Translations under genes and position numbers: made by a program
Notes under the pieces: generated by a model
What the model saw: the letters and a program-made list of their open reading frames with translations, nothing else
Database searches by the model: none
What the model was told of the DNA's origin: nothing
In this document: positions 1 through 64,000 of the stretch, piece by piece
Layout: each line of letters opens with the position of its first letter
How positions within the stretch are numbered: the stretch's first letter is position 1
DNA from: an uncultured Gammaproteobacteria bacterium
Lineage (GTDB): Bacteria > Pseudomonadota > Gammaproteobacteria > Arenicellales > JAANXG01
DNA: 64,000 nucleotides
Assembly (NCBI GenBank): GCA_947259705.1
Contig: CAMYNL010000002.1
Coordinates: 9,868 to 73,867 of the forward strand
Reading direction: 5' to 3'

Positions 1-1
1 G

Positions 2-124
2 GAGACCTTTGTGATCGATCGGCGCGGCGTCATCCGCTACAAGCACATCGGACCGGTGTCGGGTGCCGACCTGGACGAGAAGATCATCCCCATCATCCGG
101 CGCCTGGTGGAGGAGAAAGCATGA
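2..124 (+). CDS. ccmG: CcmG/DsbE thiol:disulfide oxidoreductase, C-terminal fragment (5' end outside window)
   Basis: Frame from nt 2 reads ETFVIDRRGVIRYKHIGPVSGADLDEKIIPIIRRLVEEKA*, matching the conserved CcmG C-terminal 'PETF(L/V)ID..G.IRY.H.G' block. Its TGA (122-124) overlaps the ccmH ATG (ATGA). Confidence 0.8.
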   Translation, partial: ETFVIDRRGVIRYKHIGPVSGADLDEKIIPIIRRLVEEKA

Positions 125-588
125 CGCCAAGGTGGGTCGTGATCGCCTTGCTGCTGTGCAGCCTGCCGCTGCAGGCCCGCATAGAGGCGCTGCAGTTCGA
201 GGATGCGCGGCAGGAACAACGCTACCGCAACCTGATCGCCGAGCTGCGCTGCCTGGTGTGCCAGAACCAGAACCTGGCCGATTCCAATGCCGAGCTGGCA
301 CAGGACTTGAGGCAGCAGACCTACGAGATGATACGCAAGGGAGCCAGCGACGACGAAATCGTCGACTACATGGTGAAACGTTATGGCGATTTCGTGCTCT
401 ACCGCCCGCCGGTAAAGACCAACACCGCCTTGTTGTGGATCGGTCCCTTCGTGCTGCTCGGCGCCGGGCTGGTGACGCTGATCGTCTTCGCGCGCAGGCG
501 CGGCCGCGCGGCGGCTGCGACGCTGGACGATGCCGAGCGGGAGCGCGTCAGGCGCCTGCTCGATGACGAAAAGGAATCGGTAAGCTAG
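121..588 (+). CDS. ccmH: cytochrome c-type biogenesis protein CcmH (CycL)
   Basis: 155 aa with signal peptide, the LRCLVCQNQNLADSNAELAQDLR motif (LRCxxC) and a C-terminal TM helix. Lies between ccmG and ccmI. Confidence 0.9.
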   Translation: MTPRWVVIALLLCSLPLQARIEALQFEDARQEQRYRNLIAELRCLVCQNQNLADSNAELAQDLRQQTYEMIRKGASDDEIVDYMVKRYGDFVLYRPPVKTNTALLWIGPFVLLGAGLVTLIVFARRRGRAAAATLDDAERERVRRLLDDEKESVS

Positions 589-1836
589 ATGGTCGTCTTC
601 TTTTTAGTCGCCGCAGCACTGTTGCTGCTGGTGCTGCTTCTGATTGTTCCCTCCCTTTCCGGTCGCGGCGGCGACTACGAGCAGCAGCGCGACGAACATA
701 ACATCGCCATTGCCCGCGAACGGCTGGCCGAACTCGACGCCAGGCACGAGCGCGGCGAGCCGGACCAGGGCAACTACGAACGCGAGCGCCTCGACATCGA
801 ACGCGCGCTGCTGGACGACCTCGACCGTGCCGGCGCCGCAGCTGCCGGCGCCGGCCCGCGCGGCGGGCCGTGGACAGCGATCGCGGTGGGCGTGGCGCTG
901 CCGATACTGGCCGGCGCCCTGTACCTGGGACTGGGCCGGCCCGAGGTCCTGTCCGGCGCGCCGGCCGCCAAGGTGGCGCAGGCACCCGCCGACGGTCAGC
1001 ACCCGGTGGACATGGAAGCCATGGTGGCGCAACTGGCGCAACGCCTCGCCCAGGACCCCGACAACGCCGAAGGGTGGGCCATGCTGGGCCGCTCCTACAT
1101 GGCCATGAGCCGGTATGCGGAGGCCGCCGATGCGTTCGGCAGACTGTACGAACTGGTGGGCGAACAGCCTGCGGTACTGGTGCGTTACGCGGACGCTATG
1201 GCCATGAGCAACGGCGGCAGCCTGGCCGGCAAGCCGCGGCAGCTGGTGGAGCGCGCCCTGGCCCTGCAGCCGGACAATACGCAGGGTCTGTGGATGGCCG
1301 GGACCGCGGCGCGGCAGGCCGCCGACCACCAGCTGGCGCTGGACTATTTCCGGCGGCTGGAGCCGCTGGTCGCCTCGCAACCGGACACCCAGGCCACCAT
1401 CCGGCAGTTGATCGCCGAGGCCGAACAGCAGCTGGGCGGCGCCGCGGCGCCGGCTCCGGGGCCCGCGGCCGGACCGGCGATGGCGGCGGCCAAGTCCGTC
1501 ACCGTGGAGGTGAACCTCGATCCCTCACTGAACGCCAGGGTGACCCCCGATGACACCGTGTTCATCTTCGCCCGCGCCCTGCAGGGGCCGCCCATGCCGC
1601 TGGCGGTGGTTCGCAAGCGCGCCGGTGAACTGCCGCTCACGGTGACCCTCGACGACAGCTCGGCGATGGCGCCGGCGCTGCGCCTGTCCAACTTCGACCA
1701 GGTGCGGGTGAGTGCACGCATCTCCAAGAGCGGCCAGGCGGTGGCCCAGAGCGGCGACCTGCAGGCCGAGGCGCTGCCGGTGTCAACGCTCGCCGGGGAA
1801 CCGGTCACCCTCAGCATCAACCAGGTCGTGCCCTGA
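589..1836 (+). CDS. ccmI: cytochrome c-type biogenesis protein CcmI (CycH), TPR-containing
   Basis: 415 aa with two N-terminal TM helices and TPR-like repeats (EGWAMLGRSYMAMSRYAEAADAF...). The ATG immediately follows the ccmH stop. Confidence 0.8.
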   Translation: MVVFFLVAAALLLLVLLLIVPSLSGRGGDYEQQRDEHNIAIARERLAELDARHERGEPDQGNYERERLDIERALLDDLDRAGAAAAGAGPRGGPWTAIAVGVALPILAGALYLGLGRPEVLSGAPAAKVAQAPADGQHPVDMEAMVAQLAQRLAQDPDNAEGWAMLGRSYMAMSRYAEAADAFGRLYELVGEQPAVLVRYADAMAMSNGGSLAGKPRQLVERALALQPDNTQGLWMAGTAARQAADHQLALDYFRRLEPLVASQPDTQATIRQLIAEAEQQLGGAAAPAPGPAAGPAMAAAKSVTVEVNLDPSLNARVTPDDTVFIFARALQGPPMPLAVVRKRAGELPLTVTLDDSSAMAPALRLSNFDQVRVSARISKSGQAVAQSGDLQAEALPVSTLAGEPVTLSINQVVP

Positions 1837-1852
1837 CGCGCGGCCACGGTAA

Positions 1853-2068
1853 CCGGTATATTGCGCCAGGGCGGCGCAAAGAGGACCAAACTTTTTGTCT
1901 GGTGCGAAACAACTGTCGACATCCAGCGTGACGCCTGATGCGCGGGTACCGGCCCATCCCGGCCCCGGCGGAAGATAAAAGTACGGGCACGACATCGGCA
2001 AGGCCGCGGCGGACATCCCGCGCGGCGGTCATGCCCATGTCCACAACGTCAAGACCAAGCGGTGGTAG
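1853..2068 (+). pseudogene. remnant of a SAF-domain small subunit of a UxaA/GarD-type sugar-acid dehydratase (in-frame TAA at 1976-1978)
   Basis: The frame ending at TAG 2066-2068 reads ...VPAHPGPGGR*KYGHDIGKAAADIPRGGHAHVHNVKTKRW*. KYGH.IG.A..DI..G.H.HVHN is the conserved C-terminal block of SAF/UxaA N-terminal domains. The upstream part is too short and is interrupted by a stop. Confidence 0.5.
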
Positions 2069-2070
2069 GC

Positions 2071-2861
2071 ATGGCCGACTACACATTCCAGGGCTATCGA
2101 CGCGAGCCATGCGGCGTGGCGGAACTGTGGGTATCGGTGACATGCGGCGAATCCGACACCACCTCGGGCCTGGCCGCGAACCCGACCGTGGGCAATCTGA
2201 TCGACAAGCTGGGTCCCCTGGGCGCCACCACCTGCTTCGGCGAGACCTCGGAGTTGACCCGCGCCGAGCAGGTCTCCGCCAGCCGTGCCAAGACCCCCGA
2301 GGTGGCGAACAAGTTCCTCGGCACCTGGCAGGCATACATGGACGAGGTGGTCGAGCCTTTCAAGACCAGTGATCTCTCCGCGAGCCAGCCCACCAAGGGC
2401 AACATCGAGGGCGGGCTGACCCCCATCGAGGAAAGGCGTTCGGCAATCTGGAGAAGATCGGCAAGCACACCCGGTTCATCGACGTGCCGGGGCCGGCCGA
2501 GACGCCCGGCCGCGGTCCCGGAGTCTACTTCACGGATACCTCCTCGGCGGCCGCCGAGTGCGTCACCCTGCAGGCGGCGGCGGGATTCGTGGTCCACCGG
2601 TTTCCCACCGGGCAGGAAAATATCATTGGCAATCCCATCGAACCCGTCATAAAGTTGACCGGCAACCCGCGAACTGTCCGCACCATGAGCGGACACATCG
2701 ACCTCGATGTGTCCGGCCTGCTGCGGCGCGAGATGAACATGGACCAGGCCGGAGACCAGTTGATCGATATCACCCTGGGCACCGCCAGCGACCGCCTGAC
2801 GGCAGCCGAGGCGCTGGGGCCCCGGGAGTTCGTGCTCACCAAACCGTATCGCAGCGCGTAA
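2071..2861 (+). pseudogene. UxaA-family dehydratase large subunit, decayed (frameshift near 2431-2436 plus apparent internal deletion)
   Basis: MADYTFQGYRRE... joins directly to ...ELWVSVTCGESDTTSGLAANPTVG, which resembles the '..CGGSD.TSG..ANP' block that normally lies about 150 aa downstream. The frame changes after [12 protein letters not shown]. The other frame continues [12 protein letters not shown]...GVYFTDTSS...[30 protein letters not shown]...GPREFVL, a typical UxaA C-terminus. Confidence 0.65.
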
Positions 2862-2893
2862 GCGCAATCACCATAAGTTCTGGAGGAAGCTAG

Positions 2894-3850
2894 ATGAAAA
2901 ACCGCAGATCCGTCGTGCTGGCCGCGGCCATGGCCGCCATGCTGGGCACAGGCGCCGCAGGCGCCGCCGATTATCCGTCGAAACCCGTCAGCTACGTGAT
3001 CCCCTTCGGGCCCGGCGGCGAGTCCGACATCACCGCGCGCCATCAGCAGGCTTTCTTCAACAAGAAGTTCGGCCAGGACCTGATCATCTCCTACAAGCCC
3101 GGCGGCGGTGGTGCCGTGGGCTGGTCCCAGTTGAACGATATGCCCGGCGACGGCTACAACCTCATGGGCGTCAACCTGCCGCATATAGTGGTCAAGCCGC
3201 GCCAGAAGGATGTCGGCTTCAAGACCGAGGACCTCGCAGTCGTGTACATGTTCCATTACACGCCGGACGCCATCGTGGTGGAGGCCAACAGCCCCTTCAA
3301 GACGGTGCAGGACGTCATCGACTACGCCAGGCAGAACCCGGGCAAGATGACCTTCTCCGGCTCCGGCAAGGGTACCGCCAACCACCTCGCCCAGGTCACC
3401 TTCGACAAGCTGGCCGGCATCAAGACCACCTACGTGGCCTTCAAGGGCACCGGTGCCTCGGTGACCGCCCTGCTCGGCGAACAGGTCATGGGTCAGTGGG
3501 GCTATACCTCGGTGGGCGCCAAGCACGAAGGCAAGGTGCGCCTGCTGGCGGTGGCGATGGACGAGCGCCATCCCAAGTTCCCCGAGGTGCCGACCTTCAA
3601 GGAGCTGGGTTTCGACATCGTCTCGGGCGCCTACCGCGGCATCGCGGTGCCCAGCTCAACCCCGGAGGATGTGCGCGTGCAGCTGTCCAAGATGATTGGT
3701 GAGATCAACGCCGACGCGGATTTCAGAAAGCGCATGGAGAACGATGGTTTCGCGCTGGTGGAAGTCGACTATGCCGGCATGAAGTCATTCCTCGACGAGA
3801 AGAGCCAGGGTTACATCGAGGCCGCGAGGGAAGCCGGGGTCATCAAGTAG
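2894..3850 (+). CDS. tctC: tripartite tricarboxylate transporter (TTT) substrate-binding protein, TctC/Bug family
   Basis: 318 aa with signal peptide. YPSKPVSYVIPFGPGGESDITARH...YKPGGGGAVGW is typical of the Bug/TctC family. SD GGAGGA lies upstream. Confidence 0.9.
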   Translation: MKNRRSVVLAAAMAAMLGTGAAGAADYPSKPVSYVIPFGPGGESDITARHQQAFFNKKFGQDLIISYKPGGGGAVGWSQLNDMPGDGYNLMGVNLPHIVVKPRQKDVGFKTEDLAVVYMFHYTPDAIVVEANSPFKTVQDVIDYARQNPGKMTFSGSGKGTANHLAQVTFDKLAGIKTTYVAFKGTGASVTALLGEQVMGQWGYTSVGAKHEGKVRLLAVAMDERHPKFPEVPTFKELGFDIVSGAYRGIAVPSSTPEDVRVQLSKMIGEINADADFRKRMENDGFALVEVDYAGMKSFLDEKSQGYIEAAREAGVIK

Positions 3851-3859
3851 ACCAGGTTC

Positions 3860-3885
3860 CGCGCCCGCCGACCGCGGCGGGCGCG
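3860..3885 (+). other. GC-rich stem-loop just after tctC (possible attenuator or mRNA stabiliser)
   Basis: cgcgcccgccg-accg-cggcgggcgcg forms a perfect 11-bp stem, 10 nt after the tctC stop. There is no clear U-run. Confidence 0.4.
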
Positions 3886-4158
3886 TTCCCTCGCGAAGAC
3901 CGGTATGTCCAGCCTGCACGGCTTGCCAGGCGGCCGGAAGCACATTGTCAACGTATTGCCAGCATAAGGATGCCGGGGCTTTGACTGATATACAGGCTGC
4001 TGCGGTAAGCGCCAACCCGGCCCCGGCTGGTCCGGCGGTCGTCGTTGAAGCGGGACCGCACTCGAGGTATCAGCACCGCGGTGAGTGGTGTTTCGATCCG
4101 ATTTCATCCGCACCCGGGGCCAACATGCCCGGGCCAGGACCCGGGGTAGCGCTCGACC

Positions 4159-5673
4159 ATGCAGGCTAGCGTCGGCTATCTGCTGGAGGCATTGACGCCT
4201 TTTCACGTCCTGCTGGCCCTCGGCGGGGTAATCGCCGGCACGGTGGTCGGTTCGCTGCCCGGGCTCACCGCCACCATGGCGGTGGCAGTGCTGGTCCCGA
4301 TCACCTTCACCATGGAACCGGCCGCGGCGCTGATACTGATGGGCGCCATCTATACCGGCGCGATCTACGGCGGCGCCTATGCGGCGATCCTGCTCAACAC
4401 GCCGGGCACGCCCTCTGCCATCGCCACCACCTTCGACGGCTACCCGATGGCCAAGCGCGGCGACGGTGATCTGGCCATCACACTCGCCTGCCTGGCGTCG
4501 GTGTGCGGGGGGCTGGTGGGCGCGCTGTTCCTGCTCAGCCTGGCGCCGCCGCTGGCCAACGTGGCGCTGGCCTTCGGTCCGGTGGAATATTTCTGGCTGG
4601 CGATCCTGGGCCTCACCCTGATCGCCGCCCTGTCCCAGGGCAATTTGCTCAAGGGACTGGTCGGGGCCTGCTTCGGGCTGCTGCTGTCCTGCGTCGGGGT
4701 GGCGGAGATCAGCGCCGACGTGCGCCTCACCTTCGGCAGCCAGAACCTGCTTGGCGGCATCGAGGTGGTGTCGGCGCTGATCGGACTGTACTGCATCCCG
4801 GTGCTGATCGACCTGGTCGCCACGCCCGACCGTCACCTGAAGGTGGACCAGGACGTCAGCCGCGGCTTCCGGCTGACCGAGGCGCTGCGCATTTCGTGGC
4901 GCGGCAAGTTCAATCTCGCGCGCAGCTCGGTGATCGGCACCCTGGTCGGCATCCTGCCCGGCGCCGGCGGCTCCATCGCCGGCCTGGTCGCCTATTCCGA
5001 GGCGCGTCGCGTGGCACGGGACAATTCGCGCTTCGGCAAGGGTGCCCCGGAGGGGGTGCAGGCCACGGAGTCGGCCAACAACGCCACCGTCGGCGGCGGC
5101 TTCATCCCCACCCTGGTGCTGGGCATCCCCGGCACGCCGCCGGATGCCGTCATCCTGGGCGCGCTGCTGATCCAGGGGGTGAAGACCGGACCCAACCTGT
5201 TCACCGAGCAGGGCTCCATCGTTTACGTGTTCATCTGGGGCCTGCTCATCGCCACCGTGCTGATGCTGCCGACCGGGCTGCTCATCGGCCGCTACGCCTA
5301 CCGCTCCATCGTCGCCGTGCCCAAGGCAATGCTGGTGCCCACGGTAGCCTTCATGACCCTGATCGGCACCTATGCCATTCGCAACAGCGTGTCCGATGTC
5401 GTCATCATGATCCTGCTCGGCGCCATCGGCTGGCTGCTGGGACGCTTCGGCTTCAGCGCCTCCCCCATCGTGCTGGGACTGATCCTGGGCTCCATCGCCG
5501 AGCAGGGCTTCGTGCAGGGCTGGACCATCGGCGCCGCCACCGAGAACCTCACGGGGCAGTTCTTCGGCCGGCCCATCGCCATCGGTATCCTGCTGTTTAT
5601 CCTGGTTTCCCTGTTTTCGCCGTTGTTGATGCGCCGTCTGCGGCCACGCGCAGGTGTGCCTGGTGGCAACTGA
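4159..5673 (+). CDS. tctA: TTT transporter large permease TctA
   Basis: 504 aa polytopic membrane protein. GSLPGLTATMAVAVLVPITF and GILPGAGGSIAGLVAYSEA motifs are typical of TctA. Confidence 0.9.
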   Translation: MQASVGYLLEALTPFHVLLALGGVIAGTVVGSLPGLTATMAVAVLVPITFTMEPAAALILMGAIYTGAIYGGAYAAILLNTPGTPSAIATTFDGYPMAKRGDGDLAITLACLASVCGGLVGALFLLSLAPPLANVALAFGPVEYFWLAILGLTLIAALSQGNLLKGLVGACFGLLLSCVGVAEISADVRLTFGSQNLLGGIEVVSALIGLYCIPVLIDLVATPDRHLKVDQDVSRGFRLTEALRISWRGKFNLARSSVIGTLVGILPGAGGSIAGLVAYSEARRVARDNSRFGKGAPEGVQATESANNATVGGGFIPTLVLGIPGTPPDAVILGALLIQGVKTGPNLFTEQGSIVYVFIWGLLIATVLMLPTGLLIGRYAYRSIVAVPKAMLVPTVAFMTLIGTYAIRNSVSDVVIMILLGAIGWLLGRFGFSASPIVLGLILGSIAEQGFVQGWTIGAATENLTGQFFGRPIAIGILLFILVSLFSPLLMRRLRPRAGVPGGN

Positions 5674-5695
5674 GGGGCGGCGCGACACCGGCGGC

Positions 5696-6130
5696 ATGGT
5701 GGTCGCCGCCATCTTCATCTTCGTGGGTGGCCTGGCGGTGTGGGACAGCCTGGACTACACCGACGCCGACTCGTTCGTGTTCCCGCGCACCATCGCCGCC
5801 GCCATGATCGTGTTCTCGCTGGCACTCATCGGCTGGAACCTGGCGCGACCGGTGGCGCCGGAACCGGCCGCCCCCGGCTCGACGCCGCGCCGCGTCGGGC
5901 TGGTCGTAGCCATGCTGGCGGTTGCGCTCAGCATGCCCTACACGGGTTTTCTGATCGCCGGCCTGGGCGCCTTCGCGGCCATCACCGCGCTGGCCATGTA
6001 TGATCCCTGGACCCGCGGGCGCCTGTTGTTGTACCCACTGGTCGGCGCGGCTATCGTATTTGGCTTCTACGTGCTGTTCACCAAGGTGCTGCTGGTGCCG
6101 CTGCCGGTAGGCAGGTTCTTCCAGGGCTAG
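5696..6130 (+). CDS. tctB: TTT transporter small permease TctB
   Basis: About 144 aa with 4 predicted TM helices, directly after tctA. ATG at 5696 is preferred over the GTG at 5654 that overlaps tctA. Confidence 0.7.
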   Translation: MVVAAIFIFVGGLAVWDSLDYTDADSFVFPRTIAAAMIVFSLALIGWNLARPVAPEPAAPGSTPRRVGLVVAMLAVALSMPYTGFLIAGLGAFAAITALAMYDPWTRGRLLLYPLVGAAIVFGFYVLFTKVLLVPLPVGRFFQG

Positions 6131-6374
6131 ACAGCGAATTGGGTCGGCTATCGGGATGTGTAATGTATGTATCAGCATCCCGAGAGCAAACACCTTGAGC
6201 TATCCGATGCCTTGGCTACCCGGTGGCAGGGCATCATGGCAACTCGTCTGTGTAGATGCTATGCGTGAATTACCCGGGTCGCTATCGCAGAGAAACCCGC
6301 CCACCCGCTGGATGGCCCGGGATGCAGCAGGGTCACAATGCGCTTGTCGTCGCCAAGTGTGCGGGTGTGGCCCC

Positions 6375-8312
6375 CTACTTCTCGGGTGTGTACCAGATCG
6401 GTGATGTATAGGCACGTTCCTGCTGGCTCTTGGGGGCATCCTTGGGAACTTCGATGCCAAACCGGAACGCATCGTAGGCGTACCAGGGTGGCGTGGGGAT
6501 CTCCAGAACGCGCACGTAGTAGAAGGCACTATCCGCAGGATCGAATTCCGGATCGGTCCACACAGCTCCGAGTTCAGATGCACCGATGGTATTGGTCCAG
6601 CTTGCTGACGCAACGTCAACAGTATCGCCGACCGCTGGCAGATTTCCGTCGGCGCCAGGCTTACGGGCATCCGACCAGGCGACGTTATAGACTTTCTCGT
6701 GTGTCTTACCGGCGCTGTCGAGCCAGCCCTTCACTATCTGGATGCGGTCCAGGTTTGCCCCGATCGGATCACGCAGTGCGTATGCCATGAAAGTGGGCGC
6801 TTTCGAACCTTCGGGGGCAGGAGCCAGGTCTCCCCCCATTGGAACTCCTTTTTCATAACCGCGGAATGCCGGTTCACGACTGCTGAGGTCACTATCGGTA
6901 TATTGCCAGCCGCCAAAGAAGCGAACGACCATACGGGGGCCGGTTGTCGCGTAGAGTTCCTTGCGATCCATCGCATCGAAGAGCGAGGCGCGGGTGTTTT
7001 CATGCGCCCATACCGCGGTGTAGCCAGACGCCACCATCTGCCAGCTGAAAATCTCGCCGTTTTCGGACTTCATGAACGGGTGGGTGAGCCGTTCCGGGGA
7101 CGGTTCATAGCCGGCATGCTTGCCCCAGAAATTGTTTTCTTCCGCGGTGGCCAGCGATGTGTGACTGTCGGTGGCGCCGGTGAAACCGAATTTATAGGGG
7201 TTGGTTCCCAGTTCCTGCTCCAGTGCCAGCCCGTTCTTCAGGGCTTCACGGGCGTATTCGTATTGGAGCATGTCGTCCGTTTTGGCCTCGGAAACATCGA
7301 GGTTGCCGACATCCCAGGTACCGTAATCGGCGAATGCATCATCCGGTGACAGGAAGGGGTGTGCCTCACCATCGCCCTTGATCTGAGTGATCTCGTAGAT
7401 CGGTTCCCATTTGGCGCGCTGCTTGACATAAAATTCATCGATCTTTTTGCCCGTGTACTGGGCGTCAACCGGAAACATGATCCCGTTGGACAGGTTGCCG
7501 TTGTGCGCGAACGCCATGGCTACGCCGTTGGTTCGTGCCTCGTAATCCTCAAGGTATTTGTATAGATCGAGTGGATCGGTGCTGCCCATTGGCGGGAACG
7601 TGGTATAGGCGAGGACCTGGCGGGCCCGGTCCGCGCCATCTCGGAATATCACGTTCCGGTGCATGTTTCCCCCCTTCACAAGCGAAGTCCATTCAAACGC
7701 AATGAATGCAGTAAAACGGCCGGGATCGTTAAATTCTTCTGCGTTATTGATGACGTCGTCCCAGATCGTGGCATAACGCCTTGAGCCGGGCGAGTAATTG
7801 GCAAACATTTCAGGGTCCACCTTGCCCTGCGAAAACGTGGTAATCAAATCCAGGGTGGCATTTACCGCCTCCTGTCCACCGGCCCGAAATCCTTTTGACC
7901 AGCGTGCACCCTGCTCAAACTTGGTCACTTGAGGCGCCGCCGCGATTACATCGTCGAAGAATCCCATGCCGTCGGAATGATCCGTGATTGCGATCCAGTC
8001 CAGGGGCCGGGCGAGTCGCACCGGCTGGCCGGTTGACGAGATCACTTCTTCACCCCTGGCGAATCGGTAGGCCTCCCGAGGGGGGAGCCGGTTACCGAAT
8101 CCACCGGCATCCATCGACAGGGAGGTGTGCAGATGAGAGTCGCCCCAGAGGGGCCGTTCCGGGAACTTGCGTCCTGCATAGGGCGAATAGGCCTTGCCGG
8201 CGTATCGCTCAGAAAGCTGTTTCTCGTCGGGCTGCCATTCCTGTGCCACAGATGCGGTTGTCAGTGCGAACAGGCAGATCGTTATGCAACCCGAAGTAAT
8301 CTTCTTCATCAA
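6375..8312 (-). CDS. DUF3604 domain protein (secreted, PHP-like metal-dependent hydrolase fold)
   Basis: 645 aa with signal peptide. [17 protein letters not shown]...[10 protein letters not shown] is an N-terminal His/Asp metal motif typical of DUF3604. Visibly more AT-rich than its neighbours. Confidence 0.75.
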
Positions 8313-8875
8313 CTCCTCCCAAATAGTCCTTAAGACAAGATCTCCGGTTCACTTTAACAAACTCACAGGGATCATGGAATGAGTGACGTTTCGAGTCATT
8401 TCGGCTGCACGGGATTGGGCTGAGCGTTGTACCGTATGGATGTATCGCATGATCTCTTAATTCAGTTCAGCGACACAGCTCGATATGCCGGATTCCCCAG
8501 GCAACACCTCGCATTGAACATGAGATCGCCCAGGCCCATTGTTCGAGCCTCGTCAACAGACCAAGGCAGGAAATGCCGTTTTGATGGCCGGGAGACCCGC
8601 ACTCGATTTCGTACATAGGGTGATCAAGCGAACTTGGTTTATCAACCTGGCAACGGTGAGGGGGCCTTGACCCCTGAATCGAGATGGCGTAAAGCGGGTC
8701 TTCATCCAACAGGGCTTATAGGGAAACAGAGCGGTTGCGATGTTAGCATCCGCGAGTGTCGCCGATCTGGTTTCGTCCGTCTTGAGGTGCCGGAAAGGGC
8801 GTGCAAGCGGCGATATGACATGGGCAGCTCCAGACGGCGTCCGGGGTTCTTTTACTCACTGCAGGCCAGCCAAGC

Positions 8876-10045
8876 ATGCGCATCACCGAGATCCGGGAAA
8901 ACACGGCTTCCATCAGCTCCTCCATCCGCAACGCCTACATCAGCTTCAGCCGCATGACCATCAGCGTGGTGGCGGTGATCACCGATGTCGTGCGCGGTGG
9001 CCGGCCGGTGGTCGGCTACGGCTTCTGCTCCAACGGCCGCTATGCCCAGGGCGGCATCCTGCGGGAGCGTTTCATCCCGCGCGTGCTGGAAACCCCGCCC
9101 CGCGACCTGCTCGACGAGGCCCACGACAACCTGGACCCGTTCAGGATCTGGGACAGCTTCATGGCCGATGAAAAACCGGGTGGCCACGGCGACCGGGCGG
9201 TGGCCGCCGGCGCCCTGGACATGGCGGTGTGGGACGCGGTGGCCAAGCTCGCCGAACAGCCGCTGTGGCGGCTGCTGGCGGAGCGCTACAATGGCGGCCG
9301 CCACGATGAGCGGGTACTGGTCTACCCCGGGGGGGGTTACTACTACCCGGGCAAGGGCCTGGAACAGCTGCAGGACGAGATGCGCGGCTATCGTGACCAG
9401 GGCTACCAGGTGGTCAAGATGAAGATCGGCGGCGCTGCCCTGGAGGAGGACCTGCAACGCATCGAGGCGGTGCTGGGGATCGTCGGCTCCGGCCGGGCGC
9501 TGGCGGTGGACGCCAACGGCCGTTTCGACCTTGGCACGGCGCTGGCCTATGGCGAAGCGATGCGGGAGTTCGAACTGTTCTGGTACGAGGAGCCCGCCGA
9601 CCCGCTGGATTACCTGCTGCACGCGACGCTGGCCGAGCATTACCCGCACAGCCTGGCCACCGGCGAGAACCTGTTCTCACGCCAGGACCTGGTCAACCTG
9701 TTGCGCCACGGCGGGCTGCGCCCCGACCGCGACTGGCTGCAGCTGGACCCGGCCTTGAGCTACGGCTTGACCGAGTACCTGCGGGTCATCGGCAGCGTCG
9801 AAGACCATGGCTGGAGCCGGCGGCGCCTGATCCCCCACGGCGGCCACCAGCTGGCGTTGAACGTCGCCGCCGGCCTGCAGACCGGGGGTTCCGAGTCCTA
9901 TCCCGGCGTGTTCCAGCCCTATGGCGGTTTCGCCGACGACATCGCCGTCGAGGAGGGTTACACCCGGCCCCACGACACCCCGGGTATCGGGGTGGAACGC
10001 CGTGCGAAAATGTATGCCGAACTGCGCCGGCTGACGGAGACCTGA
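8876..10045 (+). CDS. enolase-superfamily enzyme, mandelate-racemase subgroup, D-tartrate-dehydratase (TarD)-like
   Basis: 389 aa. It carries VVKMKIGG (KxK) and the metal-ligand blocks AVDANGRF, FWYEEP and ATGENLF, plus IPHGGH. The N-terminus SSSIRNAYISFSRMTISVVAVITDVVR and GGYYYPGKG closely resemble my recollection of Bradyrhizobium TarD. Confidence 0.75.
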   Translation: MRITEIRENTASISSSIRNAYISFSRMTISVVAVITDVVRGGRPVVGYGFCSNGRYAQGGILRERFIPRVLETPPRDLLDEAHDNLDPFRIWDSFMADEKPGGHGDRAVAAGALDMAVWDAVAKLAEQPLWRLLAERYNGGRHDERVLVYPGGGYYYPGKGLEQLQDEMRGYRDQGYQVVKMKIGGAALEEDLQRIEAVLGIVGSGRALAVDANGRFDLGTALAYGEAMREFELFWYEEPADPLDYLLHATLAEHYPHSLATGENLFSRQDLVNLLRHGGLRPDRDWLQLDPALSYGLTEYLRVIGSVEDHGWSRRRLIPHGGHQLALNVAAGLQTGGSESYPGVFQPYGGFADDIAVEEGYTRPHDTPGIGVERRAKMYAELRRLTET

Positions 10046-10048
10046 GCG

Positions 10049-10984
10049 ATGACCGAGATAGTGATCAGTGAATTCATGGACGAGACCGTGGTCGAGCAAC
10101 TGGCCATGGATTACGAGGTGCTGTACGACCCGCGCCTGGTCGATGCCGAGGACGATCTGCGCGACGCCCTCGGCGATGCCGCGGCGTTGATCGTGCGCAA
10201 CCGCACCGCGGTCAGCGCCGAGCTGCTGCAGCATGCGCCGCGGCTGCGGGTGGTGGGGCGGCTGGGGGTGGGGCTGGACAACATCGACCTCGATGCCTGC
10301 GCCCGGCGCGGTATCGAGGTATGCCCGGCCCGCGGGGCCAACGACGCCGCGGTCGCCGAGTACGTGGTGACGATGGCGCTGATACTGCTGCGCAATGCGT
10401 ATTATGCCGGCGCCGAGGTCCGCGCCGGCGATTGGCCACGCACCGATTGCATGGGCCGCGAAGCCGCAGGCAAACGGCTCGGCCTGGTGGGGGTGGGTGC
10501 CATCGCGCGCCAGGTCGCGGCGCGGGCACAGGCGCTGGGCATGCAGGTCAGTGGTTATGATCCCCACCTGGCGGCGGAGGAGCGTGTATGGCGGCAGATC
10601 GAACGTGCCGGTTCGCTGCGTGAGCTGCTCGGGAGCAGCGACGTGGTCAGCCTGCATGTGCCGTTGACCGGCGAGACCCGCCACCTGCTGAACGCCACCA
10701 CCATCGCCGACTGCAAGCAGGGCGGGCTGCTGATCAATGCCGCCCGCGGCGGGGTGGTGGACGAAACCGCCCTCATCGAGGCCTTGCGTGACGGCTGGCT
10801 GGGCGGCGCCGCCCTCGACGTGTTCGAGCACGAACCGCTGGATCGGGAGCAGGGGCAGCGCTTCGCGGGGATCGAAAACCTGGTCCTGACACCCCACATC
10901 GCCGGCATTACGCGCGAATCCAACCGTCGGGTATCCGCCCTCACCGCGGACAACGTCAGACGCGTGCTGCAGGGGATGCATTGA
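10049..10984 (+). CDS. D-isomer-specific 2-hydroxyacid dehydrogenase (PGDH-like)
   Basis: 311 aa with the NAD-binding GLVGVGAIARQVA motif, the catalytic region LLINAARGGVVDE...LDVFEHEP and TPHIAG. Confidence 0.85.
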   Translation: MTEIVISEFMDETVVEQLAMDYEVLYDPRLVDAEDDLRDALGDAAALIVRNRTAVSAELLQHAPRLRVVGRLGVGLDNIDLDACARRGIEVCPARGANDAAVAEYVVTMALILLRNAYYAGAEVRAGDWPRTDCMGREAAGKRLGLVGVGAIARQVAARAQALGMQVSGYDPHLAAEERVWRQIERAGSLRELLGSSDVVSLHVPLTGETRHLLNATTIADCKQGGLLINAARGGVVDETALIEALRDGWLGGAALDVFEHEPLDREQGQRFAGIENLVLTPHIAGITRESNRRVSALTADNVRRVLQGMH

Positions 10985-11985
10985 TGCATGCATCGCTGCC
11001 GGAGCTGGTGGCCCTGTGCACCGACGCGCTGACCGCGTCGCGCACCAGCGCCGACAATGCGGCCGAGGTTGCCGCGGCGCTGGTGGCGGCGGAGGCGGAC
11101 GGGTTGCAGGGCCACGGGCTGTCGCGGGTCGCCAGCTACGCGGCCCAGGCCCGCAGCGGCAAGGTCGACGGCCATGCCCGGCCGCGCGTGGAACGGATCC
11201 GCGCCGCGGCGCTGCGGGTCGATGCCGCCAACGGCTTCGCCTACCCGGCCCTCAGTATGGCCATCGAGGCGCTGGCTGAGTTGCTCCCCGGCAGCGGTAT
11301 CGCCGCCGCCGCCATCAACCGGTCGCATCATTTCGGCGCCGCCGGTTACCACGTGGAAAGAATGGCGGCACGCGGACTGATCGGTTTGCTGGTAGGCAAC
11401 AGCCCGCGGGCAATCGCCCCCTGGGGCGGACGCAGTCCGTTGTTCGGCACCAACCCCATCGCCTTCGCGGCGCCGCGCCGCCAGGGGGCGCCACTGGTCA
11501 TCGACATGTCGCTGTCCAAGGTCGCCCGCGGCAAGGTAATGCTGGCGGCCAAACGTGGCGAAGCCATCCCGCCGGACTGGGCACTGGATGCCGACGGGCG
11601 GCCGACCACCGATGCCGAGGCGGCCCTGGCGGGTTCGATGCTGGCGATGGGCGATGCCAAGGGCAGCGCACTGGTCATGATGGTGGAGATACTGGCCGCG
11701 GCGGTGGCCAATGCCCATTTCGGATTCGAGGCCAGCTCGTTCTTCGACGCCGAGGGAGAGCCCCCGGGGGTGGGCCAGTTCCTGCTCGCCATCGACGCCG
11801 ACGCCTTCTCGGGCGGGCAGTTCGATCAGCGCCTGGAATGTCTGCTCGCCGCGATCGTTGATCAGGCAGGCGCCCGCCTGCCCGGGGCTCGCCGCCTGGC
11901 GCGGCGGGAACAGGCCCGACGATCCGGCATCGACGTCGACGACGTGCTGTACGACGAAATCAAGGCGCTGGCGGAGGGCGGCTAG
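10984..11985 (+). CDS. Ldh_2 family oxidoreductase (malate/L-lactate/sulfolactate dehydrogenase family 2)
   Basis: About 333 aa with GLQGHGLSR and NRSHHFGAAGYH motifs. The ATG overlaps the upstream TGA by 1 nt. Confidence 0.8.
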   Translation: MHASLPELVALCTDALTASRTSADNAAEVAAALVAAEADGLQGHGLSRVASYAAQARSGKVDGHARPRVERIRAAALRVDAANGFAYPALSMAIEALAELLPGSGIAAAAINRSHHFGAAGYHVERMAARGLIGLLVGNSPRAIAPWGGRSPLFGTNPIAFAAPRRQGAPLVIDMSLSKVARGKVMLAAKRGEAIPPDWALDADGRPTTDAEAALAGSMLAMGDAKGSALVMMVEILAAAVANAHFGFEASSFFDAEGEPPGVGQFLLAIDADAFSGGQFDQRLECLLAAIVDQAGARLPGARRLARREQARRSGIDVDDVLYDEIKALAEGG

Positions 11986-12027
11986 AAAAAGTGGGGTCGG
12001 AGTCGTGACTCCGACCCCATTTTATTA
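11985..12027. terminator. bidirectional intrinsic terminator, also one copy of a palindromic repeat family
   Basis: The sequence is gaaaaagt-GGGGTCGGAGTC-gt-GACTCCGACCCC-atttta, a 12-bp perfect stem flanked by an A-run and a T-run. It lies between the convergent Ldh_2 gene and a small minus-strand ORF. It shares gaaaaagtggggtc and ggagtcgtgact with 24755-24862. Confidence 0.75.
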
Positions 12028-12080
12028 AACGCCGGTCGGGCGACCGCGAACGCGCCCGGCCGGTCAGCCACGGGGGTGGC

Positions 12081-12203
12081 TTACTGCTGCAGGTTGTCGA
12101 TCAGGTCATAGACCGCGGGGCGGGCCGAATCGCTGGCATCGTTGGCCGCGTACACCGGCCCCAGCAGCCCGAGAGAAAGCACTACTACGATAATGGTACG
12201 CAT
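12081..12203 (-). CDS. small secreted peptide (40 aa), hypothetical
   Basis: MRTIIVVVLSLGLLGPVYAANDASDSARPAVYDLIDNLQQ* has a signal-peptide-like N-terminus. A strong SD GGAGGT lies 7 nt upstream of the ATG and the terminator lies about 50 nt downstream. It is below the ORF-track size cutoff. Confidence 0.45.
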   Translation of the reverse strand: MRTIIVVVLSLGLLGPVYAANDASDSARPAVYDLIDNLQQ

Positions 12204-12379
12204 AATCATTACCTCCGTTCGTCTTTGAGGGTCAATAACAAGGAGCATCCGCTCTTGCCTAATAAGACCCGACGCGGCGCCGCTTCCTTACATCCCCACA
12301 GGCGGCCTGTCGCGGTCCTGCTTGATCGGGATGTCGGAGACGGGCCACAATTGAACAAAGCATCGATAAAAGGAAGGCA

Positions 12380-12940
12380 ATGCAACTGACCCCCGGAATG
12401 ATAGAAAGCGAGGACGGCATGGTGCCCGCGCAGCTGCTCGCCGATCTGTTCTACAGCGTCCACGCTCCCGCCGCCTACCGCTTCAGCGGCAAATCAAACC
12501 CCGATGATCCGTTCGGCTTCTGGCTGGCCAAGATCGACAGCGAGATCCTCAACGCGGTTCCCGCCTTCAAGCAGCTCTGGCTGACCATCGATCAGCACAT
12601 CACCCACGGGGCATACCGCATCTACCACATGCTGGTGAATGCCAATAACTTCGGCGACTGCCCCACGGTGCACGTGGACATCCCGGCCGACAAGCCCGAT
12701 GCCGAGGGCTACTACACCGTGCTGTACTACGCCAACGACGAATGGCAGGCGGACTGGTCCGGCGAGACGGTGTTCTACAATGACCAGCGCGACGACATCG
12801 TTCGCTCGGTATATCCGCGGCCCGGGCGCATCACTGTCTTCGACAGCCGCATCCCCCATGTCTCCCGCACCCCGTCGCGCAACTGCCCCATGGTGCGCTA
12901 CACCATCGCCATCAAGGTGGTCGGCAAAGACCAGGTCTGA
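12380..12940 (+). CDS. 2OG-Fe(II) oxygenase-like protein (prolyl-hydroxylase-type fold), function unknown
   Basis: 186 aa with an HxD...H pattern (TVHVDIP ... RIPHVSRTPS ... RYTIAIKV). SD AAGGAAGG lies upstream. Confidence 0.6.
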   Translation: MQLTPGMIESEDGMVPAQLLADLFYSVHAPAAYRFSGKSNPDDPFGFWLAKIDSEILNAVPAFKQLWLTIDQHITHGAYRIYHMLVNANNFGDCPTVHVDIPADKPDAEGYYTVLYYANDEWQADWSGETVFYNDQRDDIVRSVYPRPGRITVFDSRIPHVSRTPSRNCPMVRYTIAIKVVGKDQV

Positions 12941-13192
12941 ATCAGGTTCGCCCGGATATTGCTCCAAGGATTCGGGGTGATAGCGAAGAGATCGGACGAC
13001 TGAACGCCGCGCTGCAAAGAAACGCATAGCCAGCCATGGGTTGAGTGGAGCGCAATTGCCGGCGTTCGAGATCGAGCCAGGGCCGGGATAGGCGACTGCC
13101 CGGACACCAAGTGTCGCCCACGATATTGGTCGACTTGCTCATTTCAAACTGGCAGGCAGCCCCGTTGTCGCCACCTTGGTCCAATATCCGGG

Positions 13193-14512
13193 CTAGGCCG
13201 GCATGGCGTCGAAGGCGATGCTGATGCGTTCCTGGTCGGATTCGAACGGGATGGTGCAGTGATACAGGTAGGACGGGAACAGCACCAGCAGCCCGGGCTC
13301 CGGCTTGATCAGCCTTGTCTCCGGCGGCTGCTTGCAGTGAAAGTCGGCCGGCGGGCGGCCAAACTCGATCCAGCCTTCTTTCTGCGGCGCATCGGCCCCG
13401 ACCACGTCGGGCAGTTCCGGGTAGTAAACGCCGCTGATGTAACCGTCGCCGTGGATGTGCGGCAGCTGATGGCCCTGGCTCTGCATCACCACCGCCCACA
13501 CGGCGAGCCGGAACTGCCGCGGCATGTTGGCCACGTAGGGGTGCTCCGGCGCCACGATGCCGACCGTCTTGAGGTAATCCGCCACCGTACGCTGCAGGAG
13601 CCGCTCCAGGTCGGCGATGGGACCCTTGGGTTCCATCAGCAGCTCGCCGGTGTGCTTGCCGTGGCGCGTGGCCTGCAGGCTGGGGCCCTCGCGCAGGCTG
13701 GGATGGGCCCGCACATGGGCGGCGAGGGCGGTATTGAACTCGGCCAGCCCGGCAAAACCGGGACCCGGATCGACGATAACGGGGTACAGCAGCCGCTCAA
13801 GGTTCAGGAGTTGGCTGAGTTCGTCGCGGGCGCCGCATTCCTGCAGCGCCACCGCCTTGTAGGCCAGCGCCAGGCGGTTGCCCGGCGCCTGTGCCAGGCA
13901 CTCGTTGCACGACTCCAGCGCGGCCTGCGCATCACCCTGTTGCAGCAGGACGTCGGCCAGGTTGGCCCGGAACTCGATGGTGCCGGGTTCCAGCTCGGCG
14001 GCACGGCGGAACGACGCGGCGGCCTGCTCCAGCGCGCCCTGCTGCTTGTGGGCGGTGGCCAGGTTGAAATGCGCCGTGGCCAGACCCGGCTGCCGCGCCA
14101 GTGCCTCGCGATACAGGTCCATGGCCCGCTCCAGCTCACCGCAGCCCTGCAGTGCCGCCCCCAGGCTGCAGCGATACAGCACCTGATCCGGGTCCAGCGC
14201 CACCGCCCGTTGGTAAGCGGCCGCCGCGCCCGCATAGTCCTCCTGTACCTGCAGCACCCGGCCGAGATTGGCATGGTAATCAGCCTGGTCATCACGCTGC
14301 GCGATGGCGCGGTCGATCAGCTCCGCCGCGCCCCGATGGTCGCCGCGCTGGTGCGCGATGACGCCGAGCAGGTGCAAGGCATCCGGCTGCTCCGGCTGCC
14401 GCGCCAGGACGGCCTGGTAGATCTCGCGCGCGGCATCGATGTTGCCGCCCCGGTGCTGGGTCAGCGCCTGCGCCAGCGCCTCCTCCACGCTGAGGTCACC
14501 GTTGCTGGTCAT
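13193..14512 (-). CDS. TPR-repeat protein with C-terminal putative 2OG-Fe(II) oxygenase domain
   Basis: 439 aa. The N-terminal half has several TPR units. The C-terminus QGHQLPHIHGDGYISGVYY...LVLFPSYLYHCTIPF matches the 'putative 2OG-Fe(II) oxygenase' domain often fused to TPRs. Confidence 0.75.
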   Translation of the reverse strand: MTSNGDLSVEEALAQALTQHRGGNIDAAREIYQAVLARQPEQPDALHLLGVIAHQRGDHRGAAELIDRAIAQRDDQADYHANLGRVLQVQEDYAGAAAAYQRAVALDPDQVLYRCSLGAALQGCGELERAMDLYREALARQPGLATAHFNLATAHKQQGALEQAAASFRRAAELEPGTIEFRANLADVLLQQGDAQAALESCNECLAQAPGNRLALAYKAVALQECGARDELSQLLNLERLLYPVIVDPGPGFAGLAEFNTALAAHVRAHPSLREGPSLQATRHGKHTGELLMEPKGPIADLERLLQRTVADYLKTVGIVAPEHPYVANMPRQFRLAVWAVVMQSQGHQLPHIHGDGYISGVYYPELPDVVGADAPQKEGWIEFGRPPADFHCKQPPETRLIKPEPGLLVLFPSYLYHCTIPFESDQERISIAFDAMPA

Positions 14513-15333
14513 GCCTGTCTCGCGAAGCGCTCGCGCACCTGCGCGGCGCTGGCCAGCGGCCGCCCCAGGGCATCGGCCGCGGCCGCCATCTGCCGCACCA
14601 GCGCCGCGTTATCGGGGGCGGTGCCGCCGTCCTTGAGCCGCAGGTTGTTCTCGAACCCGACCCGCACATGTCCGCCCAGGGACGCCGCGCACGTGCCGCA
14701 GGCGTGCTCCTGCGGCCCGAATGCACAGACCGCCCACGGCACCCGGTCGGGCAGCGCCTGCATGAATGGCAACAGATCACCCGGCTGCGAGGTTTGATCC
14801 ACGCTGTAGCGGCCCAGCACCAGCAGCAGCCAGTGCGGCATGGCCGGGATCACCTCGCGATCACGCAGTCCGGCATAGGTCACCAGGTCGTCCGCCGCAT
14901 AGATGATGAATTGCGGCACCACCTGCTCGTCCCGCAACCAGCGGAAGAAATCCGCGGCCTGTGTCACATCGTCGCCGGCCGGCAACAGCTCGCGCAGCGC
15001 CACCGACACCGACTCCGGCCGCAAGGCCATGACCGCATCGATCTGCTCGGATGGCGTGTAGCGCTGCACCGCCTCGGTGGTCGCCTGGATCACCAGCCGT
15101 TCGCCCACCCGCTCCCGCACCGCGGCGATCGCCTCGCGGTACAGCTCGGGCGACAGGCTGTGGCGGCCGGCTGTATCGCGCACGTGCAGGTGCAGCAGTG
15201 CCGCACCGGCATCGGCGCAGCGTTCGGCCTCGGCGGCGATCTCGGCCGGCGTCAGCGGCAGCGCCGGATGGTCGTCCCGGGTCTTGCGCGCGCCGTTCGG
15301 CGCCACCATCAGCATCAGGGGTTCCCAGTCCAT
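14509..15333 (-). CDS. 3-keto-5-aminohexanoate cleavage enzyme family (BKACE/DUF849)
   Basis: 274 aa. LMVAPNGARKTRDDHPALPLTPAEIAAEAERCADAGAALLHLHVRD is the BKACE N-terminal signature. Its stop overlaps the next gene's start. Confidence 0.8.
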   Translation of the reverse strand: MDWEPLMLMVAPNGARKTRDDHPALPLTPAEIAAEAERCADAGAALLHLHVRDTAGRHSLSPELYREAIAAVRERVGERLVIQATTEAVQRYTPSEQIDAVMALRPESVSVALRELLPAGDDVTQAADFFRWLRDEQVVPQFIIYAADDLVTYAGLRDREVIPAMPHWLLLVLGRYSVDQTSQPGDLLPFMQALPDRVPWAVCAFGPQEHACGTCAASLGGHVRVGFENNLRLKDGGTAPDNAALVRQMAAAADALGRPLASAAQVRERFARQA

Positions 15334-15343
15334 GGCCCGATGA

Positions 15344-16672
15344 TCAGCCCTCCCGCTCGACGGCGGTGTTGATGGCCGCGTGCAGCTTGCTGACGATCTC
15401 GTCCACGTGCATGCCGTCGATGATGTAAGGGGGCGCCAGCAGCACGTGGTCGCCCTGGCGGCCGTCGATGGTGCCGCCCATGGGATAGCACATCAGGCCC
15501 TGGTCCATGGCGGCGCGCTTGACCCTGGCATGCAGCTGCCGCGCGACCGGGTAAGGGGCCTTGCTGTCACGATCGGCCACCAGTTCCAGGCCGATGAACA
15601 GGCCGCGGCCGCGTATGTCACCGACGTGGGGGTGGTTTGCGAAGCGCTGCCCCAGCGCCGCGCGCAGTTCCTCGCCGCGGTGCCTCACGTTGGCCAGCAG
15701 GTCGTCGCGCTCGATCACCTGCTGCACCGCCAGGGCGGCGGCACAGGCGGTCGGATGGCCCATGTAGGTATGGCCGTGCTGGAAGAAGCCGCTGCCGCCG
15801 GCGATGGTGGTGTAGATGTCCTCGCTCATCAGCAGCGCGCCGATGGGCTGATAGCCGGCGCCCAGGCCCTTGGCCACCGCCACCAGGTCCGGGCATATAC
15901 CCTCCTGTTCGCAGGCGAACAGGGTGCCGGTGCGCCCCATGCCGCACATCACCTCGTCCAGGATCAGCAGCACGTCGTAGCGATCACAGATCTCGCGCAC
16001 CCGCGTGAAGTAGCCGGGCACCGGCGGCACCGCGCCGGCGGTGGCGCCCACCACCGGCTCGGCCACGAAGGCCAGCACGCTGTCACCGCCAAGCTCCTCG
16101 ATCTTCGCCTCCAATTCGTCGGCCACGCGGCGGCCGTATTGCGCCTCGCTTTCCTCCGCCCGCCGGTCCCGGTAGGCGTAGCAGGGGGCGATGTGGTGGG
16201 TCTGCATCAGGATGGGCTCGAACTGCTGCCGGCGCCACTGGTTGCCGCCCACCGCCAGCGCGCCCAGGGTGTTGCCGTGGTAACTCTGGCGGCGGGCGAT
16301 GAAATGCCGGCGCTGCGGCTCACCGCGCTCCAGAAAGTACTGCCGCGCCAGCTTGAGCGCCGCCTCCATCGCCTCGGAACCGCCGGACACCAGGTACACC
16401 CTTGCCATGCGTGGGCTGCGCGCGACCAGCAGGTCGGCCAGTTCCTCGGCGGCGGCGGAGGTGAAGAACGCGGAATGGGCGAAGGGGATGGCGTCGAGCT
16501 GCCGCTTGATGGCCGCGATGACGTCGGGATGATCGTGGCCCAGGCAGGACACCGCGGCGCCGCCGCAGGCGTCGAGGTAGCGGCGGCCCTCGCTGTCGAT
16601 GATATAGGGCCCGTCCCCGCCCACCGCGAAGGGCGGCTGCATGCGGGTGTGACGGTAGAAGACGCTGCTCAT
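15344..16672 (-). CDS. class-III (omega) aminotransferase
   Basis: MSSVFYRH...YLDACGGAAVSCLGH...LILDEVMCGMGRTG...VAKGLGAGYQPIG carries a PLP-lysine motif. The ATG at 16672 is preferred, and an upstream ATG at 16720 is also possible. Confidence 0.85.
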   Translation of the reverse strand: MSSVFYRHTRMQPPFAVGGDGPYIIDSEGRRYLDACGGAAVSCLGHDHPDVIAAIKRQLDAIPFAHSAFFTSAAAEELADLLVARSPRMARVYLVSGGSEAMEAALKLARQYFLERGEPQRRHFIARRQSYHGNTLGALAVGGNQWRRQQFEPILMQTHHIAPCYAYRDRRAEESEAQYGRRVADELEAKIEELGGDSVLAFVAEPVVGATAGAVPPVPGYFTRVREICDRYDVLLILDEVMCGMGRTGTLFACEQEGICPDLVAVAKGLGAGYQPIGALLMSEDIYTTIAGGSGFFQHGHTYMGHPTACAAALAVQQVIERDDLLANVRHRGEELRAALGQRFANHPHVGDIRGRGLFIGLELVADRDSKAPYPVARQLHARVKRAAMDQGLMCYPMGGTIDGRQGDHVLLAPPYIIDGMHVDEIVSKLHAAINTAVEREG

Positions 16673-16871
16673 GACGGTGGCGACCTGGTTGACTTTAGCA
16701 AAGGTAACCGTGCGGAGCATGATGAGGCAATAGGCTCAGGTGGTCACCAGCCGGTTCAGTCTGGGATCGGCATACCACACCAGCACGGGGCGGTTCACCT
16801 GCTGCGGGGAAGCTTGGGTGGAAATGGAAGAGTGGGCGCTGCTGCAGCGACCAGGAAGGGATCGACGGGTG

Positions 16872-17285
16872 CTAGCGGATGCGGGAGCGCAGTGATTCCA
16901 GCTCACGCTTGAGCTGATCGACTTCGTTCTGCAGGCGTTCTATCTCGCGGGTCTGGCGGTCCAGCATCTGCGACTGCCGATCCAGCATCTTCGCCTGGCG
17001 CTCGATGATAGCCGCGGACTGGGGGTCCGGGCCCTGGCCGACGGCCGGTGGCGCGCCCGGTGCCTGGGAGACGACGGGGGCCTTTTCCTCGTCCTTGGAG
17101 TCGCCGCCGAATTCGCGGCTGACGACAAAGCCGCCTTTCTCACCGGTGAGCAGACCCGGGCCTTCCTTGACCTCGTCCTGCAGGGGCGGTTGCGGGGCGG
17201 GCTCCATGTCCGCGCACGCTGAGAGGAGAAAAATAAGGGTAAGGGCGACCAGCGCCGATTTCATTGCTGAATCAATGCTAGTCAC
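16872..17285 (-). CDS. lipoprotein with C-terminal coiled coil, hypothetical
   Basis: Lipobox LLSAC. The C-terminus ERQAKMLDRQSQMLDRQTREIERLQNEVDQLKRELESLRSRIR is a heptad-like coiled coil. The GTG start has SD AGAGG, and an alternative ATG lies at 17264. Confidence 0.6.
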   Translation of the reverse strand: MTSIDSAMKSALVALTLIFLLSACADMEPAPQPPLQDEVKEGPGLLTGEKGGFVVSREFGGDSKDEEKAPVVSQAPGAPPAVGQGPDPQSAAIIERQAKMLDRQSQMLDRQTREIERLQNEVDQLKRELESLRSRIR

Positions 17286-17325
17286 CCTTACCTCTTGTCA
17301 ATTGCTTACGTCTGTATTGGCGTTA

Positions 17326-18393
17326 TTAGAACTTGATCCGCGAACCGACGTGGAACATGGTGATCTTCTCGGCGGCGGTGTTCTTGGACTCGCGCTGGAA
17401 GACACCGGCGTAAAGCTCGACGCCATAGTCCTTGAGGTTGGCCAGGTACTGCAGACCGCCCTCGCGGAGTTCCTGGCCAGGGCTCACATCGTCGCGGGCG
17501 CGGTAGCTGATACCGAAGTGATGCACACCGGTGATCCAGCCGCCCTTCAAGTACCAGTACTTCGGATCGTCCGGGCCCTTGTTCGCGTCGGTGTCATCGA
17601 GGTCGCGCTGACCATAGGCGCCGGTCAGGTTGAAGCCGCCCGGCAGCAGCACCGAGGCCGACAGGCTCAACTGGCTGCCGTCAAAGCTGCCCACGCCTTC
17701 TTCCTTGGTATCCACGTAGGCCAGCGCCCCGACCACCTTGCCGCCGCCGCCGAACTTGGAGCTCAGGCGCGCCGCCAGCTCGAACTTCTCCTGGCCGACG
17801 TCACCGGAGAGCACCAGCGGACCGAGGGCCGGGGTGTCATAGCGGATGCGGTCGTTACGGCTCAGGCCGTCGAAGCCGCCCAGGCCGCTGCCGCCGAGGT
17901 CTGCGCCGTTTTCGCTGCCGTCAGCGACGCGGAAGTGGACGCCGTCACCCAGGTTGGTGTCGGCGTTGCTGATGATGAACAGGCCGGACAGGTCGGACTC
18001 CAGGCTGCCGTTGGCGGCGCCGTTGCCCTGGCCCAGGTACAGCTTGCCCCAACCACCGCTGAACCAGACCTCACGGAAGCGGGAGATGAACTGCGAATCA
18101 TTGTCCCCGTCATTGATGTCGATCTGCGAGGAGCTGTTGTCCTGGTACTGCGACTCCCAGTGGATGCCGGCCTTCATGCCGTTGCCCATCTCGGTGTTGC
18201 CGGTGAAACGCATCCGGGTGCCGCTGGCGTTGTTGTCGACGAACAGGGCGTCGGAGTTGACGCCGTTGTCCGCAAAGGTGATGGCGCGGTTGACCTGGCC
18301 CGAGAGCTTGGCCTCGACCTTGGCCGCCTGCGCCACCGGGACCATGCTGGTCGCCACGGCTAAAGCGATAAGGGTCTTGGAAGGACACTTCAT
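17326..18393 (-). CDS. outer-membrane porin (Gram-negative porin family)
   Basis: Signal peptide MKCPSKTLIALAVATSMVPVAQA with a strong SD AAGGAGG. It is Gly/Asp/Tyr-rich in a beta-barrel pattern and ends ...VGSRIKF (terminal Phe). Confidence 0.85.
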   Translation of the reverse strand: MKCPSKTLIALAVATSMVPVAQAAKVEAKLSGQVNRAITFADNGVNSDALFVDNNASGTRMRFTGNTEMGNGMKAGIHWESQYQDNSSSQIDINDGDNDSQFISRFREVWFSGGWGKLYLGQGNGAANGSLESDLSGLFIISNADTNLGDGVHFRVADGSENGADLGGSGLGGFDGLSRNDRIRYDTPALGPLVLSGDVGQEKFELAARLSSKFGGGGKVVGALAYVDTKEEGVGSFDGSQLSLSASVLLPGGFNLTGAYGQRDLDDTDANKGPDDPKYWYLKGGWITGVHHFGISYRARDDVSPGQELREGGLQYLANLKDYGVELYAGVFQRESKNTAAEKITMFHVGSRIKF

Positions 18394-18634
18394 TTTATTG
18401 CCTCCTTGTTTGTAGGCTTGTGTTTGCACGATTTCCGAAAAACTTTTGTCCGCCCGGCCCCGCGGTCCACACACCCCCCGAGGGCAAGGCGGCGCTATTT
18501 TTCCTTATTATTGGTACAGATGCAACTGAAATCGGAGAAAACGTCTGATCAGCGCAACACCGATGTTTTTCTGTTGTATTTTTGCAACTTTCGCTCCCGG
18601 CTGGGGCCGTGGCCACCAGCATCACAGCCCCTCG

Positions 18635-19066
18635 TTAGCGTACCAGCATCACCGAACACTTGGCGTTCTCCACCACCTTGGAGGCGCAGTAGCCCAGCAG
18701 GCCCTTGCCGATCTTGCGCTGCTTGCGCGAGCGCATCACGATCAGGTCGATGTCGTTCTTCTCCGCGTAGTTGACGATGTTCTCCGCGGGGTTGCCCTCC
18801 AGTATCTTCTCCCGGATCTTGCCGATATCGTCCGGCGCCAGCTTGCCCACGTAGTCCTTGAGCTGTCTGGCGACGACCTTCTTCGCTTCCTTGAGCGCGT
18901 CCTTGGGGAAGAACGATCCCACCAGCGGCATGCCATACCCCGGCACCACGGTAACAACATGCAGCGCGCCGCCGCTCTCGCGCACCGCGCGCACGGCGAT
19001 ATCAATGACCTGCTGGGTCTTGCTGGCGTGCTGCAGGTCGATGGGCACCATGACGTTCTTGAACAT
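18635..19066 (-). CDS. universal stress protein (UspA family)
   Basis: 143 aa: MFKNVMVPIDLQH...DLIVMRSRK...LGYCASKVVENAKCSVMLVR. Confidence 0.85.
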   Translation of the reverse strand: MFKNVMVPIDLQHASKTQQVIDIAVRAVRESGGALHVVTVVPGYGMPLVGSFFPKDALKEAKKVVARQLKDYVGKLAPDDIGKIREKILEGNPAENIVNYAEKNDIDLIVMRSRKQRKIGKGLLGYCASKVVENAKCSVMLVR

Positions 19067-19087
19067 GAGTGGGTCTCTCTTCTGAGG

Positions 19088-21676
19088 CTAAGCGGTTGCG
19101 GCGGCCACGGCGCGGCGGCGACCGCGCTGCAGCAAGGCGACCAACGCCAGCAACGCCAGCGCCGGGATGAACATGAGCTGCTTGGGCAGGCGTTCCGTCT
19201 TCACCTCGATGCCGAGTATCTGCCAGTCGAAGTCGAGGCCCGCCTTCTCGGCGGCGCTGCCGAACACCACGTTGTCGACGAAAACCTTGCCTTCCTCCTC
19301 GCGGGTCTCGAGGCCCGCCTCCTGCAGCCGCTGCGCGCCCGGACCGGCCGCGCCCATGGGCAGCATGACAGTCTTCTCCACCAGGTTGCCCTCCAGGGTC
19401 TCGCCCTTCACCGACACCCTCATCATGCCGTTCGGCCTGACCTTCTCCGCCATCTCCACCACCTGGCTGCCGGGCACGGTCTGCAGCGGCGGAAACAGCT
19501 CGTCCCACCAAAAGCCCGGGCGAAACAGGGTGAAGGCCACCAGCAGCAGCACCAGGGTCTCCCACCAGCGGCTCTTGACCAGGAAGAAGCCCTGGGTGGC
19601 GGCGGCGAACGTGAGCATGGCGACGACGGCGGCGCTCACCGTGACCAGCAGGTGGAACAAGCTCTCGATGCCGATCAGCAGCAGCTCGGTGTTGAAGATG
19701 AATATGAACGGCAGGATGGCGGTGCGGATGTCATAGGTGAAGCCCTGGATGCCGGTACGGATGGGGTCGCCGCCGGATATGGCGGCGGCGGCGAAGGCGG
19801 CCAGGCCAACCGGCGGCGTGTCGTCGGCCAGGATGCCGAAGTAGAACACGAACAGGTGCACCGCGATCAGCGGCACGATCAGCCCCGACTCCGCGCCCAG
19901 GGTGACGATCACCGGCGCCATCAGCGTCGATACCACGATGTAGTTGGCGGTGGTGGGCAGGCCCATGCCCAGGATCAGGCTGATGATGGCGGTGAACAGC
20001 AGCATCAGCACCAGGTTGCCGCCGGAGATGAACTCCACGAACTCGGTCATCACCAGCCCGATGCCGGTGAGGGTGACGGTGCCGACGACTATGCCGGCGG
20101 CGGCGGTGGCCACGCCGATGCCGATCATGTTGCGGCCCCCCGCGATCAGCCCGTCCAGCAGGTCCTGCAAGCCGTGGCGCAGCGCCGCGGCCATCTCGCC
20201 CTGCTTGCGCAGCACCACGAACAGGGGCCGCTGGGTGACGACGATGAAGGTCATGAACAGCGCGGCCCAGAAGGCCGACAGTCCCGGCGACAGCCGCTCC
20301 ACGACCAGGCACCACACCAGCACCACCACCGGCAGCAGAAAATACAGCCCGGCCTTGATGGTGGGCCCCGCCTCCGGCAGCTCGTCGATGCGGTGGTTGG
20401 TCTCCAGCTCCGGCACCGTCGCGGCGTAGGCCAGCAGGCCGACATAGGCGGCCACCAGCAGCGCGGTGGCGATCCAGGGGGTGGCATCGCCGGCCACGGT
20501 CTTGATCCAGCCCAGCCCGTAATAGACGATGCCCGACAGGATGATGAGACCGATCACGGTCATCAGGAACGACAACAGGCTTTGGGTCAGGGTGCGCTGG
20601 GTGCGTCTCGGCAGGCCCAGCAGATTGGCCTTGCAGGCCTCCAGGTGGACGATATAGACCAGGGCCACGTAGGAGATGATGGCCGGCAGGAAGGCATGCT
20701 TGATCACCTCCACATAGGAGATACCCACGTACTCCACCATCAGGAAGGCCGCCGCGCCCATGATGGGCGGCGTCAGCTGGCCGTTGGTGGAGGAGGCCAC
20801 CTCCACCGCACCGGCCTTCTCGGCCGGGAACCCCACCCGCATCATCAGCGGGATGGTGAAGGTGCCGGTGGTGACCACGTTGGCGATGGAGGAGCCCGAC
20901 ACCAGCCCGGTCATGCCCGAGGACACCACCGCCGCCTTGGCCGGGCCGCCGCGCATGTGGCCGAGCAGGGCAAAGGCGACGCGGATGAAATAGTTGCCGG
21001 CGCCGGCCTTTTCCAGCAGCGAGCCGAACAGCACGAACAGGAACACCATGGAGGTGGACACGCCAAGGGCGACGCCGTAGACGCCCTCGGTGCTGAGCCA
21101 GTAATGGGACATACCCTTGGACAGGCTGGCGCCCTTGTGGGCGATCACGTCGGGCATGTAGGGACCGGCGAAGGTATACAGGATGAAGACGCTGGCCACC
21201 ACCATCAGCGGCGGGCCCAGGGCGCGCCGGGTGGCCTCCAGCAGCAGCATCATGCCGATAACGCCCACGACCAGATCGAAGGTGGTGGGCAGGCCCGGCC
21301 GCTCCGCGAGTTCGCGGTAGAACAGGAACAGGTAACCGGCACAGAAGGCGCCGACCAGGGCGGTGACCCAGTCCTGCAGCGGGATGTAGTTGCGCGGCGA
21401 GCTCTTGAACGTCGGATAGGCGGTGTAGGCCAGGAAGATGGCGAACGCCAGGTGGATGGACCGCGCCTCGGTGTCGTTGAGCACGCCGAAACCGACCATG
21501 AATGGCAAGGGCGACGCGTACCAAAGCTGAAACAGGGACCACACCAGCGGGATGATCAGCAGCAGCTGGCCGGCGAAACCCGCCGGCGAGCGTGCGCCGG
21601 TGTCCGCCTCGGCGATCATCTCCTGCAGTTCGCTGTCGTCGCTCAGGCTTTCTTCTTGGGTGGGCTTGTCAGTCAT
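19088..21676 (-). CDS. TAXI-type TRAP transporter fused permease (4TM/12TM fusion) with C-terminal DUF3394-like extension
   Basis: About 862 aa polytopic protein. The ATG at 21676 (MTDKPTQEE...) is preferred over the ORF-track start. Its C-terminal 130 aa form a soluble-looking domain plus a final TM. It lies next to a TAXI binding protein. Confidence 0.85.
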   Translation of the reverse strand: MTDKPTQEESLSDDSELQEMIAEADTGARSPAGFAGQLLLIIPLVWSLFQLWYASPLPFMVGFGVLNDTEARSIHLAFAIFLAYTAYPTFKSSPRNYIPLQDWVTALVGAFCAGYLFLFYRELAERPGLPTTFDLVVGVIGMMLLLEATRRALGPPLMVVASVFILYTFAGPYMPDVIAHKGASLSKGMSHYWLSTEGVYGVALGVSTSMVFLFVLFGSLLEKAGAGNYFIRVAFALLGHMRGGPAKAAVVSSGMTGLVSGSSIANVVTTGTFTIPLMMRVGFPAEKAGAVEVASSTNGQLTPPIMGAAAFLMVEYVGISYVEVIKHAFLPAIISYVALVYIVHLEACKANLLGLPRRTQRTLTQSLLSFLMTVIGLIILSGIVYYGLGWIKTVAGDATPWIATALLVAAYVGLLAYAATVPELETNHRIDELPEAGPTIKAGLYFLLPVVVLVWCLVVERLSPGLSAFWAALFMTFIVVTQRPLFVVLRKQGEMAAALRHGLQDLLDGLIAGGRNMIGIGVATAAAGIVVGTVTLTGIGLVMTEFVEFISGGNLVLMLLFTAIISLILGMGLPTTANYIVVSTLMAPVIVTLGAESGLIVPLIAVHLFVFYFGILADDTPPVGLAAFAAAAISGGDPIRTGIQGFTYDIRTAILPFIFIFNTELLLIGIESLFHLLVTVSAAVVAMLTFAAATQGFFLVKSRWWETLVLLLVAFTLFRPGFWWDELFPPLQTVPGSQVVEMAEKVRPNGMMRVSVKGETLEGNLVEKTVMLPMGAAGPGAQRLQEAGLETREEEGKVFVDNVVFGSAAEKAGLDFDWQILGIEVKTERLPKQLMFIPALALLALVALLQRGRRRAVAAATA

Positions 21677-21918
21677 GGCGTGGCCACTCTTCCGGTGAAC
21701 GCGCCCGGAACGGGCGCCACCGCGCCAAGCCGGCATGCCGGCGACGGATGGAGCCGATCCAGGTCGAAGGTTGGTTGATATGCAGCGGGCGCCCGCGCCC
21801 GCATACACGCACCCGCCGGGCGGATCCTTGAGCCGGCGCGGTCGGGTTTCGCGATGCAAACATCGAATCACCGCTGCCGGGGGACGACGGCAGTCGTCCC
21901 CCGTCGCGATTCATCGAA

Positions 21919-22899
21919 CTACATCAGGCCTGCTTCCTTGTAGTACTTGGCGGCCCCGTCATGCAGCGGCGCCGACAAGCCATCCTTGATCATCTCTTTC
22001 TTGTCGAGATTCGCAAACGCCGGGTGCAGTTTCTTGAAATCGTCGAAGTTCTCGAACACCGACTTCACCACCACGTAGACGGTGTCGGCCGGGGTCTTGG
22101 TGGTGCTGACGAAGGTGGCGCCGACGCCGAAGGTGACGGTATCGCCGTCGTTGCCCATGTACATGCCGCCGGGGATGACGGCCTTGCGGTAGTAAGCGTT
22201 CTCACTCACCAGCTTGTCTATGGCGGGGCCATCCACCGCCACCAGCACGGTGTCGCAGGAGGTGGTGGCCTCCTTGATGGAACCGCTGGGGTGGCCGACC
22301 GTGAAAACGATGGCGTCGACCTTGTTGTCGCACAGCGCGGAGGCCTGCTCGGCGGACTTCAGCTCCGAGGCCAGCGAAAAATCGGACGTCTTCCAGCCCA
22401 GGGTGTTCATCACCACCTCCATGGTGCCGCGCTGCCCGGAGCCCGGGTTGCCCACATTGACCCGCTTGCCCTTGAGGTCGGAAAACTTCTTGATCCCTGC
22501 ATCGGCGCGCGCCAGTACCGTGAACGGCTCCGGATGCACCGAGAACACGGCACGCAGGTCCTTGTTGGCGCCCGCGTCCTGGAACTTGCTGGTGCCGTTG
22601 TAGGCATGATACTGCCAGTCGGACTGGGCCACGCCCATGTCCAGCTCACCGGTACGGATGGCGTTGAGGTTATAAACCGAGCCGCCGGTGCTCTCCACCG
22701 AACAGCGTACGCCGTGGTCTTTGCGGCCCTTGTTGACCAGGCGGCAGATGGCGCCGCCGGTGGGATAGTAGACCCCGGTCACGCCACCAGTACCGATGGT
22801 GATGAAGGTGTCCGCCGCTTGTACGCTGGGGGCGGAAAAAACCGCCATCGACCCGACCAGGGCAGCCACCAGCGGCATCTTGATCTTGTTATGCAACAT
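21919..22899 (-). CDS. TAXI family TRAP transporter solute-binding protein
   Basis: 326 aa with signal peptide and [26 protein letters not shown], the TAXI signature. Confidence 0.9.
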
Positions 22900-23082
22900 G
22901 CTTTCCTCCTGTGGATTTTACTCAGACTTCACCGGGATATTGGCACCCCGTTGCGGCTAACTTAGCACTATGGTCGCGACGGGTCCACCGTTCGCGGAAC
23001 GACCATTTTAAGCGGCTTGACGTCTCAGTCGTGTTTCAACTTCCCCGCGCGTCGTTTCAGTTTTATCCACGCGGCCGGGGCC

Positions 23083-23670
23083 TCAGCCCCGGGAGGTGAG
23101 TGCGGCAGGGGTATTCACATCCAGCAGAACACCCTCGTCGTCGCATTCCAGGCGCTGCAGCAGGGCCGCATCCCGCGCCACGATGTCGCGTGCGCCGCGA
23201 TCGCCGCTTAGCGTCAGCAATTCGTCGCGGTAAGCCGCCGAAAACGCCACCGGGTTTCCGCGGCGACCATGATGGCAGGGTGCCGCCAGGGCCGCACCCT
23301 GCCGCAGGCTATCGCGCAGCATGGCGACGGTTTGCGCCCGCACCCAGGGCATGTCGGCCAGCGCGATGATCCAGCCCGCGGCCTGCCTGCTGGCCTGCAC
23401 ACCGCAGGCGATACTGTGCCCCATCCCCTGGTCCGCCGCCGCACAGGGACACAGCGTCACGCCGACGGATGCATCACCGAGCGCTTCCTTCAACAGCTCG
23501 ATCAGTTGCCGCTGCCGCGGCCGCACCACCACCGTTACTGCCTCCAGTTCCGCGGTCAGCGCCGCCAACGACGCCAGGACCATGGGTCGTCCGTCAGCCA
23601 GCGATGCGAGCAATTTGTCGCCGCCGAAGCGGGCGCCGCGGCCCGCCGCCAGCAGCACGCCGCTGATCAC
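23083..23670 (-). CDS. MobA-like nucleotidyltransferase (molybdenum cofactor cytidylyltransferase MocA-like)
   Basis: 195 aa with the N-terminal NTP-transferase motif GVLLAAGRGARFGGDKLL. Its start overlaps the XdhC stop. Confidence 0.75.
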   Translation of the reverse strand: MISGVLLAAGRGARFGGDKLLASLADGRPMVLASLAALTAELEAVTVVVRPRQRQLIELLKEALGDASVGVTLCPCAAADQGMGHSIACGVQASRQAAGWIIALADMPWVRAQTVAMLRDSLRQGAALAAPCHHGRRGNPVAFSAAYRDELLTLSGDRGARDIVARDAALLQRLECDDEGVLLDVNTPAALTSRG

Positions 23671-24653
23671 GCCGGCCCGGCTCCGTCGACCTCCGCCGAC
23701 GTCGATGCCGCGGCCCCGGGGCGGTGGCGGGCCGCGGTGATGGCGGCCATGATGGAGACCGCGATCTCGGGTGGCGAGCGGCCGCCGAGGGGAAGGCCCA
23801 CCGGGCTTTGCAGCCGCGCCAGCTCGGCCTCGTCGAGGCCGAAGTGCCGGCGCAGGCGGTCGAGCCGCTTGGCGCTGTTGCCCCGCGAGGCCAGTGCGCC
23901 GACATAAAAAGCAGGTGAACGCAGTGCCTCCATCAACGCCAGGTCATCCAGGTTGGGTTCATGACTGAGGGCCAGCACCGCGGTCCGGCGGTCCGGCTGC
24001 AGGGTCGCCACCACCTCGTCCGGCGAGTCGGCCAGCAGGGTGACCGATTGGTCCTGCCAGTTCTGCCGGTAGCTGGCGCGCGACTCGCAGACCATGACCT
24101 GGTAACCCAGCATGCCCGCCATCGCCGCCACGTAGCCGGTGAGCTGGTTGGCGCCGATCACCAGGATCCGCCAGCGCGGCCCGAAGACCTGGACCAGCTG
24201 CTCGTCGTTACAGTTCATGTCCTCGTCACGGCCCGCCGGCTCGCAGTGCGCGCTGCCGGTGCGCAGGTCCAGGCAGCGCCGCACCACCCGCCGCTGGGTC
24301 AGCGCATCAACCGCCGCCTGCAGCGTATCCACGGCTTGCACCGGCTCCACCACCAGCTCGATGGTGCCGCCGCAGGGGAGCCCGAAGCGCGCCATCTGCT
24401 CGGCCTCGACACCGATGCTGACGCGCTCCGGCACGGCGGGGGCGGTGTCGTTGATGCGGTCGGTCAGCTCCTTCTCGATGCAACCTCCCGACACCGACCC
24501 GACGAAACGGCCGTCGTCACACACGGCCATCATGGCGCCCGGGGGCCGTGGGGAAGAGCCGAACGTCGCCACCACGGTGACCAGGTAGACGCGCCGCTGC
24601 GCGCGCATCCAGGCCAGCGCGGCATCGAGGACCTCGATCTCGACACCCTGCAT
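23667..24653 (-). CDS. XdhC/CoxI family molybdoenzyme maturation factor
   Basis: 328 aa. VYLVTVVATFGSSPRPPGAMMAV...GSVSGGCIE is followed by a Rossmann-like ILVIGANQLTGYVAAMAG. Confidence 0.8.
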   Translation of the reverse strand: MQGVEIEVLDAALAWMRAQRRVYLVTVVATFGSSPRPPGAMMAVCDDGRFVGSVSGGCIEKELTDRINDTAPAVPERVSIGVEAEQMARFGLPCGGTIELVVEPVQAVDTLQAAVDALTQRRVVRRCLDLRTGSAHCEPAGRDEDMNCNDEQLVQVFGPRWRILVIGANQLTGYVAAMAGMLGYQVMVCESRASYRQNWQDQSVTLLADSPDEVVATLQPDRRTAVLALSHEPNLDDLALMEALRSPAFYVGALASRGNSAKRLDRLRRHFGLDEAELARLQSPVGLPLGGRSPPEIAVSIMAAITAARHRPGAAASTSAEVDGAGPA

Positions 24654-24754
24654 GGTCTAACCCGTGTGTTGCACCAAGGCGGCGAAAAGAGGCGCCGACA
24701 TACTGTTTGGCATGTACATGTTTAACACAGTGCAGTATGACTCCGCATGTCCGG

Positions 24755-24862
24755 GAAAAAGTGGGGTCAGATCCGACTTACCGTGACGTCATCGGTCCAG
24801 CTGGCAGCCGCAAGGCTGTTCTCAAATAAGTGGGATCTGACCCCACTTTTGGAGTCGTGACT
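24755..24862. repeat. palindromic repeat element (REP/MITE-like), second and larger copy. It probably also acts as terminator of the quinoprotein operon.
   Basis: aaaagtggggtcagatcc (24757-24774) and its inverted partner gggatctgaccccactttt (24832-24850) flank about 57 bp. It is followed by ggagtcgtgact, which is identical to 11999-12010. The left end gaaaaagtggggtc is identical to 11985-11998. Confidence 0.6.
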
Positions 24863-24872
24863 ACGGCCCCGC

Positions 24873-25427
24873 CTACTGCCCGAGCAGGCGCAGAAAGGGG
24901 CCGGCTTCGGGATGGTTCTGGGCGGCGGCCTTGCGCAGCCACCGCGCGGCCTGCTCGAGGTCCGCGGCGGTCGCCTTCTCGGGCCCGGCGCCGTAGGCGG
25001 TCGCCAGCATCACGCCCAGGTTGAACTGGGCGTCCTTGTCGCCCTGCTCGGCGGCCTTGCGGAACCAGTCGGCGGCGGTCCGGTTGTCGCGCGCCACGCC
25101 CAGGCCCTTCTCGTAGGCCAGGCCCAGGTTGAGCTGGGCCACCGGGTCCCCGAGCTCCGCCGCCTTGCGCAGCCACTCGGCCGCCTTGGCCCGGTCCTGC
25201 GCCACGCCCTGCCCCTGCTCATACATATTGGCCAGGTTATTCATGGCGGTGGTGTTGCCGCGTTCGGCCAGCGACAGCCACAACTCGCGGGCCTGTTCGT
25301 AATCGCCCGCCTTGTAGACGGCGTAGGCCTTGAGCGACTCCACGGCCTCGCTGCTGCTGCGGTCGGGGCCCGCATGCACGGTCCCCAGCAGCAGCCAAGA
25401 CAGACAGAAAAACAGTACTCGCATCAC
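24873..25427 (-). CDS. Sel1-repeat (TPR-like) periplasmic protein
   Basis: 184 aa with signal peptide and repeated units A..NL(A/G).(M/A)Y..G.GV..D...A..W(L/F)RKAAE.G. Confidence 0.8.
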   Translation of the reverse strand: MMRVLFFCLSWLLLGTVHAGPDRSSSEAVESLKAYAVYKAGDYEQARELWLSLAERGNTTAMNNLANMYEQGQGVAQDRAKAAEWLRKAAELGDPVAQLNLGLAYEKGLGVARDNRTAADWFRKAAEQGDKDAQFNLGVMLATAYGAGPEKATAADLEQAARWLRKAAAQNHPEAGPFLRLLGQ

Positions 25428-25445
25428 ATCCTCCTCGATCCTCGC

Positions 25446-26000
25446 TCAGGGTGTTCCGGCATCGCCGATGGGCACCGGGGTTGCTTCCACCACTGGCTGA
25501 CCGTGTTGCTCCCACTCGTCGGTGCCGCCGCGGTACCAGTAGAGGTTACGATAGCCGTAGGCCGCCGCCCGCTGCACCGCGTTCCATGACATCCAGCAGT
25601 CCAGCACACAATAAAACACCACGGCGCGTCCCGGGTCGCCGGCGGTCAACTGCCGCAGGCTATCACGAAAGTATCGCTCCATCCTTGGTTCCAGCTCACC
25701 GAAGCCGACGTTGGGAAGCCAGGCGCTGCCGGCGATGTGATAGCGCACCGTGGCCGGCAGCCACTCCATGCCGAACTCCCGGGTCTCGGGCCTGACCACC
25801 ACCGGCTGCACATCGATCAGCACCGGGTCGGCATCGCGCATCAGGGACAACAGCTGCCCGGTGCCGAGGGTTTGCGCATGGGGTACGGTCAGCGGCGTGG
25901 GAGCGCGGTAGCGCTCCATGCGCAGGCCCTGCGGTCCGATGTGTTCCAACGCAGCGGGGTCGGCCGGCGCCGCCGGCGGGTACGCCAGCCAGCAGGCCAT
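25446..26000 (-). CDS. PQQ-dependent catabolism-associated CXXCW-motif (rhodanese-like) protein
   Basis: VVFYCVLDCWMSWNAVQRAAAYGYRNLYWYRGGTDEW carries the C-x-x-C-W motif. The start is uncertain because a signal-peptide-like in-frame extension runs upstream without an ATG/GTG/TTG start. Confidence 0.75.
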   Translation of the reverse strand: MACWLAYPPAAPADPAALEHIGPQGLRMERYRAPTPLTVPHAQTLGTGQLLSLMRDADPVLIDVQPVVVRPETREFGMEWLPATVRYHIAGSAWLPNVGFGELEPRMERYFRDSLRQLTAGDPGRAVVFYCVLDCWMSWNAVQRAAAYGYRNLYWYRGGTDEWEQHGQPVVEATPVPIGDAGTP

Positions 26001-26050
26001 TGCCGGCCACAGGCATCGTGCCAGGCGGGCGGTCGCCGCGGCCGATGGTA

Positions 26051-26992
26051 TCAGTTGGACACCCGCGGCAGCTCGCGCCGCTCGCGCTGAGGATAAAGAT
26101 GGCTCACGGAGCGATGAAACTCCGCCGGCATCACGCTCAAGGCATCGAATTCGCCGGGCAAGGGTGTGTAGAGCAATTCGGCCATGTCCACGCCGCTTCG
26201 CGCCGCGGTGTTCAGGGTCTGTTCCAGCCAGTCCAGGTAGCCGCGGGTCTGCATGACCGGGTGCAGGTCCCGGGTCACCGGTCCATGGCCCGGTACCAGT
26301 ACCTCGACCGGCAAGGCCTGGATACGCCGCAACGATCGCAGCCAGATATCCAGCTCCGCATGGGGGGTGGTGGGCGCGCGGTCGTGGAACACCAGGTCGC
26401 CGGCGAACAGGACCCCGGTGGCGTGGTCCAGCAGCATCAGGTCGTCCGGGGTATGACCGCCACCGGCGATCACCTGCAGGCGACGGCTGCCGAAGCTCAG
26501 TTCGCCCTCGTCAATGGCCTCGTCCGGCCGCACGGCTTCGGTACCGCGCATCCAGCTGCCCGCCAGGCGGTACATGTTGTCGGTGAAGGCATTGGCCTGG
26601 CTGCGTATGCCGTCAATGGTGCCGGCCAGCGCCAGGATCGGCACGTCGTCGTAGGCCTGGTTGCCGAGGAAGTGGTCGGGATGCATGTGAGTGATAAAAA
26701 CGCGGATGACGGGCAGGTCCGTGACCTTGGTGATGGCGGCGCGCATCTGTTCGCCATACAGCCGCGAGGGACCCGAGTCGATAACCACCACCCCGACCTC
26801 GGTGACGATGAAACCGGTGTTGACGATATTGCCGCCGTTGTCGAAGGAGAAGTCCTCATTGGCCCCCTGGAAAACGTAGGTGTCGGCGGCCACCTTGACC
26901 GGCTGCAGCCCATAGTCGAGATCCGCGGCGGCGGCGCTCCACGCCGAAAACATCGCCAGCAGCGCCAGCGCGAGTCTAAGGTGCCACCGCAT
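26051..26992 (-). CDS. quinoprotein relay system zinc metallohydrolase (MBL fold)
   Basis: 313 aa with signal peptide and the metallo-beta-lactamase motif ITHMHPDHFLGN (HxHxDH). Confidence 0.8.
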   Translation of the reverse strand: MRWHLRLALALLAMFSAWSAAAADLDYGLQPVKVAADTYVFQGANEDFSFDNGGNIVNTGFIVTEVGVVVIDSGPSRLYGEQMRAAITKVTDLPVIRVFITHMHPDHFLGNQAYDDVPILALAGTIDGIRSQANAFTDNMYRLAGSWMRGTEAVRPDEAIDEGELSFGSRRLQVIAGGGHTPDDLMLLDHATGVLFAGDLVFHDRAPTTPHAELDIWLRSLRRIQALPVEVLVPGHGPVTRDLHPVMQTRGYLDWLEQTLNTAARSGVDMAELLYTPLPGEFDALSVMPAEFHRSVSHLYPQRERRELPRVSN

Positions 26993-27810
26993 CAGCGCGC
27001 GGCGCCGCTGGCGGCCTTGCCCGCTGCGGCCGGCGGCGGAACGCTGGCGCGAAATCGATTACCGTTGTTGTCGCGGCCGCGGATCTGCACCGCGCCGCGG
27101 CCGGGCAGGTCGAGCGTGAACACTGGATTTTCCGACACCGGTTCGAAAGGCCTGATCTCCGCCAGCAGCTGGTCCTGGTCCCTGATCTCGATGTTTTCGA
27201 CGTGGAACACCGGGATGCCACTCGCCAGTCCCGTGTCCATGGGGTGGATGACATCGAAGCGTAGCCGACTTTGTTCCGCGCCGCGGTCCCACAGCCGGCC
27301 ATGTACCTGCCCCAGGCGCGCCACCCAGTCGGCGCCGCCGCTGCCCACGCTTGGCGCAGTGCAGCCGCCACCGGCGGCGTCCACCCACACGCCCCCCACG
27401 TGCCACACCTTGTCGTCAGCGGTGAGTACCGCCGCCCGGATCGGCGTGGATTGCTGCAACTTGACCCGAAAGCCGATGCGGGCGCGCGACTCCCGGGGAT
27501 AGAACTCCAACACCTTGGGCAGCGGATTCAGGTCCGCGATCACCAGGATCTTTTCGACCCGCCCCAGCGCACCGGCGTCCACCAGCACCGGCACCTCCAG
27601 GGAGTTCTCCGCGGCCTGCGGCGCCAGCACCAACACCCGGTTGTCGAACACCACCGGCCGGCCGGCCAGGTAAAGACCGTACATGTTTTCCCACTGCACC
27701 GAACGCAACGGATCGGCGGGCGGTGCTTCACCGGCCACCCCCCCGGTCGCCGAAAGCAGTGCCGCCGCCAGCAGCGGGGCCCGGATGGCAATACTCGAGA
27801 AGATCTTCAT
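26992..27810 (-). CDS. quinoprotein dehydrogenase-associated SoxYZ-like carrier
   Basis: 272 aa from the ATG at 27810 (MKIFSS...). A SoxY-like half ends in VDAAGGGC (Cys codon 27361-27363), followed by a SoxZ-like half. Confidence 0.7.
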   Translation of the reverse strand: MKIFSSIAIRAPLLAAALLSATGGVAGEAPPADPLRSVQWENMYGLYLAGRPVVFDNRVLVLAPQAAENSLEVPVLVDAGALGRVEKILVIADLNPLPKVLEFYPRESRARIGFRVKLQQSTPIRAAVLTADDKVWHVGGVWVDAAGGGCTAPSVGSGGADWVARLGQVHGRLWDRGAEQSRLRFDVIHPMDTGLASGIPVFHVENIEIRDQDQLLAEIRPFEPVSENPVFTLDLPGRGAVQIRGRDNNGNRFRASVPPPAAAGKAASGAAR

Positions 27811-27844
27811 CACCTTACTTAGACGCGCTAGAGCACGATAGTTG

Positions 27845-28399
27845 CTAGCGGATGCTGATGCGCCGCGGCCAGTGCCGGTCGCTGGCGGGATAGAGCTCGG
27901 CACGCTTGATGGGCCGCAGGTCGCCGTCTTCGGGCGGCGACGCCAGCACGTTGAGGTCGGTCTCGCGCAGCTCGCCCTCGAACCCGTCCGCGGTCATGCG
28001 CAGCGCGAAATAAAGCCCGTTCCAGGCGTTGATGCCGTACTCCTCCGGGGTCTTGTGCAGGAACAACAGGTCGTATTCCAGGTCGGTAAGGTCGGCGGGG
28101 GTGACGAGGCGTTGGTTCTCATAGGGATACGGCAAGTGGCAGATCACCTGGGCCGGGTGCGGCAGGCACTTGAACGGTCGCATGGACAGGAACTGGTCCT
28201 CGAACCTGCTTTCGTCGAGCCGCACCTGGAAACGGTAGCCGTCGCCTTCGGGCGTCAGCATCACCCGGCCCAGCTCGATCGGCTCGCCTTGTTCCGGATG
28301 CAGGCGGATGGTGAGTTCCGGGCCCAGGGCCGCGGCGCCGGCGACCGCCGTGGGCAGCAGCAGGCAGGCCGCAAGCAGTGTCTGTCGGACGATGCTCAT
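27845..28399 (-). CDS. hypothetical periplasmic protein embedded in the quinoprotein operon
   Basis: 184 aa with signal peptide MSIVRQTLLAACLLLPTAVAGAAA. I recognise no motif. It is tightly spaced with its neighbours. Confidence 0.6.
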   Translation of the reverse strand: MSIVRQTLLAACLLLPTAVAGAAALGPELTIRLHPEQGEPIELGRVMLTPEGDGYRFQVRLDESRFEDQFLSMRPFKCLPHPAQVICHLPYPYENQRLVTPADLTDLEYDLLFLHKTPEEYGINAWNGLYFALRMTADGFEGELRETDLNVLASPPEDGDLRPIKRAELYPASDRHWPRRISIR

Positions 28400-28420
28400 G
28401 TCGCTGCGGATCCGCCGCCA

Positions 28421-29284
28421 TCAACCGCCGGCGCGGCGCAACCGGCTCGGGGTTTGATAGGTCGTGCCGAAACGCTGAAAGATGCGCTCCAGCTCGCCTT
28501 CGGCCTGCAATGCGGCAACCGCTTCCTCCACCGCCACGGCCAGGTCGCCGTGGTCGGCCTTGACCGCGGCGCCCACATCCCAGCCGGACTGGCGCAGCCC
28601 GGGCATCTGGATCGGGCCGAGGCGGTAGTTCGCCGCTTGGTCGCCGAGCGCCGCCTGCAACTCCGCGCGCGGCGCCATCACCCCGGCCAGTTCGCCCTGC
28701 TTGAGGGCCCTGGCGGCCTCCGCAACACTGCGGAAATGGACCACGTTGTCGCGGATCTGGCCGTTGTAGGCGCTGAGCAGATAGAGATCCGCCAGCGTAT
28801 CCAGTTCCACTCCCACCTTCTCGCGGGTGAACACGTCCAGCGCCAGCTCACGGTCGCCGAACCCGGGGTCCAGGGCCACCACGATCTGCTCCCGATAGTA
28901 GGGAGCGATCAGCCGCACGCGGTCGTTCCCGCGAGCGAATTCCGGATCATAGGGGACGTGCAGCATGACGTCGGCCACCACGCCGCCGAGGTAATGGCCC
29001 TTCCAAACGTAGATGCGCAGATCATCCTCCATGGTCTCGTCCGGCGGTACCAGCCGCACGGACGCGGAGACGCCCAGTTTCTCGGCAATCAGTTTCGCGA
29101 GTTCCACGTCGATGCCGGTCGAGCGCCCGCCCTGCTCGTAGGAAAACGGCGGGAAGTCGTGGTAGAGGGCCACATCCAGCACCCCCTTGTCGCGCACCTT
29201 GGCAAGCCCGGTGACGTCCTGGGCCATGCTGACGCCCAGCCACCACAGCAGGACCGCGGCGGCGGCCGGTTTCAGGTATTTCAA
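28421..29284 (-). CDS. quinoprotein dehydrogenase-associated periplasmic binding protein (MoxJ/XoxJ-like, family-3 SBP)
   Basis: 287 aa with signal peptide and an SBP_bac_3-like sequence (VLDVALYHDFPPFSY...). Lies next to the cytochrome c and PQQ dehydrogenase genes. Confidence 0.8.
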   Translation of the reverse strand: MKYLKPAAAAVLLWWLGVSMAQDVTGLAKVRDKGVLDVALYHDFPPFSYEQGGRSTGIDVELAKLIAEKLGVSASVRLVPPDETMEDDLRIYVWKGHYLGGVVADVMLHVPYDPEFARGNDRVRLIAPYYREQIVVALDPGFGDRELALDVFTREKVGVELDTLADLYLLSAYNGQIRDNVVHFRSVAEAARALKQGELAGVMAPRAELQAALGDQAANYRLGPIQMPGLRQSGWDVGAAVKADHGDLAVAVEEAVAALQAEGELERIFQRFGTTYQTPSRLRRAGG

Positions 29285-29312
29285 GGAGTCGGCCCTCCTG
29301 CGGCGTCGCTGG

Positions 29313-29738
29313 TCATTCCTCGACGTGCTTGGTCTCCAGCCAGGCGCGGATCGCCCACAGGGCCTCCTGGCTGAGGATACCCTCGAACTTGGGCATGTAG
29401 GTCACGCCGTTGCGGATGGCGCCGTTGCGCGCGCGGTAGATGAACCATTCATCACCCTCGTCCTCGACCGGAAGCAGGCGAAGGTCCGGCGCAATGCCGC
29501 CCGACATGCCTCCCAGTCCGTGGCAACGGGCACAGTTCTGGTTGTACGCCGAGGACCCGAGTTCAATGGCGTCCGCATTGCCGCGGTAAGGATTCTTCTC
29601 CAGCCAATCCTCCCCGATCTGGGGAAGATGTGACGTATCGACCGCCTGCGGCTGCACGTCGCCATGACCCAACACCACCCCGGTCATGGCCGCCAGGGAA
29701 GCAACTCCCAGTAATCTGGTCAACATCGTTCTCGCCAT
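29313..29738 (-). CDS. c-type cytochrome, electron acceptor of the PQQ dehydrogenase (PedF/XoxG/c550-like)
   Basis: 141 aa with signal peptide and a single haem site CARCHG. The C-terminus MPKFEGILSQEALWAIRAWLE is typical of this group. Confidence 0.85.
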   Translation of the reverse strand: MARTMLTRLLGVASLAAMTGVVLGHGDVQPQAVDTSHLPQIGEDWLEKNPYRGNADAIELGSSAYNQNCARCHGLGGMSGGIAPDLRLLPVEDEGDEWFIYRARNGAIRNGVTYMPKFEGILSQEALWAIRAWLETKHVEE

Positions 29739-29881
29739 AACAAATCACCTCTGGATTCTATTAAATAGAAAGGCGGCATCCCTTCCTGTGGACCCTCGCT
29801 TGCCGGGCCCGTGTGATCATGCACCGAATCGTACGCCTGAGGAAACGACCGGGGACTTTCGGTCGATGGTCTCTCAAGCAA

Positions 29882-29949
29882 GAAAGACCGGCATCCAGCC
29901 GGTCTTTCCAACCATGCAGCGGTGCCGGGGATGCAGGCGTCCCCGGCAC
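29882..29949 (-). terminator. tandem stem-loops between the PQQ dehydrogenase and cytochrome c genes (attenuator or partial terminator)
   Basis: First hairpin: gtgccgggga / tccccggcac (29922-29949), a 10-bp stem. Second hairpin: gaaagaccggc / gccggtctttc (29882-29908), an 11-bp stem followed on the minus strand by ttgcttg. Confidence 0.5.
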
Positions 29950-29959
29950 TGAACGCTTA

Positions 29960-31705
29960 CTACGACGCGGGCAGCTTGAACACCCACAGCGACCCGCCCT
30001 GGTTCAGGTACTTGACCTTCTTGGCCACGTCTCCGCCCCACAGCGGCACCGCGCCGCCCCAGCCGGAGGGCACGGCGACATACTGTTCGCCGTCCATCTC
30101 CCAGGTGATGGGACAGCCGACCACGCCGGAGCCGGTCTGGAATTTCCACAATTCCTTGCCGGTCTTGGCGTCGAAGGCCTTGAGGTAGCCCTCCGGGGTT
30201 CCGGTGAACACCAGGCCGCCGCCGGTGGTCATGACGCCACCCCACAGCGGCGCGTTGTTCTTGTACTCCCAGACGATCTTGCCGCTGTTCGGGTCGATGG
30301 CGCGCAGGGCCCCGATATAGTCCTCGTTGAGCGGCTTGATGGTGAAGCCCGCACCCAGGTAGGCGGCGCCCTTCTTATAAGTCACCGGCTCGTTCCACAG
30401 GTCCATGCCCCACTCGTTGGCCGGCACGTAGAACAGATTGGTGTCCGGGCTGTAGGCCATCGGCATCCAGTTCTTGCCGCCCAGGAACGACGGGGCGACG
30501 AAGATGGTCTCGCCCTTCTTGCCGTCCGCGCTCTTGGTCGGATCGCCGGCACGCACCCCGGTCTCCATCGGACGCCCGGTCTTCAGGTCGATGCCCTTGG
30601 CCCAGTCGATCTGCTTGACGAAGGGGAAGGCGTTGACCAGCTTGCCGTTGGTGCGGTCGAGCACGTAGAAGAAACCGTTGCGGTCGGCGTGGCCGGCCAG
30701 CTTCTTGCCGCCCGAGTCGAACGACACCAGTTCGTTGACGCCGTCGTAGTCCCAGCCGTCATTCGGCGTGTACTGATAGTGCCACACGATCTTGCCGGTA
30801 TCCGGGTTGATCGCCACCGTGGAGGTGGAGTACAGGTTGTCGCCGGGACGGGTATGGGCGTTCCAGGGCGCCGGGTTGCCGGTGCCGTAGAAGATGAGGT
30901 TGGTGTCGGCGTCATAGGCACCGCCCAGCCAGGGGGCGGCGCCGCCGGTCTTCCACATGTCGCCCGGCCAGGTGGCGTTCACCTTGCCGGTGACGCCGTT
31001 TTCCTTGCCGTCCTTGGTGCCCATATGGCCCTCGACCGTGGGACGCACCCAAACCATTTTTCCGGTTTTGGCGTCGCGCGCCTCGACCCGGCCGACGATG
31101 CCGAACTCACCGCCGGACACGCCGGTGACCACCATGCCCTTGACGATGATCGGCGCGGCGGTGAAGGAGTATCCGGCCTTGAAGTCGTCGATCTTTTCCT
31201 TCCACACCACCTTGCCGGTGTCCTGGTTGAGAGCAACCAGCTGGGCGTCCAGGGTGCCGAAGATGACCAGGTCACCGTACAGAGCGGCGCCGCGGTTGAC
31301 GACATCGCAGCAGGGCAGGATGCCGTCCGGCAGGCGATGGTCGTACTGCCACAGTTCCTCGCCGGTCTTGGCGTCGATGGCGTACAGGCGCGAATAGGAA
31401 GCGGTCACGAACATGCGGCCGTCGTGGACCACGGGTTGTGCCTCCTGGCCGCGTTGCTTCTCGCCACCATACGAAAACACCCAGGCCGGCACCATGTTCT
31501 TGACGTTTTCGGTGTTGATCTTTTTCAGCGGGCTGTAGCGTTGCCCCTGCAGGCCCATGCCCCAGGTCACAACGTCACCGGTGGTCTTGGCGTCGTTGGC
31601 GATATCACTGTCGGACACCGCCGCCTGGGCGGGCGCCGCCAGCATCACCGTCAGCAGGGCGGTTGCCCCCGCGACACTGACCCCAGAAAGATAATTGTTA
31701 TTCAT
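29960..31705 (-). CDS. PQQ-dependent alcohol dehydrogenase, type I (ExaA/PedH-like), with lanthanide-type DYD motif
   Basis: 581 aa with signal peptide. It has the [12 protein letters not shown] block, the vicinal disulfide PCCDVVNRG, and [11 protein letters not shown] with the extra Asp (codon 30743-30745) characteristic of Ln-dependent enzymes. Confidence 0.9.
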
Positions 31706-31817
31706 CGCAGCAAGCTCCTCCGAGTGTTGAGATTAACGAGTTCAAAGTCCCGCAGCCCACGACACGCAGTCACCACAGGCGACGGCCGCCGTTTCGACTG
31801 GGGTGGCTTGATCCACA

Positions 31818-31833
31818 AGCAATAATGGTGCCA
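31818..31833 (-). promoter_or_regulatory. sigma-54 promoter of the PQQ dehydrogenase operon
   Basis: The minus strand reads TGGCACCATTATTGCT, a perfect TGGCAC-N5-TTGC, about 113 nt upstream of the ATG at 31705. Confidence 0.7.
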
Positions 31834-32076
31834 GACGGAGGCTCGTGCTCTACCGGCGCGGCTCCAGCCCGCCCGGCTCCGCCGCCGACGGGCATCATTA
31901 CGCCGCAAGCCATTGTTTATACTTGATTAAAACTTCCAGGAGTAGATTTCCTTAGCGCGTTACTTTGATTTTCAGCATGCCGCGCCCCTGGTTTGCCGCC
32001 TGCCGTGACAGGCAGACCGGCTCGCCTTCTCCATGGACGCGACAACTGTATCAGATTTGTGACAGCTTTGCGGTCA

Positions 32077-33027
32077 TTACCAGGTGCCCAGGGCATCGAG
32101 CATCTGCTGCTTCTTGGTTTCGTAGTCCTCGTCGGTGATCAGGCCCTGTTCGCGCAACCGGTTCAGGGTGGTCAGGCCTTCCTCGAGTTCCTGCCAGCTG
32201 ATGCCCCGCCCGACCGGCGCCGGGGCGGCGGCGGGTGCGGCCGGTGCGGATGGGCGGATTGCTTCCTCACTACCCAGTATTTCCCTGAGTTCTTCACGCC
32301 TTCTGGCCATTTCTTCATTTTTGCGCGTTGTTGCCATCTGATCGAGAGCAGCCAGCGCTGTTCTTACATCAATTACCAGCCAGTCATCCCGTCGAGAACC
32401 ATTTATCTGCTTATTTTCTATTCCGACGACTTTCATGATGGTCTTATCAAATTCTTTAGATCTCTTTGTGCGACTACCGTGATCAAATTTGTAGTGGAGG
32501 ATTCCCACATTGGTGGGATCATAGGCCGCCTCAAAGGCTTCCTCCCTAAGCCGGTTGTAATCTCCAATGATGACATTAAGTTTATTGTCTTTGTTAAACG
32601 CCCGACCGGCCACAAAATACCGCGCGGGTTTAAGAATAACAAAACGATCGACGCTCTTTTGCAGGGCGAATATGATGTCCTGGTTCGGATTGGCGCTCCT
32701 GAGACCTTTGGCGAGATTTTGACCCAGCAGTTTCGCCTGCTCAGCGGTAAATACAGGTTTTAGTTCTTCCGCTGACTTGCTGTCATCCTTTCCTTGGATC
32801 TTCAACGCCTCCAGGACAGCGCTTATTTCCCGTGCGTTTAATGCGACAGGATGATCATTCCTGCCAAAGCTCGATTCATCCTGGTCGGCGTACTTGATAA
32901 ACTCATTAGCACTCGCTTTCCAAATTTCATCGTCATCGGCAGAAGCATGACCTGCAAAGACAATTGATGAAGAAAGTATTAGAAGTGAATAAAAAAAAGT
33001 GGCGAGTCGATTCTCTGACATGTTCAT
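32077..33027 (-). CDS. secreted hypothetical protein with C-terminal SHOCT domain
   Basis: 316 aa, AT-rich, with a signal peptide and an Ala/Pro linker. The C-terminal LTTLNRLREQGLITDEDYETKKQQMLDAL is a SHOCT-type motif. Confidence 0.65.
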   Translation of the reverse strand: MNMSENRLATFFYSLLILSSSIVFAGHASADDDEIWKASANEFIKYADQDESSFGRNDHPVALNAREISAVLEALKIQGKDDSKSAEELKPVFTAEQAKLLGQNLAKGLRSANPNQDIIFALQKSVDRFVILKPARYFVAGRAFNKDNKLNVIIGDYNRLREEAFEAAYDPTNVGILHYKFDHGSRTKRSKEFDKTIMKVVGIENKQINGSRRDDWLVIDVRTALAALDQMATTRKNEEMARRREELREILGSEEAIRPSAPAAPAAAPAPVGRGISWQELEEGLTTLNRLREQGLITDEDYETKKQQMLDALGTW

Positions 33028-34548
33028 TGTATAGAGGCTTAGTCAGCCATTATGGCGAAGTGGGCTACGATGAGTTCAGAGCGTAAAGTACCCGGCAATC
33101 TTACAACAAATATGCAGACGCCGACAGTGAGAGGATAACCCGCTAACTATGAATCCCGGCCGCAATGCTGTCCACCGCTTCGTACACCGTAATGTGAGCC
33201 GAATACAAGCCACGGGTGACGACCCTGGGCCCGATCTACGACCCCCAAGAAGCTAAACTCATCTAGATTCCCACAGAATATCCACGCGGGTGAAGCGCTC
33301 GACATGCGCATGCTACGTCGATTTTTTACTGCATGCCCTGCATTCGGCCCCAGCTGAATTCGGGGACGCATGTCTCACTGTCAAGCCCAGCCACAGGCAA
33401 GCGCAGAAGGGTAAAATGATCAGTTACCCACCCACACATTTATACACGAAACACCGCTCTAACGCTGGACTGACGGAGCAACACGCCACTCAATCCACGG
33501 ACGCCGCGCCGACCCTCTGATCTCACGCGGTCGCAGCGCGCCCATTCCGATGCCGAGCTGAACCCTGGCGTTGAACATCTCCTTCGAGCGCAATTTTTTG
33601 ATTTGGGCGCCTTCCTGTGCCAGCCTGTTTACTTACCGATCACTCGATACATCGTCCACGACTTTAATACTAATGATCATTTGGACAGATCCATAGCGCA
33701 CTAGCGGATCAGCTCGCGTAGTCGCGCGACGGCCCTGGCCGCCTCAAGGAGGCGAGAAACAAGCCTTCAATTGCCTGTATCGGGTTTTCAGGCGTTACTG
33801 ATTTCTGTTGTGGATGCGAAAAAGCTTTGCTTGCAATCGCGACTACTTGCCGGAGAATCGCGCACCTGCACGCGCCGATCTACACCGCCCGTCGCCCCAT
33901 CACCGTAATCGTGCGTTAAGCGTCGACGGCTAAACGCCATGTTCGGTATTTAGCTCCGCAGGTACCCCATCCCGTCGTTCTACATTCTCACCTCCCGGTT
34001 TGCTTTTTTCCCGTCTGGTGGGCCCGCTCAAGTCTCTGGCTGGAATCCCGTTTGCGCGATGAGGGTCGGTTCGCCCCCTGAGTAGGGTACAAACTCCGCT
34101 AACCGCAAAGCTCGGCCGGGCGCGTTTCATAATTCGCCGCGGTTCCGACCACCGGCCCAGGCCTTGTCCGGGTGACCAGACGGCTCCTGGTCTACTACCG
34201 CCCGTCGTCGGCCGTAACCGGCCCTATCGTTGATCATCCCTAAAATCAATGTTTTTGGTATGGATATTGCTTCAGTTAATTGTTGTGCTAGTGATACAAA
34301 GAGTGGCTAAGCGGGTTCTTGCCCATTGTGTAACGAGCCAACGCAGTAAAGGCGCGGTATTCGATTAGAGCCGAATACTTCGGAGCACAATGGTCCGCGA
34401 GGTCAGAGCAATTGGCAATGAGTTAATTGTTGCTTCTATGAGACGCTCTGTTGCATTATTGGCACACTGCTGTTTAGTCGCGCAAGTTCTTGGCTGGCGG
34501 ACAGCAGGCAATTGAAATTTTCCAATTTGCTTGTGGAGGGTAATTCGA

Positions 34549-35775
34549 ATGGTTAATAAAAAATCGTTAGCAGGAGTCTGCGTAGCCGCAGCGACGATGA
34601 TGATTCCTGTGGCGCAGGCAGCAGAACATGAGGCGAAATGGGGTATTTCGGGCTGGATCAACGAAGGCATCACCTACTACGACGACGGCGTAGACAGCGA
34701 CGTAGCTCAGCTCTCCGATAACGGTACCACTCTAGGCAGTCGGATTACGCTCAACGGTTCTTTCATGCCTGCTGAAACCAATCTGACCGCGGGATTTGAA
34801 GTGATTCTCGAAGTCTTTTCCGGGGACCCGTACTTCGCCAATGGGACTCCGGTTACTCCACTGCTCTTCTCCAACCAGGACAATATCAACACCGTCAATG
34901 GTGCCGATATCGGTGTACTGGGCAGCAGTGTGAACATTGGTGGCAACTGGGGCAAGTTCACCATTGGTCTGCAGAGCATGCCTACGGACAATATTGCCGT
35001 ACTCGCGGATCCCTCGGGGACCATATGGTCCGGCATCTCCCCCGTCTTCCGCGGAAACGGGTTCCTGATTCGGGGACTGGGGGCGGGCACAACCAATGCG
35101 CGTTGGGGCGATTTTCTTCAATGCCTCACCGTACCCGGGCTGGGTATCGGTTTGGACTGTAACGGTATCTATCGTAATGGCGTTCGTTACGACCTGCCTG
35201 CGTTTGGTAATTTCAGTGTCGCGGTTGGTTGGGCGAATGACAAGGTCTACGATATTGCAGCGAAATACAGCGGTGAACTTGGTGGTTTGACAAGCAATAT
35301 TCACGCTGGCTATGCAAAAAACAATGACGGCGGCACCAACGTTAACGCGAGTGAGTCTGACGTTTTTCAGATTCAATGGGGCCTGCTGCATCCCGGCACC
35401 GGACTGTTCGGCCTGGCCACCTATCAAAAGGAAAATTCCGATAACGCGACCCCGGGGTCGGGGGATAGTGGTGATGCCTGGTACTTCAAGGGCGGTATCA
35501 AGAAGAAATGGGCCGCCTTCGGGCCGACATCGCTTTACATCGAGTACGGTTTGTACAACGACCAGTACGGCTTGGCTAACGCTGATGGCGTGTCCGGTTC
35601 TGAGGTCGATCGTATTGGTTTGGCCGTCGATCAGGAGATCGGCAGCAGATTGCGGATCTACGGCAAATGGAAACGGCTCAGCCTAGACGTAGACGGTAAT
35701 GCCACGGCCCAGACCTTGTATGGTGGGGCCGAGGACTTGAACCTGTTTACGCTTGGCTTCGTTGTGTTCTACTAA
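34549..35775 (+). CDS. outer-membrane porin, paralog of 17326-18393
   Basis: SD GGAGGG lies 8 nt upstream of the ATG at 34549. The signal peptide MVNKKSLAGVCVAAATMMIPVAQA shares the (V/I)PVAQAA motif with the other porin, and both share D(N/D)GV(N/D)SD. It ends ...LGFVVFY. Confidence 0.8.
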   Translation: MVNKKSLAGVCVAAATMMIPVAQAAEHEAKWGISGWINEGITYYDDGVDSDVAQLSDNGTTLGSRITLNGSFMPAETNLTAGFEVILEVFSGDPYFANGTPVTPLLFSNQDNINTVNGADIGVLGSSVNIGGNWGKFTIGLQSMPTDNIAVLADPSGTIWSGISPVFRGNGFLIRGLGAGTTNARWGDFLQCLTVPGLGIGLDCNGIYRNGVRYDLPAFGNFSVAVGWANDKVYDIAAKYSGELGGLTSNIHAGYAKNNDGGTNVNASESDVFQIQWGLLHPGTGLFGLATYQKENSDNATPGSGDSGDAWYFKGGIKKKWAAFGPTSLYIEYGLYNDQYGLANADGVSGSEVDRIGLAVDQEIGSRLRIYGKWKRLSLDVDGNATAQTLYGGAEDLNLFTLGFVVFY

Positions 35776-35870
35776 GGAATCGTGCGTAGGCCAACGGGTT
35801 TGCTGCGGCCACCCTCGGACGACTGCAAACGGGGCTAACGCCAAACCTGGCCTGGCTAAAGCAATACGAA

Positions 35871-35900
35871 AACGGCGCCTTACCGGCGCCGTTTTTTTTC
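35871..35900 (+). terminator. rho-independent terminator of the second porin gene
   Basis: aacggcgcc-ttacc-ggcgccgtt followed by tttttt. Confidence 0.85.
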
Positions 35901-36271
35901 AGCAGTAGGTTTATCGCAACAGTCCAGGGGCATTGCAACGGAATTCGGGGTGACAGACGCCGCTCTGGACTTCAAGGGCACATAGGTCGCTGTGGCTTGA
36001 ACGAAAGCTGGCCGCTACCCTTATTCTGCATTGTCGTTAGTGTGATCATTTATATATCCGTCTAACGAAAACGAAAGTACACCGGTCGCAGCGTCGAAAT
36101 GTTCTTCGGCATTACAGTCTGGCAGCTGGACGTAATTGAAGACCTGAATCCTTATCCGGACATCTTTGATCTACCAGACAAAAAATTAGAATCCCTGGCG
36201 AACGCCTGGTGGATATATTGAAAGCTGCGATAAAACCATCACAGCAACGCGACCTTAATTGATTATGTATA

Positions 36272-36736
36272 TCAGTCTCCAATCCATCTTCCTGCCTCCA
36301 TTGCACACTTGCGGATTGCTTCTGCGCGCTTGACGGGATCACCGTATATTTCCCACCCCAAAACAGCGGCATCAACCTCCAGGAGGAACTTTACAGCGCC
36401 GCGTATTTCATGAGGTTTGCCATATTTCCCGACAAAACAATCTGCCTGAGCCTCCTGTAATGCGGGATACAATTTGGGTGAAGCGAGAAGAGTATGGTTC
36501 AGCTTGATATGGGCATGGGCATGGGCCCGAAAGAAGCCGCAGGCGTCACCGATTTGTTCGCAGTATTCGGGATTATAAACAACGGCTGAACCCCAATTAG
36601 GATCAGCCCTTGCCATGGCAATGTCCGGCAGATTGGAGTCCTCGATTTCCCAAAACGGTACAACTGTCGCATTACTGCAGGACAGGAAAGCGACAACTCC
36701 CGCACACAGGATTCCGTTCCCTGGCTTGCTAAGCAT
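36272..36736 (-). CDS. hypothetical lipoprotein
   Basis: 154 aa with lipobox AFLSCS. It contains FFRAHAHAHIKLNH and several Cys. I recognise no family. AT-richer islet. Confidence 0.5.
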   Translation of the reverse strand: MLSKPGNGILCAGVVAFLSCSNATVVPFWEIEDSNLPDIAMARADPNWGSAVVYNPEYCEQIGDACGFFRAHAHAHIKLNHTLLASPKLYPALQEAQADCFVGKYGKPHEIRGAVKFLLEVDAAVLGWEIYGDPVKRAEAIRKCAMEAGRWIGD

Positions 36737-37072
36737 TTACGACAGATACAATCCAATGGGATGGAAAAGAAAGCGATTGTAGCTTGAGCCGACAAGGATC
36801 GTAAGAGTTCAACTCATCGAGGGCTCTATTGGGCTGAGAGTCGACGAAGAGATGTCGCAGTCTCGTCAATTCTCTGAGGATCTGGTCAGTCATCTGGATC
36901 ACGAATTAATAAACCTTGTTGCCTGATAGGTGCATTAGGTCAACGTGTCGCCGCCAAATTGGTAACTACCAGCCTATGGCGCTAACGCGAGTCGGGTTTG
37001 CAGCACATGCGTTTGCGGTCGATGGCCCGATATTGTGACGACTATTTCACCTAGCGATGCCCAGTGTTGCGA

Positions 37073-39469
37073 CTAGAAATTCATGCGCAGCCCAATCCAG
37101 GCGCCGAAGGGCGCCCCGGGCCCCACGAAACGCCGGGCTCCGGCGAACGCGGGACCCAGCACCTCCTCGGGTTCACCGAACACCCCGAAGGTCTCGTACT
37201 CGGTGTCGAACAGGTTGTTGACCCGCGCGAACAACTCGGCCCGCGGGGTGAAGCGGTAGGTGGCGTTCAGATTGAAGATGGCGAAACCGTCCAGGGGGTC
37301 GGCGGTGTTGGATTCGTCGCCGCGGAAGAACTGGTCGCTCTGCGTCATCATGTCGGCGCCGAGGGTAAGCCGGTCGTTGATGTCCCAGGCGGCACTGAGG
37401 CGCAGCAGGTGCTCGGGGATGCCCGGGATGCGGTTACCGGGGCTCACCACCAGGGCTTCCGGTGCCGGCCGGTCGGGGTCTGCCGGATCGCGCAGCGGGT
37501 GGTTGGGGGAGTTGACCAGGAACGCGTCGCGGAACTCGGCGTTGATGTAGGTGTAATGGGCAGCGTAACGCACCGACCCGGCGCTGCCGGTGAGGCTGAG
37601 TTCCAGTCCCCGGCGGCGAGTGTCGCCTATGTTGTCGAAGAAACCCTGGCTGGTGCTGCTGCCGTCGCTGATGAACAGGATATCGTCCTTGTTGAGGGCG
37701 TCGAAAAGCGCCACGCTCCAGCGCAGCCCGCCGATGGTGTCACCCCGCACTCCCAGTTCGAAGGTGCGCGTCACCACCTGATCCAGCGGCGGATCGTCAA
37801 CGAACGCGTTCGGCAGGCGACAGGGATCGTCCGGGTTGGCGCAAGTCAGTTCCGCCGGCGTGGGCGCCCGGCTCGACTCGGCGTAGGACCCGAACACAGT
37901 TATTCGCTCACGCGGGAACCAACTGACGGCGATCGCCGGATTCAGTCGGTCGAAATTGTGATCACCCGTCAGGCTGCTGTCATCGTCATCGTCCGCCGCC
38001 CCGTCGTCAACATCGTCCGCAGCGCCATCTTCGTCGTCGAGCTGATCGCGCAGCTTGATGTCCGTGTAGTTGTAACGCGCCGACAACGTGAGATCGAGCT
38101 GGTCCGACAGGGCGAACGTATCGCTGATGAACAGACCGCCGTGAAATGTCTCGGTATCGACGTCGGTGACGGAGGCCTGGTCGATGAAACCACTGCCGAT
38201 GGTGCCGCGGTCCCCGGTGAGGCGGGCCAGCTCAGTCCGTTGCTGGAAATTGGCATCACCGTAGTCAATGCTGGCACCGTAGAGGATGCGATGATTGCGT
38301 GCGCCGATCACCACATCACTGAAGGCCTGCAGGGAGCCTCCCAGGGCGTACTGGCTGGTTTCGCTGCTGTTCTCGGTAGCCCCCTCAACGTCTTCGGTAG
38401 CGGCGACGGGGTTGCCGAACTGGTCGAAGACGAGCTCCTCACCGTCGTCCTCCTCCTCGCAGACCAGGCCCTCGTTCTCCGGAGATTCGCATTCCTCGTA
38501 ATCACTGCCGTCACCGTTGAAGGTCTCGGTGTCGGTACTACGGTAATAGGCGATGCCGGTGAGCGTCGTACGTTCACTGGCCACCCACGAGGAGCGCAGG
38601 TTGAACTGCGCCAGACGGTTCTCGGTGATGTCCGGATGGGTGAAGACCGCTTCCCGGCCCTCGACTGCCAGCAGCTCCTCGGGGGCGGCGCCGTTGCCGC
38701 GCAGCTCGGAATCGGTCAGGGTGAGGGCAAGGTCGGTGTCCACGTTCTCACCCTGAAAGCTGTACTTGCCGAAGGCCTGCCCGAGTTCGCTGTCCGAGAA
38801 GTCCCGCCAACCGTCTTCGGTGAAACCCTCGGCGGTGAGGTACCAGGCACGGTCGCCGCGGTCGGCACCGGTTTCCGCCTGCAGCGCGAAACGCCCGAAG
38901 CTGCCGCCGTACGCCTCGACCCGCGTACCCGGATGGGTGAACCCGCTCTTGCTCTGCATGGCGATGGCGCCGCCCAGCGTGTTCAGCCCGAACAGGGGGT
39001 TCGAGCCAGGAACGAGTTCGAGCCGCGATACGGCCGAGTCGGGGATGGTGTCCCAGTTCACCACGTCCCCGAACAGTTCGTTGCGCCGCACGCCGTCCAC
39101 GTACACGGAGATGCCCTGTGGGAACCCGAGCAGGGAAGAACTGCCGAAACCGCGATAGAAAAGCTCCGGCTGGTAGGGGTTGTTCTGGGCGTCGTTGATG
39201 TGCACCGAGCCGAGGTTCTGGCGCATGAAGTCGCTGAGGTTGAGCGCGCCCGAGGCCCTGAGGTCCTCGTCGGTGGCCGCCTGCACATTGCCGGGAAACC
39301 GTTGGGCCTCGGTGGTGGCCGCGCCGCCCGGGGCGGTGATGATGATCTCCTCCTCCACCGGCTGCGCCATGGACGGGGCCCCGACCGCAAGCCCGTTGAG
39401 CACGGCCAGCGACAGCAGCACCGGCGGCGGGGCGCAATGTCTACGAACACCCGCGATCACGAAACGCAC
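37073..39469 (-). CDS. TonB-dependent outer-membrane receptor with two hyper-acidic inserts
   Basis: 798 aa with signal peptide, a plug region (ITAPGG...NLSDFMRQNLGSVHIN...YRGFG) and the C-terminal beta-barrel ending ...WIGLRMNF. The acidic inserts are GDGSDYEECESPENEGLVCEEEDDGEE and DDEDGAADDVDDGAADDDDD. Confidence 0.9.
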   Translation of the reverse strand: MRFVIAGVRRHCAPPPVLLSLAVLNGLAVGAPSMAQPVEEEIIITAPGGAATTEAQRFPGNVQAATDEDLRASGALNLSDFMRQNLGSVHINDAQNNPYQPELFYRGFGSSSLLGFPQGISVYVDGVRRNELFGDVVNWDTIPDSAVSRLELVPGSNPLFGLNTLGGAIAMQSKSGFTHPGTRVEAYGGSFGRFALQAETGADRGDRAWYLTAEGFTEDGWRDFSDSELGQAFGKYSFQGENVDTDLALTLTDSELRGNGAAPEELLAVEGREAVFTHPDITENRLAQFNLRSSWVASERTTLTGIAYYRSTDTETFNGDGSDYEECESPENEGLVCEEEDDGEELVFDQFGNPVAATEDVEGATENSSETSQYALGGSLQAFSDVVIGARNHRILYGASIDYGDANFQQRTELARLTGDRGTIGSGFIDQASVTDVDTETFHGGLFISDTFALSDQLDLTLSARYNYTDIKLRDQLDDEDGAADDVDDGAADDDDDSSLTGDHNFDRLNPAIAVSWFPRERITVFGSYAESSRAPTPAELTCANPDDPCRLPNAFVDDPPLDQVVTRTFELGVRGDTIGGLRWSVALFDALNKDDILFISDGSSTSQGFFDNIGDTRRRGLELSLTGSAGSVRYAAHYTYINAEFRDAFLVNSPNHPLRDPADPDRPAPEALVVSPGNRIPGIPEHLLRLSAAWDINDRLTLGADMMTQSDQFFRGDESNTADPLDGFAIFNLNATYRFTPRAELFARVNNLFDTEYETFGVFGEPEEVLGPAFAGARRFVGPGAPFGAWIGLRMNF

Positions 39470-39591
39470 TACCTCCTCCTCACTGTTTGCTCGCCTCGAC
39501 AGCGCGCCGGCGGGTCGATGAGCGGCCTGCTTCGCCGCGGCCGGGCGCGAAGTCCGGCCGTCCGCACATCACGATGCCGGTGTTGTTCCGG

Positions 39592-39921
39592 TCAGCTGCC
39601 GGGCCCTGCCTCATCGGTGGCGGGCTGAAAGGGCCCGAGCGCGGCGTTCAGCGCGCCAATATACTCAATCAAGGCCGCATTCGCAGCCGCATCGGTCCGC
39701 GCCAGTTCGCCGATGGCCCGTTTGAAACGCGCCACCTGCTCGTCGTGATCACGCAGCAGCCGTGCCAGCAGGGCCTGCTCGGACTCGCTGGCACTGCCGT
39801 ATTTCTTGTATTTCGCCTCCAGGCCCTGCAGCACCAGAAAATGCCGTTGCCTGGTGGCATCCATGGCGTTGTAGGCCTGCCAGGCGTGGCGCGCGGCATC
39901 GGGTAGGGGTTGGTCGAACAT
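39592..39921 (-). CDS. hypothetical helical protein downstream of the aor operon
   Basis: 109 aa with no recognised motif. A GC-rich hairpin (39931-39961, 11-bp stem) separates it from the MoaD-like gene. Confidence 0.45.
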   Translation of the reverse strand: MFDQPLPDAARHAWQAYNAMDATRQRHFLVLQGLEAKYKKYGSASESEQALLARLLRDHDEQVARFKRAIGELARTDAAANAALIEYIGALNAALGPFQPATDEAGPGS

Positions 39922-39986
39922 GGGCGGGGCGGGGGCGGCGAATCCCGGACTCGCCGCCCCCTGTCAGTCGCTACGGCCGCGGGCCG

Positions 39987-40238
39987 CTAGCCGCCGGCCA
40001 CCGGCGGCCAGATGGCCAGCACGTCGTTTTCCGCCAGCACCGGCTGCTCGCGGCGCTCGGGCGCCACGTAGCCGCCGTTGATGAGCACCAGGTGCGCCAT
40101 CGGACGCGGCACCTTGAACATGTCGATCACCTGGTTCGGCGTGGCATCGTCCGGAACCTCCACCACGGTCGCGTTTTCACGCGACTCCGCCGGCAGCAGG
40201 TCCCCCAGGGTGGCGAAAAGCTTCAAAGTAATCTTCAT
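39987..40238 (-). CDS. MoaD/ThiS-family ubiquitin-like sulfur carrier (ends ...PPVAGG)
   Basis: MKITLKLFATLGDLLP...VLINGGYV...DVLAIWPPVAGG*. Its ATG overlaps the upstream TGA (ATGA). 83 aa. Confidence 0.8.
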   Translation of the reverse strand: MKITLKLFATLGDLLPAESRENATVVEVPDDATPNQVIDMFKVPRPMAHLVLINGGYVAPERREQPVLAENDVLAIWPPVAGG

Positions 40239-41497
40239 ACCACATAGGCATTGAAGCCCACGGCCTGGGTGCGCGCCAGGTACGCCTCCATGATGCGCGT
40301 CGGGTCCTGGATCAGCCGGTCTTTCCATTCGCCCAGCCGGGTACGGCTCTGGATCAGGCCGCGCAGCACGCCGACATTATCGGTGAGACCAAGACTGGAG
40401 GCGCCCACCAGCAAGTCATCCGCGAACTGCAGGTTGAGGTACTTGAACCCGCCCGGATCGTTCAGCTCGGTGCTTTCGCCGCCGTCCACCCCCATCCACA
40501 TGCCGAAGGAACTGGAGATCAGCCCCATGGTGTCGAGCACGTTCATGTTGACGCTGCCCTGGTGGACCTGGGACATACCCGCCATGTTGCTGGCGGCTAT
40601 GCGCCCGTGGTCCGCGGCGGTGGGCTGGATCGCCTGCACCGAGTACTCGCCGGTGGAGAAATCCTTGCCCTGGCACACGTCGCCGGCGGCATAGATGCCC
40701 GGCTGGCTGGTCTCAAGATGGGTATCCACGAGGATGCCGTGGTCGGTGTCGATGCCCGACCCCTCCAGAAAACCGATATTGGATCGCACGCCGGTGGCGG
40801 AGATGACCATGTCGGCGCCGGCGGTCTCAGCGTTGCTCAACACCACGTTCAGCGCGCCGCCGGAGGCCTCGATGGCCTCCACCTTGGTCGAGGTATGGAC
40901 GCGCACGCCCTTATGCTCGCACCAGGCCTTGATCAGTCCGCCCGAAGCCTCGTTCATCATCCGCGGCACCATGCGGTTCTCCATCTCCACGACGGTGAGG
41001 TCAACCCCGCTGCTGGCCAGCGCTTCAAGTATGATACAGCCGATGAACCCGGCCCCCATCAGCACCACCCGGTTGCCCGGCTGGCACAGGCTGACGATGT
41101 TTCGTGCGTCCTCCAGGGTCCAGCAGTTGTAGACGCCCTGTGACTCCACGCCCGGCACCGGCGGCGTCGCAGGACTGGAGCCGGTGGCGATGAGCAGACG
41201 GTCGAAGGCGACGGATCCACCACCGGCCAGGCTGAGTTGCTTGCCGGCGGCGTCCACCGTGGCGACGCGATCCTGTACCAGGTCTATGCCGAGCCCGGCA
41301 AAATGATCCGCGCCCTTGCGCAGATGGGTTCCCTTCTCGTCTATCTGCTTGATCAGGAAATAAGGGATGGCCATGCGCGAGTAGGGCGGTTCCGGCTCGT
41401 CACCGATAATACTTATCTTGGCATCGGCGTCGAGCCGCCGTATGTGCTCGGCAGCGACGACCCCCGCTGGTCCCGCACCAATGATTACGTGATGCAT
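40235..41497 (-). CDS. aorC: FAD/NAD(P)-dependent pyridine nucleotide-disulfide oxidoreductase family, AorC-like subunit
   Basis: 420 aa with MHHVIIGAGPAGVVAAEH (FAD GxGxxG) and a second Rossmann VVLMGAGFIGCI. Its position after the AOR gene matches the AorABC operons. Confidence 0.75.
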   Translation of the reverse strand: MHHVIIGAGPAGVVAAEHIRRLDADAKISIIGDEPEPPYSRMAIPYFLIKQIDEKGTHLRKGADHFAGLGIDLVQDRVATVDAAGKQLSLAGGGSVAFDRLLIATGSSPATPPVPGVESQGVYNCWTLEDARNIVSLCQPGNRVVLMGAGFIGCIILEALASSGVDLTVVEMENRMVPRMMNEASGGLIKAWCEHKGVRVHTSTKVEAIEASGGALNVVLSNAETAGADMVISATGVRSNIGFLEGSGIDTDHGILVDTHLETSQPGIYAAGDVCQGKDFSTGEYSVQAIQPTAADHGRIAASNMAGMSQVHQGSVNMNVLDTMGLISSSFGMWMGVDGGESTELNDPGGFKYLNLQFADDLLVGASSLGLTDNVGVLRGLIQSRTRLGEWKDRLIQDPTRIMEAYLARTQAVGFNAYVV

Positions 41498-41520
41498 CGT
41501 GCACTCTCCATATTCTTTGG

Positions 41521-41550
41521 TAAAAAACGGGTGGGTCCTGAGGACCCACC
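41521..41550 (-). terminator. intrinsic terminator/attenuator between aorB and aorC
   Basis: The minus strand reads GGTGGGTCC-tca-GGACCCACC followed by cgtttttt. It is followed by SD GGAGA and the aorC ATG. Confidence 0.6.
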
Positions 41551-41597
41551 ACTGTTCGGCAATCTACACAAACAGCCTTTTGTTTTAGAGGAGGAGA

Positions 41598-43448
41598 TCA
41601 CAAACCCAGTCGTTGTTTGGTCTCATCGGTGACGACGCCGTCCGCCGTCCAGCCGCGGATCTTGTAGTACTCCGGCAGCATCTTGCCGAGTTCGTTCACC
41701 TTGCCCTGGGCCGGACCGGCGTTCGCAGCTTCTTCCAGCAGGCGCTTGGGCAGCGTGTCATCCTTGCCCGTCACACCGGCCAGGCGGTTGAACTCGCGTT
41801 CCATGTTCCAGATCCGTTCCCCCAGTTCCACCAGCTTCTCGGTGGTCCACCCGCCCTCGCAGGCGGCGTCGAGCTGCGGCGCCACGTCGTCCAGGGTCCA
41901 GGCAAAGGAGGTGAACACGCACAGGCCGCTGGAATCGAAGGCGGCGGTGGCGTCCTGGAAGGCCTTGACCAGCTCCGCCTTGCCCTCGGTGGCCAGCGGA
42001 TCGGTCTTTTCCGGGATGCCGAGGATCTCGGAGGCGACGGTGTAGCCGCGCAGGTGGCAGGCGCCGCGGTTGGAGGTGGCGTAGGCCAACCCCATGCCCT
42101 GGATGCCGCGCGGATCGTAGGCCGGAAATTCCTGGCTCTTCACGGTCATGGAGAGCTCGGGATGACCATACTTCTCGCACATCCTCCTGGAGCCCAGCGC
42201 CAGGTCGCGGCCGAAACCCTCACCCGCGGCCACCATCTCGACGCCATGCACCAGCGCCTCGGCGGAACCGAAATTGTAGGCCATGCCACCGGTGTGCTCA
42301 TTGGTGATCACGCCCATCTCGTAGAGCTCCATCGCCGCGGCGACGGTAGCGCCGAAGGAGATCGGATCGATGCCGTCCTCGTTGCACACGAAGTTGGCAT
42401 AGGTGATCGCATCGAGGTCATCAACGCCGTTGTCCGAACCCAGCGACCAGGCCGCCTCGTATTCCAGCCCGCCGGAGGCCTTCCAGTACTCGGGCTTGTT
42501 CTTGATGGTGAAGTGGCCCTGGTCGACGGTGGAGATGCGCCCGCAGGCGATGGTGCAGCCGAAACATGCCGCGTTGGTGGTCAGGTTGGGCTGACCATCG
42601 CTCGCGCGTGGCTCGTGCATCGCCTCGCCGGAGATCTTATGGGCGCCCTCGAACTGAGTCTCGCGCATGTTGCGGGTAGGCATCGCCCCCGACTCGTTTA
42701 TGACGTTCATCAACACCTGGGTGCCGTACTTGGGCAGGCCCTCGCCGGTCACGGCATTCTCGCGCAGCACCCGCTTGCCCTCCTCGGTGGCCTGCAGGAA
42801 ACGCATCGGGTCCTTGATATTGCCGACGCCCTTAGTGCCTCGAGCCACCACGGCCTTGAGGTTCTTCGACGCCATCACGGTGCCGACCCCGGAGCGGCCG
42901 GCGGCGCGGTGCAGGTCATTGACCACCGCGGAATAGAGGCAGCCGTTCTCCGCCGAGCGGCCCACCAGGGCGATCTTGATCAGGGCGTCCTGGTGCTTCT
43001 TGTGCAGGATCTCGTCGGCCTCCCACACCGATTTGCCCCAGATGTCACCGGCATCCATCAATTGGACGCTGTCGTCATGCACATACAGGTATACGGGCTT
43101 CGGCGACTTGCCCTCGAAGATGATCATGTCCCAGCCGGCGGCCTTCAGCTCGGCGCCGAAATAACCGCCGGAGTTGGAGCAGGCCACGGTGCCGGTGAGG
43201 GGGCTCTTGGTCACCACCGAGTACCGGCCGCCGGTGGAGGCCATGGTGCCGGTGAGGGGACCGGTGGTGACGATGAACTTGTTGTCCGGCCCCAGCGCGT
43301 CACAGGTGGGATCGACCTCCTCCACCAGGTACTTGGTCGCCAGCCCGCGCTGACCCAGGTACTGCTGGGCCCATTCCATGTTGAGCGGCTCTTCGGTGAT
43401 CTTGCCCTCGGTGAGGTTCACCCGCATCACTTTGTTGGTCCATGCCAT
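41598..43448 (-). CDS. aorB: tungsten-type aldehyde:ferredoxin oxidoreductase family protein (AorB-like)
   Basis: 616 aa from the ATG at 43448 (SD GAGGAGG). MAWTNKVMRVNLTEGKITEE...QYLGQRGLATKYL and the overall length are typical of the AOR family. Confidence 0.9.
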   Translation of the reverse strand: MAWTNKVMRVNLTEGKITEEPLNMEWAQQYLGQRGLATKYLVEEVDPTCDALGPDNKFIVTTGPLTGTMASTGGRYSVVTKSPLTGTVACSNSGGYFGAELKAAGWDMIIFEGKSPKPVYLYVHDDSVQLMDAGDIWGKSVWEADEILHKKHQDALIKIALVGRSAENGCLYSAVVNDLHRAAGRSGVGTVMASKNLKAVVARGTKGVGNIKDPMRFLQATEEGKRVLRENAVTGEGLPKYGTQVLMNVINESGAMPTRNMRETQFEGAHKISGEAMHEPRASDGQPNLTTNAACFGCTIACGRISTVDQGHFTIKNKPEYWKASGGLEYEAAWSLGSDNGVDDLDAITYANFVCNEDGIDPISFGATVAAAMELYEMGVITNEHTGGMAYNFGSAEALVHGVEMVAAGEGFGRDLALGSRRMCEKYGHPELSMTVKSQEFPAYDPRGIQGMGLAYATSNRGACHLRGYTVASEILGIPEKTDPLATEGKAELVKAFQDATAAFDSSGLCVFTSFAWTLDDVAPQLDAACEGGWTTEKLVELGERIWNMEREFNRLAGVTGKDDTLPKRLLEEAANAGPAQGKVNELGKMLPEYYKIRGWTADGVVTDETKQRLGL

Positions 43449-43461
43449 GTCGTGTACCTCC

Positions 43462-43980
43462 TCAGGCGCGCTGGTAAGAAGAGACGTCTTTCGACGCCGG
43501 CGTGTTGAAGCTCGCCTCGACCGGCTGGCTGCGCTGGGCCCAGGCGCGCATGCGGTCCAGGCCCGTGTGATCTCCATCCACGTAGGTGATGGCACCGGTC
43601 GGGCAGGCCTTCGCGCACCAGGGGTCGCCGCCGCACAGGTCGCACTTCACCACCTTGCCCGATGCCGAGTTGTAGTTCACGGTGCCGAAGGGACAGGCGA
43701 TGGTGCAGACCTTGCAGCCCACACAGGTATCCTCGAGCACCTCCTTGGCGCCGGTGGTCTCATTCACCACGATCGCCTCGACCGGGCAGGCATGCATGCA
43801 CCAGGCCTCGTCGCACTGGGTGCAGGTGTACGGCGCGAAACGGCCCGTGTCATGAAACATGAAGACCTTGATGCGGGACTTGGAGGGGTTGAACACCCCC
43901 TCGTTCTCGTAGGAACAGGCCATCTCGCACTGCAGGCAACCAGTGCATTTTTCTGGCTCCAGCTTGAGCGCTCTCAGCAT
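43462..43980 (-). CDS. aorA: 4Fe-4S polyferredoxin-like electron-transfer subunit (AorA-like)
   Basis: 172 aa with four Cys clusters (CTGCLQCEMAC, CTQCDEAWCMHAC, CVGCKVCTIAC, CDLCGG..WCAKAC). SD GGAGGAG. Confidence 0.85.
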   Translation of the reverse strand: MLRALKLEPEKCTGCLQCEMACSYENEGVFNPSKSRIKVFMFHDTGRFAPYTCTQCDEAWCMHACPVEAIVVNETTGAKEVLEDTCVGCKVCTIACPFGTVNYNSASGKVVKCDLCGGDPWCAKACPTGAITYVDGDHTGLDRMRAWAQRSQPVEASFNTPASKDVSSYQRA

Positions 43981-44079
43981 TGCAAAACTCCTCCGGATTT
44001 TCTCGTGGCTCTCGGTGGCTGAATATCATACAGGGTCAGCGCGGCGTTGCCGCGTAAACCGTGATAGCCATACGTTACC

Positions 44080-44095
44080 TGCAACTTGCGTGCCA
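44080..44095 (-). promoter_or_regulatory. sigma-54 promoter of the aor operon
   Basis: The minus strand reads TGGCACGCAAGTTGCA, a perfect TGGCACG-N4-TTGCA, about 100 nt upstream of the aorA ATG. Confidence 0.75.
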
Positions 44096-44179
44096 TGGAT
44101 GCGCGGCGCCTGTCTCGCGCCTAAACAGGCGGCCGGGGGCCTGGTCAGCCTCAGATTTGTTGCATACGCGCCTGGCGAT

Positions 44180-44195
44180 GTCCCAATAATGGGAC
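44180..44195. promoter_or_regulatory. perfect palindrome, candidate enhancer (UAS) for the AcoR-like activator
   Basis: GTCCCAATAATGGGAC lies about 90 bp upstream of the -24 element of the aor sigma-54 promoter. Confidence 0.3.
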
Positions 44196-44208
44196 ACCCG
44201 CGCGGGCT

Positions 44209-44649
44209 TTACCCGTCGTTGATCTGCAGGCGGACCTCGGTCACCTGGTCGCCGGCGACGAAGAAGGCCCGCAGCCGGTCTCCGACCGCGGCGTGGGGCG
44301 CGGCGATCACGTACAGGGCATCCGGATAGGCATGCAGCGCCAGGTCGGTGGCCGACGGATAGGCCGGCGCCTCGACATGGGAATGGTAGATGCCCAGCAG
44401 ATCCTCGCCCTGCTCCGCCATCGCCCGCATTGCCGCCAGCTGGCTGCGCGGTTCCATATCGAAATGCTGCCGGCGGTCGGCGGCGGCGTTGCGGGCGGGA
44501 TAGGCAGCGCGCACCATGCCGCCTTCGCCGCCGATCAGGCCGCACACCTCCTCGTCCGGGCTGCCGGCGGCATGGGTCAGGATGGCTTCCGCCACCGCCC
44601 GGGGGAAGGCGACCAGCGCCTGCGGCTGCCGGCGATCCGCGTCAGCCAT
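44209..44649 (-). CDS. JAMM/MPN+ (Mov34) metalloprotease-family protein
   Basis: EEVCGLIGG ... GIYHSHVEAPAYPSATD carries the E...HxH-x7-S-xx-D JAMM motif. The ATG at 44649 is preferred over the ORF-track start at 44742. Confidence 0.75.
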   Translation of the reverse strand: MADADRRQPQALVAFPRAVAEAILTHAAGSPDEEVCGLIGGEGGMVRAAYPARNAAADRRQHFDMEPRSQLAAMRAMAEQGEDLLGIYHSHVEAPAYPSATDLALHAYPDALYVIAAPHAAVGDRLRAFFVAGDQVTEVRLQINDG

Positions 44650-44830
44650 GACCGTCAGCGCGCCGGCGCCGGCGCCGGCCCGCCACCGGTGGCAGCGGTC
44701 CGCTCGAGGCGGGACACAACCGTCTCGGTTTTGTATCGTCAACTGTAATCAAGGTACACTGCCCGAAGGTCTCACATCTGCCGTGAATACAACAACATAA
44801 CACGAGTTGACGGCACGCCGGGCGGGACCA

Positions 44831-44846
44831 TGGCACGGTGTTTGCT
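44831..44846 (+). promoter_or_regulatory. sigma-54 promoter-like element directly upstream of the AcoR-like regulator gene
   Basis: TGGCACGGTGTTTGCT is a perfect TGGCAC-N5-TTGC. Its 3' end lies 20 nt before the ATG at 44867. Confidence 0.55.
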
Positions 44847-44866
44847 CCCTACAGGGTTCGGATTCG

Positions 44867-46912
44867 ATGAAAAGTACAACGAGGATGGACCACATCAGCA
44901 GGATCTCACGGGTCGCCAGGCTCGGCACGGCAGGCGACGAAGCCGCCCTCGAAGAGCAGGGTCTCGACGACCAGATCGTCTCCTCCTGGCATCGTTGTCT
45001 GTCCACCTATGGCATCGATCCGGTTTCCAGTCAGTCGGTAGTGGTGCTCGACTCGCCCGAGTTGAAAGAACACCAGGAACGGCTGGATCACATGCTCAAG
45101 ATCGCCGACGCCGAGATGCAGCTCGTCTACGAGGCGGCCGCCGGATCCGGCTACGCGATCATTCTCACCGATGCCCAGGGCGTCATCCTGCATCATGTCT
45201 CGGACCCGCGCCTGGAGCGGGAATTCCGCGACGCGGGCCTGTGGGTGGGGGCCAGCTGGGACGAGGAAGCGCAGGGCACCAACGGCATCGGCACCTGCAT
45301 CATCGAAGGGAAACCCATCACCGTGCACCGGGACGAGCACTTCCGCAGCCAGAACATCGACCTCACCTGCTCCGCGGCGCCGATCCGCGATCCGCGCGGT
45401 GAGCTTATCGCCGTGCTGGACTCGTCGGCGTGCACCAACGAGGATTCGCGCAATTCACAGACCCATGTGCGCGCGCTGGTCAGCACCTCCGCGCGGCTGA
45501 TCGAAAATCGTAATTTCCTTTTCGAATTCCGCAACAAGAAGGTGCTGCGTTTCCACAGCCGTCCCGAGTACGTCGGACTGCCGAACGAGGCGATGCTGGC
45601 GCTGGACGGGGACTGCCAGATCCTGGCGGCCAACGGCGTGGCGGTGGATTTTCTCAACGCCCATTCTCGCCGCGACCTGATAGGCAGGTCCTTGTCGGAG
45701 GTCCTCGACGCCAAGTCCACCCGCCTGATCGACGAGATGCGGTCAAAGATGGGGACGCTGCTTCCGATCCGGGGCCGCGCCACCGGGCGGCGCTTCTTCG
45801 CCATGCTGCATGCGCCCACGGCTCCCACCCCGGTTGCCCGGGTCGAGACGCCGGCGCCAACACGGCGTGACAAGTCACGTCTAGACCTGCGCGCGGTTGC
45901 CGGCCGGGACCCGCACATGAACTACAACGTGCGTTGCGCCGAGCGGATCATGAACAAGAACGTGCCCATCATCATCGAGGGCGAAACGGGTACCGGCAAG
46001 GAAGTGTTCGCGCTGGCCATCCACCTGGCAAGCGATCGGCGTGACCAGCCTTTCGTAGCGCTGAACTGCTCCGCGATTCCGGAGTCGCTGATCGAAAGCG
46101 AGTTGTTCGGCTACAAGCACGGCGCATTCACCGGCGCGCGGCGGGAGGGCATGAAAGGCAAGATACTGCAATCCAGCGGCGGCACCCTGTTCCTGGACGA
46201 GATCGGCGACATGCCGCTGCCGTTGCAGACCCGCCTGCTGAGATGCCTGGAGGAAGGCGAGGTCGTCCCGCTGGGCGGCGACAAATCCATATCGGTCGAC
46301 CTCAACGTCATCAGCGCCACCCACCGCGACCTGGAGTCATTGGTGGAGAGGGAGACTTTTCGCGAGGACCTCTATTACCGCCTCAACGGCATCAGCCTGA
46401 CGCTGGCGCCACTGCGTGAACGCGAGGACCGGGAGCAGTTGATCGAGTCTATCGTCGCCCTGGAAAACGAGAGCGACCAGGCGGTCAGGATCGACGACGA
46501 GGCCATGGACAAGCTGGTGCGCTTTGACTGGCCGGGCAATATTCGTCAGCTCCGCAATGTGATCCGCACCGCCTTGGCGATGGCCGACAACCATGTACTC
46601 AGGCTTGCCGACCTTCCCGGAGCGGTGGTCAATGCCCGGGAGCGCGCTAGCCCCGCGGGCGCGGCAAGGAGCCGTTTCGTCACCCAGTCGGCCGGCGCCT
46701 CGGTGCCGGAGACGGTGGGTCCCCGCGCGGCGGGTACCGCGGCCGAGGCGGAACTGAACCCCCTGGAGGTGGCGGAGAAGGAGGCCATCCTGATGGCGCT
46801 CGCCGCCAACTGCTGGAACATCACCAATACCGCCGCCGCGCTGGATATGAGCCGCAACACCCTGTACCGGAAACTGAAAAGGCACGGTCTTCCCACCACA
46901 CGTCCGGCCTGA
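44867..46912 (+). CDS. sigma-54-dependent transcriptional activator, AcoR-like (GAF sensor + AAA+ + Fis-type HTH)
   Basis: The N-terminal region IVSSWHRCLSTYGIDP is AcoR-like. It has the AAA+ Walker A motif GETGTGKE, the GAFTGA loop (HGAFTGA), and the C-terminal HTH NITNTAAALDMSRNTLYRKLKRHG. The start could instead be 44885. Confidence 0.85.
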   Translation: MKSTTRMDHISRISRVARLGTAGDEAALEEQGLDDQIVSSWHRCLSTYGIDPVSSQSVVVLDSPELKEHQERLDHMLKIADAEMQLVYEAAAGSGYAIILTDAQGVILHHVSDPRLEREFRDAGLWVGASWDEEAQGTNGIGTCIIEGKPITVHRDEHFRSQNIDLTCSAAPIRDPRGELIAVLDSSACTNEDSRNSQTHVRALVSTSARLIENRNFLFEFRNKKVLRFHSRPEYVGLPNEAMLALDGDCQILAANGVAVDFLNAHSRRDLIGRSLSEVLDAKSTRLIDEMRSKMGTLLPIRGRATGRRFFAMLHAPTAPTPVARVETPAPTRRDKSRLDLRAVAGRDPHMNYNVRCAERIMNKNVPIIIEGETGTGKEVFALAIHLASDRRDQPFVALNCSAIPESLIESELFGYKHGAFTGARREGMKGKILQSSGGTLFLDEIGDMPLPLQTRLLRCLEEGEVVPLGGDKSISVDLNVISATHRDLESLVERETFREDLYYRLNGISLTLAPLREREDREQLIESIVALENESDQAVRIDDEAMDKLVRFDWPGNIRQLRNVIRTALAMADNHVLRLADLPGAVVNARERASPAGAARSRFVTQSAGASVPETVGPRAAGTAAEAELNPLEVAEKEAILMALAANCWNITNTAAALDMSRNTLYRKLKRHGLPTTRPA

Positions 46913-46946
46913 CCGGCGGGTGACCGCCGGCCACGGCGCATGGCGT

Positions 46947-46962
46947 TGGTATCCATTTTGCA
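46947..46962 (+). promoter_or_regulatory. candidate sigma-54 promoter upstream of pqqB
   Basis: TGGTATCCATTTTGCA has GG and GC correctly spaced, with two deviations from TGGCAC in the -24 hexamer (TGGTAT). It lies about 40 nt before the pqqB ATG. Confidence 0.45.
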
Positions 46963-47001
46963 TGCAGGGAAGGCGCGACCCTTAGCAGAGAACCCTGATT
47001 G

Positions 47002-47916
47002 ATGCAGATACTGGTGCTCGGTTCCGCCGCCGGCGGAGGATTCCCGCAATGGAACTGCAACTGTGAGATGTGCTCGGGCGTGCGCAGCCAGCGCATTCGG
47101 GCACGCCCGCGCAGCCAGTCGTCGATCGCGGTGAGCAGAAACGGCGTCGACTGGGCGCTGATCAACGCCTCGCCGGACATCCGACAGCAGCTGCTCGCGA
47201 ACCCGGCACTGCAGCCGGCGCGCCAGAAACGCGACACCGGTGTGCGCGCGGTGGTGCTGATGGACAGCCAGATCGACCATACCACCGGGCTGCTGACGCT
47301 GCGCGAGAACCAGGAGCCGCTGCAGCTGTACTGTACCGCCATGGTCCACCAGGACCTCACCACGGGGTTTCCGGTCATCGACATGCTGCAGCATTACTGC
47401 GGCGTGGAGTGGCACGAGATCGACCTCGATGCGGCGAAGTTTTCGGTGCGCGCGGTGGACGGCATCGGCTTTCGCGCCGTGCCCCTGTCCAGCAAGGCGC
47501 CGCCCTATTCGCCGCACCGCAACGACCCGCATCCCGGCGACAATATCGGGCTGCTCATGGAGGACATGGAAACCGGAAAAACGGCATTCTATGCCCCGGG
47601 GCTGGCGGCCGTGAGCGAGGACCTGGTGCCATACATGGCGTCGGCCGACTGCCTGCTGGTGGACGGCACCTGCTGGACCAACGATGAGATGCCGCAACGC
47701 GGCGTGGGCGCCAAGCTCTCCCTGGACATGGGCCACCTGCCGCAGTCCGGCGACGGAGGCATGATCGAGCAGCTGCGGCGGTTCGATCGCCAGCGCAAGA
47801 TACTCATCCATATCAACAATACCAACCCGATCCTCGAAGAGGACTCGACGGCCCGGGCGCGGCTCGACGCCGTCGGCATCGAAGTGGCGTGGGACGGGAT
47901 GACGCTGGAACTGTGA
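47002..47916 (+). CDS. pqqB: PQQ biosynthesis protein B
   Basis: [24 protein letters not shown]... is a typical PqqB N-terminus with MBL-like fold. Confidence 0.95.
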
Positions 47917-47918
47917 GT

Positions 47919-48665
47919 ATGAACCCCCCTGCCGCCGCCGACCTGCCGCCCTGGTCTCGAGCAGAATTCGCGGACCGGCTGCGTGCCTACGGGGCACGCT
48001 ACCATATCCACCATCCTTATCAACGCATGATGGCCGCGGGCGAGTTGAGCAGGGAACAGATACAGGGATGGGTGGCCAACCGTTACTACTACCAGGTCAG
48101 CATCCCGATCAAGGACGCCAACCTGCTCGCCAACTGTCCGGACCGGGAGACCCGCCGCCTGTGGGTGCAGCGCATACTCGACCATGATGGCTATGGCGGC
48201 GAGTCCGGAGGCATCGAGGCCTGGCTGGCGCTGGGGGAAGCGGCGGGGCTGGACCGCGACACGCTCGAGTCCCAGCGCATGGTGCTGCCGGGGGTGCGTT
48301 TCGCGGTTGACGCCTACATCAATTTCGTCCGCCGCGCCGACTGGCACGAAGGGGCCGCGTCTTCGTTGACCGAACTGTTCGCGCCGGAGATCCACAAGCA
48401 ACGGCTCGACAATTGGCCGCAACACTATCCATGGGTTGACCAGGCCGGGTTTCAGTATTTCCGCAAGCGACTCGCCGAGGCCCGTCGCGACGTCGAACAC
48501 GGCCTGGAACTCACGCTCGACTACTTCAACACACGAACGCTGCAGGAGCGGGCACTGGAACTGCTGCAGTTCAAGCTGGACATACTTTGGACCATGCTGG
48601 ATGCCATGTACATGGCGTACGTGAACCAGATGCCGCCTTATTTCAACTGCGAGGAGATTCGATGA
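47919..48665 (+). CDS. pqqC: pyrroloquinoline-quinone synthase PqqC
   Basis: MNPP...[33 protein letters not shown]... The ATG is 2 nt after the pqqB stop. Confidence 0.95.
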
Positions 48666-48955
48666 ACCAAGTATCCGTAGACAGTGTTTACCGGCTGTCT
48701 CCCACCCACCGCCTGCAATGGGAGGCGGCGCAGAATTCAGATGTACTCTTGTATCCGGAAGGGATGGTAACGCTCAACCAGAGCGCCAGCGAGATCCTCA
48801 AGCATTGCGACGGCTCGCGCAGTGTCCAGGAGTTGGTGCAGGAACTGGAACGCAAGTTCTCGGCCCGGGACCTTACCCAGGAGGTCATCAGTTTCCTCGA
48901 AGCCGCCCTGGAGCGCGGCTGGATCAAGCGCGCCGAAAACGCATCCGGTCAGTGA
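48662..48955 (+). CDS. pqqD: PQQ biosynthesis peptide chaperone PqqD
   Basis: 97 aa: [54 protein letters not shown] overlap with pqqC. Confidence 0.9.
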
Positions 48956-49701
48956 CGCGGCCCGACCCTCACCACCGGCTGCTGCTGCAATGGTTGCTGT
49001 TCGCCGGTATCCTGGTGTTTGCCATCTGGGTGGCCTGGGACCATGGCCTGCTGGAGAAAGTGTACCGCAGCGACCCGACACGGTTGTCGCTGGTAATTTC
49101 ACTGCTGTTTGTGGCCGCCACGGTTCACTGCGCCGCCCGCGCGCTGTATCTTTCGCGGCAACTCAACCACATTAATGCCATTCGGCACCTCACCGCACAA
49201 CAGCGCTTTGCGCCGCGGTTGCGGGACGGACAACTGGTCATCGGCAACGCCCATGCCGCCGGGTCCCTGCCCGCCGTCTATCTCGCCGCGATCCTTGCCA
49301 AGTACCAGGCCAAAGCGCCGGTGGAACTTCGCGGCCTGGAACATGCGCAGCTAACCGAGGTGCTCGCGGAACAGGCGCGCGGCCCCCACGAGACCGGGTG
49401 GTTCGTCACCGGATTGCTGTTGAAGCTGGGACTGCTGGGCACGGTGATCGGATTCGTACTGATGCTCGGGTCGGTCTCGGGCATCGAGTCCTTCGACGTG
49501 CAGGACGTGCAGGCAGTGCTCAAGAACATGACGGTGGGGATGGCGGTTGCACTGAACACCACGCTCATCGGCTTGCTCGGCAGCATGCTGCTCGGCTTCC
49601 AGTACCTGCTGCTGGACCGCGGCGCCGACAAACTGGTGGCTGACACGGTGCATTATGCCGAGACCAGCCTGCTGCCCGTGCAGCCTACGCAAAACGGGTA
49701 G
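48952..49701 (+). CDS. MotA/TolQ/ExbB-family proton-channel protein (cassette gene 1)
   Basis: About 249 aa from the GTG at 48952, which overlaps the pqqD TGA (GTGA). It has four predicted TM helices. The C-terminal blocks LGLLGTVIGFVLML and GMAVALNTTLIGLLGSMLLGF are typical of ExbB/TolQ. Confidence 0.75.
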   Translation: MTRPDPHHRLLLQWLLFAGILVFAIWVAWDHGLLEKVYRSDPTRLSLVISLLFVAATVHCAARALYLSRQLNHINAIRHLTAQQRFAPRLRDGQLVIGNAHAAGSLPAVYLAAILAKYQAKAPVELRGLEHAQLTEVLAEQARGPHETGWFVTGLLLKLGLLGTVIGFVLMLGSVSGIESFDVQDVQAVLKNMTVGMAVALNTTLIGLLGSMLLGFQYLLLDRGADKLVADTVHYAETSLLPVQPTQNG

Positions 49702-49709
49702 GCCTCGGT

Positions 49710-50318
49710 TTGGCCTTTCGGCGACCACGACGACAGCTTGATCAGGATCCGTTCACCGACCTGCTGTTCAATTCCCTGCTGGCCTTTACCTTTCTGTTCC
49801 TGATCACCATCATGTTTCTGAACCCGCCGGCAAAGACCGGCATCATCGACCCCAAGGCCGAGTTCATCATCACCACCAAATGGGAGGACTTCAGCCCCGA
49901 TGACATCGATACCTGGGTAGAGGACCCGAAAGGCGACATCGTATGGTTCCGCAGCGCGGAAGCGGGGCTGATGCACCTGGATCGTGACGATCGTGGCATC
50001 AGTAACGACATGATGCTGGTCAACAACGAGGAATTGATAAACCCTCTCAACCAGGAGGTGGTGACCATACGCGGCTTCGTGCCGGGAGAGTACGTCGTTA
50101 ACCTGCATTACTATGCCAGCAAGACCGGCAAACCGGCAGCGGTGACGGTTCGTGTCGTCAAGGTGAACCCGAGGCTTCAGGTGGTTTACTACGGGACGGT
50201 CACGCTGGCCAGGGTGGGAGCGGAAACAACGGCCGTGCGCTTCTCGGTGACCCCGGATGGCGCCGTCGAGGGTATCAACACCATACAGAAATCGATAGTG
50301 TTGGTAGACAAGATATGA
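49710..50318 (+). CDS. ExbD/TolR-like single-pass protein with unrelated periplasmic domain (cassette gene 2)
   Basis: TTG start, with no in-frame ATG before the TM helix. RRPRRQLDQDPFTDLLFNSLLAFTFLFLITIMFL resembles the ExbD/TolR N-terminus, including the Asp at the TM entry. The roughly 150-aa C-terminal domain is unrecognised. Confidence 0.6.
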   Translation: MAFRRPRRQLDQDPFTDLLFNSLLAFTFLFLITIMFLNPPAKTGIIDPKAEFIITTKWEDFSPDDIDTWVEDPKGDIVWFRSAEAGLMHLDRDDRGISNDMMLVNNEELINPLNQEVVTIRGFVPGEYVVNLHYYASKTGKPAAVTVRVVKVNPRLQVVYYGTVTLARVGAETTAVRFSVTPDGAVEGINTIQKSIVLVDKI

Positions 50319-50827
50319 ACGAGGCAATCATAGGACTGACCGTAGCCTACGTCGCGTTGGCCGGCTTCGTAATCGGGCTCAGCATCTTTTCACGCTGGCC
50401 ATACTGGGTGAAACTCATCTCGGTGGCCGGCGTGTGCGGCCTTTATTTCCTTACCTACGCCTCGTTCAAGGGCCTGCTCGGCTGGCCGACCCGGGCCGAA
50501 CTGCCGGCGCACTTCATGTTGCTGGCGTCCTATGTCAGCGAACCCGACAAGGCCGGCGGCAGCGCGGGAAGTATCCAGATCTGGGCGGCATCACTGGCAG
50601 GTAACCGGCCGGCCGAGGCGCCGCGCGCCTATCACCTCGACTATGACGCAGAACTGCATGGTCAGCTGGAAGAGGCAGACAAGCGCATGCGACAGGGCAT
50701 CATCCAGCTCGGGCGCAAGCAGGATGCAGCGACTGCGGGCGACTCCGGTGACCCTTCCCGTTTCGCCCGCAACCCTTACCGCATCGTGATCTTCGATCTG
50801 CCAGATCCGGAGCTGCCCGAGAAGTGA
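50315..50827 (+). CDS. hypothetical membrane protein (cassette gene 3)
   Basis: 170 aa. Its ATG overlaps the upstream TGA. It has about three N-terminal TM helices and a charged soluble tail. Confidence 0.6.
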   Translation: MNEAIIGLTVAYVALAGFVIGLSIFSRWPYWVKLISVAGVCGLYFLTYASFKGLLGWPTRAELPAHFMLLASYVSEPDKAGGSAGSIQIWAASLAGNRPAEAPRAYHLDYDAELHGQLEEADKRMRQGIIQLGRKQDAATAGDSGDPSRFARNPYRIVIFDLPDPELPEK

Positions 50828-50909
50828 CCGGTGACCGGGTGCCGCGCGGAAACTGCTGCCGGCCGTCGCCGGAGCCCGCCCTGCCGGGGCGGGATCCCAG
50901 CCCAGACGT

Positions 50910-51653
50910 GTGATCTCGCAGGCCGCTGACGTGCCGCCCCGAGCCATCTCAGGACCCGCTTTCCACCTCGGCTGCGGGCTGGTCTTGGCAGTCACCATGC
51001 TGAGCGGGTGCCAGCAAACGGACCGCGGCTATTTCCCCCTGCACGACGGAGCGCGGTGGGAGTACCGCTTGACGAGTACGTGGAGCGACGGCGAGGAGAC
51101 CACCCGCTACGCGGTGACCAACCTCCGGTCAACCATGCTGGATGGACGACCCGCCACCATACGCCGCGACAGCCGGGGCACCGATTACTACATCACCCAG
51201 GATCGGCAGGGTATCGCCCGGGTGGCGAAGCGCACCGTGGTCGAGTTCGAGCCGCGACCTGAACCGGAACCGCGCTACGTCATCAAGTTTCCCCCTGTTG
51301 TCGGCACGGAGTGGCGGGTGAGCAGCCATCCCTTCCTGCTGAAGCGGCTGCTTCCCTTCAAGGAACGCTTCAATCGTGATTTCAGCGTGGTCATGCAGTA
51401 CAGCATCGTCAGCACCGACGCGGCGGTCAGCGTACCGGCCGGACAGTTTACCGGCTGCCTGCTGCTGCAGGGCGAGGGTACCCTGCGCATCTACGCTGAC
51501 GCGGTGGCAGGGATTTCCGAGGTGCCGGTTACCTCCCGTGAGTGGTACGCACCCGGCGTGGGGCTGGTCAAACTTGAGCGCCGGGAGGAGCTGAACACCA
51601 CCCAGATCATCGGCGGCTCGGCACGGCTTGAACTGCTCCGTCACCGCCGCTGA
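50910..51653 (+). CDS. hypothetical lipoprotein (cassette gene 4)
   Basis: Lipobox AVTMLSGCQQ. GTG start at 50910 or 50931. I recognise no family for the mature part of about 215 aa. Confidence 0.6.
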   Translation: MISQAADVPPRAISGPAFHLGCGLVLAVTMLSGCQQTDRGYFPLHDGARWEYRLTSTWSDGEETTRYAVTNLRSTMLDGRPATIRRDSRGTDYYITQDRQGIARVAKRTVVEFEPRPEPEPRYVIKFPPVVGTEWRVSSHPFLLKRLLPFKERFNRDFSVVMQYSIVSTDAAVSVPAGQFTGCLLLQGEGTLRIYADAVAGISEVPVTSREWYAPGVGLVKLERREELNTTQIIGGSARLELLRHRR

Positions 51654-51744
51654 ACTGGTTCGCCGCATCCAGCATGGTGGCTGTATACAACCATTTCGTG
51701 ATCCGGTGCCGGGCAATCCGCGCGCCCGTCGCCGCCATGAGACC

Positions 51745-51760
51745 TGGCATGGTTCTTGCT
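51745..51760 (+). promoter_or_regulatory. sigma-54 promoter upstream of pqqA
   Basis: TGGCATGGTTCTTGCT has a single mismatch to TGGCAC-N5-TTGC with correct spacing. It lies about 104 nt before the pqqA ATG. Confidence 0.65.
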
Positions 51761-51863
51761 TTCCATACAGAGACTTCAGTGCAAAGTGCGGCCGACCGTT
51801 GGCTTCGGGTAGGCCGTCAAATAATCAAGCAGCAATCTGTCAACTTGAATGGAGTAGCGAGAT

Positions 51864-51938
51864 ATGATTTGGTCAACACCTGAGTTCAAAGATCTGCGGT
51901 TGGGCTTCGAGATCAACCTGTACATCAACAACCGCTAA
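51864..51938 (+). CDS. pqqA: PQQ precursor peptide PqqA (24 aa, absent from the ORF track)
   Basis: [24 protein letters not shown] contains the conserved E-x3-Y (EINLY) and the DLRLG context. SD GGAG lies 9 nt upstream. Confidence 0.9.
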
Positions 51939-51954
51939 GCAGTCCGGCATGCGG

Positions 51955-51976
51955 CGCGGACCGGTTCCGGTCCGCG
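51955..51976 (+). terminator. stem-loop immediately after pqqA (attenuator or stabiliser)
   Basis: cgcggaccgg-tt-ccggtccgcg is a 10-bp perfect inverted repeat, 17 nt after the pqqA stop. There is no U-run. Confidence 0.5.
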
Positions 51977-52053
51977 TCCATTGCTCCCCCAGCCCTCCCG
52001 TGTACCGGGGGTCCCTGTATCAACCGCGCGAGTTCCGCGCCCGGTTCCCGACC

Positions 52054-53205
52054 GTGTCCCAGAACGTCATCGATCCGCAGGCCCTAGGCAAGCCCCTGTG
52101 GCTGCTGGCGGAGTTGACCTACCGCTGCCCGCTACAGTGTCCCTACTGCTCCAATCCGCTTGACCTGGCGCGCTACCGCGACGAGCTTTCCACTGCGGAC
52201 TGGGTGCGGGTGTTTACCGAGGCGAGGGCAATGGGAGCCACCCAGCTCGGCTTCTCCGGCGGCGAACCGCTGGTCCGCAAGGACCTCACGGAACTGGTTG
52301 CCGCGGCCCGCGGCCTCGGTTATTACACCAACCTGATCACCTCAGGCGTAGGCATGAACGAGTCGCGCATCCGCTCGCTGAAGGAAGCCGGCCTGGATCA
52401 CATCCAGATCAGCTTCCAGGCCAGCAGCGAGGAACTCAACAACTATCTGGGCGGCAGCGACAGTTTCCGGCACAAGATGGAAATGGCCCGCCTGGTCAAG
52501 GCCTACGAGTACCCGATGGTGCTGAACGTGGTGCTGCACCGGCAGAACATCGATTACATGCGCGAGATCCTGGACATGGCCGTGATGCTGGAAGCCGACT
52601 ACGTGGAGCTGGCCAACACCCAGTACTACGGCTGGGCCTACGTCAACCGGGACCAGCTGCTGCCCCAGCGTGAACAGATCGAGCAGGGCGAGCGCATTGC
52701 CCACGAGTACCAGGACCGGCTGCGCGGACAGATGAAGATCTACTACGTGGTGCCGGACTATTTCGAGGGCCGCCCGAAAGCGTGCATGAGTGGCTGGGGC
52801 TCCATATTCCTCACCATTGCCCCGGACGGCACGGCCCTGCCCTGCCATGCCGCCGGCCAGCTGCCGGGCCTCGGCTTCCCCAACGTCCGCGAACACACTA
52901 TCGACTGGATCTGGAACGACTCTCCCGACTTCAATCTGTTCCGGGGCGAGGACTGGATGCGCGAACCCTGTCGCTCGTGCCCGGAACGCTCCAGGGACTT
53001 CGGGGGCTGCCGCTGCCAGGCCTACATGCTGACCGGTGACCCCCGCAACACCGATCCGGCGTGCAGTCTCTCGCCCCAGCACGAGAAGATCATCCAGGCC
53101 GTCGACCGCGCCGGTGGTGCGCCGGAAGAAAAGCCGCTGGTATTCCGCAACCTGCGCAACGCCCGGACACTGAGCGGGTCGCCGCCCGCCCCGCCCACCG
53201 ACTGA
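52054..53205 (+). CDS. pqqE: PQQ biosynthesis radical-SAM enzyme PqqE
   Basis: [24 protein letters not shown] carries the CxxxCxxC motif, plus the SPASM-type C-terminal Cys-rich region. The GTG at 52054 is preferred (383 aa). The ORF-track start at 51949 is also possible. Confidence 0.9.
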
Positions 53206-53255
53206 TCACGCCGCCCGCTGCCGGCGCGGCCCGTTCGGGCCGTATAATCCGGGAC

Positions 53256-54701
53256 ATGCCCGGTGACGCGAAATCCCTCTCCCGCCTGTTGCTGAGCTAC
53301 GAGCTGGCGTTCACCCTGCTGATCGTGGTGACAGCCAGCGTGGGCGGCGTCTGGGTGTATTTCTGGCAGCAGAACTCCCGGGCGTCACTGGAGATAAACC
53401 GCCTTTCCTATGATGCGCAGCAGCTGCGCGCCGACCTGTACCGCCAGATCCGCGAGGTCTACGTGGCCAGCCGTGCCCAGGACCCGCGGGTCCTCGACAA
53501 GTACTGGACCCACATCTATGACATCGACCGCCGGTTCCATGCGCTGGAACAGGTGGTGACCGGCGGCGAGGCCTCCGCGATCCGCGGCATGCGCAACGCC
53601 TACGAAATGCTGCAGGCGCAATTGAACCGGGTACTGTCGCAGTCAGTCAGCGAGAGCCGGCGTGAGCGCATCATTCAACCTGCCTACGAGTTCTGGCTGC
53701 AGGGAGAATTCGAATCCGAGTTCGCCCGCCTGAACCAGTTGATCGCCGAGCGCCGCGCCCTGCTGGACCGGCGCCTGGCGCGCTGGAACCGCGTCGCCCC
53801 CTGGCTGCTGCCGGTGCCGATCCTGCTCGCGGTGTGGTTGCTGGGACGCTCGCACCGGCGGCTGCGGCGGGAGTTTTCGCAGCCCATGGCCGAACTGAAA
53901 AGCGGCGCAGAGCAGATCAGCGAGGGCAGGCTGGAGCACCGCGTCAATGAGCAAGGGGCCGAGGAAGTGGCCCTGCTGGCGCGGACGATCAATCAGATGG
54001 CGGCGGAACTCGCAGCCAGCCGCGACGAACTGGTGGAGAAGGAGCGACAAGCGGCGCTGGGCGCGCTGGTGCCCGTTGTCGCCCATAACATACGCAACCC
54101 GCTGGCCAGCATCAGGGCCTCGGCGCAGATCCTCGATCCGGCTGATCGCGCCGAGCTGGACGAGACCCGGCGCGGCATCATCGATACAGTGGACCGGTTG
54201 GAACGCTGGGTCAGCGCACTGCTTTCCTACCTGCATCCGCAGACACCCAGGCGCAGCGAGGCGCAGCTCGAGGAGATCATCAATGGGGCGCTGGCACCCC
54301 TGCGGGCCAGGGCACGCGACAAGGACGTCCAGCTACACCACCATGCGGCCCCACCGGGGCGTAGCCTGCTGATAGACAGCGCGTTGATGGAGCAGGCGAT
54401 CCACGGCTTGGTGCTCAACGCGCTGGAGGCGGCTCCCGACGGCAGCACCATCGATATCAGGCGCCAGGAGCAGGGACGGGGCGCGGTGATACTGATCGAG
54501 GATGAGGGCACAGGGATGCCCTTCGACCCCAGCCCCGGCGATTTCTCTCCGGGCCCGACCACCAAACCGTCGGGTACCGGCCTGGGGATACCTTTCGCCC
54601 ACAAGGTGATACATGCCCATGGTGGTACACTGGAATTCGAAGGCAGAAGGAAACACGGAACGCGGGTCCGCGTCACCATCCCCTACCAAGGAAACACATG
54701 A
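53256..54701 (+). CDS. sensor histidine kinase (2 TM, HAMP, HisKA, HATPase_c)
   Basis: ATG at 53256. HAMP segment ...EEVALLARTINQMAAEL, H-box VVAHNIRNPLASI and G-boxes EDEGTGM / GTGLGIPF. Confidence 0.85.
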   Translation: MPGDAKSLSRLLLSYELAFTLLIVVTASVGGVWVYFWQQNSRASLEINRLSYDAQQLRADLYRQIREVYVASRAQDPRVLDKYWTHIYDIDRRFHALEQVVTGGEASAIRGMRNAYEMLQAQLNRVLSQSVSESRRERIIQPAYEFWLQGEFESEFARLNQLIAERRALLDRRLARWNRVAPWLLPVPILLAVWLLGRSHRRLRREFSQPMAELKSGAEQISEGRLEHRVNEQGAEEVALLARTINQMAAELAASRDELVEKERQAALGALVPVVAHNIRNPLASIRASAQILDPADRAELDETRRGIIDTVDRLERWVSALLSYLHPQTPRRSEAQLEEIINGALAPLRARARDKDVQLHHHAAPPGRSLLIDSALMEQAIHGLVLNALEAAPDGSTIDIRRQEQGRGAVILIEDEGTGMPFDPSPGDFSPGPTTKPSGTGLGIPFAHKVIHAHGGTLEFEGRRKHGTRVRVTIPYQGNT

Positions 54702-56089
54702 GCGGTCCCGAGAGCACGATCCGTATTGCGCTGGTGGAAGACGAGGCATTGTTCGCCAAGGCGGTGGAGCGGACCCTGAATCGGCATGGTTACGAAACCA
54801 CGGTCTTCGGCTCACTGTCTGCGGCCGCGGAGGCGGTGCCCGCGCTGCAGCCGGACCTGATGCTGCTGGACATGCGTCTCCCCGACGGCTCGGGCCTGGA
54901 TTACCTGGAGCGCCTGCGCGGCGACAAGTCCGCGCAGGCGGTGGTGGTAATGACCGCGTTCGGCGACCTTGAGAACGCCGTCGCTGCGATGAAGCTCGGG
55001 GCCCTGGATTACCTCAAGAAGCCCATCGACATGGACGACCTGGTGCATGCCGTGGACAAGGCACTGGAACAGGTGCAGCTAACGCGCAGACTCGGCTATT
55101 CGCGGCAGCGCGAAGCGCGGGGCAACCGGGAGAACACGTTGCTGGGAGAAAACCCGCAGATCGTGGAGCTGCGGGAGGAGATCGCCCACATCGGCGCGAT
55201 CAGCACCCGCACCGACGAACCCCCTCCAACGGTGCTGATCCTGGCTGAGACAGGCTGCGGCAAGGACCTGGTGGCCAGGGCGCTGCACGATGCCAGCGCC
55301 CGCCGCGACCGCCCGTTCGTGCAGGTCGATTGCGCCGCCCTCCCCGACGAGCTTATCGAGTCGGAATTGTTCGGGCACGAGAAAGGGGCCTTCACCAGTG
55401 CCCATAGACAACGCAGCGGGCTTATCGAGGCGGCCGAAGACGGTACCGTGTTTCTTGACGAGATCGGTGAACTGCCGCTGGACCTGCAGGCGAAACTGCT
55501 CGCGGTGCTGGAACGACGCAAGGTGCGCGCGGTCGGCAGTACGCGGGAACGGGACACCCAGGCCTGGTTCATCGCCGCCACCAACCGGGATCTCAATGCG
55601 ATGGTGGCCAACGGGGCTTTTCGCTCCGACCTCTACTTTCGCCTCAACATCGTCACCCTCAGCATACCGCCCCTGCGCGAGCGCGGGGGCGACGTGCAGC
55701 TGCTGGCCCGACATTTCGCCGCCCAGGCCACGCGTCGTTACGGCGTCACGGGCATAGAACTGAAACCGGAGATTATCGACCAACTGGACCGATATGCGTG
55801 GCCGGGCAACGTGCGCGAACTCGCCCACGTCATGGAACGCGCCGTGCTGTTGAGCCGGGACGGCAATGTCACCGCCGCTCAACTCGCCCTGGCCCCGCCA
55901 CGGGATACCGCAAGTGCAGAGGCTGCCCTGGACAACCTGACGCTGGAGGAGGCGGAACTGCGGCTGATCCGCCATGCCCTGCAGAGAACCCGCGGTAACG
56001 TGTCGGAGGCGGCGCGGCGCCTCGGTGTTACCCGGATGACGATGCGCCACCGGATCAAGAAGTACGGCCTGGACGACCGCGACAGCTGA
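54698..56089 (+). CDS. sigma-54-dependent response regulator (NtrC family)
   Basis: REC domain (LMLLDMRLPDGSG), AAA+ domain (AETGCGKD, GAFTSA, ELGELPL) and C-terminal HTH NVSEAARRLGVTRMTMRHRIKKYG. Overlaps the kinase stop. Confidence 0.9.
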   Translation: MSGPESTIRIALVEDEALFAKAVERTLNRHGYETTVFGSLSAAAEAVPALQPDLMLLDMRLPDGSGLDYLERLRGDKSAQAVVVMTAFGDLENAVAAMKLGALDYLKKPIDMDDLVHAVDKALEQVQLTRRLGYSRQREARGNRENTLLGENPQIVELREEIAHIGAISTRTDEPPPTVLILAETGCGKDLVARALHDASARRDRPFVQVDCAALPDELIESELFGHEKGAFTSAHRQRSGLIEAAEDGTVFLDEIGELPLDLQAKLLAVLERRKVRAVGSTRERDTQAWFIAATNRDLNAMVANGAFRSDLYFRLNIVTLSIPPLRERGGDVQLLARHFAAQATRRYGVTGIELKPEIIDQLDRYAWPGNVRELAHVMERAVLLSRDGNVTAAQLALAPPRDTASAEAALDNLTLEEAELRLIRHALQRTRGNVSEAARRLGVTRMTMRHRIKKYGLDDRDS

Positions 56090-56099
56090 CGCCGACGCG

Positions 56100-56903
56100 T
56101 CAGCGCCCCTTGCGAGACACCAGGCCCCGCTGAGGATCATAACCGTACACCGCCAGGGCGAAAAACACGCAGAGACTTGCCGCCACCACCGCCAGGCTCA
56201 CCGGATTGAACTGCCCGTAGAGGGAAAAACGAATCAACTCCACGGCATGGGTAAACGGGTTGAAGCGCGCCAGCTGGTAGACCCATTCCGCGCCCGCTTC
56301 CTGCAGCTTCCAAAGCGGATACAGCGCCGAGGATATGAAGAACATCGGGAATATCACGAAATTCATGGTGCCGGCGAAGTTCTCCAGCTGCTTGATCGTC
56401 ACCGACAAGAGCAGGCCCAGTGCCCCCAGCATCATCCCGCAAAGGATGATCACGGGTAGCGCGTACAGCCACCCCAGCCAGGGGATATCAACCTGAAACG
56501 CCGCACACAGCAGCAGGAACGCATAGGCCTGCAAGGTGGACAGCAGGGTGCCCGCCCCGAGCTTGCACAGCAGCAGATACCAGCGCGGCAGCGGAGCGGT
56601 GAGCAGCAAGCGCATCAATCCCATCTCACGGTCGTAGACCATCGCCAGCGACGACTGCATGCCGTTGAACAGCAGCACCATGGCCAGCAGGCCCGGGACG
56701 ATGTAGACCTGGTACTCGATATAGGTCTCGTAGGGGGGGATAACGGCGACCCCGAAGACGTTCTGGAAACCCGCCGCGAATACGATCAGCCATAGGGCGG
56801 GCCTCACCAGCGCCGATAACAGCCGCCCGGTCTGGTGGACGAACTTGACGACCTCGCGGCTGCCGAGAGCGATGGCGGCCTGGGCGGCGTGGGCAGGCTT
56901 CAT
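56100..56903 (-). CDS. ABC-2 type transporter permease (PedC-like)
   Basis: 267 aa with six TM helices. Last gene of the PQQ-associated ABC cluster. Confidence 0.8.
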   Translation of the reverse strand: MKPAHAAQAAIALGSREVVKFVHQTGRLLSALVRPALWLIVFAAGFQNVFGVAVIPPYETYIEYQVYIVPGLLAMVLLFNGMQSSLAMVYDREMGLMRLLLTAPLPRWYLLLCKLGAGTLLSTLQAYAFLLLCAAFQVDIPWLGWLYALPVIILCGMMLGALGLLLSVTIKQLENFAGTMNFVIFPMFFISSALYPLWKLQEAGAEWVYQLARFNPFTHAVELIRFSLYGQFNPVSLAVVAASLCVFFALAVYGYDPQRGLVSRKGR

Positions 56904-56931
56904 GTTTCACCCCTCGTTCTCGCACGTCCGT

Positions 56932-58110
56932 TCATAACTTGCAGCGGTTCTCGCGTTGGTCGAAACCCAGCGTGTCGAGATTGTTGCTCTGGTGCAGAAA
57001 ACCTTCCAGTGGCGCCTGGGCGACCACCCAGTTACCCGTGGTGAGGAAGACGGGCTGCCGCAGCTGGTTGTTCCAGGAGCGGAAGTTCAGGGGATAACCC
57101 TTGACCCCGTCCAGTGTTATTTCGCCTCCACGAATATAATCGCGCAATTCCGACAGCTCGCTGGACCGGGTTCTCAGCACCGCCTCTGTAATGACCTTAA
57201 CCGCCATCCACGCCGACCAGTCATAGCCGGTCATGGGCCGATTCTCGCGCTTGAGGAACCGCTTGTTCACCTGGGGTGCACCGTGGCGTTCCCACGCCCA
57301 GTGCCACCAGTCGGCGACCAGCCCTGCGGCACCGACCACTGGCCTCGGTTTCTGTACCTGGTACGGGACGTCGCGGGCGAACTCGCCCTGGCTGTCCACC
57401 ACGTAGACGACCTCGTAGTCCTCCCCAGCAGTCAACAGGGCGACGTTGTTCTGGCTGCGCTGGCGCGGATCGCGCCCGAGAACGAAGTCCTTCTCCGCTT
57501 CCACCTTCAGTCCGTAGCGCTTGGCCGAGCGCTGAAATGCCCGGTAGTACTCGGCATCACCCTGCTGCGAACCTTTCAATACCAGCAGATCGCGCCACTT
57601 CTTGAACACCAGATACTGGGCCAGGGCATCGGTGAGCATGCTGCGGCTGGGGGCGGTGTGGAAAAGGTTCTTGTGGCACTGCTCCTGGCGCAGCGCATCA
57701 TCGAGCGCCGACACGTTGAACAGCAGGGCCGGCTGCTGGTCAGAGAGCGCGGCGATACCAGCGACCATCACCGCCGGCAGGTCCAGCAGAAATATCCGCA
57801 CGCCCTGTCCGTAGCGTTCCCGGAACAGCTGACCGGCCTGGTCCGCCGATGTGACGGCTCGGCGTTCGAGCTCCAGCTTGGTCCCGGCGGCACTCATCGC
57901 GAAGCGCGCCTCCTTAACCGCCACCGCCGCGCCGGCGTAGGGCCGTCCCCAGGGCTGGGCGGGAAACCGTGCCTCCACCGCCCGCTCCCGGTAGCGCGGG
58001 TCGTCATCCCATTCCAGCAGCACCAGGTTCAAGTTCCCGTTGCCGGCCGCCCACGCCGCCGCCGGTATCCACAGCACCAGCGCCGCGGCCACTGTCTTGA
58101 ACCACCTCAT
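56932..58110 (-). CDS. PQQ-dependent alcohol dehydrogenase system ABC substrate-binding protein (PedB-like, LivK fold)
   Basis: 392 aa with signal peptide and a type-I periplasmic binding fold-like sequence. Conserved cluster context. Confidence 0.75.
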   Translation of the reverse strand: MRWFKTVAAALVLWIPAAAWAAGNGNLNLVLLEWDDDPRYRERAVEARFPAQPWGRPYAGAAVAVKEARFAMSAAGTKLELERRAVTSADQAGQLFRERYGQGVRIFLLDLPAVMVAGIAALSDQQPALLFNVSALDDALRQEQCHKNLFHTAPSRSMLTDALAQYLVFKKWRDLLVLKGSQQGDAEYYRAFQRSAKRYGLKVEAEKDFVLGRDPRQRSQNNVALLTAGEDYEVVYVVDSQGEFARDVPYQVQKPRPVVGAAGLVADWWHWAWERHGAPQVNKRFLKRENRPMTGYDWSAWMAVKVITEAVLRTRSSELSELRDYIRGGEITLDGVKGYPLNFRSWNNQLRQPVFLTTGNWVVAQAPLEGFLHQSNNLDTLGFDQRENRCKL

Positions 58111-58112
58111 GG

Positions 58113-59087
58113 CTAGTTGTCCACCACCACGTCATGCGGTACCCGGCCCGCGGGGACCGAGCGGACCACCTTGAGGCTGCCGGTATCGATCACCGACATG
58201 TCATCGCTCTTCCCGTTGGTCACGTACAAGGTTCGCTCGTCCGGGCTCAGTGCGACCCCCCAGGCACGTTTTCCGACCAGCACATACTGTTTCACCTCGC
58301 GGGTCGGCACGTCCACCACCGCGAAATGGTTGGCACCCCCCAGGGTTACGTAGGCGGTGGCGCCGTCACGCGTCATTACCATGCCCACCGGGGTCACGTC
58401 CTCGGCGCGAAAGCCCTTGGGCTTGAATTCGATCTCACCAACCACCTGGTTGCTGGCCGGATCGATGATGGTTACCGTACCGCCCACCTCGTTGGTCACC
58501 CACAACTGCTTCTGATCCGGCGTCAAGGCGAACCGCCGCGGCCGGTTACCGACCACTATGTTGGCGACCAGCTCACGGCTCGAGGCATCCACTACGTGCA
58601 CGATGTTGGCGACCTCGGAAGTGACATAAACACGCTGGTTGTCGGGGCTCACCAACACCCCTTCGGGTTCCTCGCCGACCTCGATCTCGGCCACCACCTC
58701 GTCTGCGCCCAGGTCATAGATGGTCAGCAGACCCTCGTCCTCGTTGGAGGCGTAGAGATACTTGCCGTCCGGGCTGATATCGAAACGATCCGGATCGTCC
58801 CCGATGGCAATCGACTTTTCCACCGTCAGCGAAGCCACATCTATTACGTCGATGGCATCATCGTCGCCGCAGGCCACATACAGCTTGCTGTGGTCAGCGC
58901 TGAATTTCATTGCCCGCGGCCGCTCACTGGTCTGGATTTCCTTGACCTTCTTCAGTGATCCAGGCTCGAACACCGTTACCACGTGATCCTTTTCGCTGCT
59001 GACAAACACATAGCCGGTACCCTTGGCATGGGCGCCCAGGCTCGCCACGAGCAGCGCGAGCGGTACCAGGTACTTCCTCAATCTCAT
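58113..59087 (-). CDS. PQQ-dependent catabolism-associated beta-propeller protein (YVTN repeats, PedA2-like)
   Basis: 324 aa with signal peptide and repeated ...P.G(V/I)..SPDG..LYV(T/A)N... units. Confidence 0.8.
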   Translation of the reverse strand: MRLRKYLVPLALLVASLGAHAKGTGYVFVSSEKDHVVTVFEPGSLKKVKEIQTSERPRAMKFSADHSKLYVACGDDDAIDVIDVASLTVEKSIAIGDDPDRFDISPDGKYLYASNEDEGLLTIYDLGADEVVAEIEVGEEPEGVLVSPDNQRVYVTSEVANIVHVVDASSRELVANIVVGNRPRRFALTPDQKQLWVTNEVGGTVTIIDPASNQVVGEIEFKPKGFRAEDVTPVGMVMTRDGATAYVTLGGANHFAVVDVPTREVKQYVLVGKRAWGVALSPDERTLYVTNGKSDDMSVIDTGSLKVVRSVPAGRVPHDVVVDN

Positions 59088-59107
59088 CGTCTTCTCCAGA
59101 TCATCAG

Positions 59108-59866
59108 TCAGTTCGTATTGACGCCGGTCATGGTCAGGAAGGCATCGGCCAGCGTCGGTTGATTGGCATGCTCGATGAGGGACTGCGGCGTCCCCTGGGC
59201 CAGCAACTGGCCCTTGTGCAGCACCAGCACGCGATTGGCGCGTTCCGCTTCATCCACCAGGTGCGTCGCCCACAGCACGGAAAGACTGCGCTGTCGGCAC
59301 AGCGATGTCACATACCCCACCAACTGTTCCCGCGAAGCTGGGTCCAGCCCCACCGTGGCCTCGTCCATGAAGAGTATGTTGGGTTCGTGGAGCAGCGAAC
59401 GGGCGAGTTCGACCTTGCGGCGGTTGCCGCCGCTGAGGCTGCGCGCGGGCTCGTCGGCCCGGTCCATGAGGTCGAGCCGCTCCAGCTCCTCCCGGATTCG
59501 GCGGCGGGCGACCGCCCGGGGAATGCCGTGGAGGCGGCAGTGGAAGCGGAGATTGGCCGCCACCGTGAGGTCCAGGTCCAGGGTCGCTTGCTGGAACACC
59601 ACGCCGATTCCGGCCAACGCCGCCACCGGGTTGGCGCCTATGTGGTGCCCACCAACCTCAATGCTGCCTTCGTCCGCCACGAACAGGCCAGTGAGCAGTT
59701 GAAACAGGGTCGTCTTGCCCGCCCCGTTGGGACCCAGTAGGGCGACGAATTCGCCGGCGTGAAGCTGCAGGTCAATACCGTTGAGCGCCATGCGGGACCC
59801 ATAGGATTTACTGACACCGCTGACCTTGAGGGTCACCGCATGTTGCGCCCGGTCGCGTGCGCTCAT
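59108..59866 (-). CDS. ABC transporter ATP-binding protein (PedA1-like)
   Basis: Walker A GPNGAGKTT, signature LSGGNRRKV and Walker B ILFMDEAT. Confidence 0.9.
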   Translation of the reverse strand: MSARDRAQHAVTLKVSGVSKSYGSRMALNGIDLQLHAGEFVALLGPNGAGKTTLFQLLTGLFVADEGSIEVGGHHIGANPVAALAGIGVVFQQATLDLDLTVAANLRFHCRLHGIPRAVARRRIREELERLDLMDRADEPARSLSGGNRRKVELARSLLHEPNILFMDEATVGLDPASREQLVGYVTSLCRQRSLSVLWATHLVDEAERANRVLVLHKGQLLAQGTPQSLIEHANQPTLADAFLTMTGVNTN

Positions 59867-60666
59867 GCCGATCTCCTTTGCGGGGAACCGGTTTCCGGTG
59901 CCCCGCCCGCGATGGCCGGTACGCGGCCGGACAGTATTTTCGGGTATTCCCGAAGTATCTTCTCGTACAGTTTCTGAATGCTGGTATCGTTCAGGTCCCG
60001 AGGTCGCGGTATATCTATCTCCAGTTCGTGGATCACGCGCCCGGGACTCGAGGACAAAAACACGATTCGATCGCTGAGCGCTATGGCCTCGCGCAAGTGA
60101 TGGGTCACGAATAGCACCGTGGGTTTCAGCTCACGCCACAAGGACAGCAGCAGGTTGCGCAGGCGCTGGGCGGTAGGTTCGTCCAGGGACACGAACGGCT
60201 CGTCCATCAGCAGCAGATCAGGGCGCACCGCGAACGCCCGCGCCAGCGACACCCGTCGTTGCATGCCGCCGGAAAGCTGGCCCGGGAAGCTCTCCGCGCG
60301 TCCGCTCAAACCAACCTGTTCCAGCAGGCGGACCACGTCGTCGCGCTGCCGCACACCGGCAAGAACCAGCTCGATATTCTGCGCCACGGTAAGCCAGGGC
60401 ATGAGCCGGGGTTCCTGGAACATGTAACCGATGCGGGCCGGATGATGGGAAGAGCCGGTAACGATCCTGCCGCCGGCGGTGACGCTGCCGCCGTAATCGT
60501 GGTCCAGGCCGCCGACGATATTCAGTATGGTGCTCTTGCCCGCTCCCGAGGGGCCCACCAGGCTGACGAATTCCCCCGTCGCGGCGGTAAAACGGCATTC
60601 CGCCAGCGCTTCAACGCCACCGCTGGCGAAGTGTTTTCGTGCGATCTCGACCGCGATTTCCGTCAT
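59863..60666 (-). CDS. ABC transporter ATP-binding protein, NitT/TauT (nitrate/sulfonate/bicarbonate) type
   Basis: ATG at 60666 overlaps the permease TGA. GPSGAGKST, LSGGMQRRV and LLMDEPF. Confidence 0.85.
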   Translation of the reverse strand: MTEIAVEIARKHFASGGVEALAECRFTAATGEFVSLVGPSGAGKSTILNIVGGLDHDYGGSVTAGGRIVTGSSHHPARIGYMFQEPRLMPWLTVAQNIELVLAGVRQRDDVVRLLEQVGLSGRAESFPGQLSGGMQRRVSLARAFAVRPDLLLMDEPFVSLDEPTAQRLRNLLLSLWRELKPTVLFVTHHLREAIALSDRIVFLSSSPGRVIHELEIDIPRPRDLNDTSIQKLYEKILREYPKILSGRVPAIAGGAPETGSPQRRSA

Positions 60667-61415
60667 GGCCGCCAGCGCGATATACGCGCGTCGATGGGCC
60701 GCATCAATATCGCTTCCACGACCAGCACTATGGTAGCGAAGGCCAGCGTGTAGGCCAGGATGCTGGTGATGTCGAAGAACTGGAAGAAGGTCCCGAGCTG
60801 AAAGCCGATCCCGTCGCTGCGGCCGAGTAGCTCCACCACCAGCACGATCTTCCAGATCAGGGCGAGGCCGGAGCGCGCTGCCGCCATCAGATAGGGATAC
60901 AGCTGGGGAACGTATACCTTGGTGAGTTTGCGGGTCCACGGGACGCGGAAGGCATCGGCGACCTCGAGCAGCTTGCGGTCAACGGCCCGTGCCCCCTCAC
61001 GGACGGTGACGATGACGGTGGGTATCTTGTTGATCGCGACGGCGGTTACAGCCGCCGCTTCCACCAGCCCGAACCAGATGTAACAAAGAATAATGGTCAC
61101 CAGCGCCGGTATGTTCAGGCCCAGGACCAGGACACCGTCCAGCAGGGTGTCGAGCATCGGATAGCGTCCCATGAGGATACCGACGGCGGTCCCAACCACC
61201 ATGGCGATGGCGAAGCTCAACACGACCCGCCACAGTGTTATCGCCAGGCTGGACAGCAACTCACCGTCGATCAGGTGACCCCACAGGCTGGCGACGACAC
61301 TGACAGGCGTGGGCAAGGTGGGGATGGCCAGCAGCTGCGCGGCGACTTGCCACAGCGCGATGAAACCCAGCAGTGACAGTGCGCGCAGCCAGGGCGCAGC
61401 CTTCACCGAGTTCAC
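60663..61415 (-). CDS. ABC transporter permease, NitT/TauT type
   Basis: About 250 aa from the GTG at 61415, which overlaps the binding-protein TGA. BPD-transport-like core with the EAA-type loop ...EVADAFRVPWTRKLTKVYVPQLYPYL. Confidence 0.8.
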   Translation of the reverse strand: MNSVKAAPWLRALSLLGFIALWQVAAQLLAIPTLPTPVSVVASLWGHLIDGELLSSLAITLWRVVLSFAIAMVVGTAVGILMGRYPMLDTLLDGVLVLGLNIPALVTIILCYIWFGLVEAAAVTAVAINKIPTVIVTVREGARAVDRKLLEVADAFRVPWTRKLTKVYVPQLYPYLMAAARSGLALIWKIVLVVELLGRSDGIGFQLGTFFQFFDITSILAYTLAFATIVLVVEAILMRPIDARISRWRP

Positions 61416-62395
61416 GGCAGCAGGGATTGCGGGGCCGTCTCCATCCAGAAGGTGCCGGCCGTGAGCTCGTTGCTGCGGCCCACCAGGTCCCGCCCACCTT
61501 CCTTCGCGAGCAGCGAAAACACCTGTCGCGCGGCGGTCAGTTCCGGTTCGCCGAACTGGCGCGGAATGCCTAGACGGTAGCTGTCGCGAAGCGCCGCCAG
61601 AGTCTTGTCGTCCTCCGCCTTGGTGAGAGGGCGGATGCGCTGCCACTCGTCTTCGTTGTCGTCGAGGATGGCCTTGGCGGCGTAGGAAGATCGCAGGAAC
61701 CCGACCAGGGCGTCCCGGTTCTGTGCCGCCCATTGTTCTTCAAACACCCAACCCAGCAGCGGGACGCTGCCGCTGACCCCCAGCCCCGCCATGATGTCCG
61801 TCACCTGTATCAGCGGACGCATCCCCGCGGCCTCCAGACGGGCGCCATAGTGCCAGTAGTTGAGCACCGCGGGCAGGTCGCCCTGCAGCATCAGCTGGTT
61901 GAGCAGGGGCGGCGCGGCGAAGGTCGGCTCCGCCGCCTGCTTGAGGTCCAGTCCCAAGGTCTTCTTGGAGTAGGCCCGCAACAGCAGCCAGCTCTTGTCC
62001 ACCGGCCCGCCCGCGATACCGAGTTTCTTGCCTTCGAGGTCAGCCAGCTTGATGATGCCCGCGTCCGGGCGCACGAACAGGGAACCGACGGTCAGCGAGT
62101 AAGGGAAAAAAACGAACTTCCTGCCCTCCGCACGCTGCCGGCTCACCCAGACCCAGTCAGTAACTATGATATCCACGGCATCACCCTGCAGCGCCACGCT
62201 GGTCGCATTCTTGGAGCCCAGCGGCACCACCGTCAGCGAGATACCGTTGTCAGCGCCCAGCTTGTGATGCTGAACGACGTCGAGCTCCCAGTTGACCGTG
62301 CCGAATTTCAACACGCCCACCCGGACCGGGGCGGTGTCGGCGTTCACAAAACCGGCAAACGCCGACAGTATGCAGGCCAGAAGAAGTCGTTTCAT
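61412..62395 (-). CDS. ABC transporter substrate-binding protein, NMT1/SsuA-like
   Basis: 327 aa with signal peptide MKRLLLACILSAFAGFVNA. It shows NMT1/SsuA-type features and heads the operon. Confidence 0.75.
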   Translation of the reverse strand: MKRLLLACILSAFAGFVNADTAPVRVGVLKFGTVNWELDVVQHHKLGADNGISLTVVPLGSKNATSVALQGDAVDIIVTDWVWVSRQRAEGRKFVFFPYSLTVGSLFVRPDAGIIKLADLEGKKLGIAGGPVDKSWLLLRAYSKKTLGLDLKQAAEPTFAAPPLLNQLMLQGDLPAVLNYWHYGARLEAAGMRPLIQVTDIMAGLGVSGSVPLLGWVFEEQWAAQNRDALVGFLRSSYAAKAILDDNEDEWQRIRPLTKAEDDKTLAALRDSYRLGIPRQFGEPELTAARQVFSLLAKEGGRDLVGRSNELTAGTFWMETAPQSLLP

Positions 62396-62448
62396 ATATT
62401 TCCCAATTTGCGGCCCGTGGCCGTTATCAAAGCATTGCGACGGATTCT

Positions 62449-62464
62449 AGCAATGCGGTCGCCA
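62449..62464 (-). promoter_or_regulatory. candidate sigma-54 promoter of the long ABC operon
   Basis: The minus strand reads TGGCGACCGCATTGCT. GG/GC spacing is correct, with two mismatches in the -24 hexamer. It lies about 55 nt upstream of the ATG at 62395. Confidence 0.4.
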
Positions 62465-62547
62465 CCACGACACCTCATCACGCACCCGTCACGAGGAATT
62501 GAGCACCATTCCGGGGTCGAAACGGCTGACCAGCCCGGTTCTGCGAG

Positions 62548-63015
62548 ATGCCCGATTTGAGCCAGCTTTGCCTGCTGCTTCTCGCCTTCATCGCCCAGCA
62601 CGGACATTACCCGGCGATGGAGGAATGTCCGTCCGTTCGCACCGTGAGCGTGCCGGAACTGATGTCAACGGCGTGCGAAGGCCGTCCGTGTCCGGCGCAG
62701 GGATTCTATGACCGGGAGACCGACGCCATCCTGCTGTCGGACGAAGTGGAACTGGCATTCGCACTCGGCCGCAGCATTCTGCTTCACGAGCTGGTGCACT
62801 ACGTTCAGGACCGCTCCGGTCGCTGGCAGGAGGACGACAATGCGTGCCGAGCCGGTATGATGCGCGAACTCCATGCCTTCCACCTGCAGGAACGATACCT
62901 GCTGGACCAGAACATTCGCATCCCCGTCAGCCAGAACATGATCTACTACCGTTGCGAGCTGCCGCCTGGCCCAGCCTCGCAGGCTGCGCGCAGGGCGTCG
63001 AGCAGGGCATTGTAG
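62548..63015 (+). CDS. hypothetical secreted protein with HExxH motif
   Basis: 155 aa with a signal-like N-terminus and SILLHELVHYV (HExxH). Its 3' 70 nt overlap the convergent SRPBCC gene, so the true end or reality of the ORF is uncertain. Confidence 0.45.
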   Translation: MPDLSQLCLLLLAFIAQHGHYPAMEECPSVRTVSVPELMSTACEGRPCPAQGFYDRETDAILLSDEVELAFALGRSILLHELVHYVQDRSGRWQEDDNACRAGMMRELHAFHLQERYLLDQNIRIPVSQNMIYYRCELPPGPASQAARRASSRAL

Positions 63016-63398
63016 ATGTTGCTGCAGAAATTCACGCCGGCGTCCGACTCCGATTGCCACGACGAAAACCATTCCACGAAGGTGCCGCCGCCCCGGGTCA
63101 CCGGACGCAAGCGTAACGTGCCCCGGTAGTCGGAGACTTCGCGGCTCGAGACCGGGCTTGGCCCGTCGTCGATGGAATAGCTGATCAGGTGCCGGGCCGG
63201 ATCATGCTCCAGCAGGGTCTCATGGAATACGCCGTTGAGCAGCCGCCGCGCCCCCTCCGTAGTGCCGTCAAGCTCACCCACCTTGTCACAGCTCTGGATG
63301 ACATTGGGCGCCCAGGAGAAGTCATGAAAGTCGCAAACGGTCTTCCAGACTTCATCGAGCGACGCGGCCACGTAGATTGACTGATAGGTTGTTCTCAT
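62946..63398 (-). CDS. SRPBCC-superfamily protein (polyketide cyclase/dehydrase-like)
   Basis: 150 aa. MRTTYQSIYVAASLDEVWKTVCDFHDFSWAPNV... is a typical SRPBCC N-terminus. Confidence 0.7.
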   Translation of the reverse strand: MRTTYQSIYVAASLDEVWKTVCDFHDFSWAPNVIQSCDKVGELDGTTEGARRLLNGVFHETLLEHDPARHLISYSIDDGPSPVSSREVSDYRGTLRLRPVTRGGGTFVEWFSSWQSESDAGVNFCSNIYNALLDALRAACEAGPGGSSQR

Positions 63399-63505
63399 AT
63401 CACGCTACAGGTTTCTGATCACAGTTTCGAGTGCTCAGGCAGACGACCGCTCGCGGGGATCCCCGCCGCCATCCCCCGCCGGCCCGGCACTGGCCGCCGG
63501 TCCAC

Positions 63506-64000
63506 TCACGAGTCGCTGACCGCCGTCGCCAGCGGGCGGCGGGTAAACAAGCGCACGCCGTCCTCCAGCACCAGATAACAGACCGGAATCAACAGCAGCG
63601 TGATGAAGGTCGCGAACAGGATGCCGAAGCCGAGTGAGACCGCCATGGGGATGAGGAACTGGGCCTGTGTGCTCTTTTCGAGTATCAGCGGCGAAAGACC
63701 GAAGAAGGTGGTCAAAGACGTCAGCAGGATGGGACGAAATCGCGCCACACCGGCAACGCTGACGGCATCGAAGAGACCGCTGCCCTCGCGGCGGCGGCGG
63801 TTGACATAGTCCACCAGTACCAGGCTGTCGTTGACCACCACGCCGGCCAGCGCCAGGATGCCCATGATGCTGGTAATGCTCAGGTTCATGCCCATGATCA
63901 TGTGGCCGAGAATGGCGCCTACCACGCTGAACGGTATGATTCCCATGACAATGAGCGGCTGAACGTAGGAGCGGAAAGGTATTGCCAGCAGGCAGTAGAG
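63506..64000 (-). CDS. RND efflux transporter permease, C-terminal part (continues beyond window)
   Basis: ...[25 protein letters not shown]...[23 protein letters not shown]... are the AcrB/CzcA-type TM10-12 motifs. The reading frame is open to the window edge. Confidence 0.85.

Follow-up and report, generated by a model that had tools for sequence, protein, structure and literature searches.

A seven-gene block behind a lanthanide-type PQQ alcohol dehydrogenase encodes Sox-like cysteine proteins and an undescribed secreted protein, possibly forming a periplasmic relay

In the 64-kb window (the whole stretch of DNA analyzed here), a block of seven genes lies on the minus strand directly behind the gene for a PedH-type PQQ alcohol dehydrogenase (Table 1). 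All seven ORFs that a first-pass annotation had reported at 24873-29738 are present, with intergenic gaps of -1 to 50 nt, and the same genes were called independently on a near-identical metagenome contig. The order ADH-PedF-SBP-U184-SoxYZ-MBL-CXXCW was found again in more than 20 loci of other Gammaproteobacteria, and the same genes occur in different orders in Alphaproteobacteria; the arrangement is far beyond chance. Proteins of the block were assigned to families using Pfam and NCBIfam models with the curated NCBIfam cut-offs, which were exceeded by PedF, the SoxYZ-like carrier, the MBL hydrolase, and the CXXCW protein.

Table 1. Genes and sequence features of the dehydrogenase locus.
Feature	Coordinates	Strand	Evidence or detail
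Secreted Sel1-repeat protein, last gene of block	24873..25427	-	PF08238, three matched stretches
CXXCW rhodanese-like protein, Cys131-x3-Cys135-Trp	25446..26000	-	TIGR03865, 181 bits vs 128
SoxH-like MBL-fold metallohydrolase, 'quinoprotein relay system zinc metallohydrolase 1'	26051..26992	-	TIGR04558, 424 bits vs 300; PF00753
Fused SoxY-SoxZ-like carrier, single Cys	26992..27810	-	TIGR04557, 202 bits vs 140; PF13501 + PF08770
Codon of carrier Cys150, Gly-rich arm AAGGGCTAPS	27361..27363	-	Sequence read
U184, secreted, conserved unnamed family	27845..28399	-	All-beta model; invariant Cys78 + Cys87
Family-3 periplasmic solute-binding protein, PedG position	28421..29284	-	PF00497 (SBP_bac_3) only
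Cytochrome c-550 PedF	29313..29738	-	TIGR04494, 206 bits vs cut-off 122
Terminator-like stem-loop GACCGGC-TGGAT-GCCGGTC then TTTCTTGCTT	29876..29904	-	Stem reported 29900-29886
Strong GC-rich hairpin	29922..29949	-	Directly 3' of dehydrogenase stop codon
PedH-type PQQ alcohol dehydrogenase, lanthanide-type Asp signature	29960..31705	-	TIGR03075, 794 bits
Sigma-54-type promoter consensus TGGCACCATTATTGC	31819..31833	-	114 nt 5' of dehydrogenase ATG; consensus match

The best PDB sequences for the dehydrogenase are 6ZCV/6ZCW ('quinoprotein ethanol dehydrogenase', E=4e-266), and the enzyme has vicinal Cys132-Cys133 and W-D-Y-D-G at residues 317-321. Neighboring dehydrogenases in related loci have the lanthanide-type W-D-[YF]-D-G in 46 of 48 cases and vicinal Cys-Cys in 47 of 48. 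The sigma-54-type site upstream is one of three perfect consensus matches in the window, which also contains a sigma-54 activator gene (44807-46912). Downstream, a 45-nt segment with the GC-rich hairpin has a folding energy of -25.2 kcal/mol, and comparably strong hairpins lie 3' of the dehydrogenase genes of 12 related loci. A search of the 221-nt gap between dehydrogenase and block found no promoter-like site, and the stem-loop there may attenuate read-through into the seven genes, which would make up the distal portion, probably attenuated, of a dehydrogenase operon driven by sigma-54.

PedF, with heme-binding Cys69 and Cys72 and a signal-like N-terminal sequence, is presumed to be the electron acceptor of the dehydrogenase. 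The binding protein encoded next to it had been described as MoxJ-like, an identity that found no support: neither the MoxJ model nor the quinoprotein-associated solute-binding protein model (TIGR03871) matched at E<=0.01, and in the PDB it matched only amino-acid-binding proteins, cyclohexadienyl dehydratases, and MltF. Of 49 related loci, 33 have a family-3 solute-binding protein no more than 10 kb from U184.

The carrier is fused and has an internal GGGC (residues 147-150), as first annotated, with the Cys codon exactly at 27361-27363; Cys150 is the sole cysteine of the protein, and the JGI gene call likewise places the start at 27810. A single mature cysteine is found in 39 of 41 homologues, and the arm reads GGGC[TS] in 33 homologues and KGACS in eight. 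The carrier scores below the cut-offs for true SoxY (42 vs 125 bits) and true SoxZ (25 vs 76 bits). The MBL-fold zinc hydrolase was also correctly recognized and carries an H-x-H-x-D-H motif (HMHPDH). Among solved structures it is nearest to 8D2Z, followed by PqsE, glyoxalase-II thioesterases, and B1 beta-lactamases. In family-model scores, B1 beta-lactamases (58 bits) come ahead of glyoxalase II (33 bits; TIGR03413, 3e-8). For the CXXCW rhodanese-like protein the family held, but the two-residue cysteine spacing did not, as the motif is C-x-x-D-C-W, leaving three residues between the two cysteines. From its annotated ATG this protein has no signal peptide. The frame is open further 5' with no canonical start, and homologues have 25-30 extra N-terminal residues that align to the upstream extension; the true start is probably upstream of the annotated ATG, possibly the CTG at 26054. 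The Sel1-repeat protein stands as annotated, with its position likewise occupied in L002 and L066 (64-68% identity) and Sel1 genes annotated in Ruegeria and Phaeobacter clusters too. Within the block we found no electron source such as DsbD or CcdA.

NCBIfam names the families of the carrier, hydrolase, and rhodanese-like protein solely by association with quinoprotein dehydrogenases, in line with the first-pass annotation. A 2026 review of the ped cluster treats the Pseudomonas putida homologues PP_2666, PP_2677, and PP_2678 as uncharacterized, offering hypotheses only (PMC12997753), and a 2024 paper describing this type of locus in Thiodiazotropha stops short of assigning it a function (PMC11237559).

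The 184-aa secreted protein, here called U184, had been described as having no recognizable motif, with structure prediction and co-occurrence counts proposed as follow-up. We found no relative in Pfam, NCBIfam, or a PDB profile search, and the PGAP label is 'hypothetical protein'. AlphaFold2 gave a confident all-beta model (pLDDT 89.4), for which a Foldseek search of the PDB returned nothing below E=0.09. With 467 homologues, 367 places in GTDB genomes, and 236 representatives among 1.84 billion proteins, the family is compact, and it is undescribed in the libraries and literature searched. Cys78 and Cys87, spaced as C-x8-C, occur in every one of 191 members (100%), and among the invariant residues no metal motif rich in His or carboxylates stands out. 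In three natural fusions a CXXCW domain is followed by a U184 domain (P0132, P0161, and L046:9281-10498), which points to cysteine chemistry.

To count co-occurrence we used the 49 U184-homologous loci flanked by 5 kb or more on each side and scored partners within 10 kb: dehydrogenase in 34, SoxYZ-like carrier in 29, MBL hydrolase in 25, CXXCW protein in 20, and PedA-type ABC genes in 18. At least one ped- or Sox-type partner was present in 48 of the 49, the exception being L076. These counts link U184 to the relay system, and the protein evidently acts together with Sox-like cysteine proteins. In eight loci U184 is divergently transcribed from a carrier with the KGACS arm, of which the one tested (L026) reaches 217 bits against TIGR04557. 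A neighbor from one cluster is present in six of these eight, and the tested member of that cluster reaches 600 bits against the SoxC sulfite dehydrogenase model TIGR04555. A cytochrome c is usually present, as is an ArsR-type regulator, and in none of the eight did we detect a dehydrogenase homologue within 10 kb. The SoxC-neighbored loci suggest that carrier and U184 also operate in a clearly sulfur-oxidizing setting, which strengthens the earlier suggestion that the block mirrors sulfur-carrier chemistry.

About ten Thiodiazotropha or Sedimenticolaceae (symbiont) loci encode a CXXCW protein with a C-terminal extension, confirmed as Pfam Thioredoxin_2 in two loci and with C-P-F-C read in three; this fusion to a thioredoxin domain points to thiol-disulfide chemistry. 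In roseobacter loci U184 lies beside the dehydrogenase gene and divergent from it, and homologues of the carrier, MBL, and CXXCW proteins were sought on the locus and not detected, so the partner of U184 need not be the carrier. U184 adjoins PedA1A2BC-type transporter genes in Neptunomonas and in the Rhodospirillaceae/Magnetospiraceae-type loci L074, L036, and L047; PedA1A2BC is a lanthanide transporter according to the ped review (PMC12997753). Azospirillum has a cluster of the U184-less relay type.

We tentatively interpret the block as a periplasmic cysteine thiol/persulfide relay that services the lanthanide-type PQQ alcohol dehydrogenase, with PedF as electron acceptor. What we observed is gene content, family membership, conserved synteny, domain fusions, and invariant cysteines. 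The memberships of carrier, hydrolase, and rhodanese-like protein above curated cut-offs support the relay, and the nearest characterized relatives of its components belong to sulfur oxidation. In the mechanism we infer, with all its chemical steps, the nature of the adduct, and the transfer direction, PedF would take electrons from the dehydrogenase, and the relay would comprise the single-Cys SoxYZ-like swinging-arm carrier, the SoxH-like zinc hydrolase, the C-x3-C rhodanese-like protein, a Sel1 scaffold, and secreted all-beta U184 with its invariant C-x8-C. Cys150 would bind a covalent sulfur adduct (sulfane, sulfonate, or thiosulfonate) derived from sulfur nucleophiles that would otherwise attack PQQ or the strained Cys132-Cys133 disulfide of the dehydrogenase. 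The MBL hydrolase would remove the adduct, and the CXXCW protein and U184 would load or reset the carrier by exchanging thiol, disulfide, or persulfide, assisted in other species by the fused thioredoxin domain. Counting against the relay, many of the hosts with U184-less relays, P. putida and Azospirillum among them, are not known to live at high levels of sulfur nucleophiles. P. putida transposon mutants of the homologues, tested without rare earths, had minimal alcohol phenotypes (PMC12997753), which also counts against it. In favor of the relay, thiosulfate inhibits growth of Hyphomicrobium denitrificans on methanol, and protection of PQQ from sulfur nucleophiles has already been proposed (PMC12997753; PMC11237559).

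Since the MBL hydrolase is detectably similar to thioesterases (glyoxalase II, PqsE, and YcbL-type chains), a relay for a carbon substrate fits this protein equally well. Aldehyde made by the dehydrogenase would form a thiohemiacetal with Cys150, which the quinoprotein would oxidize to a carrier thioester with electrons passing to PedF, and the glyoxalase II-like hydrolase would free the acid, giving NAD-independent periplasmic aldehyde oxidation on the carrier; the CXXCW protein, U184, and thioredoxin domains would merely keep the carrier thiol reduced. The layout parallels Sox logic, with dehydrogenase, cytochrome c, carrier, and hydrolase in one block, and the PQQ-binding XoxF homologue ThdT has been reported to act on a thiol-bound substrate with SoxB and SoxCD (Pyne et al. 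2018, as cited in 10.1101/683490). We nevertheless consider such a carbon relay unlikely: the carrier family and U184 adjoin SoxC at loci where the dehydrogenase went undetected within 10 kb, the MBL hydrolase is nearer B1 beta-lactamases than glyoxalase II, a cytoplasmic aldehyde oxidoreductase is already encoded in the window and in related loci, and alcohol phenotypes of the P. putida mutants were minimal (PMC12997753).

Somewhat less probable again is a role in maturation or docking, whereby accessory proteins form or repair the vicinal disulfide or insert PQQ or a lanthanide, or U184 improves docking of dehydrogenase and cytochrome c. MxaD has been reported to improve docking of methanol dehydrogenase with its cytochrome c. 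The review prefers a maturation or redox-control role (PMC12997753), and such a role would suit the association with lanthanide-type dehydrogenases bearing a Cys-Cys pair, the roseobacter loci, the PedA1A2BC-type genes beside U184, and the two contexts of U184 (dehydrogenase with PedF, SoxC with cytochrome c), which are both periplasmic dehydrogenase-cytochrome pairs. It would, however, leave the single-Cys swinging-arm carrier and the hydrolase unexplained; these genes do not accompany calcium-type enzymes that share the disulfide, for example ExaA of P. aeruginosa (PMC12997753), and both the invariant residues of U184, with no standout metal motif, and its fusions to a rhodanese-like domain, pointing to cysteine chemistry, argue against it. 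Unrelated genes can also sit in conserved operons (an argument made in PMC11237559), and the partnerless L076 and the terminator-like hairpin between dehydrogenase and block would agree with U184 and some neighbors merely sharing a location, for instance as periplasmic stress proteins under common regulation, without acting on the dehydrogenase or on one another. Synteny kept across Alpha- and Gammaproteobacteria in several gene orders, the three CXXCW-U184 fusions, and the near-universal presence of a partner make this very improbable.

One of the systems closest to the block is canonical periplasmic Sox (SoxYZ, SoxB, SoxCD, SoxH, and the SoxS/SoxW thioredoxins). Both have a cysteine swinging-arm carrier, a product-releasing hydrolase, a dehydrogenase feeding cytochrome c, and thiol-disulfide helpers, and the block carrier matches the SoxY and SoxZ Pfam models. 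Its cysteine is internal, in the Y-Z linker GGGC-T, whereas the Sox cysteine is in a C-terminal GGCGG; SoxAX and SoxB are absent from the family matches of the block's eight genes (dehydrogenase included), and the adjoining oxidoreductase, unlike in canonical Sox, is a PQQ alcohol dehydrogenase. The ThdT pathway of Advenella kashmirensis has no known link to U184. In it a XoxF homologue acts together with SoxB and SoxCD on sulfur bound to glutathione, so that joint action of a PQQ-binding dehydrogenase homologue and Sox enzymes on a thiol-bound sulfur adduct has a published precedent (cited in 10.1101/683490). There the thiol is free glutathione rather than a protein carrier, and ThdT is of the XoxF clade, whereas the block enzyme has its closest relatives in the ethanol dehydrogenases PedH and ExaA.

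[quoted passage not shown] The ped gene table in the review includes no U184-like gene (PMC12997753), whereas the block has U184; the rhodanese gene follows the hydrolase in the block but lies within the pedA1A2BC transporter genes in P. putida; and in the block the Sel1 gene is terminal and no second, calcium-type dehydrogenase was seen. Essentially the block's gene set and order is found in the soxYZ-S2 locus of Candidatus Thiodiazotropha, which comprises ADH, accessory genes, a soxYZ fusion, soxH, and rhodanese, with the U184 position placed among genes of unknown function (mSystems 2024, PMC11237559). Loci L003-L021 keep the full order from ADH to CXXCW, with U184 identity of 54-65%. Many Thiodiazotropha-type genomes encode the CXXCW protein as a fusion with a thioredoxin-like domain, whereas that of the block is unfused, and the Sel1 gene is an addition in this window relative to the soxYZ-S2 locus.

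The seven genes at 24873-29738 constitute a real module of a known but uncharacterised kind, the 'quinoprotein relay' of NCBI, here in a fuller form that includes a 184-aa secreted protein (U184) and a Sel1-repeat protein. Together with the PQQ dehydrogenase gene they form eight tightly spaced minus-strand ORFs (24873-31705), with intergenic distances of -1 to 50 nt within the seven-gene block. ORFs, family matches and an independent gene call agree with the block outlined in the first-pass annotation, the independent call, made on a metagenome contig of 99% identity, giving an identical gene set. A plasmid megablast with the block matched the dehydrogenase gene alone.

Features of the module and of the surrounding region, in window coordinates
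Feature	Coordinates	Strand	Matches and remarks
TAXI-type TRAP transporter	19088-22899	minus	binding protein 21919-22899, fused permease 19088-21871; downstream of the cofactor-maturation genes
XdhC-type and MocA-type cofactor maturation genes	23083-24653	minus	immediately downstream of the Sel1 gene
Sel1-repeat protein	24873-25427	minus	PF08238, 107.9 bits (gathering score 30.7); three matched stretches
Rhodanese-like CXXCW protein	25446-26000	minus	TIGR03865, 180.8 bits (cut-off 128); PF00581
MBL hydrolase (SoxH-like)	26051-26992	minus	TIGR04558, 424.3 bits (cut-off 300); PF00753, 91 bits
SoxY-SoxZ fusion carrier	26992-27810	minus	TIGR04557, 202.3 bits (cut-off 140)
U184	27845-28399	minus	no match in Pfam/NCBIfam
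Family-3 solute-binding protein (SBP)	28421-29284	minus	PF00497 only
Cytochrome c-550 PedF	29313-29738	minus	TIGR04494, 206.1 bits (cut-off 122)
PQQ dehydrogenase, methanol/ethanol family	29960-31705	minus	581 aa; TIGR03075, 794 bits
316-aa protein	32077-33027		counterpart on contig L081 has a weak SHOCT match
Porin-like ORF	34531-35775
TonB-dependent receptor	37073-39469	minus	weak PqqU and siderophore-receptor similarity
PadH/AorC-like flavoprotein	40235-41497	minus
Aldehyde ferredoxin oxidoreductase-family enzyme	41598-43595	minus
Sigma-54 activator gene	44807-46912		longest ORF
pqqB, pqqC	46999-48665	plus
ExbB/MotA-like ORF	48718-49701		between pqqC and pqqE, with unassigned ORFs
pqqE	51949-53205	plus

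The solved sequences nearest to the dehydrogenase are 6ZCV/6ZCW ('quinoprotein ethanol dehydrogenase', E=4e-266), which we take to be PedH of P. putida; 1FLG and all XoxF/MxaF entries rank behind. Lanthanide-dependent enzymes are recognised by an extra Asp two residues past the catalytic Asp, and with W-D-Y-D-G at 317-321 and a vicinal Cys132-Cys133 pair the protein has the sequence features of a putative lanthanide-dependent PQQ alcohol dehydrogenase of the PedH type. PedF contains a single CXXCH heme site (Cys69, Cys72), and the score of the Sel1-repeat protein places it within its Pfam family.

The carrier joins PF13501 (residues 51-150) and PF08770 (182-257) in one chain and belongs to TIGR04557 by the equivalog cut-off. 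Its sole cysteine, residue 150 in the Gly-rich arm AAGGGCTAPS, is encoded at 27361-27363, exactly where the GGGC cysteine had been placed in the first-pass annotation, and a single mature Cys is found in 39 of 41 carrier homologues. The protein is neither a true SoxY (TIGR04488, 41.8 vs 125 bits) nor a true SoxZ (TIGR04490, 25.3 vs 76 bits): whereas the true SoxY/SoxZ arm is a C-terminal GGCGG, the cysteine here is internal (residue 150 of 272) and sits in GGGC-T. The MBL protein, whose translated sequence presents the metal-binding motif H-x-H-x-D-H as HMHPDH, is a predicted hydrolase of the family 'quinoprotein relay system zinc metallohydrolase 1', which NCBI labels a hypothetical equivalog.

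Two earlier labels needed revision. The binding protein had been called MoxJ-like, and this name falls: neither TIGR03870 nor TIGR03871, presumably the models for MoxJ/XoxJ and for the quinoprotein-associated SBP, matched at E<=0.01, the generic amino-acid SBP models that did match were every one under its cut-off, and in the PDB the protein is related to amino-acid-binding proteins, cyclohexadienyl dehydratases and MltF. The SBP is equivalent to PedG/XoxJ merely in gene position. For the CXXCW protein the rhodanese-like family assignment stands and the spacing does not, the motif being C131-V-L-D-C135-W, that is, C-x3-C-W; the form C-x-x-D-C-W occurs throughout both homologue clusters, and alignment A2 shows no variation in these columns. 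From the annotated ATG (26000) the N-terminus of this protein is merely 'MACWLAYPPAAPA'. The frame is open 5' of the ATG, with no ATG, GTG or TTG there, and homologues have 25-30 additional N-terminal residues alignable to the upstream extension. A CTG at 26054 overlaps the MBL stop codon (C-TGA); initiation there would supply a plausible signal peptide, and this CTG may be a non-canonical, translationally coupled start.

U184, described at first pass as having no recognised motif, showed no resemblance in sequence or fold to any curated family or solved structure. It carries a Sec-type signal sequence. We collected 467 homologues at E<=1e-3 (90%-identity clusters), of which those named by their source are called hypothetical and none contains a Pfam domain. 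Searched exhaustively with a profile, 1.84 billion representatives yielded only 236 proteins, and the family is therefore compact, without detectable distant relatives. A Pfam scan of 35 members at E<=5 gave scattered single matches only, a PDB profile search gave no match, and a literature search found no published description of the family. Comparison by hhalign with the carrier, CXXCW, MBL, SBP, PedF, Sel1 and five other neighbour families gave probabilities below 4% throughout, so U184 is not a diverged copy of any partner. The alignment is marked by FLSMRPFxC, C-x8-C, YPY, DLEYDLLF, YGINAWNG and PPE, and Cys78 and Cys87 are kept in all 191 full-length members. We rejected a lipoprotein reading of LAAC (residues 9-12) because too short a hydrophobic stretch precedes the Cys and the family does not conserve the motif.

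A search of GTDB with one genome per species placed U184 at 367 positions. The best 80 of these, a biased sample since they are ordered by similarity to the query, come from Thiodiazotropha and other lucinid symbionts, Sedimenticolaceae, Chromatiales, Thiotrichaceae and Methylococcaceae, from Hyphomicrobium and Filomicrobium, and from roseobacters (Ruegeria, Phaeobacter, Shimia, Thalassovita), Neptunomonas and others. PGAP labels plasmid-borne copies 'hypothetical protein'. On Phaeobacter gallaeciensis pGal_A255 (locus L086, 10010-10285) the homologue is annotated as a 276-bp hypothetical gene, and in two strains the match (hits H19 and H20) falls into two pieces; this species may have a frameshifted or decaying copy.

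Among the 80 retrieved loci, over 20 from Gammaproteobacteria have precisely the order ADH-PedF-SBP-U184-SoxYZ-MBL-CXXCW, and Alphaproteobacteria have the same gene set rearranged. Hyphomicrobium and Filomicrobium place a YVTN-propeller-CXXCW-U184 operon opposite pedF-SBP-SoxYZ-MBL-ADH. Roseobacters have U184 divergent from the dehydrogenase, with Sel1, pedF, binding protein and PedA1A2BC-type ABC genes nearby and no carrier, hydrolase or CXXCW homologue detected on the locus; in Neptunomonas, homologues of PedA1-PedA2-PedB-PedC are divergent from U184. We counted partners within 10 kb of U184 in the 49 loci flanked by 5 kb or more on each side: dehydrogenase in 34, SoxYZ-like carrier in 29, MBL hydrolase in 25, CXXCW protein in 20, PedA-type genes in 18 and SoxC in five. 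At least one partner is present in 48 of the 49. Among 48 neighbouring dehydrogenases, W-D-[YF]-D-G is found in 46 and the vicinal Cys pair in 47. In PedA1A2BC-type clusters a family-less protein of about 150 aa (BLAST cluster c26, nine loci; on a Ruegeria plasmid, L085 15134-15586) is encoded between the ABC ATPase and YVTN-propeller genes, approximately the position of the P. putida CXXCW gene; hhalign shows no relation of it to the CXXCW family or U184.

Gene fusions and a second genomic context tie U184 to Cys-bearing partners. Two proteins from the exhaustive profile search, P0132 (384 aa) and P0161 (382 aa), have an N-terminal TIGR03865 domain and a C-terminal U184 domain, as does a Filomicrobium ORF (L046:9281-10498); these CXXCW fusions are the sole informative U184 fusions in that search. 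About ten Thiodiazotropha/Sedimenticolaceae loci (L006:12297-13340, L017:12267-13295, L008:6812-7978 and about seven more) encode a CXXCW protein with a C-terminal extension of about 150 residues, confirmed as Thioredoxin_2 (PF13098) in two loci and with a C-P-F-C motif read in three. In eight further loci from Thiotrichaceae and uncultured Gammaproteobacteria (L022-L028, L032), U184 is divergent from a carrier with a KGACSAPPPAS arm (217 bits to TIGR04557 in L026, the one tested), and no PQQ dehydrogenase homologue was detected within 10 kb. Six of the eight have a neighbour from one BLAST cluster, whose tested member (L026) is a SoxC sulfite dehydrogenase (TIGR04555, 600 bits vs 420), usually with a cytochrome c and an ArsR-type regulator alongside. 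These loci show that the carrier family and U184 also function in an unambiguously sulfur-oxidising setting. The mini-module lies at about 7-10.5 kb in each locus, and in L023 a beta-helix (NosD-like) protein replaces SoxC. A further protein, P0172 (407 aa), joins a ClpX-like N-terminus to the C-terminal two-thirds of a U184 domain; it is probably a chimera created by assembly or gene calling, and we did not count it as a fusion.

The window has three perfect matches to the sigma-54 consensus. One, TGGCACCATTATTGC, is at 31819-31833 and precedes the dehydrogenase ATG by 114 nt; the others are at 44081-44095 (minus), upstream of the aldehyde-oxidoreductase genes, and at 44831-44845 (plus), just within the 5' end of the longest activator ORF. 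Past the dehydrogenase stop codon are a strong hairpin (29922-29949; the enclosing 45-nt stretch has -25 kcal/mol) and a terminator-like stem with a T-tract (29876-29904), and 12 related loci have similar hairpins 3' of this gene. A search of the 221-nt gap between dehydrogenase and block revealed neither a sigma-70-like nor a sigma-54-like site. As the simplest reading, we infer one operon of the dehydrogenase and the seven genes, with attenuated distal expression. A sigma-54 site with at most one mismatch precedes homologous dehydrogenases in only 7 of 46 loci, for which ORF starts are imprecise, and we therefore make no claim of promoter conservation.

The surrounding region is an alcohol-catabolism island. 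The best match of its XdhC-related gene is an aldehyde oxidoreductase maturation factor, under that model's cut-off, and the TRAP transporter might import the acid product. XdhC and MocA likewise follow U184 in Filomicrobium L055, and on a Ruegeria plasmid a xanthine-dehydrogenase-family enzyme follows pedF-SBP. In Thiodiazotropha loci, homologues of the flavoprotein and of a sigma-54 regulator are directly upstream of the dehydrogenase, whereas here a lower-GC stretch (32001-38000, GC 0.53-0.57 vs about 0.65) parts them from it; this stretch, which contains the 316-aa protein, the porin-like ORF and the TonB-dependent receptor, may be an insertion.

The overall interpretation offered at first pass, sulfur-carrier-like parts beside a PQQ dehydrogenase, is supported, and the mechanism with the strongest backing is a periplasmic Cys relay, whose chemical steps we infer throughout. 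The single-Cys carrier would hold a covalent adduct and the MBL hydrolase would take it off, while the CXXCW protein and U184 (elsewhere a thioredoxin domain) would exchange thiol, disulfide or persulfide and so load or reset the carrier. The adducts could well be sulfur adducts, a tentative assignment that we favour because of the second context beside SoxC, because each part is of Sox ancestry and because a thiosulfate effect has been published; plausible targets of protection in the dehydrogenase are its strained Cys-Cys disulfide and its electrophilic PQQ. A carbon relay from thiohemiacetal through thioester to acid is chemically attractive and fits the weak thioesterase similarity of the MBL hydrolase, but it leaves the loci with no detected dehydrogenase unexplained, and we consider it rather doubtful.

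A role in maturation or docking, which we regard as unlikely, would suit the roseobacter and PedA contexts; it does not account for the pairing of carrier and hydrolase. Co-location of these genes without any shared function is very improbable given a partner beside U184 in nearly every well-flanked locus. The quinoprotein might conceivably oxidise a substrate bound covalently to the carrier Cys as a thiohemiacetal or sulfur adduct, with the MBL hydrolase releasing the product and U184 acting as a Cys-transfer or adaptor protein of undescribed fold needed to load or reset the carrier. We give this proposal a low probability; if true, it would amount to a protein-thiol-dependent, NAD-independent periplasmic oxidation pathway, and the quinoprotein would not be restricted to free alcohols.

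PQQ/lanthanide alcohol and methanol dehydrogenases occupy a central place in methylotrophy, volatile-organic turnover and rare-earth biology, and the module joins carbon oxidation with sulfur chemistry in symbionts and marine bacteria. Nothing established is overturned; a long-standing annotation puzzle gains a conserved component in U184, through its synteny, three CXXCW fusions and second context beside SoxC, and the question of the accessory genes narrows to three or four small periplasmic proteins.

The Sox-like neighbours of PQQ dehydrogenases carry association-only names, as the first-pass annotation had stated, and the papers of 2024 and 2026 cited here assign them no function. A 2026 review of the ped cluster describes PP_2666 (rhodanese domain), PP_2677 (SoxYZ-like) and PP_2678 (SoxH-like) as poorly characterised, with minimal transposon phenotypes without rare earths and possible roles in forming disulfides, stabilising cofactors or shielding PQQ from sulfur nucleophiles (PMC12997753). 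The soxYZ-S2 locus of Thiodiazotropha comprises a PQQ dehydrogenase, soxH, a rhodanese gene and other genes given no function, with speculation on carbon metabolism or thiosulfate protection (2024, PMC11237559), and the same ensemble in H. denitrificans was mentioned and set aside by Li et al. 2024 (PMC11582611). In work cited in 10.1101/683490, the XoxF homologue ThdT is reported to couple tetrathionate to glutathione, after which SoxB and SoxCD act; the pathway offers a precedent for cooperation between a PQQ protein and Sox proteins.

Follow-up and report, generated by a model that had tools for sequence, protein, structure and literature searches.

Predicted sigma-54 promoters and two neighbouring activators appear to control alcohol/aldehyde oxidation and PQQ genes in an uncultured gammaproteobacterium

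The window analysed here (the whole stretch of DNA, 64 kb) carries genes for a PQQ-dependent alcohol dehydrogenase (PQQ-ADH), AorABC, PqqBCD, PqqA, PqqE, two enhancer-binding proteins (EBPs), a histidine kinase and ped-type ABC components, all calls backed by Pfam and NCBIfam. Among ~60 of its ORFs, the only transcription regulators detected by a Pfam scan were the two sigma-54 activators already recognised in a first-pass annotation, and the same scan found no LuxR/GerE protein. The rpoN gene does not lie within the window; its presence in the organism is implied by the two sigma-54 activators encoded there. The features discussed below are as follows.

28421-29284, minus strand: SBP3 gene
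29313-29738, minus strand: cytochrome c gene
29960..31705, minus strand: PQQ-dependent alcohol dehydrogenase, methanol/ethanol family (TIGR03075, cut-off 480 bits, score 794; Pfam)
31818..31833, minus strand: P_adh, predicted sigma-54 -24/-12 promoter, TGGCACCATTATTGCT, perfect consensus match, 17.8 bits
32047..32064, minus strand: candidate upstream activating sequence (UAS) of the AcoR-like activator, TGTCAC-N6-GATACA
34256..34271, plus strand: P_porin, predicted sigma-54 -24/-12 promoter, TGGTATGGATATTGCT, 17.2 bits
34549-35775: porin gene, separated from P_porin by a leader of 277 nt
37073..43980, minus strand: aorA-aorB-aorC-thiS (aorD-like)-109-aa ORF-TonB-dependent receptor, a same-strand run 3' of P_aor
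44080..44095, minus strand: P_aor, predicted sigma-54 -24/-12 promoter, TGGCACGCAAGTTGCA, perfect consensus match, 17.6 bits
44179..44196: candidate enhancer of the AcoR-like activator, perfect palindrome TGTCCCA-ATAA-TGGGACA
44831..44846, plus strand: P_ebp, predicted sigma-54 -24/-12 promoter, TGGCACGGTGTTTGCT, 19.4 bits, the top score of the window
44885..46912 (start 44867 or 44885), plus strand: EBP1, AcoR/MimR-type enhancer-binding protein, MimR_N-GAF-(PAS)-AAA+-HTH_8
46947..46962, plus strand: P_pqqB, predicted sigma-54 -24/-12 promoter, TGGTATCCATTTTGCA, 15.9 bits
47002..51653, plus strand: pqqB-pqqC-pqqD-MotA/ExbB-like-three unknown ORFs, closely packed or overlapping (Pfam; JGI gene calls)
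51678..51693: candidate enhancer of the NtrC-type regulator, palindrome TGGCTG-TATA-CAACCA
51745..51760, plus strand: P_pqqA, predicted sigma-54 -24/-12 promoter, TGGCATGGTTCTTGCT, 18.2 bits
51865-51939, 52000-53205, 53256-54701 and 54698-56089, plus strand: pqqA, pqqE, histidine kinase and NtrC-type response regulator
62395 to 56100: NitT/TauT-like and ped-type ABC gene run, downstream of a site at 62449-62464 (minus strand)

The ADH gene heads a same-strand run in which the cytochrome c and SBP3 genes are followed by an ORF, a SoxYZ fusion, MBL/SoxH, rhodanese and Sel1 genes, reaching ~24873; spacing and strand suggest that the operon extends this far, and the gene order recurs in an Arenicellales MAG (L092). 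The aor run (Pfam domains Fer4, AFOR_N/C, Pyr_redox_2, ThiS and Plug/TonB barrel), whose order is also found in L005, would form a single transcript down to the TonB receptor. For the pqqB unit, which also holds a four-gene module of a MotA/ExbB-like gene and three unknown ORFs, we infer a single transcript because stops and starts overlap. The order pqqA-pqqE-kinase-regulator is shared with L001 and L087; PqqA, read off the sequence, is a peptide of 24 protein letters, and the three proteins that follow have Radical_SAM/SPASM, HAMP-HisKA-HATPase and REC-Sigma54_activat-HTH_8 domains (Pfam).

Three matches to TGGCAC-N5-TTGC occur in the window, at 31819-31833(-), 44081-44095(-) and 44831-44845(+), against an expected count of 0.27, and three or more were reached in 2 of 100 dinucleotide shuffles. 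The relaxed pattern TGGYAY-N5-TTGC yielded six matches (0.63 expected), a number reached in none of the 100 shuffles. In a scan with an approximate position weight matrix, based on the published consensus and serving for ranking only, the top six sites scored 15.9-19.4 bits and the runner-up, within the coding sequence of a DUF3604 gene, 13.6 bits. All six strong sites are intergenic and aimed at the adjoining gene, with a start codon 22-279 nt past their ends: 114 nt from P_adh to ADH (31705), 101 nt from P_aor to aorA (43980), 22 or 40 nt from P_ebp to EBP1 (start 44867 or 44885), 41 nt from P_pqqB to pqqB (47002) and 106 nt from P_pqqA to pqqA (51865). P_ebp is placed upstream of the EBP1 coding sequence because the N-terminus aligns with relatives for either start. 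The units behind the six sites are the PQQ-ADH operon, the porin, aorABC-thiS-ORF-TonB receptor, the AcoR-like gene, the pqqBCD module and pqqA-pqqE-kinase-regulator.

The first-pass annotation had listed six sigma-54 sites with correct coordinates and sequences throughout. Five of these, at ADH, aorA, the AcoR-like gene, pqqB and pqqA, are among the strong sites, P_porin having been overlooked. The sixth, TGGCGACCGCATTGCT at 62449..62464 (-), proposed as a promoter of the ABC operon, was rejected: it scores 8.5 bits, ranks 44 among the GG-containing positions of the window, and is at chance level since shuffled sequence yields ~13 sites of at least 10 bits. No counterpart was found upstream of the NMT1-type homologues in L038, L040, L041, L056 and L091. 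We therefore judged the ABC operon to lie outside the predicted sigma-54 set; its ped-type ABC-2 transporter and beta-propeller genes match TIGR03861, TIGR03863, TIGR03864 and TIGR03866, all over cut-off.

Five of the six strong promoters are kept at matching positions in relatives whose proteins there are just 55-75% identical. The Arenicellales MAG (L001 and L092), whose activator is 58% identical, has sites at aorA, pqqB, pqqA, ADH and porin, and MAG GCA_975902805.1 (L005 and L087) at aorA, pqqB and pqqA; further sites are found at pqqA in L088 and at porin in L091 and L093. The counterpart of P_adh, at L092 8469-8484(-), scores 18.9 bits in a like arrangement; those of P_aor score 16.2 (L001), 18.1 (L005) and 15.7 bits (L011), and those of P_pqqA 18.1 (L001), 18.4 (L087) and 16.2 bits (L088), and P_pqqB is kept as TGGCACCGTTCTTGCT in L001 and TGGCATTCTTCTTGCA in L087. 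Only 2 of 47 sites of at least 15 bits in 947 kb of related loci fall inside recognised coding homologues. The proposal that ADH, aor and both pqq units carry sigma-54 elements is thus borne out by sites that are strong and kept in distant relatives. P_ebp has no counterpart in front of the orthologous genes of L001, L005 and L006 (activators 56-62% identical); L095 has the same site but, being near-clonal, does not inform on conservation. Between its TonB receptor and aor genes, the syntenic Arenicellales locus additionally carries two regulatory genes, one for a LuxR-type regulator and one for a LapD_MoxY_N histidine kinase.

In metagenomic ADH homologues, a site of at least 12 bits within 450 nt upstream was present in 26 of 72 cases, against ~2.4 expected from a background of 0.034 per upstream region. 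An AcoR-like EBP is encoded in the flank of 10 of the 26 homologues with a site and of 1 of the 46 without (Fisher p = 8e-5); this lone exception, L045, has a 17.4-bit site farther upstream. The ADH-aorABC, cytochrome c and beta-propeller/ABC operons of L021 and L022 each lie behind sigma-54 sites.

P_porin recurs as TGGTAT-N5-TTGC with a leader of 250-290 nt in L091, L092 and L093 (porins 70-72% identical), and as a variant 85 nt upstream of the porin in a Thiodiazotropha MAG (L094). The leader contains conserved TTGTTG-N8-GATAC boxes, which resemble sites of another binding protein. For neither P_porin nor P_pqqB did a search turn up a shared upstream motif.

EBP1 combines PF00158 (1.2e-64), GAF and HTH_8 domains with MimR_N (from precomputed hits), a GAFTGA loop at residue 413 and the Walker A motif GETGTGKE; no NCBIfam equivalog searched exceeded its cut-off. 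Its candidate targets are two repeats, one just past the SHOCT stop codon and 214-231 nt ahead of the P_adh -24 element, with an extra TGTCAC half-site at 32005-32010, the other 84-101 nt ahead of the P_aor -24 element. These are the only two occurrences of TGTCNC-N6-GNKACA in the 64 kb, the pattern having been built from those two sites. The ADH repeat has counterparts in L092 (TGTCAC-N9-GTGACA) and L007 (TGTCGC-N6-GTGACA), and akin TGTGTCA...GTGACA elements lie at a comparable distance from the aor promoter in L005, L001 and L006, the gap between TGTC and GACA being 8, 10 or 13 bp among relatives. Across 14 EBP-associated upstream regions, TGTCACG occurs in 8 and TGTGTCA in 6, against 0.3-0.4 expected. 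From this circumstantial evidence, the TGTCNC-N6-GNKACA repeats of P_adh (32047-32064) and P_aor are probably sites of the AcoR-like protein.

The NtrC-type regulator has GAFTSA rather than GAFTGA as its sigma-54 contact loop, and its sigma-54 competence is assumed because loop position 5 varies across its family. The palindrome at 51678-51693, which precedes the -24 element of P_pqqA by 52 nt, belongs to a pattern, TGGYTG-N4-CARCCA, with four copies in 1.14 Mb (window and loci) against 0.1 expected, three of them upstream of pqqA promoters by kinase-regulator genes (the window, L001 16704 and L088 5437). L087, L089 and L090 have one-mismatch variants next to their kinase-regulator genes. From this circumstantial association, the NtrC-type regulator probably acts through TGGYTG-N4-CAACCA upstream of pqqA and would then autoregulate. 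A copy of this type of palindrome, found in this window only, lies within the ADH coding sequence (31224-31239), where it encodes the conserved peptide LVALNQ, specified by other codons in homologues.

Taken together, we consider it likely, at a probability of roughly 75%, that 24.9-56.1 kb is a ped-like alcohol/aldehyde oxidation island whose main units would be transcribed from RpoN promoters under two activator sub-circuits. RpoN-RNA polymerase would wait in a closed complex at the -24/-12 sites, requiring an AAA+ activator to proceed. The AcoR/MimR-type protein, with its GAF sensor and GAFTGA loop, would bind TGTCAC-type inverted repeats at P_aor and P_adh and, once triggered by a small-molecule effector (probably an alcohol, aldehyde or ketone), would activate alcohol and aldehyde oxidation jointly; P_ebp may additionally let it raise its own synthesis in this organism. 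The kinase/NtrC-type pair would bind 52 bp upstream of P_pqqA and drive transcription of pqqA-pqqE together with its own genes, in a positive loop setting the supply of PQQ precursor.

The first-pass annotation had gone further and proposed one integrated RpoN regulon in which the AcoR-like gene was autoregulated, the ABC operon was a member and both activators acted across all modules. The clustering of the modules, the two EBPs as sole regulators found, the top motif score of P_ebp and the sigma-54 site of the ped-type beta-propeller/ABC operon of L021 are consistent with it, and the palindrome within ADH could in principle link the circuits. However, the ABC site is at chance score and, like P_ebp, lacks conservation, the intragenic palindrome is specific to the window, homologues specifying its peptide by other codons, and the two enhancer types sit at separate promoters. 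While the strong elements at ADH, aor and pqq stand, 'one regulon' is too strong because the candidate enhancers indicate two or more sub-circuits, AcoR-like with ADH and aor, NtrC-type with pqqA-pqqE-kinase-regulator; we regard the single regulon as unlikely.

Less probable still is that the sigma-54 sites are true while regulators encoded elsewhere (such as LuxR-type PedR/ExaE-like or MxaY/PedS2-like systems) dominate, or sigma-70 promoters are primary. The kinase and LuxR-type regulator of the syntenic Arenicellales locus, the boxes in the porin leader and the lack of an enhancer found for P_porin and P_pqqB would fit such control from outside; against it, no LuxR-type gene was found among the scanned ORFs of the window, EBP presence follows the ADH promoter motif across loci, and the enhancer-like repeats keep their position. 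Finally, that the matches are chance copies of a short GC-rich pattern devoid of promoter function is hardly credible, despite the 2 of 100 shuffles that reached the three perfect matches and the 13.6-bit match in a coding region, given the excess of relaxed matches, all intergenic and gene-directed, and is already contradicted because five sites are kept at orthologous positions despite diverged flanks.

The two predicted sub-circuits have parallels in known systems. AcoR and sigma-54 control acetoin catabolism (acoXABC in Cupriavidus necator, acoABCL in Bacillus subtilis), and MimR controls mimABCD in mycobacteria. EBP1 has the same architecture (MimR_N and GAF sensor, AAA+ sigma-54 interaction domain, Fis-type HTH), its gene likewise neighbours a catabolic operon that has a -24/-12 promoter, often in divergent orientation, and the likely effector is again a small oxygenated carbon compound; the targets differ, being an acetoin dehydrogenase or a monooxygenase there and a periplasmic PQQ-ADH operon and a tungsten-type AorABC operon here. 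The kinase-regulator pair resembles NtrBC, AtoSC and ZraSR in its HAMP-HisKA-HATPase kinase and REC-AAA+-HTH regulator, in the palindromic enhancer upstream of a -24/-12 promoter and in an operon including the regulator's own genes, positive autoregulation being known for glnALG and zraSR. It differs in targeting pqqA-pqqE, in its GAFTSA loop and in a sensor domain that is unclassified, and the regulator scores far under the cut-offs of its best equivalogs (AtoC, 375 against 714 bits; NtrC, 372 against 559).

The aor genes resemble those of AorABC, the tungsten aldehyde oxidoreductase of Aromatoleum aromaticum EbN1 (aorA poly-ferredoxin, aorB AFOR_N/C, aorC FAD, then a MoaD/ThiS-like gene), for which PMC6365974 gives neither regulator nor promoter; the operon of the window differs in having a conserved predicted sigma-54 promoter, in running into a TonB-dependent receptor and in being paired with PQQ-ADH. 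In Methylobacillus flagellatus, the sigma-54-dependent regulators Mfla_0343 and Mfla_1254 adjoin xoxF and a TonB-dependent receptor (PMC9988556). Compared by gene setting, both organisms have a PQQ dehydrogenase gene with a predicted sigma-54 promoter, an adjacent sigma-54 activator and a TonB-dependent receptor in the regulatory neighbourhood; M. flagellatus differs in its methanol dehydrogenase, lanthanide switch and methylotrophy, its promoters being software-predicted only (PMC9988556).

With the ped/exa ethanol-oxidation network of Pseudomonas (PedR1/ErbR-AgmR, PedS2/PedR2, ExaDE; PMC12997753, PMC6115532), the island shares PQQ-ADH, cytochrome c and a periplasmic binding protein, together with a ped-type ABC-2 transporter and beta-propeller and nearby pqq genes. 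Pseudomonas uses LuxR-type response regulators, whereas none was found among the scanned ORFs of the window, where ADH, aor and pqq carry -24/-12 elements. This contrast, drawn already in the first-pass annotation, holds because the ped review names sigma-54 for CbrB only and describes no sigma-54 promoter in the cluster. The island would be a genuine ped-like variant wired by sigma-54, a sound regulatory prediction from sequence, in which the promoter sites and two neighbouring activators appear to switch on alcohol/aldehyde oxidation and PQQ genes by a control logic unlike that of the LuxR-type regulators of Pseudomonas.

The window belongs to a 146-kb JGI metagenome contig, and its gene map was built from Pfam and NCBIfam matches together with a GC3-based choice of ORFs.

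Gene map of the window (position, strand, content)
31705 to ~24873, minus strand: PQQ-ADH, cytochrome c, binding protein, ORF, SoxYZ fusion, MBL/SoxH, rhodanese, Sel1
32077-33027, minus strand: SHOCT protein
33028-34255, no strand: no ORF of at least 80 aa, GC 0.53-0.55
34549-35775, plus strand: porin
43980 to 37073, minus strand: aorA-aorB-aorC-thiS-ORF-TonB receptor
44209-44649, minus strand: JAB-domain gene
44885-46912, plus strand: AcoR/MimR-type enhancer-binding protein
47002-51653, plus strand: pqqBCD, MotA/ExbB-like gene, three unknown ORFs
51865-56089, plus strand: pqqA, pqqE, histidine kinase, NtrC-type regulator
62395 to 56100, minus strand: NitT/TauT-like importer, then four ped-type ABC/beta-propeller genes

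The three perfect TGGCAC-N5-TTGC matches reported in the first-pass annotation were recovered at 31819-31833(-), upstream of the ADH gene (P_adh), 44081-44095(-), upstream of aorA (P_aor), and 44831-44845(+), upstream of the AcoR-like activator gene (P_ebp), where 0.27 would be expected in the window; only 2 of 100 shuffles reached three. Three near matches had been placed alongside them, and all are present as described, although they are not of equal standing: those at 51745 (TGGCATGGTTCTTGCT; P_pqqA, upstream of pqqA) and 46947 (TGGTATCCATTTTGCA; P_pqqB, upstream of pqqB) conform to common Y-variants of the -24 box, whereas the one at 62449 (TGGCGACCGCATTGCT), ahead of the ABC genes, deviates from the core at two positions. 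When relaxed to TGGYAY-N5-TTGC, the pattern occurs six times (0.63 expected), a number reached by none of 100 shuffles, and its sixth match is not the ABC site but a previously overlooked element at 34256-34270(+), upstream of the porin gene (P_porin). All six show the arrangement by which sigma-54 promoters were recognised here, with GG and GC dinucleotides exactly 10 nt apart within TGGCAC-N5-TTGCW, and all are intergenic and face the next gene, 22-279 nt separating the end of the site from the start codon. Because our sigma-54 weight matrix has frequencies that only approximate the published consensus, it served for ranking only; in a scan of the window it gave the six sites 15.9-19.4 bits. 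The next-best score, 13.6 bits, belongs to a site at 8233-8248 where a DUF3604 gene encodes its signal peptide, and was dismissed as a chance hit. The original proposal is therefore confirmed in part, with five of its six sites solid, one rejected and one added, and its interpretation of the cluster as genuinely sigma-54-wired is partly supported, as a well-founded regulatory prediction from sequence. The gene for sigma-54 itself, rpoN, is not among the genes of the 64-kb window.

The ABC site (62449-62464, minus strand) retains the GG/GC spacing, yet it scored 8.5 bits and ranked 44th in the window, and no counterpart was found upstream of NMT1-type homologues; on score, rank and absence of conservation it was rejected as a sigma-54 promoter. 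A scan of 62300-62700 for sigma-70 promoters and terminators detected nothing. Of the single RpoN regulon that had been proposed for the ADH, aor, pqq and ABC genes, the sigma-54 wiring stands but the membership of the ABC operon does not, its site being at chance level and unconserved. A better description has two activator sub-circuits and three promoters with no assigned activator, the ABC operon being excluded.

Conservation was assessed in fetched relative loci. Among the genomes of the species collection the nearest is an Arenicellales MAG with a 58% identical activator, and a search of species-representative contigs with the AcoR-like protein returned two loci only. Two loci of this MAG (L001 and L092) are syntenic with the window and carry sigma-54 elements at orthologous places.

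Sigma-54 elements of the Arenicellales MAG
Upstream of aorA: TGGCATACAAGTTGCA
Upstream of pqqB: TGGCACCGTTCTTGCT
Upstream of pqqA: TGGCACAAATTCTGCA
Upstream of ADH: TGGCATGCAAATTGCA
Upstream of porin: TGGTATGGAAATTGCT

Elements are also found at aorA, pqqB and pqqA in a second MAG (L005 and L087), and at pqqA in L088, while the porin promoter, with its unusual TGGTAT box and a leader of 250-290 nt, recurs in L091, L092 and L093. Five of the six elements are thus kept at orthologous positions in genomes whose proteins are 55-75% identical. The exception is P_ebp, which is missing in front of the activator orthologues of L001, L005 and L006; it was otherwise seen only in L095, an almost identical strain that is uninformative about constraint because it is 99.9% identical.

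The 277-nt porin leader (34272-34548) contains two TTGTTG-N8-GA(T/G)AC boxes (34279-34300 and 34426-34447) as well as TGTTGCATTATTGGCAC, all kept in relatives with 72% identical porins (L091 7712-8000; L092 9737-10000). A structured RNA was considered for this conserved leader and is not supported, RNAalifold giving only -4.96 kcal/mol and three covarying pairs; the lack of a consensus structure suggests that the boxes are protein-binding sites rather than an RNA element. The ~1.2 kb separating the SHOCT gene from the porin promoter (33028-34255) has a G+C content of 0.53-0.55 against 0.64 overall, within a region of low GC3 spanning the whole of 32-37 kb. This stretch is unconserved, the SHOCT start codon of the Arenicellales MAG lying 15 nt from the porin -24 box, and has no Rfam match; an Rfam scan of the whole window likewise returned no RNA family.

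In a metagenome scan for ADH homologues (80 loci at 67-87% identity, 72 of them usable), 26 of the 72 had a site of at least 12 bits within 450 nt upstream of the ADH gene, typically 35-135 nt from the start codon, where ~2.4 would be expected because the background is 0.034 per window of that size. An AcoR-like activator gene lay in the fetched flank of 10 of the 26 loci with the motif and 1 of the 46 without (Fisher p = 8e-5), and in that one locus a 17.4-bit site lies farther from the ADH gene, upstream of another gene that stands between them. Most loci that lack the motif have no activator and keep the classical order 'ABC - cytochrome c - binding protein - ADH'. L021 and L022 have strong sigma-54 sites in front of each of three operons, ADH-aorABC, cytochrome c and beta-propeller/ABC, and in L011 two such sites lie between the divergent ADH and aorA genes. 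Across 947 kb of these loci, only 2 of 47 sites of at least 15 bits fell inside recognised coding homologues.

The two enhancer-binding proteins that had been read from the window are borne out, both carrying the sigma-54 interaction domain (PF00158) and HTH_8. The AcoR-like protein comprises MimR_N, GAF, sigma-54 interaction, lid and HTH_8 domains (PF00158 1.2e-64; HTH_8 3.3e-12), with a Walker A motif and a canonical GAFTGA loop at residue 413; its GAF match (3.7e-12) and the PF26965 MimR_N recorded for an identical protein place it in the AcoR/MimR subgroup. Since it scores 306 bits against a curated cut-off of 795 for PrdR and 296 against 551 for DhaR, it is a member of this family and not an orthologue of a characterised regulator. 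The second protein (54698-56089) has REC, sigma-54 interaction and HTH_8 domains (PF00158 1.1e-60; HTH_8 5.4e-14), and its gene shares an operon with that of a HisKA/HATPase kinase, which it overlaps by 4 nt (54698-54701), as in the NtrC family. Its scores also fall short of orthology with AtoC (375 bits against 714), NtrC (372 against 558.6) and ZraR (322 against 760), and neither activator attains any named NCBIfam equivalog cut-off. Position 5 of the sigma-54 contact loop is usually an invariant glycine. In the family of this regulator the loop is GAFT-x-A: the regulator has GAFTSA, its relatives (P0122-P0160) have S, G, D, H or N at that position, and some members have GAYTGA. For the regulator, GAFTSA is a variant of uncertain consequence.

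Candidate enhancers were found for both proteins. The most enriched 7-mers of 14 activator-associated upstream regions were TGTCACG/CGTGACA, in 8 (0.39 expected), and TGTGTCA/TGACACA, in 6 (0.31 expected). The window has TGTCAC-N6-GATACA (32047-32064) directly past the SHOCT stop codon, 214-231 nt upstream of P_adh, and at the equivalent place the Arenicellales MAG has TGTCAC-N9-GTGACA and L007 has TGTCGC-N6-GTGACA. In intergenic DNA between 27.8 and 62.4 kb, the hexamers TGTCAC/GTGACA are confined to the region upstream of P_adh, apart from a single one downstream of the porin gene. A perfect palindrome, TGTCCCA-ATAA-TGGGACA (44179-44196), lies 84-101 nt upstream of P_aor. From these observations the AcoR-like protein is most likely the activator of both P_adh and P_aor. 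No candidate repeat was found upstream of P_ebp, no enhancer shared by three genomes upstream of P_pqqB, and no common 7- or 8-mers or common repeat upstream of P_porin in four genomes.

A different palindrome, TGGYTG-N4-CARCCA, occurs four times in the 1.14 Mb of window and loci (0.1 expected). Of these, three precede pqqA promoters by 52-104 nt and stand beside kinase-regulator genes (window, L001 and L088), and one-mismatch versions adjoin the kinase-regulator pair in L087, L089 and L090. This placement supports a scheme in which the NtrC-type regulator would activate pqqA-pqqE and its own genes. The remaining copy (31224-31239, TGGTTGAGAGCAACCA) is within the ADH coding sequence, where it encodes LVALNQ; homologues encoding the same residues use other codons and lack the palindrome. 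It may act as an enhancer within the gene or have arisen by coincidence. Two new activator-enhancer pairs are accordingly on offer as predictions: TGTCAC-type repeats with the AcoR-like protein, and TGGYTG-N4-CAACCA with the NtrC-type regulator.

Several features of gene content accompany these promoters. The pqq cluster (46999-53205) is split and reordered, with pqqBCD, four unrelated genes, then pqqA immediately before pqqE, each part behind its own predicted sigma-54 promoter; the same split is present in L001 and L087. L088 carries pqqA in two tandem copies. The intervening four-gene module (48952-51653) encodes a MotA/ExbB-like protein of 249 aa and ORFs of 202, 170 and 247 aa, these three without an NCBIfam match. 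In L001, L005, L006, L020, L089 and L090 it goes together with either the AcoR-like gene or the kinase-regulator pair, pqq genes being present or not, and it may energise the TonB-dependent receptor (37073-39469) in which the aor operon terminates. Just upstream of the aor promoter is the JAB/JAMM gene (44209-44649), a ThiS/MoaD-like gene (39987-40238) follows aorC, and a ThiF/MoeB-like ORF adjoins the JAB gene in L001, a combination suggestive of sulfur-carrier maturation genes serving the tungsten cofactor. The ADH (29960-31705) contains WDYDG, with an Asp two residues past the catalytic Asp, which we take to be the signature of lanthanide-dependent PedH/XoxF-type enzymes. The ADH and TonB receptor, joined in the syntenic Arenicellales locus by a PepSY protein, resemble lanthanide-response genes of Methylobacillus flagellatus (PMC9988556). 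Downstream of ADH (24873-29738) lie genes for a cytochrome c, a binding protein, an ORF, a SoxY-SoxZ fusion, a SoxH-like metallo-beta-lactamase, a rhodanese and Sel1, the same island as the soxYZ-S2 described beside PQQ-ADH in lucinid clam symbionts (PMC11237559); it is kept in the Arenicellales MAG.

RpoN with an AAA+ activator and an upstream enhancer is a textbook mechanism class, so the advance lies in the targets and the wiring, not in the principle, and the AcoR-like activator itself resembles AcoR and MimR. PQQ-ADH (ped/exa/xox) clusters have been studied for solvent and volatile oxidation, lanthanide biology and biosensor parts; to our knowledge, their regulation is known almost solely from Pseudomonas and a few methylotrophs. 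The structural genes of the window match the Pseudomonas ped/exa cluster, including the four accessory genes, which all exceed their cut-offs: TIGR03861 (PedC permease, 372.6 against 241), TIGR03863 (binding protein, 430.4 against 413.6), TIGR03864 (ATPase, 328.5 against 302) and TIGR03866 (beta-propeller, 342.3 against 287). A 2026 review of that cluster ascribes control to LuxR-type regulators and names sigma-54 only for CbrB. Unlike the Pseudomonas clusters, with their PedR1/ErbR, PedR2 or ExaE-like GerE regulator, the ~60 window ORFs scanned with Pfam include no LuxR/GerE regulator, although one may lie elsewhere in the genome. Between its TonB receptor and cofactor genes the Arenicellales MAG has a PedS2/PedR2- or MxaY-like pair (L092 14633-16608), a LapD_MoxY_N histidine kinase with a LuxR-type regulator, which is missing from the window; sigma-54 and LuxR-type control can therefore coexist in the lineage. 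The nearest precedent located is in Methylobacillus flagellatus, where two sigma-54-dependent regulators adjoin xoxF and a TonB receptor gene, and where software predicted a sigma-54 promoter (PMC9988556); this prediction was the only literature found on sigma-54 control of pqqA, aorABC or PQQ-ADH. Neither a regulator nor a promoter appears in the paper on Aromatoleum AorABC (PMC6365974), and a literature search that covered only a minority of subscription journals turned up no sigma-54 promoter described for either pqqA or aorABC. If true, the present ones would be the first described for either.

We give a probability of about 0.35 to a broader reading, in which many uncultured marine and sediment Gammaproteobacteria (Arenicellales and relatives of Thiodiazotropha symbionts) would run PQQ alcohol oxidation under a control logic in place of the LuxR-type scheme of Pseudomonas. 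An AcoR/MimR-type sigma-54 activator would co-induce a lanthanide-type PQQ-ADH and the tungsten AorABC, while a sigma-54 two-component system with an unclassified periplasmic sensor would set PQQ supply through an autoregulated pqqA-pqqE-kinase-regulator operon, the ADH-internal palindrome and the shared MotA/ExbB-like module coupling both into a hierarchy. Tightly off/on sigma-54 promoters of this kind are possible alcohol- or aldehyde-responsive parts. The sigma-54/activator wiring, conserved in about one third of the close ADH homologues sampled from metagenomes, offers a testable alternative regulatory scheme, one that would tie PQQ-ADH, tungsten AOR and PQQ synthesis into one co-evolving functional unit.

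Follow-up and report, generated by a model that had tools for sequence, protein, structure and literature searches.

Regulatory regions read by sigma-54 RNA polymerase and a dedicated activator are the closest described counterparts of the locus analysed here. In NifA-dependent nif promoters the upstream activating sequence is TGT-N10-ACA and, in the nifH promoter of K. pneumoniae, the -24 element is TGGTAT. Activators of the AcoR and MimR types work with sigma-54 to govern alcohol and ketone regulons, and in Bacillus subtilis the sigma-54 promoter of rocG can be activated from a RocR site placed about 1.5 kb downstream. Our subject is a tract of 1521 nt (33028-34548) that separates a gene for a secreted SHOCT-domain protein on the minus strand from a porin gene on the plus strand, within a 64-kb stretch of DNA that we call the window. 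Features in common with NifA-, AcoR- and MimR-type systems are the exactly spaced -24 GG and -12 GC, palindromes of the TGT...ACA form, a nearby gene for an activator with a GAF sensor, and target genes concerned with alcohol and aldehyde oxidation. The spacing of the palindromes differs from that of NifA sites, being N12 rather than N10, and the predicted sites at the porin promoter of the window lineage lie downstream of the promoter motif, in contrast to the 100-250 nt upstream that is usual for NifA- and AcoR-type promoters. Activator sites downstream of a sigma-54 promoter are also what RocR and rocG display, but one of the sites here abuts the predicted transcription start and could equally inhibit.

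A second parallel, one of arrangement and not of sequence comparison, comes from the ped/exa cluster of Pseudomonas, where an outer-membrane porin likewise adjoins a PQQ-dependent alcohol dehydrogenase (ADH). That porin, PP_2662 or PA1974, is described in the published account as being encoded beside PQQ-dependent alcohol dehydrogenases, co-induced with them, and thought to admit short-chain alcohols (PMC12997753). The same account places the ped genes under the LuxR-type regulator AgmR/ErbR and two-component systems, unlike the local sigma-54 promoter seen here, and an excerpt of its ped gene table has no SHOCT partner gene (PMC12997753). A third comparison is with large non-coding RNAs. The tract resembles OLE, GOLLD, ROOL, HEARO, raiA and ORF-less group II introns in being a kilobase-scale stretch free of open reading frames, but it lacks their model match, their structural signal and their conservation; it is outside all of these classes and every other Rfam family.

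We think it probable that the SHOCT and porin genes are controlled divergently from this tract, and that in the window lineage the control region has gained about 1 kb of DNA that serves no function.

The tract and its gene neighbourhood

The tract is bounded on the left by the SHOCT gene (32077-33027, minus strand; 316 aa, with a Pfam SHOCT match) and on the right by the porin gene (34549-35775, plus strand; 408 aa, with a Pfam Porin_OmpG_1_2 match), homologues of which carry the name porin in their source records. It recurs in the MAG GCA_945787095.1, at 99.9% identity over 13.3 kb, and in the JGI contig Ga0452216_255264, at 98.6% identity over 2.95 kb; being present in three independent assemblies, it is therefore no assembly artefact. 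On a rough gene list it is the largest gap in the window, the next largest measuring about 470-690 nt.

The first description of the tract, a sequence-only reading, was correct that it holds no substantial open reading frame. The longest start-to-stop ORFs encode 76 aa (33290-33520, plus strand), 74 aa (33147-33371, minus strand) and 66 aa, no frame stays free of stops for more than 97 codons, and a 102-aa ORF with a GTG start (34365-34673, minus strand) just overlaps the start of the porin gene. Each frame contains 16-26 stops per ~520 codons, which we estimate to be about the density of random sequence of 55% GC, and three-base GC periodicity is absent (the phases differ by no more than 0.16, compared with 0.41 for the adjacent TonB-receptor gene). 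The further statement that none of the ORFs has a Shine-Dalgarno (SD) sequence needs one exception among those of at least 30 aa, namely a 41-aa ORF at 34390-34515 that does follow an SD-like sequence; all others are without. A mosaic composition had also been described, and this is roughly right: GC reaches 0.57-0.61 at 33700-34150 but is 0.45-0.51 at either end of the tract. The hairpins that had been pointed out exist, but in numbers expected by chance: there are five perfect stems of 6 bp and one of 7 bp, where Markov resamples give 3.2 +/- 2.1 and 0.8 +/- 1.2. The 11-mer ACCGCCCGTCG is repeated as reported, at 33884 and 34197, and short exact direct repeats are mildly in excess (four 11-mer pairs against 0.32 expected, p ~0.01); another repeat, AGTTAATTGTTG (34274 and 34421), is part of the repeated operator-like sites discussed below.

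The surroundings, from 31.9 to 37.06 kb, are indeed AT-richer than the flanks, with GC of 0.44-0.61 inside against 0.62-0.72 outside. GC at third codon positions (GC3) is 0.50-0.63 in the three genes of this segment and 0.83-0.89 in the flanking ADH and TonB-dependent receptor genes. The idea that the segment is an islet fares unevenly: its codon usage does look foreign in the window lineage, but the cassette is old at its position between the ADH and the TonB receptor, because the order is syntenic in the Arenicellales relative L002 (chromosome OZ244194.1). There the genes run ADH-SHOCT-porin-TonB receptor, exactly as in the window, with identities of 87% for the ADH, 72% for the porin and 63% for the TonB receptor. 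Unlike in the window lineage, GC3 of the pair is near-native in L002 and in a second relative, L161, and we infer that the cassette was replaced in the window lineage from a donor of lower GC. No relatives were found whose porin identity falls between 74% and 99%.

The association of porin and SHOCT genes is itself widespread. In a survey of 158 fetched loci from Gammaproteobacteria, most of which contain both genes, the pair is kept in more than 70, and its carriers include Arenicellales, Thiodiazotropha, Alteromonas, Glaciecola, Porticoccus, Woeseiaceae and many MAGs. The commonest layout is porin followed by SHOCT on the same strand; a divergent arrangement is found in 10 lineages besides that of the window. 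In those 10 lineages the gap between the divergent genes is 465-963 nt, as against 1521-1523 nt in the window lineage.

The two ends of the tract

Similarity between the tract and its relatives, as detected by nhmmer and blastn against all loci, is confined to the porin end, 34130-34559. By nhmmer this whole segment matches L001 (9568-10011) at E=2.8e-16, and 34235-34555 matches L002 at E=3.7e-7; a profile of the segment retrieves five lineages (L001, L161, L002, L003 and L164), a count that leaves out the window group's own copies. Two parts can be distinguished within it. The first, rich in GC and preceding the porin promoter (34130-34255, plus strand), is alignable with L001 only, and the second is the ~270 nt running from the promoter motif to the porin ATG (34271-34548, plus strand), which includes the SD sequence GGAGG and has a mean column identity of 64% in the alignment. 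In this comparison with relatives, of a kind that had been suggested as a check on conservation, the middle kilobase matches nothing. The suggestion that the tract might be an unusually long porin leader or regulatory region survives for the right-hand ~420 nt, which are conserved and carry a sigma-54 motif and palindromes.

What is conserved in this segment is DNA sequence, and neither RNA structure nor a leader peptide. Across five lineages the RNAalifold consensus of the porin leader amounts to -6.6 kcal/mol over 336 columns, made up of scattered weak helices with no covariation. The SD-preceded ORF at 34390-34515 was rejected as an upstream peptide, its start and stop not being conserved in L161, L002 and L164; by our count its differences from L001 fall 4/7/4 on codon positions 1/2/3, with no bias towards the third.

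A sigma-54 -24/-12 motif, P1 (TGGTATGGATATTGC; 34256-34270, plus strand), matches TGGYAY-N5-TTGC exactly and stands 293 nt upstream of the porin ATG; as sigma-54 transcripts are expected to begin about 12 nt beyond the GC, the start would fall near 34282. The window contains six such motifs where 0.63 are expected, and none of 100 shuffles reaches six. Five of the six precede a gene start, and the sixth (44831) falls just inside the called start of an activator gene. A motif like P1 occurs at -280 to -305 in L161, L002 and L001 and is also present in L003/L164, while other sigma-54 motifs are found upstream of the porin in L012, L079, L081, L008 and L165/L166. Outside the tract, TGGCACCATTATTGC (31819-31833, minus strand) is situated 114 nt upstream of the ATG of the PQQ-ADH, which may accordingly be read in the same putative regulon, and both L002 and L012 also have a sigma-54 motif ahead of ADH and porin alike. 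Another motif (44081-44095, minus strand) precedes the gene for an aldehyde:ferredoxin oxidoreductase (AOR). The sole k-mer shared upstream of the sigma-54 motifs is an 11-mer, ACCGCAAAGCT, common to ADH and porin and of marginal weight. Taken together, the GG and GC at invariant spacing, after the pattern TGGCAC-N5-TTGCW, the conservation of position and the presence of activators give the porin-proximal region the sequence hallmarks of a sigma-54 promoter.

Two other candidate promoters were discarded. For the TTGGCAC at 34459, no lineage has a -12 GC in the correct register, and in some none is present; it is better taken as the right half of the palindrome S3 described next; TGGCTG-N5-CAGCA at 34491 is, on our reading of the alignment, not conserved in L161, L003 or L002.

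Between P1 and the porin gene are three sites of the activator type. S1 (TGTTGTGCTAGTGATACA; 34281-34298) is a TGT-N12-ACA palindrome with a counterpart at the matching place in L001 and L002. S2 (TGTTGCTTCTATGAGACG; 34428-34445) is an imperfect site with the repeated 12-mer AGTTAATTGTTG in front of it, and its counterparts read TGTTACATGGTTGATACA in L001 and TGTTGCTGTTTTGATACG in L002. S3 (TGTTGCATTATTGGCACA; 34449-34466), again a TGT-N12-ACA palindrome, follows 21 nt after S2 and is kept in L002, L161 and L003/L164, the L001 counterpart having one mismatch in the alignment. Palindromes of this form number 14 in the window against 7.2 expected, and in the regions upstream of the porin in eight lineages we count 12, against a background of 0.25 per kb. 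One of those in the window (32047-32064) precedes the sigma-54 promoter of the ADH by ~215 nt, the canonical place for an enhancer, and a perfect palindrome, TGTCCCAATAATGGGACA (44179-44196), is ~85 nt upstream of the motif at 44081-44095. The layout in the window is of two kinds: the ADH and AOR palindromes occupy the canonical position, 80-250 nt upstream of the promoter, whereas those of the porin are downstream of P1. For the porin itself the canonical layout is seen in L012 and in Thiodiazotropha (L165/L166), where the palindromes precede the sigma-54 motif by 150-260 nt. The predicted transcription start falls within S1, a position unlike that of the usual enhancer, and S1 could be repressive instead of activating; the porin-side sites may enhance transcription from downstream, restrain it, or do both.

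The candidate regulator of these promoters is an enhancer-binding protein with GAF, sigma-54-activator and HTH_8 domains in Pfam (44807-46912, plus strand), and its neighbourhood suggests that it would control the porin, ADH and AOR promoters. The window also encodes an NtrC-type regulator with a Pfam Sigma54_activat match (54698-56089). Homologues of the GAF-type activator are encoded beside the SHOCT/porin pair in L003, L004, L079, L091 and others, and in L164 the pair is adjoined by an activator of the MimR_N type.

At the opposite end, the left ~150 nt probably contain the SHOCT promoter. A conserved 16-mer, TTACAACAAATATGCA (33101-33116), 74-89 nt upstream of the SHOCT ATG, is a putative promoter or operator element; it is the only SHOCT-side element to recur in L003 and L004 above all shuffles, and visual inspection of L001, L002 and L161 shows look-alikes in a comparable place. 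A consensus scan also returned a sigma-70-like -35/-10 pair, TGGACA-17-CATAGT (33146-33174, minus strand), as a candidate promoter directed toward the SHOCT gene, sigma-70-like matches being no commoner in the tract than in shuffles.

The interior and rival accounts of it

Between these two ends lies a lineage-specific, non-coding interior of ~0.9 kb (33180-34095), in which neither gene, RNA family, structure nor homologue was detected. Among 4227 Rfam families nothing matched the tract at E<=1, and nothing in the whole window reached a gathering score; ARAGORN found no tRNA in the tract. Six-frame translations of the tract, with stops masked, yielded no Pfam match, the concatenated six-frame pseudo-protein had no match at E<=10 among 5.8 billion proteins, and the 97-codon open frame had none among 1.84 billion representatives. 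When 13,950 ORFs from relatives and 540 from the window were compared with the interior by tblastn, the result was noise (at most 26.6 bits). Blastn and nhmmer against 161 loci gave the interior no similarity outside near-identical strains, a distant blastn search of plasmids and phages likewise returned nothing, and the interior occurs once in the 64-kb window. The interior contains no sigma-54 motif even at two mismatches and has no terminal inverted repeats at its junctions, and nothing resembling a terminator occurs in the tract; for the two strands, folding z-scores range from -1.65 to +2.2, with no excess of structure. On these negative results, and on the comparison of three near-identical strains, we read the interior as a probably functionless spacer.

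The within-lineage differences are consistent with weak constraint on the interior. L159 shows no differences in 34130-34548 and 22 in 33201-34129; it has 19 substitutions within 33222-33485, a patch that may mark a recombination boundary; a 2-nt insertion at 33327 in the same strain disrupts both of the longest ORFs. In L160, five of the 14 differences are inside the tract, which makes up 11% of the length, an enrichment with p ~0.02 by our own Poisson estimate.

Two internal similarities were considered. A direct repeat with a spacing of 956 nt (33140-33246 and 34096-34202) was rejected as a duplication or as a pair of att sites, its local score being within the range of shuffles; identity in register is 47%, which makes this the top offset, barely above others. 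The segment 33563-33606 weakly resembles the sequence just upstream of P1 (p 0.014-0.2 according to the scoring), and a profile scan gave no confirmation. On such hints, which are weak, the interior may have arisen by ancient duplication within the control region and not from foreign DNA.

The strongest of the rival accounts holds that the middle kilobase is an inserted gene or mobile element (an IS, a MITE or an integrated fragment), now too decayed to be recognised. Being an account of where the extra DNA came from, it is compatible with our main explanation, and we regard it as possible but doubtful. The extra DNA is lineage-specific, as the contrast in gap length given above makes plain, and between its porin and TonB-receptor genes the same lineage has an extra 1.3 kb, in which a 154-aa gene has been relocated. 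The GC3 of the cassette looks foreign, and in Thiodiazotropha the porin/SHOCT pair adjoins a transposase and an integrase. On the plus strand, 33850-34300 has a GC skew of ~-0.15 and an AT skew of ~-0.19 to -0.24, with the sign of the minus-strand SHOCT gene. Against such an insertion, none of the frames resembles a protein at E<=10, there is no Pfam domain and no codon periodicity, and the stop density is, by our estimate, the random expectation. Nor are there terminal inverted repeats at the junctions or a second copy in the window, and the 956-nt-spaced repeat is not significant. The earlier suggestion of a decayed gene or mobile-element remnant found no positive support in Pfam, in the protein databases, in codon periodicity or by tblastn.

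An alternative that has the interior transcribed, either into a non-coding RNA peculiar to the lineage (a long unstructured RNA or an sRNA) or as part of a much longer 5' UTR of the porin or SHOCT gene, strikes us as improbable. The tract is ORF-free and is retained in three strains, strain differences are few at 33500-34129 (5 in 630 nt), and 33766-33777 is perfectly complementary over 12 nt to 34505-34516 in the porin leader. An inverted repeat of that length is, however, expected ~0.1 times by chance on our own estimate, and the interior offers no Rfam match, no excess folding energy on either strand, no terminator-like site and no sigma-54 motif at up to two mismatches, while its conservation ends with strains that are 98.6% identical.

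It would surprise us to about the same degree if the interior were a recent regulatory RNA or a distant enhancer or insulator, or if the downstream placement of the sites reflected a distinct, conserved mode of control for alcohol-uptake porins. Were an interior module real, it would tune both divergent promoters, for instance through the complementarity of 33766-33777 and 34505-34516.

Finally, the original proposal of one large structured RNA occupying the whole tract, of the OLE, GOLLD, ROOL or HEARO kind or a group II intron, is favoured only by the size of the tract and its absence of ORFs and is effectively refuted, since no covariance model among the 4227 families matches at E<=1, folding z-scores run no lower than -1.65 and no higher than +2.2, hairpins are at chance level, the conserved part is without covariation, and three quarters of the tract, including the middle kilobase, are unconserved beyond near-identical strains.

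A model for the control of the porin gene

The feature is real and largely ordinary. We read it as a divergent regulatory region that has grown in size and in which a sigma-54 control module is the part that functions. Our essential proposal for its operation is that an enhancer-binding protein of the GAF type, responsive to alcohols or aldehydes and for which the product of 44807-46912 is the candidate, would bind the TGT-N12-ACA palindromes, and that the bound activator would switch on sigma-54 RNA polymerase at P1. The mRNA would then start near 34282 with a leader of ~270 nt, and the porin would be made together with the periplasmic enzymes of alcohol oxidation. The middle ~0.9-1.0 kb (~33180-34095) would be either an eroded insertion or a spacer that has drifted. 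We suggest that enhancer-dependent promoters are insensitive to the DNA upstream of them, which could explain the persistence of the extra DNA upstream of P1. The geometry of activation at the porin promoter is uncertain, because the palindromes are downstream of P1 and S1 lies over the predicted start.

A candidate large RNA has turned out to be mostly regulatory region and filler, and what comes into view in its place is a previously unannotated picture, in which a porin/SHOCT pair is widespread in marine Gammaproteobacteria and repeatedly linked to PQQ alcohol dehydrogenases and sigma-54 activators. In the window, the porin appears to have its promoter type and its operator motif in common with genes for alcohol and aldehyde oxidation, which leads to the prediction that uptake and oxidation would form a single co-regulated module.

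The porin/SHOCT gene pair and its neighbours

Among the loci collected around porin homologues (L001-L166), the porin gene (34549-35775, plus strand, in the window) and the gene for a SHOCT-domain secreted protein (32077-33027, minus strand) form a conserved pair that is widespread in Gammaproteobacteria, often with a sigma-54 activator nearby; 16 of the first 78 loci also have a PQQ dehydrogenase no more than 10 kb away. A full-text literature search for SHOCT and porin in combination found a single paper, on an unrelated subject. In two loci from Candidatus Thiodiazotropha symbiont genomes (L165 and L166, positions 500-2733), the pair is adjoined by a DDE transposase, and one of the two also has genes for AlpA and a phage-type integrase beside it; these arrangements are consistent with horizontal mobility of the cassette.

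Strain divergence and a second insertion

Compared with L159, a near-identical strain contig carrying the same ORF-free tract, divergence is elevated at 32869-33485, a patch that reaches from the 5' end of the SHOCT gene into the left part of the tract. Over these approximately 620 nt there are 25 differences, most of them transitions, along with a 2-nt indel. Rightward of this patch there are about 4 differences per kb, and the porin gene has a further cluster, of 9 differences, at 35091-35115. Each of the two clusters is suggestive of a recombination patch.

The interval from the porin to the TonB receptor (35776-37072) holds a second lineage-specific insertion, the same gap being only 57 nt in L161, from a related lineage. 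It contains a conserved hypothetical, lipoprotein-like protein of 154 aa (ORF 36272-36736, minus strand) with 31 homologues and without a Pfam domain, whose homologue in the Arenicellales relative occupies a quite different chromosomal location. A strong hairpin, AAAACGGCGCCTTACCGGCGCCGTTTTTTTT (35866-35897), flanked on both sides by A- and T-runs and situated 90 nt past the porin stop, is probably the porin terminator; its partial, sub-threshold Rfam match to STnc420 merely reflects terminator shape.

Alcohol oxidation and the putative regulon core

After the PQQ dehydrogenase (29960-31705) come genes for a cytochrome c (29313-29738) and an SBP_bac_3 protein (28421-29284), all on the minus strand, in an order resembling xoxF-xoxG-xoxJ. 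The dehydrogenase contains WDYDGVNE, with the Asp-x-Asp signature typical of lanthanide-dependent XoxF/ExaF/PedH enzymes, and the neighbouring TonB receptor (37073-39469) may serve in lanthanide uptake. Upstream of the xox-like genes, the stretch 24549-27810 encodes SoxYZ, a protein with a metallo-beta-lactamase fold and a rhodanese, as annotated on the identical contig L160, and so sulfur-oxidation genes adjoin the alcohol-oxidation cluster.

The dehydrogenase gene has a sigma-54 motif of its own (31819-31833, minus strand) and a palindrome upstream. The aldehyde:ferredoxin oxidoreductase gene is likewise preceded by a sigma-54 motif (44081-44095, minus strand) and a perfect 18-bp palindrome, TGTCCCAATAATGGGACA (44179-44196), and is adjoined, in divergent orientation, by the gene for a GAF-type sigma-54 activator (44807-46912, plus strand). 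Judged by this arrangement of genes and motifs, the region comprising oxidoreductase, motif, palindrome and activator (41598-46912) looks like the core of the putative regulon.
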